Origin: Squalus acanthias
Taxonomy: Eukaryota
Direction of reading: 5' to 3'
Assembly: GCA_030390025.1 (NCBI GenBank)
Contig: CM059438.1
Coordinates: 15,562,001 to 15,626,000, forward strand
Length of the DNA: 64,000 nucleotides
Shown here: positions 1 through 64,000 of the stretch, piece after piece
Position numbering within the stretch: position 1 is the first letter of the stretch
Layout: every line of letters starts with the position of its first letter
Translations under genes and position numbers: made by a program
The notes under the pieces: model-generated
What the model saw: only the letters and a program-made list of their open reading frames with translations
Database searches by the model: none
What the model was told of the DNA's origin: nothing

Positions 1-177
1 TTTCCTGTCCATCGGTTTTACTGCCAGGAGTGTTAAAGACAAAAATTAATTTCAGAGTAGGGGAAAGAAAGTGCACTGATTCTATTCTGCTCTTCGGGCT
101 CTGGATGTCTTTCATGTATTTTGTATTCATGATGTGATCCAGCATTTTTGTTAAATTTGTTTGTAACAAAGTCAGTA

Positions 178-751
178 CTCACCTCCTGACTCCCCAAAGC
201 CTTTCCACCATCTACAAGGCACAAGTAAGGAGTGTGATGGAATACTCTCCACTTGCCTGGATGAGTGCAGCTCTAACAACACTCAAGAAGCTCGACACCA
301 TCCAGGACAAAGCAGCCCGCTTGATTGGCACCCCATCCACCACCTTAAACATTCACTCCCTCCACCACCGACGCACCGTGGCTGCAGTGTGTACCATCTC
401 AAAGATGCACTGCAGCAACTCGCCAAGGTTTCTTCAACAGCACCTCCCAAACCCGCAACCTCTTCCACCTAGAAGGACAAGGGCAGCAGGCGCATGGGAA
501 CATCACCACCTCCAAGTTCCCCTCCAAGTCACACACCATCCTGACTTAGAAGTATATCACCGTTCCTTCATTGTCGCTGGGTCAAAATCCTGGAACTCCC
601 TCCCTAACAGCACTGTGAGAATACCTTCACTGCATGGACTGCAGTGCCTCAACAAGGCAGCTCACCACCACCTTGTCAAGGGCAATTAGGGATGGGCAAT
701 AAATGCTGGCCTTGCCAGTGACGCCCACATCCCATGAACGAATAAAAAAAA
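178..751 (+). mobile_element. 5'-truncated non-LTR retrotransposon, C-terminal part of ORF2 plus 3' tail (CR1/L2 group)
   Basis: Reads IYKAQVRSVMEYSPLAW...LDTIQDKAARLI (post-RT region), later SWNSLP; ends aataaaaaaaa. Confidence 0.85.
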
Positions 752-765
752 GTACTGCCTCCTGC

Positions 766-779
766 TACAGTGTCAGTTG

Positions 780-813
<34 letters not shown>

Positions 814-1200
814 AAAGGTTCAAAGTTCAAGTCCCACTCCAGAGACTGGAACACAAAAATCTAGGATGACACACCAGTGCAGTAATGAGGGAGCACTGCA
901 CTGTCTGAGGTTCTGTCTTTTGGATGAGACAATAAACTGAGTGTCCGTCTGCTCTCTCAGGTGGTGCTATTCGTGGAAGAGCAGGGGAGCTATCCCTGGC
1001 CAATATTTATCCTCAATCAACACCACTAAAAAAAAAAATATTATCTGGTCATTATCACATTGCTGTTTGTGGGAGCTTGCTGTGTGCAAATGGGCGGCTA
1101 CATTACAACAGTGACTATACTTCAAAAGTAAATTGGCTGTAAAGTGCTTTGGGATGTCCTGAGGTTGTGAAAGGTGCTATATAAATGAAAGTCTTTTTTT
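766..1200 (+). mobile_element. tRNA-headed Deu-domain SINE (SacSINE1-like)
   Basis: A box tggctcagtgg, B box gttcaagtccc, central ggatgagac...aaac.gag block, L2-like tail gctatataaatgaaagtcttt. Confidence 0.8.
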
Positions 1201-1282
1201 CCTTTCAGCTTTCACCTATCTTGGTGGGGCATTAATTATGGCATTAACAGTATTAAAAGCTCATTGTTGATAAGTTTTGAAT

Positions 1283-2650
1283 AACAACAGCAACTTGTAT
1301 TTATATAGCGCCTTTAACGTAGTAAAACGTCCCAAGGCGCTTCACAGAAGTATTATAAGACAAAAAATTTGACACCGAGCCACATAAGGAGAAATTAGGG
1401 CAGGTGACCAAAAGCTTGGTCAAAGAGGTAGGATTTAAGGAGCGTCTTAAAGAAGGAAAAAGAGGTAGAGAGGCAGAGAGGTTTAGGAAGGGAATTCCAG
1501 AGCATAGGTCCTAGGCAACAGAAGGCACGGCCACCAAAGGTTGAGCGATTATAATCAGGGATGCTCAAGAGGGCAGAATTAGAGGAGCGCAGATATCTCA
1601 GGGGGTTGTGGGGCTGAAGGAGATTTCAGAGATAGGGAGGGGCGAGGCCATAGAGGGATTTGAAAACAAGAATGAGAATTTTGAAATCGCGGCGTTGCTT
1701 AACCGGGAGCCAATGTAGGTTAGCGAGCACAGGGGTGATGGATGAATGGGACTTGGTGCGAGTTAGGACACGGGCAGCCGAGTTTTGGATGACCTCAAGT
1801 TTACGTAGGGTAGAATATGGGAGGCCAGCCAGGAGTGCGTTGGAATAGTCAAGTCTAGGGGTAACAAAGGCATGGATGAGGGTTTCAGCAACAGATGAGC
1901 TGAGGCAAGGGCGGAGACGGGCGATGTTACGGAGGTGGAAATAGGCGGTCTTTGTTATGCTGCGGATAGGTGGTCGGAAGCTCATTTCAGGGTCAAATAT
2001 GACATCAAGGTTGCGAACAGTGTGGTTCAGCCTCAGACAGTTGTTAGGGAGAGGGATGTAGTCAATGGCTAGGGAACGGAGTTTGTGGCAGAGACTGAAA
2101 ACAATGGCTTCGGTCTTCCCAATATTTAATTGGAGAAGATTTCTGCTCATCCAGAACTGGATGTTGGACAAGCAGTCTGACAATCTAGAGACCGTGGAGG
2201 GGTCGAGAGAAGTGATAGTGTGGTAGAACTGTGTGTCGTCAACATACATGTGAAAACTGACGCTGTGTTTTCGGAGGGTGTCGCCAAGGGGCAACATGTA
2301 GATGAGAAATAGGAGGGGGCCAAGGATAGATCCTTGGGGGACACCAGAGGTAACGATGCAGGAGTGGGAAGAGAAGCCATTGCAGGTGATTCTCTGGCTA
2401 CAATTAGATAGATAAGAATGGAACCAGGTGAATGCAGTCCCACCCAGCTGGACAATGGTGGAGAGGTGTTGGAGAATGATGGAGTGGTCAGCCGTGTCAA
2501 AGGCTGCAGACAAGTCAAGAAGGACGAGGAAGGATAGTTTAGCTTTGTCACAGTCACAACGGATGTAATTTGTGACTTCGATGAGAGCCATTTCGGTACT
2601 GTGGCAGGGGCGGAAACCTGATTGGAGGGATTCAAACATGGAGTTGCAGG
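1283..2650 (-). mobile_element. L2 LINE 3' fragment with reverse transcriptase domain
   Basis: ORF 1626..2705: QSGFR..HSTE, LLDLSAAFD, GVPQGSILGPLLF, YVDD, LHWLPV; (gtt)n-type tail. Confidence 0.95.
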
Positions 2651-2804
2651 AAATAGCCTCTGTTCCTGGACAAGTTGCTCCGAAAACTCCGTTTTTGAGC
2701 TTCAATATGACTTTTCAGGACAGTCCACACTGCAGAATCGCTACTGTATTGCAAACCTTGGTAGGGAAGTGTTAATTTACTGATGAACTTTAAAAAAAAA
2801 CATA

Positions 2805-3570
2805 GGGCCAGAAATTCGGCTCTCCGGCTTCCTGCGGGTGCAAGGATCGCGCGCGTACTTACCTACCGCGCCTGCCGCTGTGCTTCAGGCCCGCGTGGAC
2901 TTCGGCTCCTGGGCCTCCTGCAGCTGCCGGCGCGCAGTGCTTGCGTATCCCAGGGGCGCAGTTAGTTCGAAGCGTCCTCTGGGATCACGTGGGCCATGGA
3001 GAGCCAATCGGAGCAGGGAATCTCCATTCATAGATTTTGACAGGAAGACCTGTCAAATCTATGAATAGAGATCGGCCCCAAAACCTCACTTAAACTTCAA
3101 ATAAATTTAAAAAAAACATCACATTTTTAAAATAACTATAAATTACATAAATTAACTACTTTAAACAAAAATTTAAATTTTTGAAAAAATTAATTACACT
3201 TTTTAACGGTGCTAAAAATAAACTTACCTTTCTTTAAAGTATGTAAAAAAGATAAACCTGTTGAAAAAATGTTTAAATTCTACTTAATTCACCACTTACC
3301 TTGTTAAAAGCAGGCCTTGCGCCTCCTTTTTTCCTGCGCAGCTTCTCCATAATTACCCTTCAAAGAGAAACCTGAAAAAAAAAATGAAGTTCGCTGCGTA
3401 CGCGCTGCCTCTCCAGCGCACGCGGTTGACCCTCGAACCCCTTCTTTCACGAGACCGGAAGTTCCGGTTTCCCGTGCATGCGCAGTGCATGCGCGAAACC
3501 GGCACTTCCGGTGGCCCTACGGGTGAGTACACAGCGCGTACTCACCCGTGGAGACCCGAATTTCTGCCCC
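2805..3570 (+). mobile_element. ~760-bp PIF/Harbinger-type MITE, copy A
   Basis: Imperfect TIR gggccagaaattcgg/ccgaatttctgcccc, 3-bp TSD ATA; colinear with four other copies; orientation label arbitrary. Confidence 0.85.
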
Positions 3571-4056
3571 ATAATTTCTGTATATCTGATCAGTGATGCA
3601 AGTAACCTCATCATGTCAGGGATAATGTTATTTTGGTTTATATATCACTAAAAAGCTTTGTCAATGACTTTCAGTGACAAAGATTGCTGTTTCAAAGAAA
3701 TACTGCAGGGGCAATTTTTCTAGTAGGGATAATTAAGTGCCCAAGGATACTGTTTATTTGCAAAGAAACGAGGCTGGCTATTTCTTACTGCAGTAAATTA
3801 AACAGGTGAAATCTTTATTGACTATAGAATGATACAATCGTACGACTCAGGCTATTAAATTACTTATACGATAGCAAAATACTGCAGATGCTGGAAATCC
3901 GAAATAACAACAGAAAAATACTTATATTGGTACTGAATCTAACTGAAACACCTTATTGTACAAAGGGGAATCCTTTACGAGTGAAAGTTAATTGGCATGC
4001 GCTAAACTCATAATATTCAGTGTGCGGAGCAATTAAAACATAAATAATTCAATAAT

Positions 4057-4821
4057 GGCCCTGAAATTCGCCTCTCCGGCTTGCCGCGGGGGTAAGGATC
4101 GCGCGCGCACTTACCTACCGCGCCTGCTGTTGACCTCTGGGCCCACGGGAACTTCAGCTCCTGGGCCTGCTCCAAGTGCCGGCGCGCAGTGCTTGCATGT
4201 CCCAGGGGCGTAGTTAGTGCGATGCGTCCCCTGGGATCACGTGGGCCATGGAGAGCCAATGGCAGCAGACCATCTTTCATTCATAGATTTGACAGGAAGA
4301 CCTGTCAAATCTATGAATTGAAATCGGCCCCAAAAGAACAGCTAAACTGCAAATAATTTTTTTTTAAAAACACCACATTTATAAAATAACTATAAGTTAA
4401 ATAAATTAACTACTTTAAACAAAAATTTAAATTTTTGAAAAAATTTAAATACTTTTTAACAGTGCTAAAAATAAACTTACCTTTCTTTAAAGTATCTAAA
4501 AAAGATAAACCTGTTGAAAATTTTTTTAATTATAATTAATTAACCACTTACCTTGTTGAAAACGGGTCCTGCGCCTCCTTTTTAAAAGCGCAGGTTCTTC
4601 AATACTTACCCTCCCGGAGAAACCTGAAAAAACCCCTAAGTTTGCTGCGTGCGCGCAGCCTCTACCGCGCACGCGGTTCACCTCTGAACCGCTCCCTTCA
4701 CGAGACCGGAAGTTCCGGTTTCCCGCGCATGCGCAGTGCATGCAGGAAACCGGCACTTCAGGAGGCCTTGCGGGTGAGTACACAGCACGTACTCACCCGG
4801 CAAGGGCTGAATTTTTGACCC
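4057..4821 (+). mobile_element. Same MITE family, copy B
   Basis: TIR ggccctgaaattc/gaatttttgaccc, TSD AAT. Confidence 0.85.
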
Positions 4822-5617
4822 AATATTTTATGCTAGCATTAGGGATTTTATATAGAAGAAATGAGTCAATGCATTAGAGTTCTGTTTAGATCAGATGTGC
4901 ACATACATTTGGAATTGATAATATTAAATTTTTATTGATATATAGAGTTACATTAGATTAGATCACATTAGATTTGACATGCAAACCTGTCATTATTCTT
5001 TACTATGTTTTACTCAATAGCACTGAAGACTGTGTGAGTATGTAACAATCTCAAGAGGAAATGACAAAGTGGTGCAGAGTAAATTACAGTGACATCTAAA
5101 TTGTCTGCCAGGGAAACAGTTTATTTAGTGGCCATTATAAAATTTAGCAAGAGCACTGTGTTTGGTGCCAACACAGCAACTGCCACACTCAGCTGGATTT
5201 TGTTTTGTTTGGACCTATTATTGCAATTAAATGGGTAAATGTATACTTGAGAGTGGGCCGCTGGGTCTGAGTTCACCAGAGTTTAAGTGAAAGATGAAGT
5301 CTTAATTGACACAGCGGGAAAATGCACGTGACAAGCTTTCTGAGTTTTTCAACAGTCTGTTTCAATTGAAAATACTAATGTAGGCAGAACTCCATAATTG
5401 TCTCCAGTTGAAATGTATGCAAAGTTTGGAGATCAATTGTAGAGGTAAATAGGTCAACCTATCCTTTCTATACATTTCTTAACTGATTGTTGTTTAGAAA
5501 GTGGATATTTCTTTTTAAATTTCTTGGGGTGCGATACGGTGGCGTGGCATATTGGCAATCCGACATATTGCATCATATTGTGGTAGCAAGGTTTGGCCTT
5601 GCCAGTGTAAGGATGAA

Positions 5618-5790
5618 TGTGAGAAGTCGCACAACACCAGGTTATAGTCCAACAGCTTTATTTGAAATCACCTGACAAAGGAGCAGCACTCCGAAAGCTT
5701 GTGATTTCAAATAAAGCTGTTGGACTATAACCTGGTGTTGTGCGACTTCTCACAGTTGTCCACCCCAGTCCAACACCGGCATCTCCGCAT
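5618..5790 (+). mobile_element. Penelope-like element terminal fragment with inverted duplication
   Basis: Perfect 54-bp inverted repeat 5618-5671/5701-5754; 15-bp flanking direct repeat cagtgtaaggatgaa at 5603 and 5791; hammerhead-like loop. Confidence 0.75.
5664..5708 (+). ncRNA. Minimal type I hammerhead ribozyme-like motif, core variant
   Basis: gaaatcac-CTGACAA-aGGAGcagcaCTCC-GAAAgcTT-gtgatttc. Helix I, helix II and palindromic AAGCTT are present; CTGACAA departs from CUGANGA at G8. Confidence 0.55.
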
Positions 5791-7037
5791 CAGTGTAAGG
5801 ATGAACAGAGGGGAAGATCAGTGCTTCTTCACAAGGGTGGCTAGAAAATTGAAGGGACAGTGATCCATCCCCCTGCCTTCTCGCCCAGCCACACTTTCGC
5901 ATTTCCTGCCACAAGATCTAAAGCAAAATTGAATTGGCAGCTGCCGGGGAGATGTTCAGCTGCCCACCCTTTTGTTTGAAGAATGGTGGACATGGACTGG
6001 GAATGCGATGAGAGAGGAAAAAATTAAAAGTACATTCCTTTTTTGGTGGGGAGGAGGGAAGTGAAGTATCTTGGGCTTGTGACAAAGAGAAATTACATTC
6101 CTGCTTCGCTGTGATTAAAGTATCTGGACTGACAGTAAATGATTTCAAAAATGAGCCCTAGTTCCAGAGCCGAAGTGCTTGTGGCTCTAAGCACCACTGA
6201 CAGCTGATTACCAGAGGCATCTTTGCAAGGAGCCTGCGGCTGCATTAAGTGGCCTTTAGTTCTGATGATATTCCACAATGTATATTTATCACCAGGAAAT
6301 GGTTTTGGAATATTGGTCTAATCCAGTTTAATGTGATCTCTGCTAAGCTTCTAATACACTAATCAAGCACAACCTAATAAAAGTCCAATGCCCCTACTTC
6401 ATGACAAAATTAAACTCTTTTATCCCCGTGCTATAGTCGCACCTACCTGTTGCGTCAAAGCTAAAGCAATTTTGGTTACATACTAACGTGTTTGCATATT
6501 ACAGATACAACTGTTCAAAATAGTTGGTAGTTTCGATCTTCCTTCAAGGATGCTGTCAGTTTCAGAGTGCTTTTCAATTCTGCTGGTAAGATTCACTGAA
6601 TGACCCGATGATCTGGGCTGGATCTTCCTCTTTACGGTGGTGTTCCAGCAGGGCGGGAGTCCCAGCCCACCCCTCTGACACAGCCAGAACCCTGTCCCAT
6701 TTTCCTGGGTCGAAGGTCATTATCCATGCCCGGCAGGATTCCTGCTGTCAAGAGTGAGCCTGCCAAGCCACTGAGGAACACTGAATTACAATATCTCAGG
6801 TGTTGATGGTGAATAAGTCAGAAAGCAAAAGTGGGATATAAAGGCTTTTCGTTCTACTTAAGTCTCAGCTATTAAACATATCGATCATCTGCAACTTGCA
6901 CAACTCTTCCCATTTTATGCTGTAAAGCATTACAGGGTAGAATGCTTCTTTATTTGATCGTGTTGTCACACAGCGTCAAATTGTTAACCTTCAGAAAACT
7001 AATTCCTTTTTCTTTTTAATTTCCTTTTTATTTGCAG

Positions 7038-7115
7038 CCAACACGATCTTCTTCTGAAAGTATTTCCTCCAGACCTGGTTCTAGCATCCCTGGTTCACCC
7101 GGTCACACAATTTAT
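7038..7115 (+). CDS. ABLIM1: ABLIM1-like exon [26 protein letters not shown]
   Basis: Long pyrimidine tract + tttgcag acceptor, gtgagt donor, 78 nt, phase 0-0; near identical to the ABLIM1 segment after the last LIM domain. Confidence 0.93.
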
Positions 7116-10100
7116 GTGAGTAACTATGGTACATTTCTTTGTTCTTGAATTCAAAATCTCTAATAAATAAAAAATAATACGGACGATTTTCCTCTGACCT
7201 TACACCAGTTTCCCAGCATAACTCAGGTGAAGCCCTGACCCAAAGAGGGGTCATGCATAGCCAAATGAGGCGGTAATAAATGAATGACATTATATGCCAC
7301 ATTTTCTGTCATTACTACCTCGCAATGCTGGATGCCAGGAACGCTTTGTACATCAGGCGTTGCTAGGGCTGACAGCGACCTTTTAAAAATTAAATGGCTA
7401 GGGAGAGCAATCACCCACCCACTTCAGCTGGGATGTTGCGGAGGCCAGATGCTTTTCCCAGCCTGGAAGAGGACGGCCCTTTAAGCTGCTGCAGGTGCCA
7501 GAGTGCTGCAGCAGTCAGGATTTTCTACTCCCCACCGTGACGGGCTCCACAGCGCCGGTAGAAACGCCGCCGCGAGCTGCCAAAAGATTTCATATGAGTC
7601 AATCCTGAGAAATTTGCTGGAATGAGTAGCACACGTCTGACTGGATGGAATTTCCCGCCCGCCACTCCTATAGTGGCATAGTTGCTGAAGAGGAAAGTCT
7701 CAGCAGACACCTTTTGTATGATTTTCACTTTTTTTCCTCATGTTATAAGACTGAACTTGAGTAACAGCCTTTGGGGGAAAAATTCAGTTGCTTTGTGCCT
7801 CCCGTTAGCACCCTAAGAGGGCGTTAACGGGGCACAAAGCAACTAGCGCCTGGGCGCGGCGCCGCCAACGCATCCCGCGAAATTCAGCGGGAGGTTAGTG
7901 GCGATGCTAACCGTTAGCGCCCCGCGACGCTGCGCCGCCGGCGATGATGTCATCACCGTGCGCAGCGCCCCGCTCGCGCACCGGCCGCAATCTTCGGTAG
8001 CGCCCCCTGACTTACGCTATATCCGACGGGGTCAGGGGGGCCTACCTGCGGCCGGGGCGGCGCTATTTAAAGGCGAGGTGCCGGGCGGCCATTTTTGTTG
8101 CTGGTCGCCTGCCAGCACCTGCCTCCACTCCCGTCCCTGGCCTCCTGACCCGCACACCCCCGCCCCTGCACTCCGATCCCCAGTGGCCCAGCTGGGCCCT
8201 GGGTTGCGCTGCGCAAGGCCCCTCCCCTTTAAGAAGGGGAGGAAGGCCTGCAATACCGCGGCGCGACCGCTGCACCACATAGCGCCGCGATATTCCCTCG
8301 CAGCACCCCAAGAGGGAAGCGGGGCGCTTCCAGTAGCGCCCCGCATCCCTCTTGGGGTGCTACCACTCAATTTCAGCCGTGGGGGCGTTAATTTTTCCGG
8401 GGCGCGACTCAATTTCTCCCCCTTTATCTCTTAATATACCTGACCGTAAATTCTGGGATGATGTATTCTTTCTCTGCACTGCTTACGTAGTCACACAACT
8501 GTGTAGTGTTATATAACGCATGACAAAATAAAAGTGATTTCCCAGACAGTAAAATAAACAAGCAGTTGCACACTGTGGAAACAGTGATGAGGACGCAATT
8601 GCATTTGACATGTTTCATTAGTACATTCGACCTTTGATGTTGTTTCTGTGTGTACTGGCATTAATATTATGTAAAATGTCGCTACTTTGACATGTTTTCA
8701 TGAGGCTCTTCTTTCCCTGAAGGCAAGTTGCCAATGAGTGAAAAAACTAAAGCCTGGCGGAAATCTGGGGGGAAAAAACCAGTCCATTCAGCCGTTCAAA
8801 CCCACTTTTTTCCAACTTCCCAGCCATGGACTCCAGGGTGATCTTCTGAGGCCGAGGTTGGCCTGAAGACAAATGGTTGGGGTGGAGTAGATAGAGCTTC
8901 ACATTGCATCTACCCCTTGCTATACTGATCTGTGAACGTTTAATGCTGACACAGTCAAGTAAAATACACCCAAAACAAACAACAAAAACGTATAGCCTAT
9001 TCTATTTGAAACTGTGATGTTCATTACTGTTTCTTTAGATTAAGTTTACTGTTATCTCATACCCTCACTTGAGTTTGAGAAATGTGACCACATAAGCTGA
9101 GGTGAGCTGAATTATTCTTGTATGTTTTATCTTTCCAGGCAAAAGTGGACAATGAGATTCTTGACTACAAGGATCTGGCTGCCATTCCCAAAGTGAAGGC
9201 CATTTATGACATTGAACGCCCTGACCTGATCACCTATGAGCCGTATTTTGGCGCCACCTTTGAGGATAGACATGAACGTCATAGTATGGGAGAGGTATAG
9301 TACAACCAACTGCCCTTAATAAGTCAGTTTCAAAACACTAGATCACCCATTGTCCTGTATTTGTTCCATTAAACATTTTGGGGTCAATTTTCGATTCTGG
9401 TATACCCTGGGTTAGATGATGGGCAGGGTGTCCACTCCACCTGCCCAATGACGTCAGCGGAAGGGCCGATCAATTTTCGTGATTGGGGCTCATTTCAATA
9501 CAGGTGGTAAACTGCGAGCACTAGTTGTGCTGCTTATAGGCAGCTTACCATTTTGGAGGGCAGGAAGTCTGGTGGAGTACAGACTGAAGTGTGCTTGCAG
9601 CAGCCCCTAAAACGGGGAGGGCTGAACAGGTCAGGGGTCAACGGGGCTGCAGATTCCAGTGCTCGGGAAAAGTAAAGAACACACACTAAACAGCAAGGAG
9701 GTGAAATTAAGGGAGCCTTTAAGGTTTAAAAGCCCCACCAATAATGAAGGAAAAGTCATTACCAGACCTGCCTCCAGCTTAACTTGACTGAAACTTATGG
9801 TCCCTTTAAGTTTAACTTGACTGCAATTTATAGTCCCTTTAAGTAGCGCAGCAAATGGCCGCCTCTCGACCTGTACTACCTATGGTTTGTGGGCAGGTTG
9901 AGGAAGCAGCAATGGGCGGGCTTCTGGCGCTAAGTGAACGATTTTTTTTGGTACAGTTTTTGTCCCAATACTGCCCCATTCACACCGAGAAATGGGCGGT
10001 AGGGAGATGATAATCAGTCCCCTTGTTTCTAACACCAACTAGTAATGAATGTTTGATAAGAAAAATTCAAAGATAACTGATAAATTTTTCTTCGTCACCA

Positions 10101-13100
10101 AATAGAGGAAAATAATACAATATAAATGTTATTAAACATGTATCAATTAAAGAGATATTTGTATTTTAAAGCTATGCACGAGAAATCATAGACCAGTAAA
10201 GGGGTGGCTAGTATCGACTGACGCTCATTGCCGAATGTTAAAAACTGATTCTTTGTTGACAGTCTCAATACGCAAGAAGTGACAACGACTCGCTTGTTCA
10301 GAGTGAAATTGTAAGTTGGTGACAAATGTCTGTTTTGCACAAGAATGTTTGTGCAATGAAACTTTATTAACCTTCTCTGGTTGCTGAACCTAATGGGCAT
10401 GGTCAATAGAAATCTGCAGAAAACTGGGGTAAACTCTGCATAACATTGCACGCATTGAATGTATCCCTCCCCACATTCTCATCTAACACTTGGGCGCAAA
10501 GGTAACTAATAACTGAAATTGGGTATTTTGGCATTTTCCATTATTACGATTGATGGGGACAACTGGTCACGTGAAATGAATGGGGAGTTGCAGATTTCTG
10601 TGAGTCCCATAGAAAGGGTGAAGCATTTTTCTATTGACCTTACTAATAGGGTTACTACCTCAGTGAAACAAAGGCCTGATTTTTAAGAAAGCATTTGAAT
10701 TCCAGTTGGAGAGGTTCCTCTTGAAACAAGACATTAGCAGAGTTTTCCCCATTGTCAAATTTGTCTCATTGTTAAAGCAATTTTTCAATCTAAAGAAATG
10801 TTTGCCCAGTTCCATTTCCATCCAAGATCACGTTTTCAATACTTTATATGATCTCTAAAGTTGTTTAACCCTCCAAGTCATGGCCTATGCTGTACGCCTG
10901 CCACTGCAACTTCCCCAGGGAGCAGGAGGAGTGCAGTGATGGGTCAGACGTGCACCACATAATTATAATCACTCACTTCCATTGTATCAGTCCACAATGA
11001 CGTGGCAGTTACAAGATCAACCCCAGGGGTTTGAGAATAGCTAAAAACATTTTCACTGCAAAAACACAATAGTTGCACGACCTGGGTCGTCACTGTATGT
11101 GCTTTAAAAATCAGGCCCGAAGTGACTTGTAATTGAACTTGGGTATTTGGGGCTTTTACCATTCTTTCGATCGTTGACGCTGTCACAATCCGCCAGCTTC
11201 ATGGCAATTGTCGTTATTGTGAGAAAAGGAGAAAAGCTAATAAGTTAAAATGACTTCAATCTCCTCATTGTTATCAGTAAGAATGTGGACAGATGTTACA
11301 ATGCAAAGATTTAACTAAATCTATTGGAAGTTGTGAGCCGAGGTTCTTAGCCTACGGAAAATGCACTGTGCGGTGGGTCTGCAGTTTTGACATGTGATTT
11401 AGAACCCATGGAGTGAATGGAGTGCGGGGGAGAATTCAGTGACATCATAAGCGCATTTGTGAAAATTTCCTCTGCTTATTATTTCTATCAAACTAGTAAA
11501 CAAGTTCCAGGGGTAAATTTTCCTCTTTAGCATTCCAGAGCGTCAGTCACTGGGAGTGCTATAGACAAAATTTACCCCACAATCTATAAGCGTAGCCATA
11601 GCCTTTGGGTGAGAGGTTGTTTGCTCCCTTGACCGACCGCCTATTGTTATACTCAATCCTTTACCCTGAGCCTTGGCTGTAGCTCCCTGGCACCGACACT
11701 AAAGGAACTGGAAGCTCCTACTACCTGCCAGTTGTCATGACATGTTACATATACCAAAAGCCATTTGCTGCCAGCGCAGAAATTCAGGCCATGATTTGTT
11801 TTTCCTGTTGTGACAGTTATTGCTACATTTGTCATTCAGCCCTACCACTGGTAGCAGCCCCAATGTCTGTGGCAGCATTGTAATGTAAATGAGACATTGC
11901 TATTGGCTCTGGAGGAGCAGAGAATCACCTCAAGAAGCATTTTCGCCCAAACTGCTGCTGACGACAGCATCAGTCACCATTTTATCTGGCCATGGACAGG
12001 CCAGGCGTTCAGTGTTTTCTTAGATGCCAGTGATGTGGTTTTCCACTTGATGGCTTCTACACACTTTCCCCAGCCATCAGAGAAGGTCTGCAGTCAGAAG
12101 TCAAAGACTGTTTCCACTAGCAGATGGGTCAGCAACCAGATTTAAGATAATTGGCAAAAAAGCCAGAGGGGAGATGAGGAGATTTTTTTTTTACTCAGTG
12201 AGTTGTTATGATCTGGAATGCACTGCCTGAAAGTGGATTCAATAGTAACTTTCAGTAGGGAAGTGGATATATACATAAAATGGAAAAATTTGCAGAGCCA
12301 CGGGGAAAGAGCAGGAGAGTGGGATTAATTGGACAGCCCTTACAAAGGGCCGGCACAGACATGATGGGCCGAATGGCCTCCTCCTGTGCCGTATGATTCT
12401 ATATGATGATGGTATCAAGGATATTCAAACTGTGCAACACTGGACCTTCAACGTCTTATGGAACCACTTCAAATAGAAGCAGTTCTGTAATATAAACCCA
12501 GCATTTGTTACTCTTGTTAAAGAAAGGACAATAAACAATCCTTCTGCTGTGTTAATTTATCTGCATTAGATATCTCTTTGTAATTAATACCAGTCACAAA
12601 AGAACTGAAAGGCTCCCTCCCGAGTCAAATTTTGTACCAATAACACACTCGTATTTGAAGTGGTGAGGTGGTGGTGACCCAGGATTCTCTAAGAGTAGAG
12701 TCCATACTAGGTTCACTCCAGTAGTAACTTCATAACACAATGGCACATTTACATTGATAGTGTGCCACTGGTGGCAAGCCTGATGCTGATATCACAGAAC
12801 CAAATATGTGACCCAACCTCTGTGATCTCAGTGACAGCAAGGACTCACCTTTCCAGAGGTCAGAATAATGGAGGCCCTAGGTGCAGAAAACAAGTATTCG
12901 CTTCCCCCACTGAACCTCCAATTGGGCCCACAATCGGCAGTGGCATATTGCCAAAATAAAAAGAGGAGAATGATGGTTCTCCACTTGAGCAATGCTCTGC
13001 AGGAGCCCTGCAGAAATGCTAAAGTGCCTTGAAAAGGGCATTAGCAGTGTTTAAATTAATATATTTATTACTAAAAGCAAAGCACACTTTTTACGCAATC

Positions 13101-16100
13101 TTATTACTCAAAATGCACAGCACAGTGCCATCAGGTGCATGTATCAGTGCCATCAGGCGCATGTATCAGTGCCATCAGGCGCATGTATCGGTGCCATCAG
13201 GTGCATGTATCAGTGCCATCAGGTGCATGTATCAGTGCCATCAGGTGCATATATCAGTGTCATCAGGTGCATATATCAGTGCAGAAAATCAAAATTCATG
13301 AGAATATAAGAAAGCAAGAGACAGGGAAAGGCCAATAGGTCCAGTCCTTCCAGAGCCCATATGCAATCAACATGCCAGTATGTAGTTTCATGAGTGGCAG
13401 ATGACCTCTTGTCCCTACCAAAGTGACCATTCTCCATGTGGGAGCTTTAATGAGCGTTGGCAAACTAGTCACCTGTAGGGGGCCATCATAACCCAGCTAA
13501 GTCCCGTTGTCATTCAACATCAAATGCCCAGCTGCAGTAAGATTTATTAAATAGGGATCATGATTGAGAACTTTGGCTGATCTTTATTTTCCCTCTTCTA
13601 AGCCAAGGGTGCTGAGGCCAATTGTAACACTCCACTGCCAGGATGAGGTCAGCTAACTCAGCACAGATTGAAGCCAGTGAACTTTCTGCTTTACATGGCT
13701 CACTGTTACACAGAGCAGTGCCTTTATGTACTGAGCCATCAGGGTGGATGCAAGCAACACATCGGATCAAGAAATTAAGTTCTTAATGCTGCATGTACTA
13801 AGGGGGGATTGAGATGTGTAGCAGACTAGTTCTATTAACTAAGGGGAAACACCAGTCTCCTATTATGTTCCACGTCAAATCCTCCTCTTGCATCTCTCCA
13901 TTAATAGTTCCCTCTTGTAGAGAGGATGAGGAAGGAGGCAAAAGATCATTTTATGTGTTGACATTCCTGAAGGTAATTGAGTATTCATGTTTGCTTTGAA
14001 ATGTTGGTGAGCTGCCAATTAACGTTTTTATTGAATGTATCATGCTGGTTTGAGTGCATTTAGATCATATGATCAGTTACCCTGGAATGCAGCACTGATT
14101 CTTGGGACAAAGATCCTTCGGGAGTACTAATTCAGTACTATGTACATTTTATACAGTTATAACAAAAGTATATATTCATTAACAATGTACCTGGCAAGAT
14201 ACAACTTTGATTCATTTAATATGAGAGAATACATGCAATAGAATTATTGCTTAATGGGGAAGGAATGGACTCCACCCATGTTTATGTTAAAATCCATAAT
14301 TGTAAAAATACTTAGCATTTGATACAATATGGGAATTTTCCTGTCCTTCCTGTCTATTTGAGTCTCTCTCCAACTTGGCTGCTTCAGTGACATCACTGAG
14401 AGAGAGAAGCCACTTGCATCTTGGAGCGTCCCCGTTCATTTTAATGGGGATCATAACTTCAGACCAGCTATGGAGCTGGCCCAAACCAAGAACAAGACAC
14501 GTTACTGGTCGAGTACCCTGCGTAGTTTCCAAGAAATGTGTTTTGTCAGGATCCCCTTTACTAAACTGAAATAGTCAAATTACACAGTTATGAGAGAAAG
14601 CTACCATTGTGTGCACTGTGCATAGTTGAAGCTCTTTTTGCATATACAAAATATCGCTGTTAAGTATCTGTGTGTCTTAGCTCATGCTTTGTCGATATAC
14701 TTTGTCCACCAGTATTGCTGATTTGCATTTGTATCATTATTGCATAAATGTTGACATTTTGTTTATTGTAACGTAACTTTTTAAAAAATCATCAAGTGTT
14801 TGTGTTTCTAAATATATATCCCAGAAACAAATCAAAAGGTTTTTGGTGAGTCATTTTCTCAGAGGCACAATCAATTTCTATATGATGGTACCAAGGAAAA
14901 TAGCTTTACATGTTTTTTTTTCTTTTCTAATATCTCACAGTCGCCAAGGACACTTTCCCCCACACCTTCCACTGAGGTCAGTAAATCCCTTCATGTTCAG
15001 CTCTCAGCCTTCTCTTCTTCACAGTCTTCATTTGCTTCGTGCAATGGTGTAGTCCCCAGTGGATCAGTAGAATTGTGTGACGTTTAGTCTAACAGTTCTT
15101 ACTGGACACTGAAAGAAAACACATTGCATTGTAGCCCAATGTAACCCGCTCCCACTTTACAATCTGCTCGTGGAGATGAAAGAAAACTTGTCAATGCTGA
15201 AAATCTCAAATGGAAAACATAAAATGCTGGAAATGCACACCAGCATCTGAAAGAGAAAAGACAAGGTCATAATTTGGGTGGAAGGTCTTCCTCAGATGGA
15301 TTATAATGAAGGGTTACAACTCAAAGTTTTCACCTGCCTTTTGTCTTTCAAATGCTGACAGTCCTGCAATTTTCTGTTGCTTCAATTTTTCAATACAACT
15401 TCCCTAATAAAGAAAGTTGTCAGAAGGTCTTTGTTGAAATTAGTATTCTAGCCGTATTCTGTTATAATCTCTGTGAAAATGATGTTATCATTTGTTCTTA
15501 AATTTAAGAAAGAAGTTAACTGTTGGTGACTGCTGAACTGCTTTTTTGGGTTTGTGTGATTGACATATTTGGTCTTTACTAGTGAGTGTGGCTTAATTAA
15601 AAAAAATAGAAGGGAGTAATCCATTAAACAAATGCCCATTAACAGCAAGGTGCCCATTAATTAGAGCACACAATATTCCATATAGTCCTGTGGATTTTCA
15701 GTTTGTTTTCACAGGAGCTTATATCTTGTATTTTCACTAATGTGAAATATATTACATTTGTGAAAATATCAGTGGAGTGTCATTACCTCATATGGGCTCG
15801 AGTAGTGACATGGCTCAGTGAATAACCAATGGGAGTAGAGATCCTTTGTATGCATTATCCCTAAACATCATCAATTCAAGTCTACTGTGAATTGTTTTAC
15901 CATATCTAATTTTAAAAACAAATAAATCTCCATGGAATAGACAGTACCATTCTTTGCTTGGAGCATTCGTGAATCCTGATCATTCAGACTCTTAAAATGA
16001 ACACAGTAATGTGCTCCTAGCCATGTAATATCCTAGGTATTTCCTATGGGACTGTATGTTTATTATTTTTTTTAAATCTCCCCTCTTTAGCTCCCCTCCC

Positions 16101-19100
16101 CCATGATTTACAGTGTCAGCTGTGGCTCAGTGGGTAGCACCCTCACCTCGGAGTCAGAAGGTTGTGGGTTCAAGTCCCACTCCAGACACTTGAGCACAAA
16201 AATCTAGGCTGACACTCCAGCCGCTGCACTGTCGGAGGTGCCATCTTTCGGATGAGACGTTAAACCGAGGCCCCGTCTGACCCCTCAGGTGGATGTAAAA
16301 GATCCCATAGCACTATTTCAAAGAAGAGCAGGGGAGTTATCCCCGGTGTCCTGGCCAATATTTATCCCTCAATCAATACCACTAAAACAGATTATCTGGT
16401 CATTATCACATTGCTGTTTGTGAGAGCTTGCTGTATGCAAATTGGCTGCCGCGTTTCCTACATTACAACAGTGACTACACTTCCAAAGTACTTCATTGGC
16501 TGTAAAGCGCTTTGGGATGTCTGGTGGTCGTGAAAGGCGCTATATAAATGCAAGTCTTTCTTTCAGTCTAATGCTGTTGTATAACCAATTATGAGAGAGC
16601 AGCACGGAACGCTGTCACCAGTTTTCCCATCCTCTGTTTACCATTCTCCCACGCAACATATCCGATGTTAGGGGCTCACCATATGGGGACTTAGAGGCAC
16701 AAAAACTCACATCCTGTAACTGCAGGGCACAGTGAGTTGATGCATGATTACACTGAGCCACTGGGAATGACAGGCCAATGAAGCACTTTTGAAGTGTCGT
16801 CACTGTTGTAATGTAGGGAAATGTGGCAGGCAATTTTACGCACAGGAAGGTCCCACAAAATCAAATTGCATTATGCCTCTCCCTCCAGTTTTCCTTCTGC
16901 CTTCCCCATATGAAAGAGGCTGCCCTTCACTTGGTGAATCCTGACAGCAGGATTGCTGACTTTGAGACTCAGTGATATGGGGGTTTCACAAGGATGAGCC
17001 CATGTCCTAACACTCTGTGTTGTGCATGTTGTTCCTGAAGTACCTCTTTTACTGAGTTTGTTCAGGATCATGTACTAGCATTGGGCTGGAGCTGCCATTG
17101 GCTATTTCACAGATTTGCATAATTGATAAGTGGTTTTCATGACTAAATTATGGTTATTCTCACTCCACATTGACAGGCCTGTGAGAGCTACACTAGGTGC
17201 CCCCGAAAATCTACTATTTTCATATCTTTAATCAACCAGGGCAGACCACCACATACACAGATAAGTCAGTCAGTCCTAATGCAGATACGATCAAACATGC
17301 AATCAGATACTTCACACAATCAGAAATTGACCTCTGCTCTCCTTGAAGTCATGTTTTTTTTTTCCACTGTCTCTTGTATACACACTGCATTTGTCTTATC
17401 CCACCGCTTTTATGTCTGAAACATATTCTAAGGATTAAAAAAAATGGAAGAGCCATGCAAGCTGCCAGCTTTTTGTTTTTAAGTCTTCACCTCCCCTGCC
17501 CTCTGAAATTCTCTTCCAAAACCACTGCACCTCGCTACTGATCTCTCTTCCCGGATCCACTAGCTCTCTTTCTGCTCCATATCCACCTCCCTGTCTTGTA
17601 ACGCTCTCTAAGCTGTTTAGATGTTTTTGCTGTCTGTGCCTTTTCTTTCAATTAAAATGAGGCATTGAATTAGTTTGGATTAAAAATATTTTTTTACTTG
17701 GCGTGCTTCACTTGACTGGCCAGGAGTACACAGCAACTGTTGTTATTGTGCAATATCCTTTTTCTTTTCACTGGAGTAAAATAACAATGATTTTGAACAA
17801 ATCTGGAACAAATGCTATATTTCTTGGAGCTTTCTTCCTCTCTGTAATGTTGACCAAAAACTCAGCTCATCAAGGTTTGAAGAAGTTAAGGGACTTTTGA
17901 GGGGCCACTGTTTTTCCTGACTTATCCAAGCCAATGCTAATGGAACATTATTAACTTGGAAGTGAAAAAATTCCACTGGGGACAAAAGGGCAAATTGTAG
18001 CTTTCTAACCTTTCAAAAACAGTTTTTCAATGAAAATGATGGTTGATGTGATTGTCAGCCTGTTTAAAGGCCCCAAATTGGCCCAGTGGCGATTTTAATC
18101 AAACTAAAAGCACAAGTACACCTAATGACACATCAGTTTGCTTTCACTGTTTGTTCCAGGGTAGTTTCTCTCCATTCGGGACAGCTGCAAGAACTAATGG
18201 AGTAATATTGGCTGCAGTATTAGGCAAATAGCGTCACAGCTGGCAACAGGACCAGAGCCTTGTGATAATAAGATTGCATGATTCGCTGAAACAACATGTG
18301 TGTTTGGAACGCCCCAACATCTGGGACTTGTTGCACATTTCAAATACATGCTTAAAGTTTCCAGATGACTTGTATCTAGATTGAGAAAAATGAATAGGAA
18401 GGTTTGACAAAGAAAATGCCCAAAGTCATGTAGAAATTAGGGCCTATAAATGATAGTGTATTTTTCACAGGAATGTGAAGTACTGTTTTTCTTGTCCACT
18501 CTCATTTGTTAAAAGCATATAGTTTTAAAAAAAAATGAAAATTAATATTTGATTTGCAGACATGCCAACCTCGGAAATTAGCAAAAGCAACAGCTTCAAA
18601 AAAGCTGACAGCTCAGAAACAGACCTGAAAATAAGCCTATGACATGTTTTTTTTTAAAGTAATTACACTGAAAGTGTAGTGGGATATAGGCTTGTAGATA
18701 TCCCTAATATTCTTTCCCTTGTATTGGTGAAAATAAATCAAAAGTGTACGAAAGCCTGAAGGGAGATACTAGTTTTGGAAGTACAAGCCCTCCCCTAGAA
18801 AATGTAACTTTTTGACACGGTGCATTTTCCAGTGTTTTGGAGTCTACAATGAGCATGGCTCATTTTATTTTATCTAAAAAGGAAAGTTCTTTAATTTTAT
18901 TGAAAACTACTCCCTATATGTCATTTGGGAATTAATTATTTACTTCATATTTTAAATCTTCTTTCTCCCGATAGCGGCAGATGATCTATAATTGAGAGGA
19001 ATGGTTTTACTTTTCCCTTTTTTTTTTCAAAAGAAATTTCTTAATATCAAATAGGGAATTCAAGCCCAGTCTTATTGGTCATGGGATCATTCCAGTCAGA

Positions 19101-22100
19101 GCTGTTATCAGCAAACTTAGAATTGTAACAGTCTTTCCAAGTGCCCCTCCACTCATATTCTGGTGAATTTAAACATCTTTATACTTCACAATTGATACAT
19201 TCTTAATCTGAAAAAAGGAAAAAATACGTGACATTTGGGTTTCAAATAAGCGTCCAAACCTCGTCCACCAAAAACAACCTTAACAGTAACTCTCCCCCTT
19301 CACAGAGGCACACTCCATTACCAATTCCAATTCTCCCCCCCCCCGACAGTTTAGAAACACTCTCCTTTACTTCCCACCCCAGTTCACAGTCATTCTGCCC
19401 TCTCCTAACATCTTTTTTTAAAATTTGCTTTAAAAAATATTCCTTGGTATATTTAAGAGTGGTAACATGGTGCAGTTTGATTAATACGGCTGAAAATGGG
19501 TTTATCACAAAAAATAAGCATTTTAAATCACAGTGTCAATCCACCACCTGTGAGTAACCCGATTTTAAATGACTTTTAAAAAGAAAAATACAAAACTATT
19601 TGCTAGTTATATTGAGGTACAGTAGTCAGTTTCTTAGTAAATTTTTAAAACATTATATTCAAAAGCTTTTAAAATGTACCTATTGGTGTCCTTGCACCCA
19701 AAAGTTCCAGCTTAAGAGCTTTTTAGAGCCTCCTTGAAGGCCTGCAAAGGAGCAAAATTAGCGGAAATTCCCAATGGTGATTAATTCACCCTAGGGGGGG
19801 CATGGCCAGTTTTGTGGGCGGGGCCTGCTTCGAGCACGATGATTTTAAAACTAGGGCAAAAGATCGCAGAAACTCCAGTTGCATATCCCTGTCAGTTTTC
19901 CACCCAATTCACAGACTCTCCTTTCCCTCTCCCTAATCCTCCTAGTTCATGCTGGCACCTTTCTCACCCCGCCCAATTCAATCTGGCACACTTTTGTTTC
20001 TGTCTTCCGTTCAAGCTGATTCTCTTTCCTAACCACAGGTCAAGTCGGTGCACTTTTCCCCTACCCCTATCTGCTTCCTTCAGTTCAATCTGGCATTCTT
20101 CATCCCCCTTCCCCATCAGTTTATACTGGCTCTCCTACCCTGTTCCTGCGTTCATGCTAACTTTCACCGCACATCCCACCTTGCTGCCCCTTCCCCCTGC
20201 TGCTGACAACTATAAGAACATAAGAAATAGGAGCAGGAGTAGGCCAATCGGCCCCTCAAGCCTGCTCCGCCATTCAATAAGATCATGGCTGATCTGATCC
20301 TAACCGCCAATCTACTATCTACTATCACAGAACCATCTCCTGCATCTAACAGAATTGCACACACGAAATAGGAGCAGAATCAGGCTACACGGTCCCTGGG
20401 CCCGCTCCACTACCCACAGGGCCATGACCGATCCGAACCTAGACTCATGTCCAAATTCCTGCCCGCTCCCCGTAACCCTTAATGCCCTTTACTTCTAGGA
20501 AACTGTCTATTTCTGTTTTAAATTTATTTAATGATGTAGCTTCTACAGCTTTTTGTGGCAGCATATTCCATGGACCTACCACCCTCTGAGTGAAGTAGTT
20601 CCTCCTCATCTCAGTTTTGAAAGAGCAGCCCCTTATTCTAAGACTATGTCCCCTAGTTCTAGTCTCACCCGTCATCGGGAACATCCTCCCCGCATCCACC
20701 CGATCCAACCCCTTCACAATCTTATATGTTTCAATAAGATCTCCTCTCATTCTTCTGAACTCCAATGAGTAGAGTCCCAATCTACACAACCTCTCCTCAT
20801 ATGACCACCCCCTCATCCCCGGGATTAACCGAGTGAACCTTTTTTGCACTGCCTCGAGAGCAAGGATGTCTTTCCTTAAGTAAGGACACCAAAACTGTAT
20901 GCAGTATTCCAGGTGCGGTCTCACCAATACCTTGTACAACTGAAGCAATACCTCCCTATTTTTATATTCTATCCCCCTAGCAATGAAAGCCAACATTCCA
21001 TTTGCCTTCTTAATCACTTGCTGCACCTGCATAATAACCTTTTGAGTTTCGTGCACCAGGACCCCCAGATCCCTTTGCACTTCAGTACTCTCCAGTTTCT
21101 TGCCATTAAGATAATAAATTGCTCTAGGATTTTTCCTGCCAAAGTGCATCACCTCACACTTTACCTCACTCTTTACCTCCTGTTTCTAGTAATAGTAATT
21201 AATTGCCGCTGCACGCTGTGGGCAAGAATTCTAATCTTGCACGGATTCCCGCCTACTTTATGAATAGGCGTTCGATCGCTTGGAGCATCAGCAGCAGGCA
21301 ATGGGATCTGCGAGCTGCACTGACTTTTATCCACAAAGACGGTCACACAGACACTGCCCCAGAAACATTAACTGCATGTATGAAAGTCAGATGATTGGCA
21401 TATATAGGAACATCGGAACTGGAGTAGGCCATTCAGCCCCTTGCGCCTGTTCCGCCATTCAGTTAGATCATGGCTGATTTGTATCTCAACTTCATTTACC
21501 TGCCTTTGTTCCACACCCCTTAATATTATATTATATTCTTACACATAATATATATGCATTATATGCAGTGGAGTTATCCCCGGTTCCTGGCCAATATTTA
21601 TCCCTCAATCAAAATAACAAAAACAGATTATCTGGTCAATATCACATTGCTGTTTGTGGGAGCTTGCAAATTGGCTGCTGCATTTCCCACATTACACTCC
21701 AAAAGTACTTCATTGGCTGTAAAGCGCTTTGAGGCGTCCGGTGGTCTTGAAAGGTGCTATATAAATGCAAGTCTTTCTTTAATAGAGTGGGTCATGAAGT
21801 CTCCCAAGTATTTTAAGTACTCTTGTGTTTTTTTAATAATGGTTAGTGAGGGTATGGAATCCTTCTCTTTTTTCCCCCTCAGTTCTCTAGTCTTAAAGCC
21901 CGCTCTCAGACCTTATCCAAAGCTGATCAAAGCTGGGCCGTTAGATGGTGCATGACAGCAGGCTAGGGACAACTCTCCCTGCTGCAATATTCCCTTCTCA
22001 TGCAGGATTGTCTGGTCTGCCCCTGAGCACTTCCCCTCGGAAGTGCGGCATGATATTGGGAACTAAATAGTGTGGCTAACTGAACCTTCGGTGCCAGAGT

Positions 22101-25100
22101 GACGGGCATCCAAGGTGTAACCAGTTGTGCCAGACTGTAACACTCTTGGAAGTATATGGTGGTAATGATGGATGGGCCCCTGAGTGGATTCAACTGTGGA
22201 CTATGTCACATCCAACTTTAATTATTATTACATTCATGTCATTATTGTATAATCAATTCGCTGTTGAATTCTGTGTAAGCATTCCAGCAAATGTCACACT
22301 CCTATTTTAAAAAATAGTATTTAATATAACTCTCTGGCTTGTCTGATCCGAGTGTGAAGTATATGCAAATATATTTTAGGGATACCATGATGCACGTGAT
22401 CGAATGGTGCATAGGTCCTCCAGTCAAGGCTCCATCAGCTCTCCTGTCTACAATCGCCACTGTTATACACCCACTGTTGCCCGCTCTCCACAGCACTTTC
22501 ACAGGCCTGGTAAGTGAAACAACCCAATCACAGATTTCTAAACCCGAAAGATCGGGCATTCTTTTTTTGAAAAAAATATTATGAAAATAGTTCTAACAAT
22601 GGACAATTTTATTTCGAATGGCAAGTCACGGTGAACTTTCTTGCAAGTTTGAAAGATCCTTTTTCTATTTCTCAGCTGTTATACTGCTCCATGATTGAGG
22701 AATATCGTGGCAAACTGTGCATTGAATGATGTTGTGAAGCTTTCAGATACAGCGAATTATTTTTTAGTGGTGTTGCTTTCATTTTATTTGGTGCTAAAAT
22801 GCTTCGCAGAATGTTCTTAGCTTGTAAAACTAAGCCTCCAATTCTGTTTAACAATGTCGATTATAATAATGTAAGGGATGTGTGATGTTTAATTTTTTGG
22901 AGCTCTCACTCAGCATGTGGCCAGGGATAACTTCGGCTACTTTCAGACAGGAGCCTGTGACCTTTGTCTCACGTACAGTTTGATTGACAATACAGAAGAT
23001 AAACAAGTGCAAAAGCATGGGGGTTGATTTTAACCCTACCCGTCTGGTGGAAACCAGGCAGATGGGCAGTTATAGATGAGCAGTTTACTTACCTGCCCGG
23101 ACGTGACCCTTTACCGCTGTCTCGAATATGAAATTGGAGCGATCTGCAGACAGACCCACTTGCTGCAGGTAGAGGCCTCATGAATGTATGCAAACTGGGG
23201 TCCTATAAGGTCAATAGCACCCCAATGGCATTTTAACCGGGGCCTTGAGCGGGGAAGCTTTCCCGCCAGGCTGAAGCAGGTCAGCAGTTGGTGGGAAGGA
23301 CGAAGAGGCCCACCAGCTTTGTCAAAAAATGTTCTTTGTGGGGCGAGGTTGAGCATGATGTCACCTTCCCCACCCCCGCCCGCCCGCCCCCATTACCTCC
23401 CATGTGACCCTCCCTAAACCCCTTCTCCCTCACTAACCTGGAAGCCGATGGGTGGCCAAGGGCCGCCTGATCTTCCCCTGCCGGCAGCCACTCTGCACCC
23501 TCTTTGGGCCCGTTCCGGGCAAGAAGTGGACCGACATCATTTAAATGAGGCCTGGGAGTTAAAAGATCCCCTACTTGAAACTTAGGCCAGCGAGTGCATT
23601 TTATACTCATCCTGCCCCCCACCCACCTGACACCCGCTCTGGGTAAATATTGTCTCCATGACATTATTATAACCTCAGGTGGGGTTATTTTGGGAAATAA
23701 ACTACGAAAGCCTGTGTGGGCTACTGTGATGAACTATTCTATTGTAGTGAGCCTGTTTATTATTATAACAAAGGTATCAAAATGTGAGGCTCTACTGGAG
23801 AATTGTCCATTGTTGTAGCAACTGGATTCTGCCATGATATAATCGTTCAGGGAGCTGTATCTCTCAAATTGAAGAATAATCTGTAACTGGCTAGGAGACT
23901 ATCCTTGTGATGTTGAGGAGACATTAAATTCTGAATTGATTAAACAGAAATGGCATTGAAAATCCCACAATTACAAGACACACAACAACACAGACCTGCT
24001 TTTGCATTTTTGACGCTTTTCCCACAAATTTATTTCACTCAACAATGGTTGCCTTTAACTTCAGTTAAGGGATGCAACTGCTGCCAACGAAGTTGAAGTA
24101 GTTACGCATGGGCAGTTAGTGTTTTTTTGGTTGTTCGCTTCGGGACTCACGGGCTCTGGGAAATAAATGCCGGGAATACGGAGCGGGCCTTCGGGTCTCA
24201 CCGGCTCTGTGGGGGGAAAAAAAGCAGAAACATCGGCCCAGAAATTTGACTCGGAGGCTTGCCGCGGGGGTAAGGATCGCGCGTGATATCACACTCCGCG
24301 CCGGCCGTTGTGTTTTGGGCCCACAGGAACTTCGGGTCCTGGGCCTCTCCCTGGTGCCGGCGCGCAGTGTGTGCGTGTCCCGGGGCGCAGTTAGTGCGAT
24401 GCGACCTCTGGGATCACGTGGGCCATGGAGAGCCAATGGCAGCACACCATCTTTCATTCATAGATTTGACAGGAGACCTGTCAAATCTGTGAATTGAAAG
24501 AGACCCCAAAAGAACAGCTAAACCTCAAATAAATTTTTTTAAAAACCATCACATTCATAAAATAACTATAGTTAAATAAATTAACCACTTTAAACAAAAA
24601 TTTAAATTTTTGAAAAAATTAAATTTTTTAAAAAAAGTTATAAAAATAAACTTACCTTGCTTTAAAGTCTCTAAAAAAGATAAACCTGTTGAAAAAAATT
24701 GGCCCAAAAATTAGTGCCGCTACGCGAGAGTACGCACTGTGTACTCTCGCGTATTCTGTCTCCAATTGCCGGTTTTCTGCATGCACTGCGCATGCGCTGA
24801 AAACCGGCACTTGGTGAATTCAAAAGGGGGCGGTTCCTAGGTGAACCGCGTGCGCGCTACAGGCTGCGCGCACGCAGTGCACTTAGTGGTTTCAACGCGC
24901 AGGTAAGCATGGAAGATTTTAGACATAAAGAAAGGAGGTGTAAGACCCTCTTTTAACAAGGTAAGTACTTAATTAAGTATTATTTTGAATTTTTTTTAAC
25001 AGGTATATCTTTTTTAGAGACTTTAAAGACAGGTAAGTTTATTTTTATAACTTTTTAAAAGATTTTAAATTTTTTCAAAAATTTAATTTTTTGTTTAAAA

Positions 25101-28100
25101 TGGTTAATTTATTTAACTATACTTATTTTATTAATGTGATGGTTTTTTTTTAAAATTTAATTGAGGTTTAGCTGTTCTTTTGGGGGGGTATAGTATTCAT
25201 AGCTTTCACAGCCGTGCTGTGAAAGCTATGAATGAAAGATGGTGTGCTGCCATTGGCTCTAACTGAGTCACGTGATCCCACAGCTCGCACGAATTAACTA
25301 CGCCTGTGGGATACGAAAGCACTGCACAGCTGCTGTCCAGAACATCAAGTTCGTGCGAGCTCGGACTGAAAAAGCCAGCGCGCAGTGAGAGATCGCGGGA
25401 AGGCCTTACCCTCGCACGAAGGCTCACTCACTAATTTTTGGGCCATTAAAAATTATACTTAATTAACCACTTACCTTGTTCAAAAGGGGTCTTATGCCTC
25501 CTTTTTTCTTGTGTAGAATCTTCCATACTTACCCTCGCGTTGAAACCTGAAAAAAAACCTAAGTGTGCTGCGTGCGCACAGCCTCTAGTGCGCACGCGGT
25601 TCACCTAGGAACCGCCCCCTTCGCCATACCGGAAGTGCCGGTTTCCCGCGCATGCGCAGTGCATGCAGGAAACCGACACTTCGTGACCGAATACGGGCGA
25701 GTATGCAGCGGGTACTCTTCCGTATTCGGCCGAATTTTTGGGCCATTATCAATATCAGCTTCCAGATTAATGCGCAGAACGGTTCTGCGCAGCGTTGGCA
25801 GCAGTCACTCTGTGTTTTAAGACACTGCCTCGTGTTGCAGTGTTCTGCTTCCTTTGATTTCACATTTCCACGATCCGCTCATTGCTTTTTATTCCTCCTC
25901 CTTTGCTTTCCATCTGATCGGCCCAATGTCCTATTCTGCTGCAGAGCTGCTCTTTACTGGTGTGGAGCGTTCTCTGCATTTGCCCGCTAGCAGTTGCAGC
26001 TCCACCCGCAATGGCTCCGACACAACATCATGCCCCATGTAGGTAAGAGCTGGGCTTTGCTAGCCAGGATGGTATCCTGATTATTGATCATGGGATCACA
26101 CAGCAACTCTTCACAGTTGCTTGAAATTAAATTGGATTCTGTTTGGCTTTTTTTTCCTGAAAAATTGGCAAATACCCAACCTTAATTCATCTTTTATAAC
26201 ATAAAAAAATAGGAGTTGGCCATTAAGCCCCTAGAGCCTGCTCCACCATTCAATTAGATCATGGCTGGTCTATAACTCAACTCCATTTACCTGCCTTGGT
26301 TCCATATCCCTTAATACCCTTACAACCTCAGTTTTGAAATTTTCAATTGACCTAGCCTCAAGAGCTTTTTGGGGGAGAGATTTCCACTACTATTTGTGTG
26401 AAGAAGTGCTTCCTGATATCACCCCTGAGCAGCCTAGCTCTAATGTTAAGGTTATCCCCCCCCACTTTGTTTTGGCCTCCCCTACCAGAGGAAATAGTTT
26501 CTCTCTATCTACCCTATCAAATCCTTTAATAATCTTAAACACTTCCATTAGATCACCCCTTAATCTTCTATACTCAAGGGAATACAAGCCTAGTCTGTGC
26601 AACAATACATTTTAAATGTATTCAATAACAATGGGCATATACTGTAACAAACTCTGCAAATCTCTGCAAACCAGTTAAACTTAATGGAGCTTTGCAGTTC
26701 TTTGTTGATTCTGTGTCTATGACATTCACCAGCTTTAATGGTATATATATTTAAACATAAAACACACAGAGCAAATGGGTCCAAAATGATTTGCAACAGT
26801 GCACACTCTTGGGCTCTGTTTCTTGATTCAATTGAGTCAATGAAAAGACTAAATCCCTCGACTCGTATCAATTTCATTTGGTACAGATGTTTCCATTTAA
26901 CCCATGGCTGCTGCTGCACTTCAGCACCCATGTAAATTATATCATCAGAACACATCTTAAATTCATCCAGTCAATAATGAGAATTACACAATATCTAATG
27001 GGTTGATGCAATTCTGTAATTACCGCTATAATTAGAAATGTAATATTACTCCGTTTCAAGGATAATTGACTCTAACTGCAGCTACATTGCTGTGGCAAAC
27101 CATGTAATTTTTTGTACCCTTTGACAGATTTTAAAAAAAATTAAAAATATTTAAAATTAACAATGCAGCCTGTCAGCCACAGGTTTCATAATTATGACAA
27201 AGGAGCAACAATATTATTCTAATAGTTCTTCTCTCTTGCAAATGGTTCATTATAGAGGAGTTCGTGCGCATTCTGCACAATACTTTCCCAATTTCCAACA
27301 CAACCTTACTACCAAAAGCTAACAGCCAATTACCTGAATAATCTGACTGTAGATTTCAATGCCCTCTATTACATTGTGAAACCTATTCAAGTCTAGGCTG
27401 TCCTGGAATGTATAAAATGCATGCCATTATTATACGGTTCAGATTCTGAATGTGTTTGCTGTTAAAAGCTATTATCACGCCCACTCTGTACTTTCAGCTG
27501 CCATGTTTAAATTTTACTGCCCAAGATATATTTGACAATTTGTTTCTCCGATAATCATAACACCATAGCAATAATTTTGTCAAATTAAAGCGTACAGTGT
27601 GTTCAGGCTTGATATGATTTCAATACTCAGTTATTTTCTTTTTACTTGTGACTTAAAATAGTAACATTTCATAAAATTGATCCCCAAAGGTGAGATTGTA
27701 TTACTTTAGATTAAAAAAAGCACAAAATAAAACCAGGAAATGTGTAGCGGGTTGGCGGTCAGCATCTGAGAGAGATAGATTTCATTTCAGGTATGACCCA
27801 GAAAATGAACCTATCTTTCTCTTTCAATTGCATTTGACCTGTTGTGCATTTGCAACGTTTTCTGTTGTAAAGCTTGTTACCATAACTGCACTCTGATTTC
27901 ATCAGAGATCTAGAAGCTTCCATAATAGAAGACATTTGCTACAAGCGTGAATCATTTTGCCTTGTTTAACCCTCAGACAATGCAGGAAGTCAAGAGTAAT
28001 AGCTGAGACACTGAAACAAACACTCATGTTTGCAGCAACACATTGATTGAGATGTTAGGAGCAGTTTTGTTCCTATAATAACACCATAGGACTAAAATAT

Positions 28101-31100
28101 ACACGCAAAATAAACTTTTAAACAAAATTTAAGAAATTTCAACACTAAGGGTGGACCTTTCAGTGTCTCTCACATAGCAAGTAACTTATTGGAAAATGGT
28201 GGGTGCTTAATGAGAGGACAGTTGTGGGCATTGCACATGCGATTTTCCAATAAGCCAACCATTGCATGCAATGCCTTGGTGCAGGGCCTCGGAATGTTCT
28301 GCCCTTTATTTCTGCTTATTCTGTCCTCCTTTCCACAATTCTCTTTTCTTTCTCATTTTCCATTTTTTTATGAATTTAACTATTTTTATTATATTTTATC
28401 CAACATATCCTAATCTAACTATTCTCACAGATTTTTGATTTAAAAAAAACCATTTTATTTACTTTTCTTTCTGGGCCTCTTATTTTGGAGGTGGGAGACA
28501 GATTGTAAAAACGGCCTCAGATTGGCTGCAAATTAGTGCCAAAGGCCAATTCTTTAACTACGTGTAGTTTAGCATTCTGAATTTTGATCTGGTCATAATA
28601 CAGTCATAATTTTCTTGCATCATCAATGAGTTATCTTGTTGATAGTGGTAGGAATGTGGTAACTAATTTGATTAAATGTACTCTCTTTATGTACAACAAT
28701 AACAACAATAACTATTTGCATTTATATAGCGCCTTTAACGTAGCAAAATGTCCCAAAGCGCTTCACAGGAGTATTATAAGACAAAAAATTTGACACCGAG
28801 CCACATAAGGAGAAATTAGGGCAGGTGACCAAAAGCTTGGTCAAAAAGGTAGGTTTTAAGGAGTGTCTTAAAGGAGGAAAAGAGGTAGAGAGGCAGAGAG
28901 GTTCAGGCAGGGAATTCCAGAGCTTCGGGCCCAGGCAACGGAAGCACGGCCACCAAAGGTTGAGCGATTATAATCAGGGATGCTCGAGGGCAGAATTAGA
29001 GGAGCGCAGATATCTTGGAGGGGGGGCGGGGTTGTGGGGCTGAAGGAGATTACAGAGATCGGGAGGGGCGAGGCCATGGAGCGATTTGAAAACAAGGATG
29101 AGAATTTTGAAATCGAGGTGTTGCTTAACCGGGAGCCAATGTAGGTCAGCGAGCACAGGGGTGATGGGTGAACGGGACTTGGTGCGAGTTAGGACACAGG
29201 CAGCCGAGTTTTGGATGACCTCAAGTTTACGTAGGGCAGAATGTGGAAGGCCAGCCAGGAGTGCGTTGGAATAGTCAAGTCGAGAGGTAACAAAGGCATG
29301 GATGAGGGTTTCAGCAGCAGGTGAGCTGAGGCGGGGCGGAGACAGGCGATGTTACGGAGGTGGAAATAGTCGGTCTTATTTATGCTTCGGATATGTGGTT
29401 GGAAGCTCATTTCAGGGTCAGATACGACACCAAGGTTGCGAACAGTGTATTCTTACTTTTCTATCTTGTTTACCTGCCTGCGTTTCAACATTTGTTGCAG
29501 CTCTTCCATTCTACACAGGTATGTCATTGCTCATGGTTTTACTTTCAAACTGTGATGCTTGCAAACACAGAAAACAGGGCAACCTTGTGTTGCCTTTTGC
29601 CTTTGCATGGTATGGATGCTGAAAAGGAAAACAGTTTTCCTTTAACCCTTAAAAGATTGAGAGAAAGACAGATCTTTTAAGGCAAGCATGCTGAATAAAC
29701 ATTTTATGTGAAATGTTGTTGCCACAGATGCATAACTCCCTCAACCTGTTGTGTTGTCGCATTCTGTTTTGAACAAAGAAGTGAGGCATGTATTTTAACA
29801 CCGGGCCACAGAATGCGAGGATAATGAATGTTTCAAGATTCTGCTTATCTGTACACTTAATTCATCTGCTGCTGAAACCCTTATCCTCGCTGACCTACAT
29901 TGGCTCCCGCTCCAGCAACGCCTCAATTTAAAATTCTCATCCTTGTTTTCAAATCCCTCCATGGCCTCCTCGCTCACAATCTCTGTAACCTCCTCCAGCC
30001 CTCCAACCCTCTGAGACCTCTGCGCTCCTCCAATTCTGGCCTCTTGCGCATCCCTGATTTTAATCGCTCCACCATTGGCGGCTGTGCCTTCAGCTGCCTA
30101 GTCCCTAAGCTCTGGAAATCCCTCCCTAAACCTCTCCGCTTCTCAACCTCTCTGCCCTCCTTTATGACGTTCCTTAAAAGCTTCCTCTTTGACAAAGCTT
30201 TTGGTCACCTGTCCTAATATTTCCTTATGTGACTCAGTGTCAAATTTTGCTCGATAGCGCTCCTGTGAAGCACCTTGGGATGTTTTACTAAATTAAAGGC
30301 GCTATATAAATGCAAGTTGTTGTTAGTCTCCCATTTTGCCGTCACAGTCTCTGACTCATAATAGTGGCCAGAGCCATTCCACTGTCCTGTGCTGATGGTA
30401 GTCTCAGGTAATCGCTTGGGATTAGTGGTAAACAGTAATTTGGCAACCCAACTCCAAGAAGGCATTGTCACTGCAGCTGGTAATATATTTGGAGTTACCT
30501 CTACTGCTTAGCTTGGGTCTGTGCTGTATTTGTATTTGTGTTGTGGTGAAGCCTGGAATGGCAGAAACCCACTTTGGTAATTGTTTGGCTTAGGATGATC
30601 TTTAATTTAGACATTTTAAATGATAGTTCAGGATTATTTCTATATTATTTCGAGCATGATGGTGTCAATTATTTCTTTAAGGAATGGAGTAGTCTACTGT
30701 AAAATCCAGTATTTAAGTCAACCTTGTATGTTTATTGTATTGAGAGGGTTTACAATGAGAACCAAATACAGATTTTTATATTCGATTTTGCAATATTTCA
30801 TGTGTAGTGAATTATGATTCTTAATTTTCTTCAGTTTTACACAGACCAACTGAATGATCATCTTGAAGAGAAGCCCTTTAAAAATTGTAGCATATTCAGC
30901 GATTAATGAAAGGATATAGATATAAACGACATTCTATTCAGAAAATCCAGTTTATAAATTATTACCTGCATTGACTGACTCTTACTCATGTGATGGAAAT
31001 TTTTCAATTATTAGACATAAAATGTAGTTTCTTTAACCCTCTGGGATTAGATTTCATTTTGATCTTACTATATAAATATGTATTTCATATTTATATAGCC

Positions 31101-34100
31101 AAATTGGATGTTGAAGAGTTGTATTATAGAATGACTCCAAAATGCTCCAGGAGTATTCAAATATTTCTACTCAGAGTGTTAAAATAGAATGATTTGTATG
31201 TATTTTATCTGAGCAAAATCTTGCAGTATATCACTTGGTGAAAGTTTTTTTAATTAACATATTTTAAGTGTGGGTGAAGTTTGGTAGTTAAACTAACACA
31301 CCGTTATAATGTAACTAGAGCCGCCTTGTTGTAAAGTAAATTTTGAATTAATTTTAGTTACTTTATTACTGCTCATCTGTTTTTGTTGTATACACTTAAA
31401 AAAAAAAAAAAATTCTATCCTATTCTCATTATCCTTTACTCTTCTTATTGGAGGCAATGAGCCATCCAGTGGTCGGAACTCCCCTCTCCCTATTCGGCCA
31501 GACAGCAGGCCTCTAACACCATCTTTTGTTCAGGCCCCTAAACATTTCCATCTTCCAGGTAGGAGTTAAACCACATCAGTGTCAGTGTTGCAGTAAAGGC
31601 TATAGCTATGTCTTTATCTCCATGTCCTGTCTCCATCTCGCTTCACAGATTCTTTGGATGCTATTTTTCAATCTGTGCTCACACTTAAAAAACAAGCCTA
31701 TGAAAGCACTCACTAACACAGGCACCCTGTAGAAAGTGTGGGTTGTATACAGATCACCTGACTGCTTTTACAGTGTGGTTATGTATAAAAGACATGTTGA
31801 CGTCTATTGGAATTTGTACCCATCCAATTTGGTCTGAAGATTTCTAAAACGGATTTGAAAAGATTGTGTTTTTAAATAGGAATCCAATTCTTTGTTTTAT
31901 ATTGTGCAGACATTAGTTGTTAAGATTTTGAAAGTTTTGAATGAATGTTCAGCAACAGACATTAAAACTCGAACCATAATCCCTATCCTGCCTCTGTCCC
32001 TTTTTGGATATGACAGAAAGCAGCAACCTAATCTCTATCCTGTATCTATCTTTACATCAAAACTCATATAAACTGTACACACTGACTTCACCTGACGGTC
32101 TGCTACTGAGCCTGGTCAGCATGGAGCAAAACTATAGCAGCAATGTCTGAGACACAAATAATGGACTACACAGGCAGTATATTTTCAATGCTTGTACATT
32201 AACCACTCTGTAGGCCTGGATCTGTCAACTGACTGTACACAGATTTAATATAGGTCTTTGTAAACCATTTTTGTGTGCAGTGAAGATGCATCAGGTTTAT
32301 AGGAAAATCAGAAAATCCTAAACAGTTATTGTAGATCCCAGTTCTAAGCTATGTGAATGTGGACGTATTAGCAGTATTTAAATGTAGCCTGACTACAATG
32401 TAGATGTGCTGGTCTCTTGTGGGTTTGTTCTATAAATGGACACAAGGTATGGCACCAAAAGACTACTATTTATAAACATGTGTGTAATTAATAAGAATAT
32501 AAGGCATACATGGTAAATGGAGATACATTGCTTATAGGACAAATAATTTCAGTATTGGCTGCATAAGACTGTACTGCAGTTGTGGACAGATGTTTGACAC
32601 ACAGAAGTGAAGGGGAGCTGATATTAAAGCTGTAGGATGAGTGGTGGACAAGTCTCAATGACCCTGATTAAAAACTGATTTACTTTGTATCACACAAGCC
32701 ATATAACATGCAAGGGAATACACTGCAGCGGGGCACAGAAAATGGTACAACAAAATATTATTGATTTGAGCAGATCAGCTGGCAACACGGGCAAAGGTAG
32801 GCTTTTGGCATAGTGCAGTAATTTTTGCTGGGATTATACATTGAGAAGGTTTACATGACAAATGAAGACCCATGTGAAAATATATTTATGTCACCACATA
32901 AATTCACAGAATGACAATCACAATCTATTCACATAAATTATTTTCATACTACGCAGATCATTATTTGATGAAAGCAGATTGTGTCTTTCAATTGTGTTTT
33001 CCTCCAATTTTCCCCTCTTGTCATGATAGTTCTCGGGTTAGGGTACGGTCCAGTTTTCCTCCAGTAGCTTCCCTAAGTGGCCATTCTTGCTTGACGGTGA
33101 GTGTCAGCAGAGTATTCCCCCCGAGGGAGGCATCAAGGCCAAGCAGAAACCTGTCCTCGCCTGACATTCCCACGCACGCACCTTGGGAATTTTGGGTAGC
33201 ATTCGGGAAAGGTAACCCCTCCCCTAGTTCAGGGACGCACAGACTGATTACGGCACCCCGTTATCCCCGCCTGATTGAGATCAGCTAACTAAGCACAGAC
33301 TGGGGACCGAGACTGGCACCTTCAGATCTGCATGCCTCAGTTTCAAAATCAGGATTTGTTGTTCCAAGGAAAGTTATTGTACGTGTAGAGAATTTTGCAT
33401 GAGAATGAGAGCATTAGAGAGGGTGCGGAGGAGATTGACGAGGATGTTGCCAGGACTGGGGAATTTTAGCTATGAGGAAAGATTGGATAGGCTGGGGTTG
33501 TTTTCTTTGGAACAGAGGAGGCTGAGGGGAGACTTGATTGAAGTGTATAAAATTACGAGGGGCCTAGATAGAGTGGATAGGAAGGACCTATTTCCCTTAG
33601 CAGAGAGGTCAATAACAAGGGGGCATAAATTTAAAGTCATTGGTAGAAGGATTAGAGGGGAGTTGAGGAGAACTTTTTTCATCCAGAGGGTGGTGGGGGT
33701 CTGGAACTCGCTGCCTGAAAGGGTGGTAGAGGCAGAAATCCTCCTCACATTTAAAAAGTACTTGGATACGCGCTTGGAGTGCTGTAACCTACAAGGCTAC
33801 GGACCAAGAGCTGGAAAGTGGGATTAGGCTGGATAGCTCTTTTTCGGCTGACACAGACACGATGGGCTGAATGGTCTCCTTCTGTGCCGTAAATTTCTAT
33901 GATTCTATGAATTGAGATTGCCCTAAGCTGAAGAAAGGAGCTGTGAGAACAAGCTAGGGCCAAAGCTAGAAAACTGCAAGACTTCACAAGCAGAGTCACT
34001 GAGACATAATGAACAGACAGGCTAGTGCACCAAGATGCTGTTGAGACTCTGGATAGTTTGTTGGTGCCATAGTATCAAATTTGCATCCCTCAAAATCCAC

Positions 34101-37100
34101 TCTTAAAATAGAAACTCTTGACCTCCACAAGGACCAGTTCTGCTGCCCGTCTGAGGAAAATTCAATATTGCCCTGACTTCTTCTGCTGGAATATAACGAG
34201 ATGATATCAAAACATTTCCCAGCTGCAGACAGCAAAGATAATATATGAATTAAAATAATCAAATGATGATACAGAAATAGGTACGGTCTGTTTGAGATGG
34301 CAATGATGAAGTAAAATGACAATAAGCCCAGGTCTTTGTGTTTTTTTTTTTACCATTCTGACACACAGTTACTTCCCCATTAGAAAGTACAATTCCCAAA
34401 TTGAAAACCAAATTTCAAATTGACAAATTTTCTTGGCACATCCATGCACTGAATTGATCAACCGGAAGGATGCAGGCACACTAAAGAATCTTGTGTCGTT
34501 GTTTCAGATCTCGCCCAGCACATTGCGTTTTCTGTGTGTTTTATGTTCATTTGACATATCAGCAACAATAATGAGGCTGCAATACTCCACGACCCAGTGT
34601 TCTGCTTCGAGCAGTTTATTATTGAAGTACATCACTCACGATCAAGTTTGAGAGATTTCTCTGAATGAATATAGTGTAGACTGATAATCCCAAATCATTT
34701 ATTTTGTTGATCTCAGTTCCTGCCAGTTAGAGCTGGAAAGGTAAGATTTGTATCAGACTATTTTAAACTTGTTGACTTTGATCTACTCAAGCACTGCTTC
34801 TAAAACTCTGAGAGCTGTCAGACATATAAGTGTTAATGATTAAGATGTTGGCTAATTTAAAACAGTGTCTAATCAAACCTCCTCCAAGCTGAGTTCACCG
34901 TTGTTTTACTCACACTGACCTTGCCCAATGACACAATGGCTGCCTAATAACATATTAGCCCTACGCAGTGACACACTATATCTGCCTGGTGTCACACTGA
35001 CCTGGTCTAATGTCATACCAATGTTGCCAAGTACGAGCATGTCTTGTGCTGCACTAAACCTGTCCAGCAACAAACTAATCCCGGCCTGCACCATACAGAC
35101 AATTCCCGGTTACATGCTGAGCCTGCACTTGACCATACTGTTCCTGCCAAGAGTTGTACCAGCCCTGCCCAGTGATTTAATGATCCTGCCTGATGCTGTA
35201 CTGAGCTGGACCAGTCACGTACTGAGCCCACCTGGTGTTGCGTTTACCCTGCACAGTGACACACTGAGCCTGCATGGTACGGTACTAACCCTGCCTAGTG
35301 CTATAATGAGCCTGTCTTGGAGCTAGACCAAGCCTACCACAGCCCATCCCATTTCAAATGATGATGGCACTCTTCACATTACATACACGTCAGTGATCCT
35401 GAATATATTCATCTAAATCCCTGGCTAGGACCTTGTGATGCAGAGCACAGGTTACTCAGCATCATTTTTAATTAAACTGTGTTTTGACTTCTATCAGTAA
35501 AATGGCGGTGCTCAATAGATGGCACTTCAAACAGGATGTGGGCTGAATAATGTACTTAAATGAAAAACTTTAGAAGCAGAAACTCTGTGCGGCATTCAAT
35601 GCTTCATGTAAAAAGTGGAAATCTCAATCATAAATTGTTGCCATTATCCTTGTTCTGATTATTCATATATTGAAGTATTTGCAGTGTCGGTGTCCACACA
35701 AGTGTTTTGCTGTGTTGTTGCTGAAGCTGATTGTTGGCATCAGATGGTTATGAGACCAAATCCTAGAATTAACACTAACATGTCACATTGACGTTTGCCC
35801 TTATTTGTGTTGCATCCTGTATTAGATCACTCTGCCTTTTGAGCTTTGCTTGGTATTAATATCAGAAAGGATTCATTTTCTAATGGCATTATGTAATAAT
35901 TAATAAGCTGTTTAACTTTCTTCCCGCAGACCAAGGGACTAATATATACAGAAAGCCTCCTATCTACAAGCAATATGGTACAGTTCCTTTCTCCTTTGTT
36001 TTTGACTTCTGATAACTTGGTATATTATTACAGAACTGAATTCTCCTCTCTACTCTTCCTCCATTAAATAGCTAATTGAATGTATTTTTCCTGAGATATT
36101 AGCTCTGGTGAAGGTTAAGAATCTCTTGCTGTGTTAGTTGCTCGATTAGATGGTAGCTAAAGTGATTTGCTTCATAGTTAGATGGTTATGAGACCAAATC
36201 CCAGAATTAACCAGAAGTCAAATCCAGTGTGAAGAGTTTCGGTAATTTTCAATGAAGAGTAATACTTTTGTCCACCTCAGCTTAGACTGCTTCCCTCTCA
36301 CCAGTCAAGTGGTGTTGGCAGTCTTGGAGAAGTCTGGAGCCTTCTTAAGCATTGTCCAACCTAATAAGGACACTACAGACAACATGAAGGTGGGCAGGAT
36401 GGAGTATTAAGTACAGAAACATTTTTGGGAGAGAGGAGTTTGGTGCATTTTCTTTTTTACTTTCACCAGTGCTGGAGAATGGAAAGCTTTTCCAGTTTGG
36501 ATCGGGTGTCAGCATCAAGCATCAAAAGAGCACCTTACTGCACCAGTGTGAATTTTTTCCATTTACATGCTTTTGCTACCATATTGTCTCCCTGGGCAAG
36601 ATTACTAATTCAGTCTAAATGTGTGCCTAATTATGGACAGCTTGTGGTCCAGACCCAAGCTCACTCGGAACTAGATTGAGGTTGCCAAACTCATTTCACC
36701 AAGAGCTTACAGCCAGCAGAGGGAGGAAACTTTCACAGTCTGGGATGGATTCATACCTTGGTCCCATAGGTAAAAATCTAGTGTGTTAACTGGCTGCACC
36801 ACTCAATATCCAATTCATCATTTTGAGAAAAATTACTGTTTTTCAGATTTGAATAGAATTGTTCATTGTACTTGTTTCCATCCATTTATTGTATGCTTCA
36901 AAGTTGATATCAGATCCATCTCCTCGTTTTCTCATCATTCTTTTTTATTGTTTTGCTCATTTCCATGATTCTACCTCACCCTTCCATTAATATGTGCCTG
37001 CCTTGTTTTCCCACTAACAACACGCATATTAATGTGTAAGTACTGTTTGAAGTCATGCTGCTCATGAATTTCCTTAACCTGTAGGTCTTTCTAAATAAGA

Positions 37101-40100
37101 TCTAATTAGTCATAATGTGTCTGTTCTGCCAAATGTAAATGGCAGCAGATTATTGTTACTGGAAAGTTTAAGTAATATAAACTCTTCATAGTTAACATTT
37201 AACTTTTTAAAAAGAAACAAATTGGATAAATTGACGAATTGAAGAAAAACCTCATCAGGCTTTTTCAATTTTTAAATTCAAATTCAATTTTAAAATCTAC
37301 ATTTTATCTGGAAAAATAGAGAGAAAATTCATCAATCCCACACTCCCAGTCGCACTCAAAGGGAATGTGGATCAGATAATCAGCCTTACAGTATTGCAGA
37401 ACCATCTTTCACCTGTACTCTCTGAGTATGGCTTCCCACTGGAAGCATGGGATTGATGAATTTGCTAAAGTATGGAAAACTTTTTTTTTTAAATTCCCTC
37501 TCCCCCAACATACACTGTTCCCTAGTGCCAGCATTCTGTTGGTGGACGCAGGGCACACCAACTACTTACCCATTAACCACCCTGCTGTTGGATACAGTGT
37601 TGACCTTTCAGTAATAAAGGATTTTTTTTCCATTTTTGATAAACCAGCCTTTTTCCAAGCAACTAAAAACTGTATTCTGTACCACAATAGTAATTGATTT
37701 ATACCACAATAAAGAATTACATATGTTAGCAGCACAACATAAAATAGCAGATTTTATCTTATTTAATTAATGGATTGGTGTGGAAATATTGGAAGCCTCA
37801 AAGGATTTTCCACCAGGGGGCACTAGCAACCTGTTAGATCGGCATTGGAAAGCTGTTTCCTGTCCTGACATCTCTAAGACAGCGTTAGCAGGGCAACCAG
37901 ACAATCTTACATTTACACTCAGACATCTATTCATGAAAGCTTCATTAGTTCAGATACTGCTGCAGGAAAACACTTTGACCTCTTACTAAGCTTGCAACTA
38001 GAATTTTTTTTAGTATTATTATGAACTAAATCAAATAAAAATAGTTGCTCTAAGCAATACCAGGTGTGCTCCAAGCGTAACATAGCAGCAGTGTTACACC
38101 TCACGGCTAGATTGAACACAGAAGCCTTTTGACTATTACTCATGACCAGAAGAACTCCTCATGAATCACTGAGCTACATCTTTGGTTAGTTCTGAAATTG
38201 GCTGACAGGACTTTTTTTTTAAATTTGGAAACCAAGGCCCATAGTACAGGACACCACTAAGGCTGAAAAAAGAGATGAAGTAAATCAGCAGGCAGTGATG
38301 AGGGGATATGAAGCCTGAAGGTTGTAAGCGGAAAGAGGTACTGAGGGAAGTATGGATTTCCACAGTTTTGCGATCCTGAGAAAAATTGAGTTTGATTTGG
38401 AGACTCCAATGAGTCTTGATTTCAACAAAGTGCTGATGTAGGGAAGAGCCACCAACTGCAGCACAGATAGGAAAATTTAAGAGTAAACTAAAGGGTAAAT
38501 TAACCAATCCGGTGCTCTACCTGCGGGGAGTTGATTCAAAGGGACTGTGGTTAGAGAGTCAGCACTACAGCCTTGTCTCCAACCCACAAGTGTGATTCCC
38601 TGCTGGGAGTTTGGGGTTGGAAAATATAATATTAGATAGCCATGAACATACCTTGGGTGCGAGGGCAAATAGCAGTAACTTGTTTCGAGTGGCACTGTGC
38701 CAGATCTTGTCAGAAGTTTTGGAGAGGCCCAAGACAAGGACAGATGGTTCACCAAATTGTTGAAGAACAGAATATCTTCGTCAACAAGATTACCAACAGA
38801 ACAGCTATGTTATAAGCCATATTGGCGTTTATTGATTAGGCCAGAATTTTCAAGCTGATGGGTAAGTTGGCAATTCAGAACAGCTTCCATCATCTTAGAA
38901 AGTACTGTTGCAAGGGCGATAGGGTGGTAGTTAGAAGGTTAAGGAGGATCACCTTTCTTTGTAATAGGTGAATATAAGCAAATTTCTAAGGACAAGGAAA
39001 TGAACTAGGAGAAGATAGGGTAAATGCAGAGGCACAGATCTAGAGAACACAGGGACAGACACCATCAGGACTAGACGTGTTAATGGAGGTCAGAGAGCAG
39101 AGGGTTTGCCAGGCTTGGCAGGAATAAGATGATGATAGTCAAAATGGACAAATAGAATAGCACGATGGAGTGGGCATAATGAGATATAAGCAACATCTTT
39201 CAGAGGTGGTTCATTGTTTCTTGTTAGATTAAATAAGTACACTTACATTAACGGGTAAGCTCATTGATCCTGCGCCCCCAATGAGGAACCATGTTCAAAG
39301 AAACTGTGGATTGGAGATAGGGCTGCAACACTGTATCATTGATTTTCCAATCTGCATTCCCTTCGAATGTATCTCCTCGCTGTGAGCCTGGGGGTTTTCT
39401 CTTAAATGAAAAATGCCCTCACACTAGCCAACATCTTAAAGTAATCATTATTGTGCTTTGTGTAAAAAATTTCTATGTCAGCTGAAATTTTTAAAAAGAA
39501 TTCTACATGTTACGCTGTACAAAATTAATGGCTATGTTCAATTAAATTAAGACAGAGTACGTAAATCACATGTGCTAACTAAAGTGAGTAATGAGGCTTG
39601 CAGACAGCAGTGTAGGAATTACTTCTAAATCTAATATATAAGCCATACTGAATAGCAGGTCCTTCAATATGAGGTCTCATATAAATTTCACCTTAAATGT
39701 GCTGCAGTTCTTTCCATAATGGCTTATCATATTTTCTATTACAACTAACCAATTATAAAATATTTAATATGATGATTTAGTCGCAAAACAGTGTGGTGAC
39801 TTTATGCCAAAGAAATATGATTTTTATTTGTAATGAAGAAATGTCACTAATGCTACACTGATTAGCAGAGGGTGCTGAAAGCCTACAGCAGGCTGGTAGG
39901 AAAGCCCAGTCTATTTCAGACACAGTAACACGTGCTGGGTTCCCCCTGGTTGCCACTCTAGACGCAGCTACAATGGCAGCACAACTCAAGACAGGCGTGG
40001 AAATCATCAAGTCATCCAAGTTCCCAGCTGCCCAGGCTCCAGATCCCGATCAAACTTCTGAGGTGGAGACTGACTACTGGCCAGGTCCGGGTACCATAGG

Positions 40101-43100
40101 TATGATGAAAAGCCTGACAAATGGGCCTTGCAGTTCGTTAATTTTTTTTTAAACTTTCTATTTTCTCAGGTCAAAGATAATAATGTAAGTTTGTCAGGAT
40201 AACCTTGCCAAAACTAAAATCTTAAAGGTGACTTTTCCAGCATTTTAAAATTTCTCTTTTTTTTTGATAATACAGTACTACTAATAATTTAAAAAAGATA
40301 TACTCTAAATAAAAAAATAACGAATCTCAATTCACATGACTTAGCAAACAGGGTTTTCTGTTGCGACCAGCGTTTTCATTGATACATTGTCATATGTCAT
40401 GAAGTCATATTGTGCAGGTAGAAGATGAAGACTCCAGTGCAGCACCATTTAAATTCTTATTTAACTGGATTTCATTGAAACTGACTAGCTGAAGTAGATG
40501 TCTATCGCAAGAAGTAGCCAGAAATGTTCTTAACGGAAAGTGCCACTCTTAATTATCCTGGAGGCTGAATCAGACAATGGCAGCCATTCTTTCGTTTGGC
40601 ACTCCATTTAGCAGCTAGGCCGAGCACTGTCAACTCTCTCCAATGAGATGGTGAGTTCAAGTGACAAGCAGCCTTGGAACTCAAACTGCTTTCTCTTGAG
40701 ATGGGAGTCAACATTTCAGCAGCTATAGTTGTCCAATTTATAGTTTAGCTGGACCCAGTACACCTTGTATGCTAAAGGCGTACAAGCAGTGCTATTAATC
40801 AAAAACTCTACAATTGCATTGGCCAGGTACCATTGAGGTTAAGCTGATCACTTCACAGTGGCACACTTTGAGACCTAACAACCACACCTAAAATCAATTC
40901 CCGCAGAGCTACTAGGTGAGATTTTTTGTTGGAATGGCGTGTCTCAATTCAAGAAGTAAAATGCATTTTCTTGAAAATCCAGGAGGTGGAAGGTCATTGG
41001 GAGGGTAGCCTTTGACTGTTTATGTTGGTGCAGGCCCAGGTGACGCTGCAGCACTGAGACATGGTGTTCAGCAGTTCACTGCAAGCCTCCTGCAGGATGT
41101 AGTGTTGCTGTCAACCCTTCCTTTAAACTCCTGGCTTAAAGGGGCATTCTGTTCATAAAGCAATGCGTGACAGATCTATTTTTCATTTATGTGCAGACGA
41201 TGCAAGAATATAACTCATATTGGAACGCATCATTTGCATCTAATGTCATTACATTGAAAATGGTGTGCGGTTCTTCCGACTTATCTATCTTTGCATCTAT
41301 GAAAAAATAAGATTTGTCAAACAGTGTTTCTCTGTGATAACACTGTCCTTTTAAATATATCAGTTTGAGGGCTAGCCTTCCGTCCTCTAATGTCCTTTGG
41401 TGTTTCTCCTTACTAGGTGAACACCTGTTGAAACTCCCATCAGGAATACTGTCACAAACAGATCATCTTAAAAGTAGAAGCATCTCAGATTTCTCATTCT
41501 CATTGTAGATGGCTTCAGTTATCTAGGCTCTGCAAGTATTTAGATGGTCTGCACTGTGGATTGATTTAAAGGTTTTTAATATTGGAACTTAAATCAATTA
41601 ATGTCTGTAAAATTGGTCTTCCAGATCATAGTGTACTGTCCCCAAAGTTTTCTTTTCAAAAGTCTCCAACAATCTGGTTGACTGTTTCCGTACATCACCA
41701 TCACTGTGAGTCTGTCTGGTGCCAGTCAGTTGACCTAATATAATGTTTCATGTGTCAATGCACTTTGTTTTTCTTTGTTTTTTGGAGGAGTTTAACAGTT
41801 TTTCCCCCAACTTCCTTCAAACCACTGATTTCCTTCATAAAATATGACAGCAGTCTCTCTCCAGTCCGATTAATGTGGTTGGAAAAAGAGACTGGTGAAG
41901 TTTATATAAAACACAAGCCATGTTTTATCTTGGCCCAAAACTCTTTACTGAGTCTTTAGTACAGACTAAAACAATTCTATTTTAGATTTTAGCTCAGATT
42001 TTTGAAGCAGAATTATGGTAGGAAAAAGGAAGGTTCTGCCACCCAGCCATCCTCCAAATTCATGAACTGTTTCAGATGTGTTCTGTGACTTTAGAACAAA
42101 AATTTTGTGTTTTACTTTTTTTTCCATCACCATTAACAAACAGTTTGCTGAATGGACACCCAAAGTTGTTATTCACTGCTCTTTACACACCTGAGAATAT
42201 TGTATTTGACTCATCCTGACCCACATTGGCTTCAAACCTGTGCAGCAGCTAAAACACAGTAATTCAGCACGGTGAGAGGTGTTTTGGTGAGTCGATTGCA
42301 AATTCATCACAAATCACTTGGCCAATATTCTAACTGCACATGCCACTAAATAGCATGTTGAGTTTTTTTTTGGTTGGGGGGGTGGTGGGGTTATAAATTC
42401 CTGGTGATTTTTGCCCCTAACTTTGAAGCCCTGAAGAAATCAGGAAAACACAAGATGTTTCCAGGTATGTTTGTTTAGGTTTAGTGTATTTTGGATCATA
42501 AAGGGCGTTTGTTCCTTAAATTAGGGTCACTGTGTGGACAATTCTACCTCCCCATTTATGCTGGAAGATGGGTGGTAGGCAAACAAAAATGTTACAAACA
42601 TAAGTATGCCCATTGGCCGCCTGAGGCAAGCATGACTCAATTAATGGGTAGCCAGCGCTCTCAACTGGATCAGACAGAAGCCTTATTTAAATTGTGGTCC
42701 TACGCCCATCATAGGACCTTGATCCAGTTTTCATGGACTAATGGGTGGGCATGCCCGCACATGTCCTGTCCATTAGTCCCTGGCATTGAGCAGCCTAACC
42801 AGTGGTCCTTAAAGGGACCACTGCAGGTCACTCCAAGAATGGGCCAATTTTCTTTTCTACTTTTATTCTTGTGACACCAGGAGGAAGACTCCTACTCCTT
42901 CTGGCCCCACAAAAATACTCTGGCCTGCTGTCGGGCTCTGTGTTTCTTGATTGGGAGAAAAAGTTATTAAAATCCGTTGAACTAGTTCCTCTCTAAAATC
43001 TGGTCAAATAGTCCTCTCAAAGGATCTTCTCAATTGCGGCTAAGCCATCAAGATGATTGTGGGCTTCATCCCTCTACAAAGCCTGCATCCCCGTCAATAT

Positions 43101-46100
43101 ATATTATTACAATCCTCTGAAGCTGTATTTTGTGACTACCAGGAACAGACAGGAGGAGAGGGACTGAGCGAGAAGAAGAGGATGAGGAAAAACTCAGACG
43201 TAGACAACTCCAGGAGGAGCAACTCAGCAAAGTATGACCGACTCGTGATATCTAGAGCTGTTAGAATGTGCTATTAAAAGAATGGTATTTTTATCTCCTA
43301 AATTTACCATTCATAACATTGACGAGGTTAAAGAAACAAGCAAATCTATAACAGTTACTCTACTGTTTCATGACTGGTGCAGTATCAATAATTAGTTTGT
43401 GTGTGCGTGTTTGTTTTGTGTGTCTTGTTCATTGGTATTGGGCTGATGTAAAGAGGAGGCTGAGGCAATTCTGTCTGACTTTCAGCCTACCTTTCAGATT
43501 TGTATGTATTATTTTTGAATTTTTTGGTTTATCTATTTATTTTTCTTTAAACAATCTGCTGTCAGTTGCATTTTTCCCTTCCTGTGGTTCAGTTTAATAT
43601 TTGTTGCATCATCTCTGTGATGTCATCAATGTACCTTTAATGAAAATGTACTAGTAAACCTCAGGATGTCCCAAAGCACTTTTCCAGCCCCATCTGCCCT
43701 CTCAGGTGGACATAAACGATCCCATGGCACTGTTCAAAGAAGAGCTGGGGAGTTCTCCAGGTGTACCTGGTCAACACTGATCCCTCAACCAACACCTAAA
43801 ACAGATGATCTGGTTATTTATTTCATTACTGTTTGTGGGACCTTGTGCACAAATTGGCTGCCACGTTTCCTACATTACAACAGTTGCTACACCTCAAAAG
43901 TACTTCTTTAGCTGTAAAGCGCTTTGAGATGTCCTGAGGTTGTGAAAGACGCTATACAAATGCAAGTCTTTCTTTTTTTCCCCCTTTCGTTTAAGCATTC
44001 CGCAGCACAATTAAGAATCTAATAAGACAGGCCGCTTTACACAGACTGCTACCAGTCAAAGTTGCTGATGTTCTCCTTTCGTATTGCTTGGGTTAATGGA
44101 AAGGAAATGATTCTTAATCAAAATAGCATTGTTTGTCTTGTATTCCTGCCCACAACATACCACTGCTCATGTTTGTACTCTGCTTGGTTGAAACAGTTCA
44201 AAGTAAATTATGTTCCAAAGGGGACATTGTCCACCGGGAAAATCGAGCAATGTTTAGCTAAACTCAGCGCAATAATTCCTCCTTACTGAAGCTGCATTAG
44301 TTGCTATTCAGAAATATTGGTTTATTTATTTCTGTAATTATCTATTGTAATTGAACAGATCCAGTCAGGCCTTGGGAAGCTGATCCTGAAGGAAGAGCTG
44401 GAAAAGGAGAAGCAAGCACGCTTGGCCTCTCACACTCTCTCTGCAAACCCTCAATTCAGACATCGTTATGATTCAGCAGGGAATGCATGTAAGAATCGAA
44501 ATCTTTCATTAAACGTGTGAGATGGATGGCTTCTTTATCAATTCTTCATTCTTTGGCGTGGGTCTCTGCACAGCTGGACTGTTTTTGTGTTACCTTCTGC
44601 CGAGCTTCACTACATTACAAGGTTGCCTTTTTATATACTTCATATTGTGATGTTTTATGTAGTTCCAAGCAATTTGGTCTACGTAAAACACTTTCTGATG
44701 ATCAATATATGTAGTGGAATATTTTTAATTAGATATAATTCAATGCATCAGAAGTATGTGGATTGTTGGGATCTTTTGATTAGTTGCATAGACATTATTA
44801 GAAATTGATTTAGAGGTTGTAGCAGCCAGTAACAGGATTTCCCAAAATTAAAAATGGCCTTTGATAATCAGTGAATCACTGCTGAATAATGTTAGCTCCA
44901 TGTTAGAAAACAATCTCCAGTGGTGGATGGGCTTTGTGCTGTTTTCAGTGAGATGATGATCTATCCCAGTCTGTCTGGAGGAGACATCAAAGTGAAGGCT
45001 AGCCACATTGCACAGGAAGACACTGAGGCAGAAGGAGAATCACCCCAAGCCACCCTCTGGAACATTAGTATTGACAGGAACTTTGGGAGCAGGTTGCCTG
45101 TCCACCCTTTTGACAATAGACTGGTAGGTGCGAAAGAGCCTGAAAAAATAGGGAAGGAGACAGTTGCTCCATCCTGCACTTAGCCATGACCTGGCAACTT
45201 ATTCTGTGTGTCTGCTGATGTTCAATGCATAAATTAAAGCTTCCCTAAGGCTTTGTGGACTAGGTTGAGAGTATCTAACGTAGCAGCAGTCATAACATCG
45301 AGCATTACTTTCCCAAACACTAATCTTCTTGAACGCTTCCACGTTGCCTTTTTGAAAATCACTGATAATTAAGAATTTACTGAGACTGCTATTGTGATGG
45401 GAGATCTGGTAAAAGGCTTTTATGAAGCATTACAACCCCGCTGAAGGAAATCCAAAGTGTTAAGCCTCTAATTCTAATGAAAAGTCTTTGATTCATAAAA
45501 CAGGCACTCAGAGTGCTCCAGGGTGTGTTTTCTCTGTTCACAGTTTAATATAATGCAATCACTGAGCGCTTTCGTTTATTGCTTTAAGCCTGTAATCCCT
45601 GAATCTAAATACAATGAAAATTATCCCCGCACTAAAGGAATGGGTGCTGCTGACTTCATTTTTACTCACCAAAAGGCGGTTGTACTTTTTTATATATAAC
45701 AATACAAATCATAAGATGGCAGCCCTAACTTCAATTCTGCCTTTAGATTATATGTATTGTACTCTGATGGAAATAAACAGTAGCAGCATGGGGAAAAGAC
45801 ACTGTGATCAATAAGGAACAGAATTCTTTAATACCTAAGTTTCATGCTTCAGCCCAATCTTCAAAAGATTTCCGTTGAATTTCTATCCACCCTCCAAAAT
45901 AGTTTACTGTTAACATGGGAACTAAGCAGAAATCTTTCAGAGTTGGAACATTGGAGCCCAGGAATAGAATCTACTGTTAAGGTAATCAATAAATCTATGA
46001 GATCATTTACCTTTGAAGTAAGGAATTTTAATACCGAAACCAGCTCAGTAAAAATGTTTTAGAGGGCATCTTCATTTGTTCTTTTGTTGGAGTCGGTATT

Positions 46101-49100
46101 GTTTTGATGATGTTTGCTCCTCTAGGATTCCATGACCTCTTCTGCAGCAACTTGGTTTGTTTGAGCTGTACATAGTCCCGTGCTTAACTGGCCAACCATG
46201 TTTTTATTATAGGAAATCAACAGTGATTACACTGAAAAGGTTATTTGGCCAATTTTCCTGTCCTCCAGTCGCCTCAGTATAAGCCAGGTGGTGCATTAGA
46301 GAAACATAGAAACATAGAAAAATAGGAGCAGGAGTAGGCCATTCGGCCCTTCGAGCCTGCTCCGCCATTCAATATGATCATGGCTGATCCTCTATCTCAA
46401 TACCATATTCCCGCTCTCTCCCCATACCCCTTGATGCCTTTTGTGTCTAGATTGTGTCATTGATTTGCAGGCACCTAACCTGACCTCCAGTGAACCTGAC
46501 TGTTTTTCCAGGTTCAGCTAAGTTGAATGTAGTGGGCAGGTGCCAGGTAGGACTACTGCCTTGGATTGGGTGCTTGCGTCAAAGTGGGGCGGAAAATTGT
46601 GTGCAGGTCCAGGCCAAGCCCAGGTGCTGACTGATTCTGACAGCGGCAAAATCATCTCCGTCCACACAATACACAATTACTGTGCCAAATAATTTATAAA
46701 AGTAACACTTACCTTAGCTAAATGGAAGTTTCGGGATGACACTTTACAGATCTTTCAATCTGAAGGCAAAGCCCCATAACTCCAACTAATTAATGCTATT
46801 ATGATTCCTACGTAAAACTGTGGGGAATAAGCTTCAAATAGACTTGACTATGGATACAAAGCATTCACTTCTCAGAGATAATTCATCCTCAGTCTCTATG
46901 TGCATCCATATATCATACAAAGCACCACATTACTGCTATTACTGTCATTTAAAATATATCCATTATTAATTGTCCACTTCCTTTACTTGGAAATTGGAAT
47001 GCTGCTCTAGAGTTAGTAATGTGGAGTATTAGCTTAAATGTATTATTTTTGTTACCTCCCTGTTGACCTTTTGAGGTTCTAATGTAGATTTTACTTTTCT
47101 CCCCTTCAGCCCTGCATGCCTCTGCCTCCAAAACTTCCTCCCTCCCTGGTTACGGAAGAAATGGGCTACACAGGGTAAGACAAGACCAGCATGCACCAAA
47201 CTCTGTGTAAATGGCAAGGCAGCAATGATATCAGCTGGCATTCCTTGTTTCTGACTAAACCGTTTCCTTCACCTTTCCTTTACCTTTAAAATTGTAACCC
47301 CTAACTCTGGAGTTTCATATGTACCAGCTTGGAATAATTGGCATCAAGTTGTCCGAAGCATGTCTTAAATTTGCAATTGCATGGCTGCTAAAGGATGGAT
47401 TGTTTCGTCAAGTTTTAGAAAAATTAAGTTGACAGTGTTTTGTGCACACATACTACTACTGCTCATGAAACAAAGTTATTAGAGTGTTGAAAAAAGATCA
47501 CTGTGATATCACAGCTACTCCTCATGTAAAAGACATTGTGCATTTTCTGTATTGGACCAATACATGTTATAGAGTGAGCTACTCAATTTGTAGAATTTGG
47601 GCTGACGGGAATGCTATAATTCTGAAGCTTATGCATTTGAGCCTATGCCTTGCTTTTGATAAAAGTCTTGGGTAGTGAGAAGTCATCTTTTATTCTAATT
47701 TATTGCTAAGAAATCAGAAGAAGGAGGAATTAATTAGCACACTGCCCTGTCACCTCTGGGACCTGTGTTTGAATGCAGCACAGACCAAGAGGATGGAAAT
47801 CCTCTCGCTGCAAGGCTGCTGCGGGAAATGTGTTGGCACAGTCAAACTGTTCCGAATTTGGTATTAATTGGCAGTCTCACTCGGAGGGGCCACAGTGATG
47901 GTTGAATTAAGAAGCGGAAATAATTGCCCGGTGCGCTCAGGAGGGTCTTCTGGGTTTTGGGTTACAGCAGATTTTTTGGGGAAAAGTAGAGGCAGCTTTA
48001 CTTTGCAGCTGTCTGTGCTGCACCCGATTCTCGGAATTTTGATACTGGGGAAGCATGCCGGGAATGTAAAGCTTTTTTTGCTCAAGTGCTAGCATTCCTC
48101 GCTTTTTATGAGCACAAAAATTCAACAAAATTGTAAGAAAAACAAAAGAAGTCCTAAGTTGAATTCTTGAAATAAGTGCATCCGAGCGACCAGTTCAGGG
48201 TTGGCCCTGCCCCATTCTAGCCGTTAGGTTCACATCACTGTCTGCTTTTTATCTGCCACTTGAAACTGAAGCCTATCTTCAGTAGAACAGTACTCCAGTC
48301 AGGGCTTTGTACATTTACAAAAAAATCCTACTTGTCCCTCAGGTCAATGCACTACTGCAATTTGCCACAGTTGGTAAAATATTGTCACAGTGCACAAAGA
48401 AAATAAAGAAATCAAATATTAAACTGGCTCTTGAACACCAATGTGTTGTTATCCTCAAATGGCATGGTCCTTAACAAAGTACCAACACATGGCAATCTTG
48501 GTGCCATGGAGTGGTGGGAGACTAGTTTGATACACCACTGCTACATTTTCAGTTTCAGCAAGGAAGGCGCTGTGGATAAGTAAAGTTTGTCTAGTCTCCA
48601 ACAAGCTGCAGTTGTCTGTCTCCTGGTGACTGACTAAAAGCAGCATTGCCAGGGGCTTGTGAGCGACCCTGTCCTCAGTGTCGCAAGGACGCACATGTGT
48701 ACCGCTCCTATTTCCAGATAGTCACGGAATGGCAATTGTTTATAGTACATTAAAAGTGGACGGAGAATAGCCCTCCTTTGCAAGCAAAGAGCTTCAGTGT
48801 TGAAGGGAATTGAGCAAGAGAGAACTGCTTTGCTTCTGAAGGAAAGTAATGAGTTAGAGGGATGAACAGATGAATTTGATGGGATGCTTCCCAATCAAAC
48901 GTTAATTATTTAACTGACCCCGTGAAATAAATTACATATAATAAGAAAACCCATGATATGAGCACGTTCAAGTGACTTGTGTCAGAATGAGAAAACCTCA
49001 AGACTATGAATATATAATTAAAGGATTACTGAAAAGTTTGTCATTAATGTATTGACATCACATCACGCATGAATAATAATTGCAGTGCCTTATTCTTGGG

Positions 49101-52100
49101 TAGAGTGTAAAATGCTTTGTGCAGTTATTGTAAATGAGGAGTAGCCTTGATATTAACGTAATGTGCCCTGGCAAGAACGGGGTAGTTCCGGGTCGGATGC
49201 CCGATTTACACCCTGCCGGATTTTCGGCTTTGTTGTAGTCACTGGAGCGCAAAATTGGACAAGGTTTAAATTGAGCATCTGGCCAAACCCGCATCTATTG
49301 TGGCCGGGCACGTTAGGTTAAAATTGGGCCTTTAAACATTTGGAAATTTTAAAACCTAGACTAAGAATAAAAATATTAGATGTGTTTCAATTTTGAATTC
49401 AAGTAAATTAGAGCTAATTGAGGACTTCTACCTTTGACAATAGCCTGAAATATTTCTATATGAATGGGAATTTTTTTTTAAATTCGAAGGGGGGAATTTT
49501 CCGGGGGGTCAGTGGGCGCAATCGGTGGCAGGCCGGGTGGGAAACTTTTTTTTTTGACAGCGGGTCTGGACCCTGCTGTCAACCTGCTGCCACGCACCTT
49601 TCCCAAATGTCGGGTCTGCCAGCGTTGAGCAGACCCGACAGGCAGTGGCGGGAGAGGCAATTGAAATCATTAATGGCTTGTTTACAGCCACTTAACAATG
49701 CATTTTTCCCAGCTTTTTGATTTTGACAGGTCGCCCACCGCTTTCCCGCTGTGCCTAGACCTCGTCAGTGAAGCTGAGGCGGGAGGTCACTATCCATTGT
49801 TTCAGCTGATGAGTTGACAGCTTCAAATACCAAGTCAAAGCTCCCAGCTGATTCAGCTAGCTTCTCTAAACTGCATTTTCACTACAGATTCAGGATGCTG
49901 CAAGTCTTTACACAAGTCTCCATCCAGTCTGACCTCATTACCTCTCCCACCATTGACAGATCACTTCTGTCATCTCTACTTCACCTGCCATCTATTCCAT
50001 CAGCATGGGTGACCTTGAAACTCTCTCACCTTAGTCCTCAGAATCCCACCACAATCAACCTGAACACCAGCATCACCAGGCACACCAGCAGCACCAACAA
50101 CAACACCAGCCTTCTCCGCAATCAACTGATGCTGCACAGGACAGAGGGCATCAGCACCCGACCACATTGCTGCCTGGGAGGCCAGGGATGGCCTCACCAT
50201 GGCCAGATTTACTTCCCTTGACGCTGTACACCCTGGCTGCCAAATGATGCGCCAGGTTGTCACCACCCCACACCAACACCATAAAGCATCCCTAAATGCC
50301 CAAGCCATTCCTTTCACACTCATCACCATTGTGGGGGGTACCGTTACGTCTCACCATTCACTGCAACTCACTAAGCCACTTCCAAATCTGTCCGAGAATG
50401 CAAAATGTTGAAAATAAAGATTTAAATGTTTGACAGCACATTAACAGAAACTTCACATGAACATTGGCTAAAACACACAAGTGCCTACCCTTGTGTGTTG
50501 TTAGTTGGTACGATTGGACTAGGATGAGGGTGAGTGTGAGGGGTGGCTAGTGAGATGGAGAAGTGATAATGTAGATAGAGAGGGATGGGTGGAGGTGCAA
50601 GGGAAGTTGGTGTGAGTAAGGATGTGCAGGAGTAGTGTAGGGAAGGTAGAGTGATGGGGATGTGATGAGTGGCACAGCAGGATGAGGTTGACTGTGGCTT
50701 TGCAGTAACGTTTCATGATCTACTGAGATCATCGAAAGGTTTGCACCACTGCAGCCTGGTCCTCCTGACGACACCCCTGCTTGTGCCCTCCTCTGCAATG
50801 TGCATAAGCATATGGAGGGAGTCATGGGAGAGCCTGGGTGCAGCCCTGCACCTCTGTGCAGTGCTTATCAGTGTTTGCAGCACCTCAATGCTGTAAAACA
50901 CTGACAGCACAAATGTCAAAAGAAAGTTGGCCATGGTCCCTTTAAGGAAACCGGTTGATGACGCGTCATCAAATGACATCATCAGACCCGCTTCCTTCAA
51001 TTGGCCGGGAAACGTGCTGGGTGGGGCTTAACAAGCCCACTCAGTGGAAAATCATTCTACACAGTGGGCTGGAGCCAGCAGCGAGGCCGGGACCCGCCCG
51101 AGGTTGGTAAAATCAGCTCTAAGTTAATTACAGCATTTGGTATGCTATAGCTTCATAAGCTATTAAAGCTAAATTGAATGATCAAGATGTGACCTATTGT
51201 GTTCATGCATGTGAGCAATGCTGGTAAGAATGCACCGGACATGGGTCTAATTCAGTGTTGCCCAATAGAAATCGCTGACTAGCCACAGGTGAGGTTATCG
51301 AGACATCATTTTAGCCACATACATGAATTTTAGTAGAAAATGTCATACACACAATACAGGTCAATGTACTTTACGTGTATACTTAGTTAAAAAACATCTA
51401 CCACTATTTAGTGCAAAACTTTGTACTCTTCTCTTTCACCAAAGTTTGGAATTCTGTCATGAATTCATCAGACACAGCATAACAGTGCAGCTTCTAGGTT
51501 TTTGTTCAGCAGTTGCGAGTGGTACTTCGACTTCATCAGTGATCGCCAAGAATGTTAACTCGCACAACAAGACGTGTCAGACCTGCCCCTCCCTCCACCC
51601 AGAATGTGGTTGGATGCTGCTCGCCCTTTGCCATCATGTGCTCTGTTGGAGCTGCTCGTTATTGGATGGACTTGTCTTCTGCTGGCCTAGAGCGGTTCTG
51701 CTAATTGGTCGAGCTGACCCCAGCTTCCCTCTCCATACAATGTGACTGATGTTTCCATGGTGCTGAAGTTCAGCGTTTTCGCTCATGTTACACACCATTC
51801 CAGCGGATAAACAATAAGCATTAACGAAACAAGTAAAGCGCAAACAATAAAAAAAAACACTCACTCACTCTGCTTTTCATCTTAACATTTTACCAACAAA
51901 TGCACAAAAAAAGTTAAAGTACGCACACAAATGCCGTACGAACATGAATATTGAGATCACGTGCCCAACAATGGTGTCTGTTACCATTTTTTATTCACTA
52001 ATCACAAATGCAATTAGCCACAAGTGACTAGTGGCTAATTTATTGGACAACACTGGTCTAACTACTAGTTCTACATTATTTATGTATGCATTTATGGTAG

Positions 52101-55100
52101 AGCACAGTGATGTAGTAATAAATCTATAATAACTGGTAGAATACAATTATCTGTTAAGACATCTGTAGACTGAATCACTGACCTAAAAACCTTTACAGAT
52201 TGATTGCACTGTCCTCTTATTTTGTTAGCCGCAGTCCACAGATTTCACACAGTATGACAGCTACAGCGACGTAAGCGAAGGTGTCAGAGGTAGGAATGTC
52301 TTTCACCTTGTGTTTCTGTTCCGTTTATAAAATATGTATAAACTCAGTCGCACTTCTCTTGTGGAAAATGGATCAAGGGCCATGGCCTAATTCTGCTCCA
52401 GGCTTGTGTATGAGTTTCATTAAATCGCTCTGAATGTACCTAAGTTGCCCATAGTAAGTAGATCTGTTGCTATTCCTGTACCTAGTCCCTGTAAATCTAC
52501 AGCAAACGAATGCTGCTACTACAGCAGATAAATGAGTGCATCTGCTGTACGTTGATGTGCTTCAGTGCCTTTGATGTAGGCTGTAGCAGTACGTGGTAAA
52601 CTGCCACTTTATAAAGTAATAACTAACATAAGATTTTTATTTCCATCAGTTACTTCTCTAGGAATTTTACTCTTGCGGAACAAAACTAGTTCATATGAAG
52701 CTCGTAATTATAGTGTAGTGCACATCTATATATTGTCAATTGTCTGATTTATTTAGAAAGTATAAGAAAGCAATGCTGGTATCAAATCCATCTGCTATGA
52801 AATTATATTGGGACCGAAACTGCCGCTCCGCTACCATATAATGACCCGTGTTCCTGAGCCCACCAGAGTATCTAGGGTCAGGACAAGGTCAAGTTGCTTA
52901 AAATGGGTACTTGCCAGGGTGAGGAGATAGGAAAATGCAATGCTTGGATGCCGTGTGCATGAGCAGCTGGTAGGCCAGCTTCATTGGACTCTGGTAGGCC
53001 CAGCTTCATTGGACTCTGGAAGGCCAGCTTCATTGGACTCTGGTAGGCCCAGCTTCATTGGTCTCTGGAAGGCCAGCTTCATTGGACTCTGGTAGGCCCA
53101 GCTTCATTGGACTCTGGAAGGCCCAGCTTCATTGGTCTCTGGTAGGCCCAGCTTCATTGGTCTCTGGTAGGCTCAGCTTCATTGGTCTCTGGTAGGCCAG
53201 CTTCATTGGACTCTGGAAGGCTCAGCTTCATTGGTCTCTGGTAGGCCCAGCTTCATTGGACTCTGGAAGGCCCAGCTTCATTGGACTCTGGTAGGCCCAG
53301 CTTCATTGGACGCTGGAAGGCCCAGCTTCATTGGTCTCTGGTAGGCCCAGCTTCATTGGACTCTGGTAGGCCCAGCTTCATTGGACGCTGGAAGGCCCAG
53401 CTTCATTGGACTCTGGTAGGCCCAGTTTCATTGGACTCTGGTAGACCCAGCTTCATTGGACTCTGGTAGGCCCAGCTTCATTGGACTCTGGTAGACCCAG
53501 CTTCATTGGACTCTGGTAGGCCCAGCTTCATTGGACTCTGGTAGGCCCAGCTTCATTGGACTCTGGAAGGCCCAGCTTCATTGGTCTCTGGTAGGCCCAG
53601 CTTCATTGGACTCTGGTAGGCCCAGCTTCATTGGACTCTGGTAGGCCCAGCTTCATTGGTCTCTGGTAGACCCAGCTTCATTGGACTCTGGTAGGCCCAG
53701 CTTCATTGGACTCTGGTAGGCCCAGCTTCATTGGACTCTGGAAGGCCCAGCTTCATTGGTCTCTGGTAGGCCCAGCTTCATTGGACTCTGGTAGACCCAG
53801 CTTCATTGGACTCTGGTAGGCCCAGCTTCATTGGACTCTGGTAGGCCCAGCTTCATTGGACTCTGGTAGGCCCAGTTTCATTGGACTCTGGTAGGCCCAG
53901 CTTCATTGGACTCTGGTAGGCCCAGTTTCATTGGACTCTGGTAGGCCGTTTCATTGGACTCTGGTAGGCCCAGCTTCATTGGACCCTGGTCCCTGTTAAT
54001 CAGCCCCCTTTTTAAGAGGTCCAATTTAAACTTTGGGTGTTTTCCAGGCCACAAGTCCAGCCTGGCCATCATTTCCATGGCTCTTTTGACCTGGACACCA
54101 GTATCTTACTGCTGTGCAGCTTTCTCAGGGCAAAGGAGATGGAGACAGTGAGAGTTCCAGTGGGTGACACCATCCTGCCCAGCCCTGCCGAGCCTGCCTC
54201 CTCACAAATGTTAGGCCATCATTGTGAAAGATGAAACTTCTGTCTGCCCTTGGCCCCTAACCTGTTGTTAAAGCTGAGCTGGTTCAGTATCCAACTGGGA
54301 AGGTGCTTGGTAATTATAAGGATAAGTAAATAGGGACATGATTAAATATCCCATGGGGCTTGATGGTTCCTATGCTGTGAGGCAGGGTGGAATGTTACCT
54401 GAAGGACAGGAAGCCAGGGTTGAATAATGAAAATTGAGGATGAGTGAATTTTCTTGGTCATGTTTGGAGTACAATGAGTTTTTACGCATAACTTTCCCTC
54501 AAGATTCAATCGGTGCGTTAGAATCTATGGAGGTCTGGGGAAGAAGTGGACTTGATGGGGCTGAATAGTCATTTCCTGTTCCATGCTCTATCATCTTCCT
54601 GAACAACCGGGTCCCAGATTTTTAGCATCTGGCACTCCATAATTGATTGCTTACCAATATCTTACTGCCTTACTTTCCCTCCAACCTTTCAAGAAAGTGC
54701 TTTTTGCTTGGTGCTGCCCCAGATATCAAAGTCCCACCCTTCCAGCAGCGTGCTGTGCCTCACATTGTTCCAATGAAAATGTTATTATGTTTTCTGAAAC
54801 AAATGGATTTCATTAACATTCCTGGTTTTCACATAGTTCTCACTGACTTATAAATTCCTATAGTTTAGGTCGTGATTGCTTCTGGGTTTTAATTTATGCC
54901 CAGCCCATTTTCATACAATTGCCTTTTTAAAGTTTGTTGCTTGCGACTTTCAGGAAAAATCTCAAAAGAATTAGCATTACGTGCCATTTTATCCTTGAAG
55001 CGTGTGTCAGAGGCTGTAGCTGTAATTCCCAGGAATGCCCTGTGAGAGCCTCAGAGCTCCTCTTATTAATACAGTTTGGCACTGCCACCTAGCAGCTGGA

Positions 55101-58100
55101 AGCAGAACAGACAGTGGCTGCTGCTCATTGTTGCAGGAAATTAGAATAGCCGCATTCTCAGCTAGGCAGACGTGGGAGAGGAATAAAATCAGCCAGGATT
55201 CCTGCCCTTGGTCACTATTCAGTGATGTCGATCTCGGAGTGATTTCGGAGCAGCTGCTCCGAAAGCTTGTGATTTCAAATAAAACTGTTAGACTATAACC
55301 TGGTGTTGTGCGACTTCTCACTATTCAGTGAGTCCTTGTTGGAAAGTACATATTTGTAGATCTTGGTTGAGGACCGGATTAAGGTTGGCTGTGATAACCC
55401 TCGGCTCGAATAGCTCACCAGTACTCGTTATCTGGACTCGCAGATCAATCATTGAAATCGGGCTCTTTGAAAACATGTGTGCAAATGCTTAATCCGTTTG
55501 TATGAAATGTCTTTGTCTGTTCTTTGAATGTGGGTGTTAAACTGTTTATTTTCAATGAGTTAACACCCCCATTAAGAAATAAACAGAGGAATTTCATGTG
55601 AATTAATTAGTCAGCACTTTAGGGGTGGGGGGGGAGGGTAGAGGAGAAAATAGGGAACACTGGAAAAGCAAAATGAGGTCCAGTATCGCTTAAGGAACTT
55701 ATCAGTTAATAAACACAAGTTTATTTTAGGAACTATTACAACCTTAAAAATTAACAAACATGCCTGAACCTTATTTTACTGGACTGCAAATTGATGAATA
55801 AGATGGATGTGACTATGACTGATCCAATTTTGTTTTCGGGATACAAACATTTTGTTCTGAAGAAAAGATAAGAGCTTTATCAAAATGACTCCGGCACAGG
55901 CAGGGGTGACAGCTGAGTAGAGGTGGAGTGCTTACATCTGAACCAGATGGCCCCCGGCTCAGAACTGCCTGTGAACTGTATGCGGCTCGGAATCTTTTTC
56001 CGCCCTTGGTCTGACTGGTTGGCAGAGTGCCTGGCAGAAGTGGGCGTTGATAAGCTGGCGTGGCTTCCTTATCCCTGCTATAGCCTGCTGGTTGGGTATG
56101 GAGCAGTATTGATAGTGATTGTGGTAGGAAACTCTGTGCACACCACCCATCCTATTATAGATGGAGACATATATAGAGACAGGTAGATCCTTGCTAGCAG
56201 AACTGAGTCAGTGTAATGTATGCATGTGTACGTTTTTATCAGGATAATTAGAGAAAAAGTAATAACGTGTATAAAAGTGTGCTGCTGATGAACACCAAAG
56301 TAATCATTTTCTTTTTCTGTTTTTCAGAAACCCTGGTACGTTGGTGTCATTAGGAACTTCAAAAATCAATTGACCACAAAAGGGAAAAGGCTAACTTTTT
56401 GCATGTCCTAATGTTTCTTAATTACAATGTTTTTTGCGGCTAAAGAGATGCATAAACTAACGTAATAAATATGGTTTAATATGATCTAGATACCAGTCTA
56501 GGATGTTTTGCAATGATGCTCAGCATAGTTATTTTGGAATGAAATTCAAAGCATTTTTATTTTCCTCAGGGCATTTTAGTTACAAGTGAGAGACGACTGA
56601 TGTGTACATATTTTTAGTAAAATATATTAAGCACGAGTCAACCGTATTATCAAAATATATAACTATTTTTCAAATTTAGTAACTGAACCTGTATTTTAAT
56701 GTTTTATTTGAGTAATGATATACGAATGCCCGCAGGCCTACCACATGGCGACTAGGCCGGGATAAGGGTGAAGCTTGAGTCTGTCAGTCTTATTTGTAGT
56801 TCTTCCTCAAATTGACAGTCCAAACACACACAGTCAGTACAGTTTCTTAAAAAAAAATTACGCCATAACGTTTTTCATTTTTTTTAAACTTTGGATTTTA
56901 GCCCATAATTTTGTGCATACCTTTTGCTACTCTTAAAAACAAACGCTGTCATAGTAGACCAGCTGCCCCTGCAGTTGACTCCATGTGACATCACACCCTG
57001 GTTATTCTCAGTATACAGTATTCAAATGAGGTATGTTTGAATTTGCACTGTGTTCAGAAGGCTAGCCTTTTTGATGGGGGAAAGGGGAATCATATGAATT
57101 AACCGCACCAAATTTGTTGAGTTTACCCAAGGGTTTCTGAAAAATATCCCATTTTTGTCCCTGAAAGATGTTCATACAATTGAAGTTATTGGCCCAGAAA
57201 TTAGACTTCGATGGTTGCCGCGGGGGTAAGGATCCGGCGCGATCTTACCTACCGCACCTGCCTTTATGGTTCGGGCCCACACGAATTTCTGGTCCTGGGC
57301 CTCTCCCTGGTGCCGGCGCGCAGTGTGTGCGTGTCCCAGAGGCGCAGTTAGTTCGATGCGACCTCTGGGATCACGTGGGCCAGTTAGAGCCAATGGCAGC
57401 ACACCATCTTTCATTCATAGTTTTGACAGGAACTGTCAAAACTATGAATACAACTTGCCCCCAAAAGAACAGCTAAACCTCAATTAAATTTAAAAAAAAC
57501 ATCACATTAATAAAATAACTATAGTTAAATAAATTAACCACTTTAAACAAAAATTAAAATTTTTGAAAAAATTTAAATTCTTTTTAAAAGTTATAAAAAT
57601 AAACTTACCTTTCTTTAAAGTCTCTAAAAAAGATAAACCTGTTGAAAAAAATTAAAATAATACTTAATTAACTACTTACCTTGTTAAAAGGGGGTCTTAC
57701 GCCTCCTTTTTTCATGTGTAAAATCTTCCATACTTACCCTCGCGTTCAAACCTGAAAAAAAACCTAAGTGTGCTGCGTGCACACAGCCTCTAGTGCGCAC
57801 GCGGTTCACTTAGGAACCGCCCCCTTCGCAATATCGGAAGTGCCGGTTTCCCGCGCATGCGCAGTGCATGCAGGAAACCGGCACTTCGGGACCGAATACG
57901 GGTGAGTACACAGTGCGTACTCTCCCGTATTCGGCCGAATTTCTGGGCCAACATTTTCTTTGATGTCAACATAAGGCATAATGGAGACTTGGTGGTAATA
58001 ACCAAGGGGTTTGGATTGCATCGGAGGGTTCATTTATACTGCAATTGCAGAACAGTGCAAAACAGCTTCACTTCACAATGATGCTACAGTTATACTGTAA

Positions 58101-61100
58101 ATGCAGCCGAAATCCAAAGCAACTTCCATCTTACCTGTTATTATCTATAATATAGCAATTCTGACAGTGCCATTTTAATTAATAAATACAATAAAGTATC
58201 AGTTAATCTCTCAACGATGTACCTGATGTGAAAGACTGAAATAATTACATAGAATAATGCTAGGTTAATCATTTCTTTGTTCTGCGTCAAAATTGGAGTA
58301 AGAATATGTGTTATCTATGTTTGTTTTGCAATGTTTATCTTGTACCAAATGATCCTTAGTTCCCTGAAGTTTAATATAATTCTGTATCAATATAGTGACG
58401 CATGCATCTTGAACTTGTGTAACAGACATACCATCTTTATCTCTCTCTCTATCTCACAGCCCACACAGGAGGGAACTGTGCAAGGAACAAGGATGGACAG
58501 GGGAGTTTCAATGCCTAACATGCTGGAGCCAAAGGCAAGTCTACAGAAATCAGCTTTCACTGAAAGTATGGGGAAGAATAAAAAATATTGATACTGTTGA
58601 TGAGCTTGAATTTCCGTGACTGAGGTTACTCGGGATATTCTCAAAAATGAGGGGTTAGTTATTGGCTATGAAAATTCTTATGTTACAGTGGGGTACGGGA
58701 TAGGGTTATGGGAGGCCGAATGCCTCCATCGCACGATTTTGAAATTTGTTGCAACAGAAATCCAATGTTTCCGACTTTACTTCAGAATTCAGCTGCTCTT
58801 GAAGGTGTACAAGAGCAACTGGGATAACTTCCCATCCAGTTTTTCGTTCTTCCTGTGGAGAAATTGTGTAGCCTCTGCTCAGCACCTCCCCTGATATCAC
58901 GGGCAAGATTGCAAACTTAAAACTGTATTGTCAGTCATGAGCATGAGCCCACATCCTCCCATTGTGTTGGCATATCAGTGTACCGCACCACCATGCCACC
59001 CTTTCTAGTGGTAGGTTTGCTAGATTTGTGCATCACTTTTAGAAATAGCTGTTTGTTTTTCCCTCACAACTGGCAGGGAATGAGTGAGGACAAACTGGTC
59101 TGCAAGGGGAGAAAACCTGTTGAAAATAGAGTAGTAAAATTAATTTGAAAGCAAATAAATAGGCAAAAAATTGGCAGACTTACAGTGATGGCCTGACAAC
59201 TTAGTAGTTATTATGCTTATCTCCTATTAGTGTAGATACTAATAAGTCAAGACCCGGAATCACATTAATGTACAATTAAATTTGTCAGCTTTCAGATGGG
59301 TGGCTAGGTAGCTGGGACACTTCATGAACGTTATCTGTTTACCCCACTATTGAATGCAGTGCATCCCTGGTATTAGTACTCCTATTGCTGTCACCTGGAA
59401 TCTCCCAGATGCAAACAAATTTGTCCAAAAAGGCAGCCTTGACTGTGGGGATGGGGAATTGGGGGTGGATGGAAAGCAAATGCACCCATTGCCAGCCTCT
59501 TGAATTTCCTACTGTTGTGTCATTCTGTCCCATTCACTTCAACTAGCCCAGGTGGCTGTCCAAGTCTCGGCAATGGATATCTGTAGGTAAGATCAGGAAC
59601 CATTTTCCAATGCTTCCCTCCCTTTTGAGATGGCAAATTGTACTGATCTCACATTAAGAACTGGCAAGACTTGCCCAATAAGAGCAAGTTAGTTTGAATT
59701 TTAATCAAGGTTAATATTTGAATTCATAGCCCTTTGGTTAGGAAGACAGCACTCTACCCCACTGAAACTGTGAAGTTAAACAATTACATCGCTTGCTTTC
59801 GTGCAATAGGGAATCAGATCATCGAACTGACTCCTAAATGATATTGCCACTTTTGCATTGATGCAAAGCAGTTCTGTGCACATTAACCCAGAGGTGGCAG
59901 TATAACTTGGGAGTAGGCTTGCCGATCTGACTCCCAAGCACAATGAAGAGAGAGATAATGAGATCCCCTCTAATATGTAGTCCCACACTGCTTGGGGTTT
60001 GTAATAGGGCCAGCGCAAAGCCATATTTGAAGAGTGTCCTGGGAATCGTACAAAAAAAAACTTCTCAATGTTTTTAATATTAGCACAAAGTTGATACTGC
60101 TCTCCTAACGTTATTAGCGAACTGCCGGAGAAGCAGATCTCCTTGCAGACATCCGAACACACATGCACAGAGCTCCTTGTCACCAAATTCAGTGTGAGGT
60201 GCGGCTGGCAGTATGACTTATGCCTTCTAGCTGATCATTGCACTCTACAGTTACTGGTCTGTGTCTGTGGCTTAACTGCAGGCATCACCTTTCAAACCCT
60301 GACTCTGCTAAACACTAACGTTAGGTGGAACTGGGTATTCCCAGAAAGTTAGCAGATGATGTTTCTTTAAAAACTGTAGGGAGCACAGTTAGAAAGGGGA
60401 ACTTGCTTGAGTTGAATGCTGTGTAATTCCTAAACTGATTCAAAAGTCTCTTCAGTCGAGGAAATATAATGCCACATTTTATTTATATTCAATGGTTTTT
60501 AATTCATTTTACAGCTGAATGTATGCATTGTATTTTACTGCAGCCCTTCCCAATAAATTGCGCTGGCTCTGGTATCTGCATTCATTTGTTGAGCCTTGTT
60601 AGTATAGTGTCATAGCTTATAGATTATAATGATTAGGTCTGAAAAAGATGTTTGCTATATGTACTTGATGGGGATGAGTAGATCATGTTGAATTTCCCTT
60701 ACTGACATCATTTTTCTTCCACTGCACAGATTTACCCTTATCAGGTGCTTTCAGTGACCAGCAGAGGACGCAGCAAATTACCAAGAGATGTAGACAGAAC
60801 AAGACTGGAGGTGAGAGCACAGTCTACCCATGAAAGACTTGGGAAATAAAGCGTGTTAACTGGGACTTGGGAAAAGCATCTGATCCTAGACTAATAAACT
60901 CTCCTGGCATGTAAAGCTCCGTCTTTCAAACCTGTGACCACCTGGATGAAAAGCAACTTGTGCTACTGGAATCTTTGAAGAAAGAATCTAAGGGTGGTAC
61001 AGTGCGAGGGGTGGGTGCAGTTTCACGTCCTCAGTTCTCCACATTTGAGTTTCATATCAGGGTGAGGTACTAAGTGTTCGATATCACAAAGATAGGTACA

Positions 61101-61811
61101 GATGAAGGAAACCATTCCCTCCACCGACCTCATCCTTTCACAGAAACCTACAGTTCCCACATCACAGCATTTTACCCACCTTTTGAATTATGCCAGAGAT
61201 TTGGCCTCCTCTACCCTATGCGGAAAAACGTTCCAGATATTAATCATCCTGCACTTGAAGAATATTTCCGGACTGATGTCCTGAACTTGTTCCTGCAATT
61301 GTGGCTGAATTGAAAGTAGCATTCTGGATTTGCCTTTTTCTACTCTGGTTAATATCTGCTGCAAGGTCCTCTCTCATCTGCCTCATGACACAGTTCACTG
61401 ACACTACAGATCAGCTGTGTGAATCTCTGCACCATTCCCTGTGCTCGATGTGTCTTGGGGACCAAAGTTGAACAGAATGCTCAAAATGCACTCTTACCAG
61501 ATATAGTGGCATTGGGGCTGGAGAAGGGCACCCAGGTAGTCAGTGACATGAGAGGAAATGGTGGCAAGGGCATATCAACAAGGGGAGAAAATAAATCTCT
61601 ATAGTTAAATTAAATGTAACTTTAGCATTGTTGGATTTCCTTACAAATAAACTTTAATAACCGACTGTTTTTTTTCTTTTATCTTTTACTCTTGTAGCGT
61701 CATCTGGCCCCTGAAGTTTTTTGCCAGCTGTTTAATATGACTATCCAGGAGTTCGACAGGTTACCACTTTGGAAGCGCAATGAGCTGAAGAAAAAAGCTC
61801 GCGTCTTCTAA
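7038..61811 (+). CDS. ABLIM1: Actin-binding LIM protein 1-like gene (ABLIM/dematin family), 5'-partial, 15 coding exons, C-terminal villin headpiece
   Basis: Hand-spliced join(7038-7115,9139-9294,14941-14976,22380-22509,31454-31558,35930-35977,39962-40099,43143-43231,44359-44488,47110-47174,52229-52289,56328-56335,58460-58534,60730-60810,61698-61811) = 1314 nt. All phases are consistent, there is no internal stop, and it ends in TAA. The peptide is colinear with recalled human ABLIM1 from PTRTSSES to the C-terminus. Exact paralog identity is uncertain. Confidence 0.9.
7773..8422. mobile_element. GC-rich Harbinger-type MITE, second family
   Basis: TIR gggggaaaaattcagttgc/gcgactcaatttctccccc, TSD TTT, CpG-rich interior with repeated tagcgccc. 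Confidence 0.75.
9139..9294 (+). CDS. ABLIM1: ABLIM1-like exon [52 protein letters not shown]
   Basis: Inside ORF 9118..9300; ttccag acceptor, gtatag donor, 156 nt; conserved ABLIM/dematin motif [13 protein letters not shown]. Confidence 0.96.
9380..10022. mobile_element. Degenerate Harbinger-type MITE with an internal 33-bp tandem duplication (about 9779-9844)
   Basis: ggggtcaattttc ... gataatcagtcccc ends; GC-rich relative to flanks. Confidence 0.45.
11510..11578. repeat. 69-bp fold-back mini-element
   Basis: ggggtaaattttcctctttagcattccag ... ctgggagtgctatagacaaaatttacccc. Confidence 0.7.
12113..12405 (+). mobile_element. CR1 LINE 3' fragment
   Basis: tggaatgcactgcctga (WNALP); tail gatgggccgaatggcctcctcctgtgc..gattcta. 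Confidence 0.8.
13123..13282. repeat. 22-bp minisatellite, about 7.3 copies
   Basis: Unit cagtgccatcaggtgcatgtat. Confidence 0.95.
14941..14976 (+). CDS. ABLIM1: ABLIM1-like exon [12 protein letters not shown]
   Basis: ctcacag acceptor, gtcagt donor, 36 nt; matches recalled ABLIM1 [12 protein letters not shown]. Confidence 0.92.
16109..16563 (+). mobile_element. Near full-length Deu-domain SINE (SacSINE1-like)
   Basis: A/B boxes, ggaggtgccatctttcggatgagacgttaaaccgagg core, L2-like tail. Confidence 0.85.
16774..16859 (-). mobile_element. Antisense fragment of the same SINE
   Basis: Reverse complement of about 16417-16500. Confidence 0.7.
20213..21155 (-). mobile_element. CR1 LINE 3' fragment with intact C-terminal ORF2 frame
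   Basis: ORF 20445..21152: [36 protein letters not shown]; tail ttcttatgttctt. Confidence 0.95.
21405..21522 (-). mobile_element. CR1 3' tail fragment
   Basis: ggagtaggccattcagcccc...gatcatggctgat, same tail as 20220-20300. Confidence 0.7.
21570..21780 (+). mobile_element. 3' half of Deu-domain SINE
   Basis: ggagttatccccgg..cctggccaatatttatccctcaa through gcaagtctttcttt. Confidence 0.8.
22380..22509 (+). CDS. ABLIM1: ABLIM1-like exon [43 protein letters not shown]
   Basis: ttttag acceptor, gtaagt donor, 130 nt, phase 0-1; SPQHFHRP motif. Confidence 0.94.
23020..23657. mobile_element. Degenerate Harbinger-type MITE
   Basis: ggggttgattttaaccc ... gggtaaatattgtctcc with ATG on both sides. 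Confidence 0.55.
24235..25744 (+). mobile_element. Same MITE family, copy C, interrupted by copy D
   Basis: Halves 24235-24700 and 25448-25744 rejoin to 763 bp; flanks ATC/ATT. Confidence 0.85.
24701..25444 (-). mobile_element. Same MITE family, copy D, nested antisense within copy C
   Basis: Perfect 16-bp TIR ggcccaaaaattagtg/cactaatttttgggcc; TSD ATT at 24698-24700 and 25445-25447. Confidence 0.9.
26198..26600 (-). mobile_element. CR1 LINE 3' fragment
   Basis: ORF 26390..26605 [21 protein letters not shown] plus CR1 tail. Confidence 0.88.
28693..29448 (-). mobile_element. L2 LINE 3' fragment, same family as 1283-2650
   Basis: Highly similar to 1283-2022; [15 protein letters not shown]. 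Confidence 0.93.
29858..30324 (+). mobile_element. L2 LINE 3' fragment, opposite orientation
   Basis: ORF 29900..30217 [19 protein letters not shown]; tail ggcgctatataaatgcaagttgttgtt. Confidence 0.9.
31454..31558 (+). CDS. ABLIM1: ABLIM1-like symmetric exon (G)[34 protein letters not shown]
   Basis: 105 nt, phase 1-1, GAG acceptor after a long pyrimidine tract, gtagga donor; matches recalled ABLIM1 [23 protein letters not shown]. Confidence 0.9.
33410..33910 (+). mobile_element. CR1 LINE 3' fragment
   Basis: ORF 33399..33827 [34 protein letters not shown]; tail ttctatgattctatga. Confidence 0.92.
34911..35335. repeat. Highly degenerate 21-bp tandem repeat, about 20 units
   Basis: Recurring yayactgaccctgcccagtga-like unit; produces the heptad pattern of ORF 34928..35326. 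Confidence 0.65.
35930..35977 (+). CDS. ABLIM1: ABLIM1-like exon (D)[15 protein letters not shown]
   Basis: cccgcag acceptor, gtacag donor, 48 nt; [10 protein letters not shown] family motif. Confidence 0.94.
39962..40099 (+). CDS. ABLIM1: ABLIM1-like exon (D)[45 protein letters not shown]
   Basis: ctctag acceptor (alternative cag 6 nt downstream), gtatga donor, 138 nt; SKFPAAQ and ETDxWP motifs. Confidence 0.9.
   Translation, partial: TQLQWQHNSRQAWKSSSHPSSQLPRLQIPIKLLRWRLTTGQVRVP
43143..43231 (+). CDS. ABLIM1: ABLIM1-like exon (G)[29 protein letters not shown]
   Basis: taccag acceptor, gtatga donor, 89 nt, phase 1-0; charged coiled-coil segment. Confidence 0.91.
43686..43978 (+). mobile_element. 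5'-truncated Deu-domain SINE
   Basis: ctctcaggtggacataaacgatcccatggcact through aaatgcaagtctttc. Confidence 0.8.
44359..44488 (+). CDS. ABLIM1: ABLIM1-like exon [43 protein letters not shown]
   Basis: gaacag acceptor, gtaaga donor, 130 nt; SGLGxLILKEE motif. Confidence 0.91.
46299..46451 (-). mobile_element. Young CR1 3' tail fragment
   Basis: (gaaacata)n octamer tail followed by ggagcaggagtaggccattcggccc. Confidence 0.85.
47110..47174 (+). CDS. ABLIM1: ABLIM1-like exon (S)[21 protein letters not shown]
   Basis: ccttcag acceptor, gtaaga donor, 65 nt; [12 protein letters not shown] motif. Confidence 0.94.
47740..47895 (+). mobile_element. Possible decayed LF-SINE-like element
   Basis: tcacctctgggac...tttgaat...gaaatgtgttgg...taattggcagtctca blocks occur in the order recalled for LF-SINE; heavily diverged. 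Confidence 0.35.
49490..51120. mobile_element. Internally deleted PIF/Harbinger transposon with Myb/SANT-like remnant on the - strand
   Basis: ORF 50713..51000 contains RAAPRLS..SL and [25 protein letters not shown], resembling the RTxxQCRKRFNDL recognition helix; degenerate GGGG..ATTTT ends; AAG flanks. Confidence 0.6.
52229..52289 (+). CDS. ABLIM1: ABLIM1-like exon [20 protein letters not shown]
   Basis: tgttag acceptor, gtagga donor, 61 nt; matches recalled PVSTDFAQYNSYGDVSGGVR. Confidence 0.91.
52967..53989. repeat. 25-bp minisatellite, about 41 copies
   Basis: Unit ctctggtaggcccagcttcattgga, head to tail, few variant sites. Confidence 0.97.
55226..55317 (+). mobile_element. Second short Penelope-like insertion of the same family
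   Basis: ctccgaaagcttgtgatttcaaataaa...gtgcgacttc matches 5688-5749; 14-bp direct repeat tcactattcagtga at 55212 and 55318. Confidence 0.75.
56328..56335 (+). CDS. ABLIM1: 8-nt microexon AAACCCTG, (E)TL
   Basis: ttttctttttctgtttttcag|AAACCCTG|gtacgt; supplies the needed phase 1-to-0 bridge and occupies the position of the ABLIM1 tripeptide DYQ. Confidence 0.78.
57191..57949 (+). mobile_element. Same MITE family, copy E
   Basis: TIR ggcccagaaatt/aatttctgggcc; 759 bp; flanks ATT/AAC so the TSD is imperfect. Confidence 0.85.
58460..58534 (+). CDS. ABLIM1: ABLIM1-like exon [25 protein letters not shown] with GC donor
   Basis: ctcacag acceptor, AAG|gcaagt donor, 75 nt; [15 protein letters not shown] is identical to recalled ABLIM1. 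Confidence 0.93.
60730..60810 (+). CDS. ABLIM1: Headpiece exon [27 protein letters not shown]
   Basis: gcacag acceptor, gtgaga donor, 81 nt; villin headpiece N-subdomain. Confidence 0.95.
61698..61811 (+). CDS. ABLIM1: Terminal exon [37 protein letters not shown]
   Basis: ttgtag acceptor; villin headpiece C-subdomain (F..F....EF..LP.WKR..LKK); TAA at 61809-61811. Confidence 0.96.
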
Positions 61812-63610
61812 ACCACGCAATGCATGTTGGAAATGGGGCGACCACAGAGGCTAAATATCAGTTTAATATTTTGTGGGGAAAGCGTTTCAGAAGTTAACAA
61901 AAAAAAACTTCTGAAAGGTACCCGTGCTACAGCAGATAACCAGTGTGAGGTCTGGAAAATTGATATCCACACACAAAAATTTGCTGGGTTTTCAACCTGA
62001 GAATTCTATTGTGATTTCCTTAATAAAATGAACCACAGTAATATCATCTCTTGTTCAACAATAAAGTGCTCTGATCTTTCTAGAATGATAATAGATTGGA
62101 TATTGTATTGAGTTGGACAACTTTTTCTTTTCTAAATAATTTGAATACTGTTCTTTGGAAACAGATTTTAGTATTTAGCCATACTACTCTAAGCAAAGTG
62201 CAGCAACCAGTGTTCTCTGCCTTGCACTGTGAAAGCATGGGTTTATGGGTGGGGTGGGGGGGGGGAATTAATTCGGAGCTGGTTTGTACACGAAGTTACG
62301 CTATGGACTTTATTGCTTGAAACCTTTTACACTGTGTGCTGTAGTTGAAAGGGTGTATGAACAGCTGCTATACATAATAGTCATGTCCGACAGAAATATA
62401 CAAGAAAAAATGAAGAGAGGAGAAATGTTCTTCAAAGTCAGCTGCTCAGCTAACTTAGTGGAGGTATGGTAAAATATCTAGCTTCGTGGCAGCCGTTAAT
62501 GTGTTACTTCATTCATTTGTATTGAAAACAAAACAAAAAATGTTGGAGTTATTGCCCGGGTATTTTGTGTCGCTATCACATTGTTACTTGTGTCCGTACC
62601 TGCCTTAATGTTATGAATTGTCACTTGCACAGAAACCCCTAGCACCAGGTCAGTTATTTTTCATTTAGTGCATTTGGGACATTAAAAGAGTCATAGAATG
62701 ACTATTTCATATCCTTAAGTCCTCCTGCTTTGAAATTAGTGGGCCAGTTTTTCACATCATTCCCAGTCGATCTGTAGTTAACAGCCTCGAAATTACACTA
62801 TGATAGGTTAGCTTAGAATGGGTTTGTATGTAATTATTCTGCATACTATTTCAATTGAGGCAGTTACCTGTTTAAAATAAACAGGTTAATGTCTCTATTA
62901 AAATAGTGCACAAAGTAATTTGACACAGTAATGTTACATAGTGTTATTTCTAGCCTAATATCTTTTCTGTAAAAAAAAAATAATTTTACATATTTAAAAA
63001 TGTGATACAGTCTTTAAAAAATGCTGCAGTGCACCTGCCAAAGATCTGGTTTGAAATGGTTCTGAATGGGTAGGAAATTTGATCCAGTTTGATTACAACA
63101 AATGAATATTTGTTTTGTGTATGAAATATAGCATAGATTCAATTGAAACCAGGCATGAGAATATGCCACATTAGACTAAATTTAAAAAAACATTATTAAC
63201 AAGTAAATGAATACATTTTCGTAGGGGTAAGTGGTACAACAGATACGTACTTTTTCCTTTCTGTATTCCAGATAGTTCTTTTTTCCATATAAATTAGTTT
63301 TGCCTGCCTCTGCTTAAAAGGCTCTAAATCTATTCATTCATTTCACTGAGCGGATATATTAGGATGACAGAGAGCAAAGAGCCCCTTATAGCTTGTCGAC
63401 TCAGTATCTGTGAGGCAATGGTGAGTTTGCAGTCGGTTTATAAAACAACTGGAGGCTATTTTGTGTTTAAAACACTTTTCGCTGAGTATTACAATTAAAT
63501 ATTCAGTGAAGTAAACCCAACAATTCGCACTGTACCGAAAGATCAGAGGATAAATAAAGCCTTGTTGTGTTTTTAGAGAAAAAATAAATGTAAGTATAAA
63601 GCAATTAAAA
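61812..63610 (+). other. Probable 3' UTR with several candidate polyadenylation signals
   Basis: AT-rich, with no recognisable interspersed repeat. AATAAA at 62022, 62060, 62876, 63553 (followed by a GT-rich tract) and 63583. The true end cannot be determined from sequence. Confidence 0.55.
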
Positions 63611-63817
63611 TTAATGAACGCTGGATAATATACCCCATAATCGAACCCCTAGACAAGCCTGTGTTTCTTCAAACAAACACTTAATTTGCATTTTTAATTT
63701 ATCAGCTGGTGCTTGTTGTAGATGTTGAGTGAATTTTCTATATTTTGTATTTTATGCATTTAATCTAATCAGACCTTGAAGTCTTGTGCCATTGGTTTCG
63801 GTGTTTCTAAGCCCAGT

Positions 63818-64000
63818 GGGGTATAAATTTGGCTTGGGCGGTAACGAAAAATGGGCGATAGCAAATCAGCAGCCCGTTTTACACTCCGCCCAATATTCTG
63901 TTCCATGAAGCCAATGGAAAAGAGAATTGGGCTGAGTGCAAAAACGGACTGCCGATTCGTTATCGCCCATTTTGCAATTACTGCCCAAGATGAAGGTATA
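63818..64000. mobile_element. Palindromic MITE, probably clipped by the window end
   Basis: Arms cttgggcggtaa..aaaatgggcgatagc..gttttacactc and gagtgcaaaaac..gttatcgcccattttgcaattactgcccaag. Confidence 0.7.

Follow-up and report, generated by a model that had tools for sequence, protein, structure and literature searches.

In the genome of the shark Squalus acanthias, a family of short transposable elements carries an internal hairpin whose two arms change together between subfamilies. We think it likely (with a probability of roughly 0.6) that DNA template switching maintains the match between the arms, and that selection for a folded structure need not be invoked. Among copies of the family, we observed one-sided states that have amplified, matched states further along the ladder of subfamilies, a block of three mismatches, and loops that are exactly inverted. 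Given that one-sided changes occur and that switching likely re-matches them, covariation alone proves neither a hidden RNA nor a function.

Five copies of a hairpin-bearing MITE

The stretch of DNA that we analyzed (64,000 nucleotides; "the window") contains five copies of the element, A to E, which represent five different subfamilies. Copy A (2805..3570, plus strand) is a full-length non-autonomous element with terminal inverted repeats (TIRs) GGGCCAGAAATT and AATTTCTGCCCC and an ATA duplication. Its hairpin (3026..3066; we assign no strand to hairpins or palindromes) has a 1-nt bulge. Copy B (4057..4821, plus strand) is also full length, with an AAT duplication, and its hairpin (4279..4318) has 18 perfect pairs. 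The loop of this hairpin, AAGA, is the loop seen inverted in two single copies that are described below (L302 and L303). Copy C lies on the plus strand in two parts (24235..24700 and 25445..25744) and is broken by copy D (24701..25444, minus strand), which belongs to a young subfamily and sits within C, oppositely oriented and flanked by an ATT duplication. The hairpin of C (24456..24494) has 18 pairs, including a G-T at pair 6, and the hairpin of D (25195..25233) has 18 perfect pairs. Copy E (57191..57949, plus strand) is full length and its hairpin (57413..57449) has 17 perfect pairs.

An earlier note on this DNA had described these five stems, and direct inspection of the window bore out all of their positions and sequences, along with the bulge in A and the single G-T in C. 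Both of these irregularities are subfamily states: all 30 of the A-type copies that we fetched have the bulge, and the exact arm pair of C is found in 10 of 89 sampled copies. As the note had also said, both arms have changed together at up to three positions: the hairpins of B and D differ in both arms at pairs 9, 13, and 18.

The family is non-coding and uniform in length (about 745-765 bp), with TIRs of about 12 bp, of the GGCCCAGAAATT type. A 22-base motif from the interior, outside the hairpin, has 37,218 exact matches in the whole genome (3.7 Gb searched), which is a lower bound on the number of copies; the reversed control has 0 matches. We examined the best 40 matches for each of A, B, D, and E, which are 95-99% identical to their own query, and a position sample of 97 copies from the first 100 motif matches along one contig. 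The two 3-bp flanks agree in 71 of 120 best-hit copies and in 49 of the 74 position-sampled copies with both ends parsed. These duplications are mostly AAT or ATT, and AWT is present on both flanks in 79/120 and 46/74 copies, respectively. The call of a MITE therefore holds up: the element is short and non-coding, with TIRs, a target duplication, a high copy number, and a uniform length. We conclude that the hairpin-bearing elements are non-autonomous Harbinger-type (PHIS) MITEs. Related species carry the element as well.

Putative autonomous partners

A search of the genome for DDE_Tnp_4 identified 63,886 transposase candidates; our description of the partners is based on 20 of these, which were fetched at length. 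Many of the fetched candidates are elements of 4.5-4.7 kb with a transposase frame of 384-391 amino acids (DDE_Tnp_4, E = 7.7e-43) and a Myb/SANT gene in the opposite orientation to that frame. In L253 and L247, Myb_DNA-bind_5 matches with E of about 1e-13, and the intron of the Myb/SANT gene is skipped in contigs from three of four runs. L253 aligns to copy A at 1-101 (89% identity) and 508-765 (81%), and L247 aligns to copy D at 633-744 (95.5%).

We tested six transposase-bearing elements, five of which share their ends with the MITE. None of the six contains the hairpin region (alignment scores did not exceed the shuffled maximum), and the interior of the MITE (about 100-500) was not found in them either. 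From the ends, which are common to both, we infer that the 4.5-4.7 kb elements with DDE and Myb genes mobilise the MITE.

According to Han et al. 2015 (PMC4482050), PIF/Harbinger elements have TWA targets and a Myb protein, while Pangu elements have ANT/AWT targets and no known second domain. The shark system has an IS5/HARBI1-type DDE partner that shares the element's ends, as in PHIS more generally. Its second ORF encodes Myb/SANT, as in PIF/Harbinger, but the target duplication is AWT instead of TWA. The duplication fits the ANT of Pangu, but the second ORF of Pangu has no known motif. Given the AWT target and the Myb partner, we file the system under PHIS as Harbinger-type, although strictly it is neither PIF/Harbinger nor Pangu.

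The shark element resembles Tourist-like MITEs and PIF/Harbinger elements such as mPing (PMC4561436, PMC10288884, PMC4482050) in being short and non-coding, with short TIRs that start with G, a 3-bp target duplication whose middle base can vary, and partners that encode DDE_Tnp_4 and Myb/SANT. It differs from these in that its interior was not found in the six transposase-bearing elements tested and in its 18-bp hairpin and further palindromes. With Pangu the system shares the target (AWT appears in rows of Table S3 of PMC4482050), TIRs of 11-40 bp that begin with GG or AG, and the presence of two ORFs. The Pangu hosts listed in PMC4482050 include no vertebrate. The same paper reports that PHIS is absent from sharks, and its species table includes the chimaera Callorhinchus.

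Covariation between subfamilies

To compare subfamilies, we combined 241 sequences: 81 full-length copies from the 97 in the position sample (16 were dropped), 119 best-hit copies, 40 further copies, and copy C. These formed 18 clusters of two or more sequences and nine singletons. The covariation test used 16 consensuses; the singletons and two 2-copy clusters with deletions in the hairpin were left out, and the bulge column of A was lost in filtering beforehand. The stem of the hairpin has 7 extra Watson-Crick pair types, as compared to 2.8 in simulations on the subfamily tree (P = 0.0025). The correlated substitutions that the earlier note saw in five copies thus persist with wider sampling and a subfamily alignment, and the covariation is real at the level of subfamilies.

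The hairpin is the longest palindrome in the interior of the element, but it is only one of several, and one other covaries significantly. This is S5 (57837..57887 in copy E; 14 pairs), with 4 extra pair types instead of 1.27 (P = 0.0095). S5 lies in the right end of the element, which is common to the autonomous partners. The subterminal palindrome S6 (57892..57934 in E), which is also present in the autonomous partners, is borderline (3 extra types instead of 1.22, P = 0.08). In the same simulations with 16 consensuses, we found no significant covariation for S2, S3, S4, or S7; for instance, S2 (57334..57370 in E; 9 pairs) has 2 extra types (P = 0.36). If all seven palindromes are pooled, there are 20 extra pair types instead of 11.8 (P = 0.0035).

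Pairing is often imperfect

Although the earlier note stated that pairing stays perfect, only a minority of the individual copies are fully paired. We parsed 89 hairpins from the position sample and scored 16 pairs in each: 26 are perfect, 19 depart from Watson-Crick pairing by wobbles alone, and the remaining 44 contain a mismatch or a bulge. In the other 8 of the 97 copies, the hairpin is mostly deleted or interrupted. Mismatched and bulged subfamilies have amplified (the 44 copies above; all 30 copies of A), and the amplified stems tolerate up to three mismatches or a bulge. By a hand tally, the amplified one-sided states comprise 3 plus-strand wobbles, 4 minus-strand wobbles, and 4 true mismatches. 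Among the 120 best-hit copies, all 22 of the private changes in the stem are one-sided and none are two-sided.

In a tree that was built without the hairpin, one-sided states are placed between matched states. For instance, the states of pair 9 along the ladder of subfamilies are A:T, T:A, T-G, C:G, G-G, G-T, and G:C, although this order was read by eye and is uncertain because the copies are mosaic. A hand tally of restoring versus breaking changes on the tree gave about 10/23 (binomial P at most 4e-4), which is indicative only, again because the copies are mosaic. Overall, the covariation does not look like the result of simultaneous double changes under strict pairing.

Footprints of template switching

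Four single copies, in at least three subfamily backgrounds, have exact inversions of the loop between perfect arms, with normal flanks. AAGA is replaced by TCTT in L302 and L303, AGA by TCT in L304, and ATG by CAT in L305. We searched with a pattern that allows all 81 loops that differ from AAGA at every one of its four sites, and both of the two matches have TCTT. From point mutation, we would expect such a four-change loop in about 3e-5 copies. L302 and L303 have 18 differences in 353 nt, which is about the distance between L302 and its uninverted relatives (20/358), so there were three or four inversion events; L302 and L303 may share one. A search for an inverted D-type loop found none. 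Inversion of the loop, or spacer, is described as a product and mark of inter-strand switching (PMC8604942) and as its strongest sign (PMC8794818).

Several mismatches also appear to have been matched in one step. In the first 100 of 4,151 listed matches, we counted by hand 70 loci with the left arm AAGTCTC. The right arm behind AAGTCTC is unmatched at all three sites in 18 of these and matched at all three in 52, with no intermediates (0/70; upper 95% bound of 4%). The matched copies look like one expansion, and the three-base block probably changed in a single event. In L261, which is the only such copy in the genome, the conversion went in the opposite direction: the left arm was matched to the right arm. 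This too was probably a single event.

We also looked across the whole element for clusters of changes between consensuses that were templated by the reverse complement. There were 7 multi-base events, compared to 0.9 expected, but we set these aside, as all seven are shifts in the boundary of an A/T run.

These footprints resemble quasi-palindrome mutation (PMC8604942; PMC8794818; bioRxiv 2023.08.09.552703), in which a short inverted repeat, perfect or nearly so and with a spacer of 3-4 nt, has its arms matched at multiple bases in one step, or its spacer exactly inverted. Unlike the known cases, this one is in a DNA transposon of a vertebrate, and its tens of thousands of copies allow a rate per copy to be obtained.

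Resting copies and amplifying lineages

With 5,228 matches of the parental type (with either loop) as the background, loop inversion occurred in 3/5,228 resting copies, or 5.7e-4 per copy (95% interval 1.2e-4 to 1.7e-3). At 2.5% divergence, a specific restoring point change is about 29 times more frequent, which means that switching at the resting rate is too rare to account for frequent re-matching. The earlier note had raised homogenisation by template switching as one explanation for the matched arms. The loop inversions, the block without intermediates, and the arm conversion in L261 support this, but the resting rate would not suffice alone. For most re-matchings of a single pair, switching and point mutation are indistinguishable.

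Amplifying lineages seem to be in another regime. In the interior (131-480), the consensuses of B and c2 are 21% apart, whereas copies in the five large clusters are 0.5-2.5% from their own consensus. Divergence between lineages runs about ten times ahead of the ageing of resting copies, and apparent age declines along the ladder (Spearman -0.73, a value that uneven sampling partly inflates). Also, exact tracts of 40-56 nt at the ends of the subfamilies recur in autonomous elements, and not in the same one each time: in L253 for A, in L247 for the left ends of c2-c4, and in L247/L254 for the right ends of c5-c8. These observations suggest that amplifying lineages do not behave as resting copies do, and the fast divergence and the shared tracts would fit error-prone gap repair with template jumps.

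We propose the following scenario. A new one-sided change would arise in the stem of an amplifying lineage, and the mismatched subfamily would amplify. DNA template switching would then copy one arm from the other and so re-match them. Gap repair after excision, if it is the error-prone process that re-copies amplifying lineages, may make point errors and template switches alike far more frequent than they are in resting copies, and new mismatches might then be re-matched at about the pace at which they appear.

In yeast, the repair of double-strand breaks is 1000 times more mutagenic; it also raises quasi-palindrome mutation, with an 18-bp quasi-palindrome being perfected at a rate of 2-7e-6 per event (bioRxiv 2023.08.09.552703). 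For the shark family, the tie to transposition-coupled repair is one that we only infer, across species. In yeast, mPing transposes replicatively via homology-dependent repair (PMC10288884). However, excision sites of mPing can be repaired precisely by end joining instead of by gap repair (PMC4561436), which counts against the gap-repair step.

Alternative explanations

Amplifying copies could instead be selected for a DNA-level feature, either a dyad protein site (ATTCATA-N25/26-TATGAAT) or an extruded hairpin that aids mobilisation, with switching as the source of some of the variants. The outer 7 pairs of the stem are nearly invariant (3/30 changes, P = 0.0005 relative to a uniform distribution), which suggests that this part (ATTCATA/TATGAAT) is under sequence constraint. 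The hairpin is present across consensuses that are up to 41% apart, and it is kept in every subfamily consensus of three or more copies, although 7/43 deletions overlap it (compared to 3.6 expected, P = 0.06). Each hairpin deletion in the sample was seen just once. The low switch rate of resting copies and the lack of two-sided private changes (0/22) also speak for selection. On the other hand, the hairpin is missing from all six transposase-bearing elements, including the five that share the MITE's ends, which implies that transposition by this system can do without it. The stems that have amplified include ones with a bulge or as many as three mismatches. Per site, the stem as a whole is altered at a speed like that of its flanks (0.83, compared to 0.80 and 1.11), and the fraction of invariant sites is similar in the stem (0.61) and in the other interior sequence (0.55). 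Selection also does not explain the inverted loops in single copies. We consider this explanation rather unlikely, but it is the form in which the earlier suggestion of a selected structure survives.

Another explanation is that recombination between subfamilies joins arms that are already complementary, so that the covariation is partly an effect of mosaicism. Hairpins with AAGTCTC are found in older backgrounds (such as L274), and the end tracts that MITE subfamilies have in common with autonomous elements show the kind of exchange that this would involve. But among the 97 sampled copies, we found no donor of the right arm GAGACTT outside of the matched subfamily, and recombination between parallel copies cannot invert a loop. 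We view this explanation as improbable.

Finally, we consider it very improbable that the stem has been selected as an RNA structure, whether as a precursor of small RNAs or as a part of read-through transcripts. For this reading, the covariation is significant (P = 0.0025), the element is present in assembled contigs from runs that we guess to be RNA, and minus-strand motifs that resemble splice donors and acceptors vary little between subfamilies. Against it, these contigs, which cover the MITE, reveal neither the ends of a product nor a junction at the splice-like motifs, Rfam has no match within the window, mismatched or bulged subfamilies have amplified, and the tolerated G-U pairs show no preference for one strand (3 wobbles versus 4, beside the 4 true mismatches). 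An 18-bp stem is also short for a miRNA precursor. Of the earlier suggestion of a selected structure, then, the RNA form is not supported.

Implications

The mechanism of template switching is already known; the element appears to be new or uncatalogued. The titles and abstract openings that we surveyed describe neither this family nor covarying palindromes in a Harbinger MITE, and the family may already be catalogued in Repbase or Dfam.

If, as we think likely, template switching keeps the arms matched, then this family is a clear case in which compensatory changes, commonly taken to prove selection on an RNA stem, can arise from a slip in DNA copying. The loop inversions also give a direct rate of template switching per copy in a vertebrate genome, of about 6e-4 over ~2.5% divergence.

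More speculatively, and with rather low confidence, we suggest that the family, with its tens of thousands of copies, could be a natural record of transposition-coupled repair mutagenesis in a vertebrate germ line. Amplifying lineages would mutate at least ten times faster than resting copies, re-match their hairpins by switching, and refresh their ends from the active autonomous element. The conserved dyad would be a mobility advantage that the partners lack, and the system would be a variant of PHIS that joins a Pangu-type AWT target to a Myb/SANT partner gene. If the fast evolution of lineages and the swapping of ends are confirmed, then the old question of how cut-and-paste MITEs multiply and track their transposase donors would become testable.

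Hairpin loops and element ends

The loop of the internal hairpin is ACG, together with a matched closing pair, in three copies of the MITE (L124, L186, and L261), and this is the reverse complement of the CGT loop of two others (L149 and L237). The copies with the ACG loop and those with the CGT loop belong to neighboring lineages of the family. The ACG loop and its matched closing pair may reflect an inversion of the loop that was amplified, along with matching of the arms. It is also possible that the three copies with ACG acquired this loop by transfer from the young D subfamily. In a single copy (L181), a tRNA-like SINE appears to have inserted in the hairpin loop.

Another young subfamily (L205-L208, L188, L223, and L235) is 29-41% distant from every other subfamily. 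Its terminal inverted repeat is GGCCCGTATTTTCC, it has a new 10-bp stem close to the left end, and its right-end palindromes are re-matched versions.

Splice-like motifs and transposases

When we compared the 16 subfamily consensuses, we found that CTTACC occurs three times in the interior of the element and is near-invariant (for example, at 57595-57760 in copy E, minus strand). Read on the minus strand, this is GGTAAG, which resembles a splice donor, and acceptor-like tracts lie close by. These motifs could be leftovers from the 5' leader exons of the transposase, or else repeated protein sites. No joints at the splice-like motifs were seen in assembled contigs that cover the MITE, which come from runs that we guessed to be RNA. 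The genome's load of DDE_Tnp_4 transposase sequence is very large (63,886 candidates), and open frames of 384-392 amino acids are common among the best 150 of these.

Other features of the window

An RVT_1 (reverse transcriptase) open frame of 362 amino acids at 1626-2714, on the minus strand, adjoins MITE copy A and is likely a LINE fragment; a second copy of this LINE-like fragment lies at ~28.7-29.4 kb. There are tandem arrays at 52967-53990 (25 bp x 41) and 13123-13282 (22 bp x 7). There is also an unrelated inverted repeat at 5611-5761 (61-nt arms, 95% complementary, 29 nt spacing).

Target-site flanks

Among copies with AWT on both sides, the left and right 3-bp flanks frequently differ at the middle base only (AAT versus ATT). 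This discordance was found in 27/79 such copies from the best-match set (L001-L120) and in 10 of the 46 that were sampled by position along one contig. For mPing, a MITE of the PIF/Harbinger type, a staggered cut within the duplication is proposed (PMC4561436). The discordance at the middle base would fit with the MITE taking overhangs from the donor site along to its new site.
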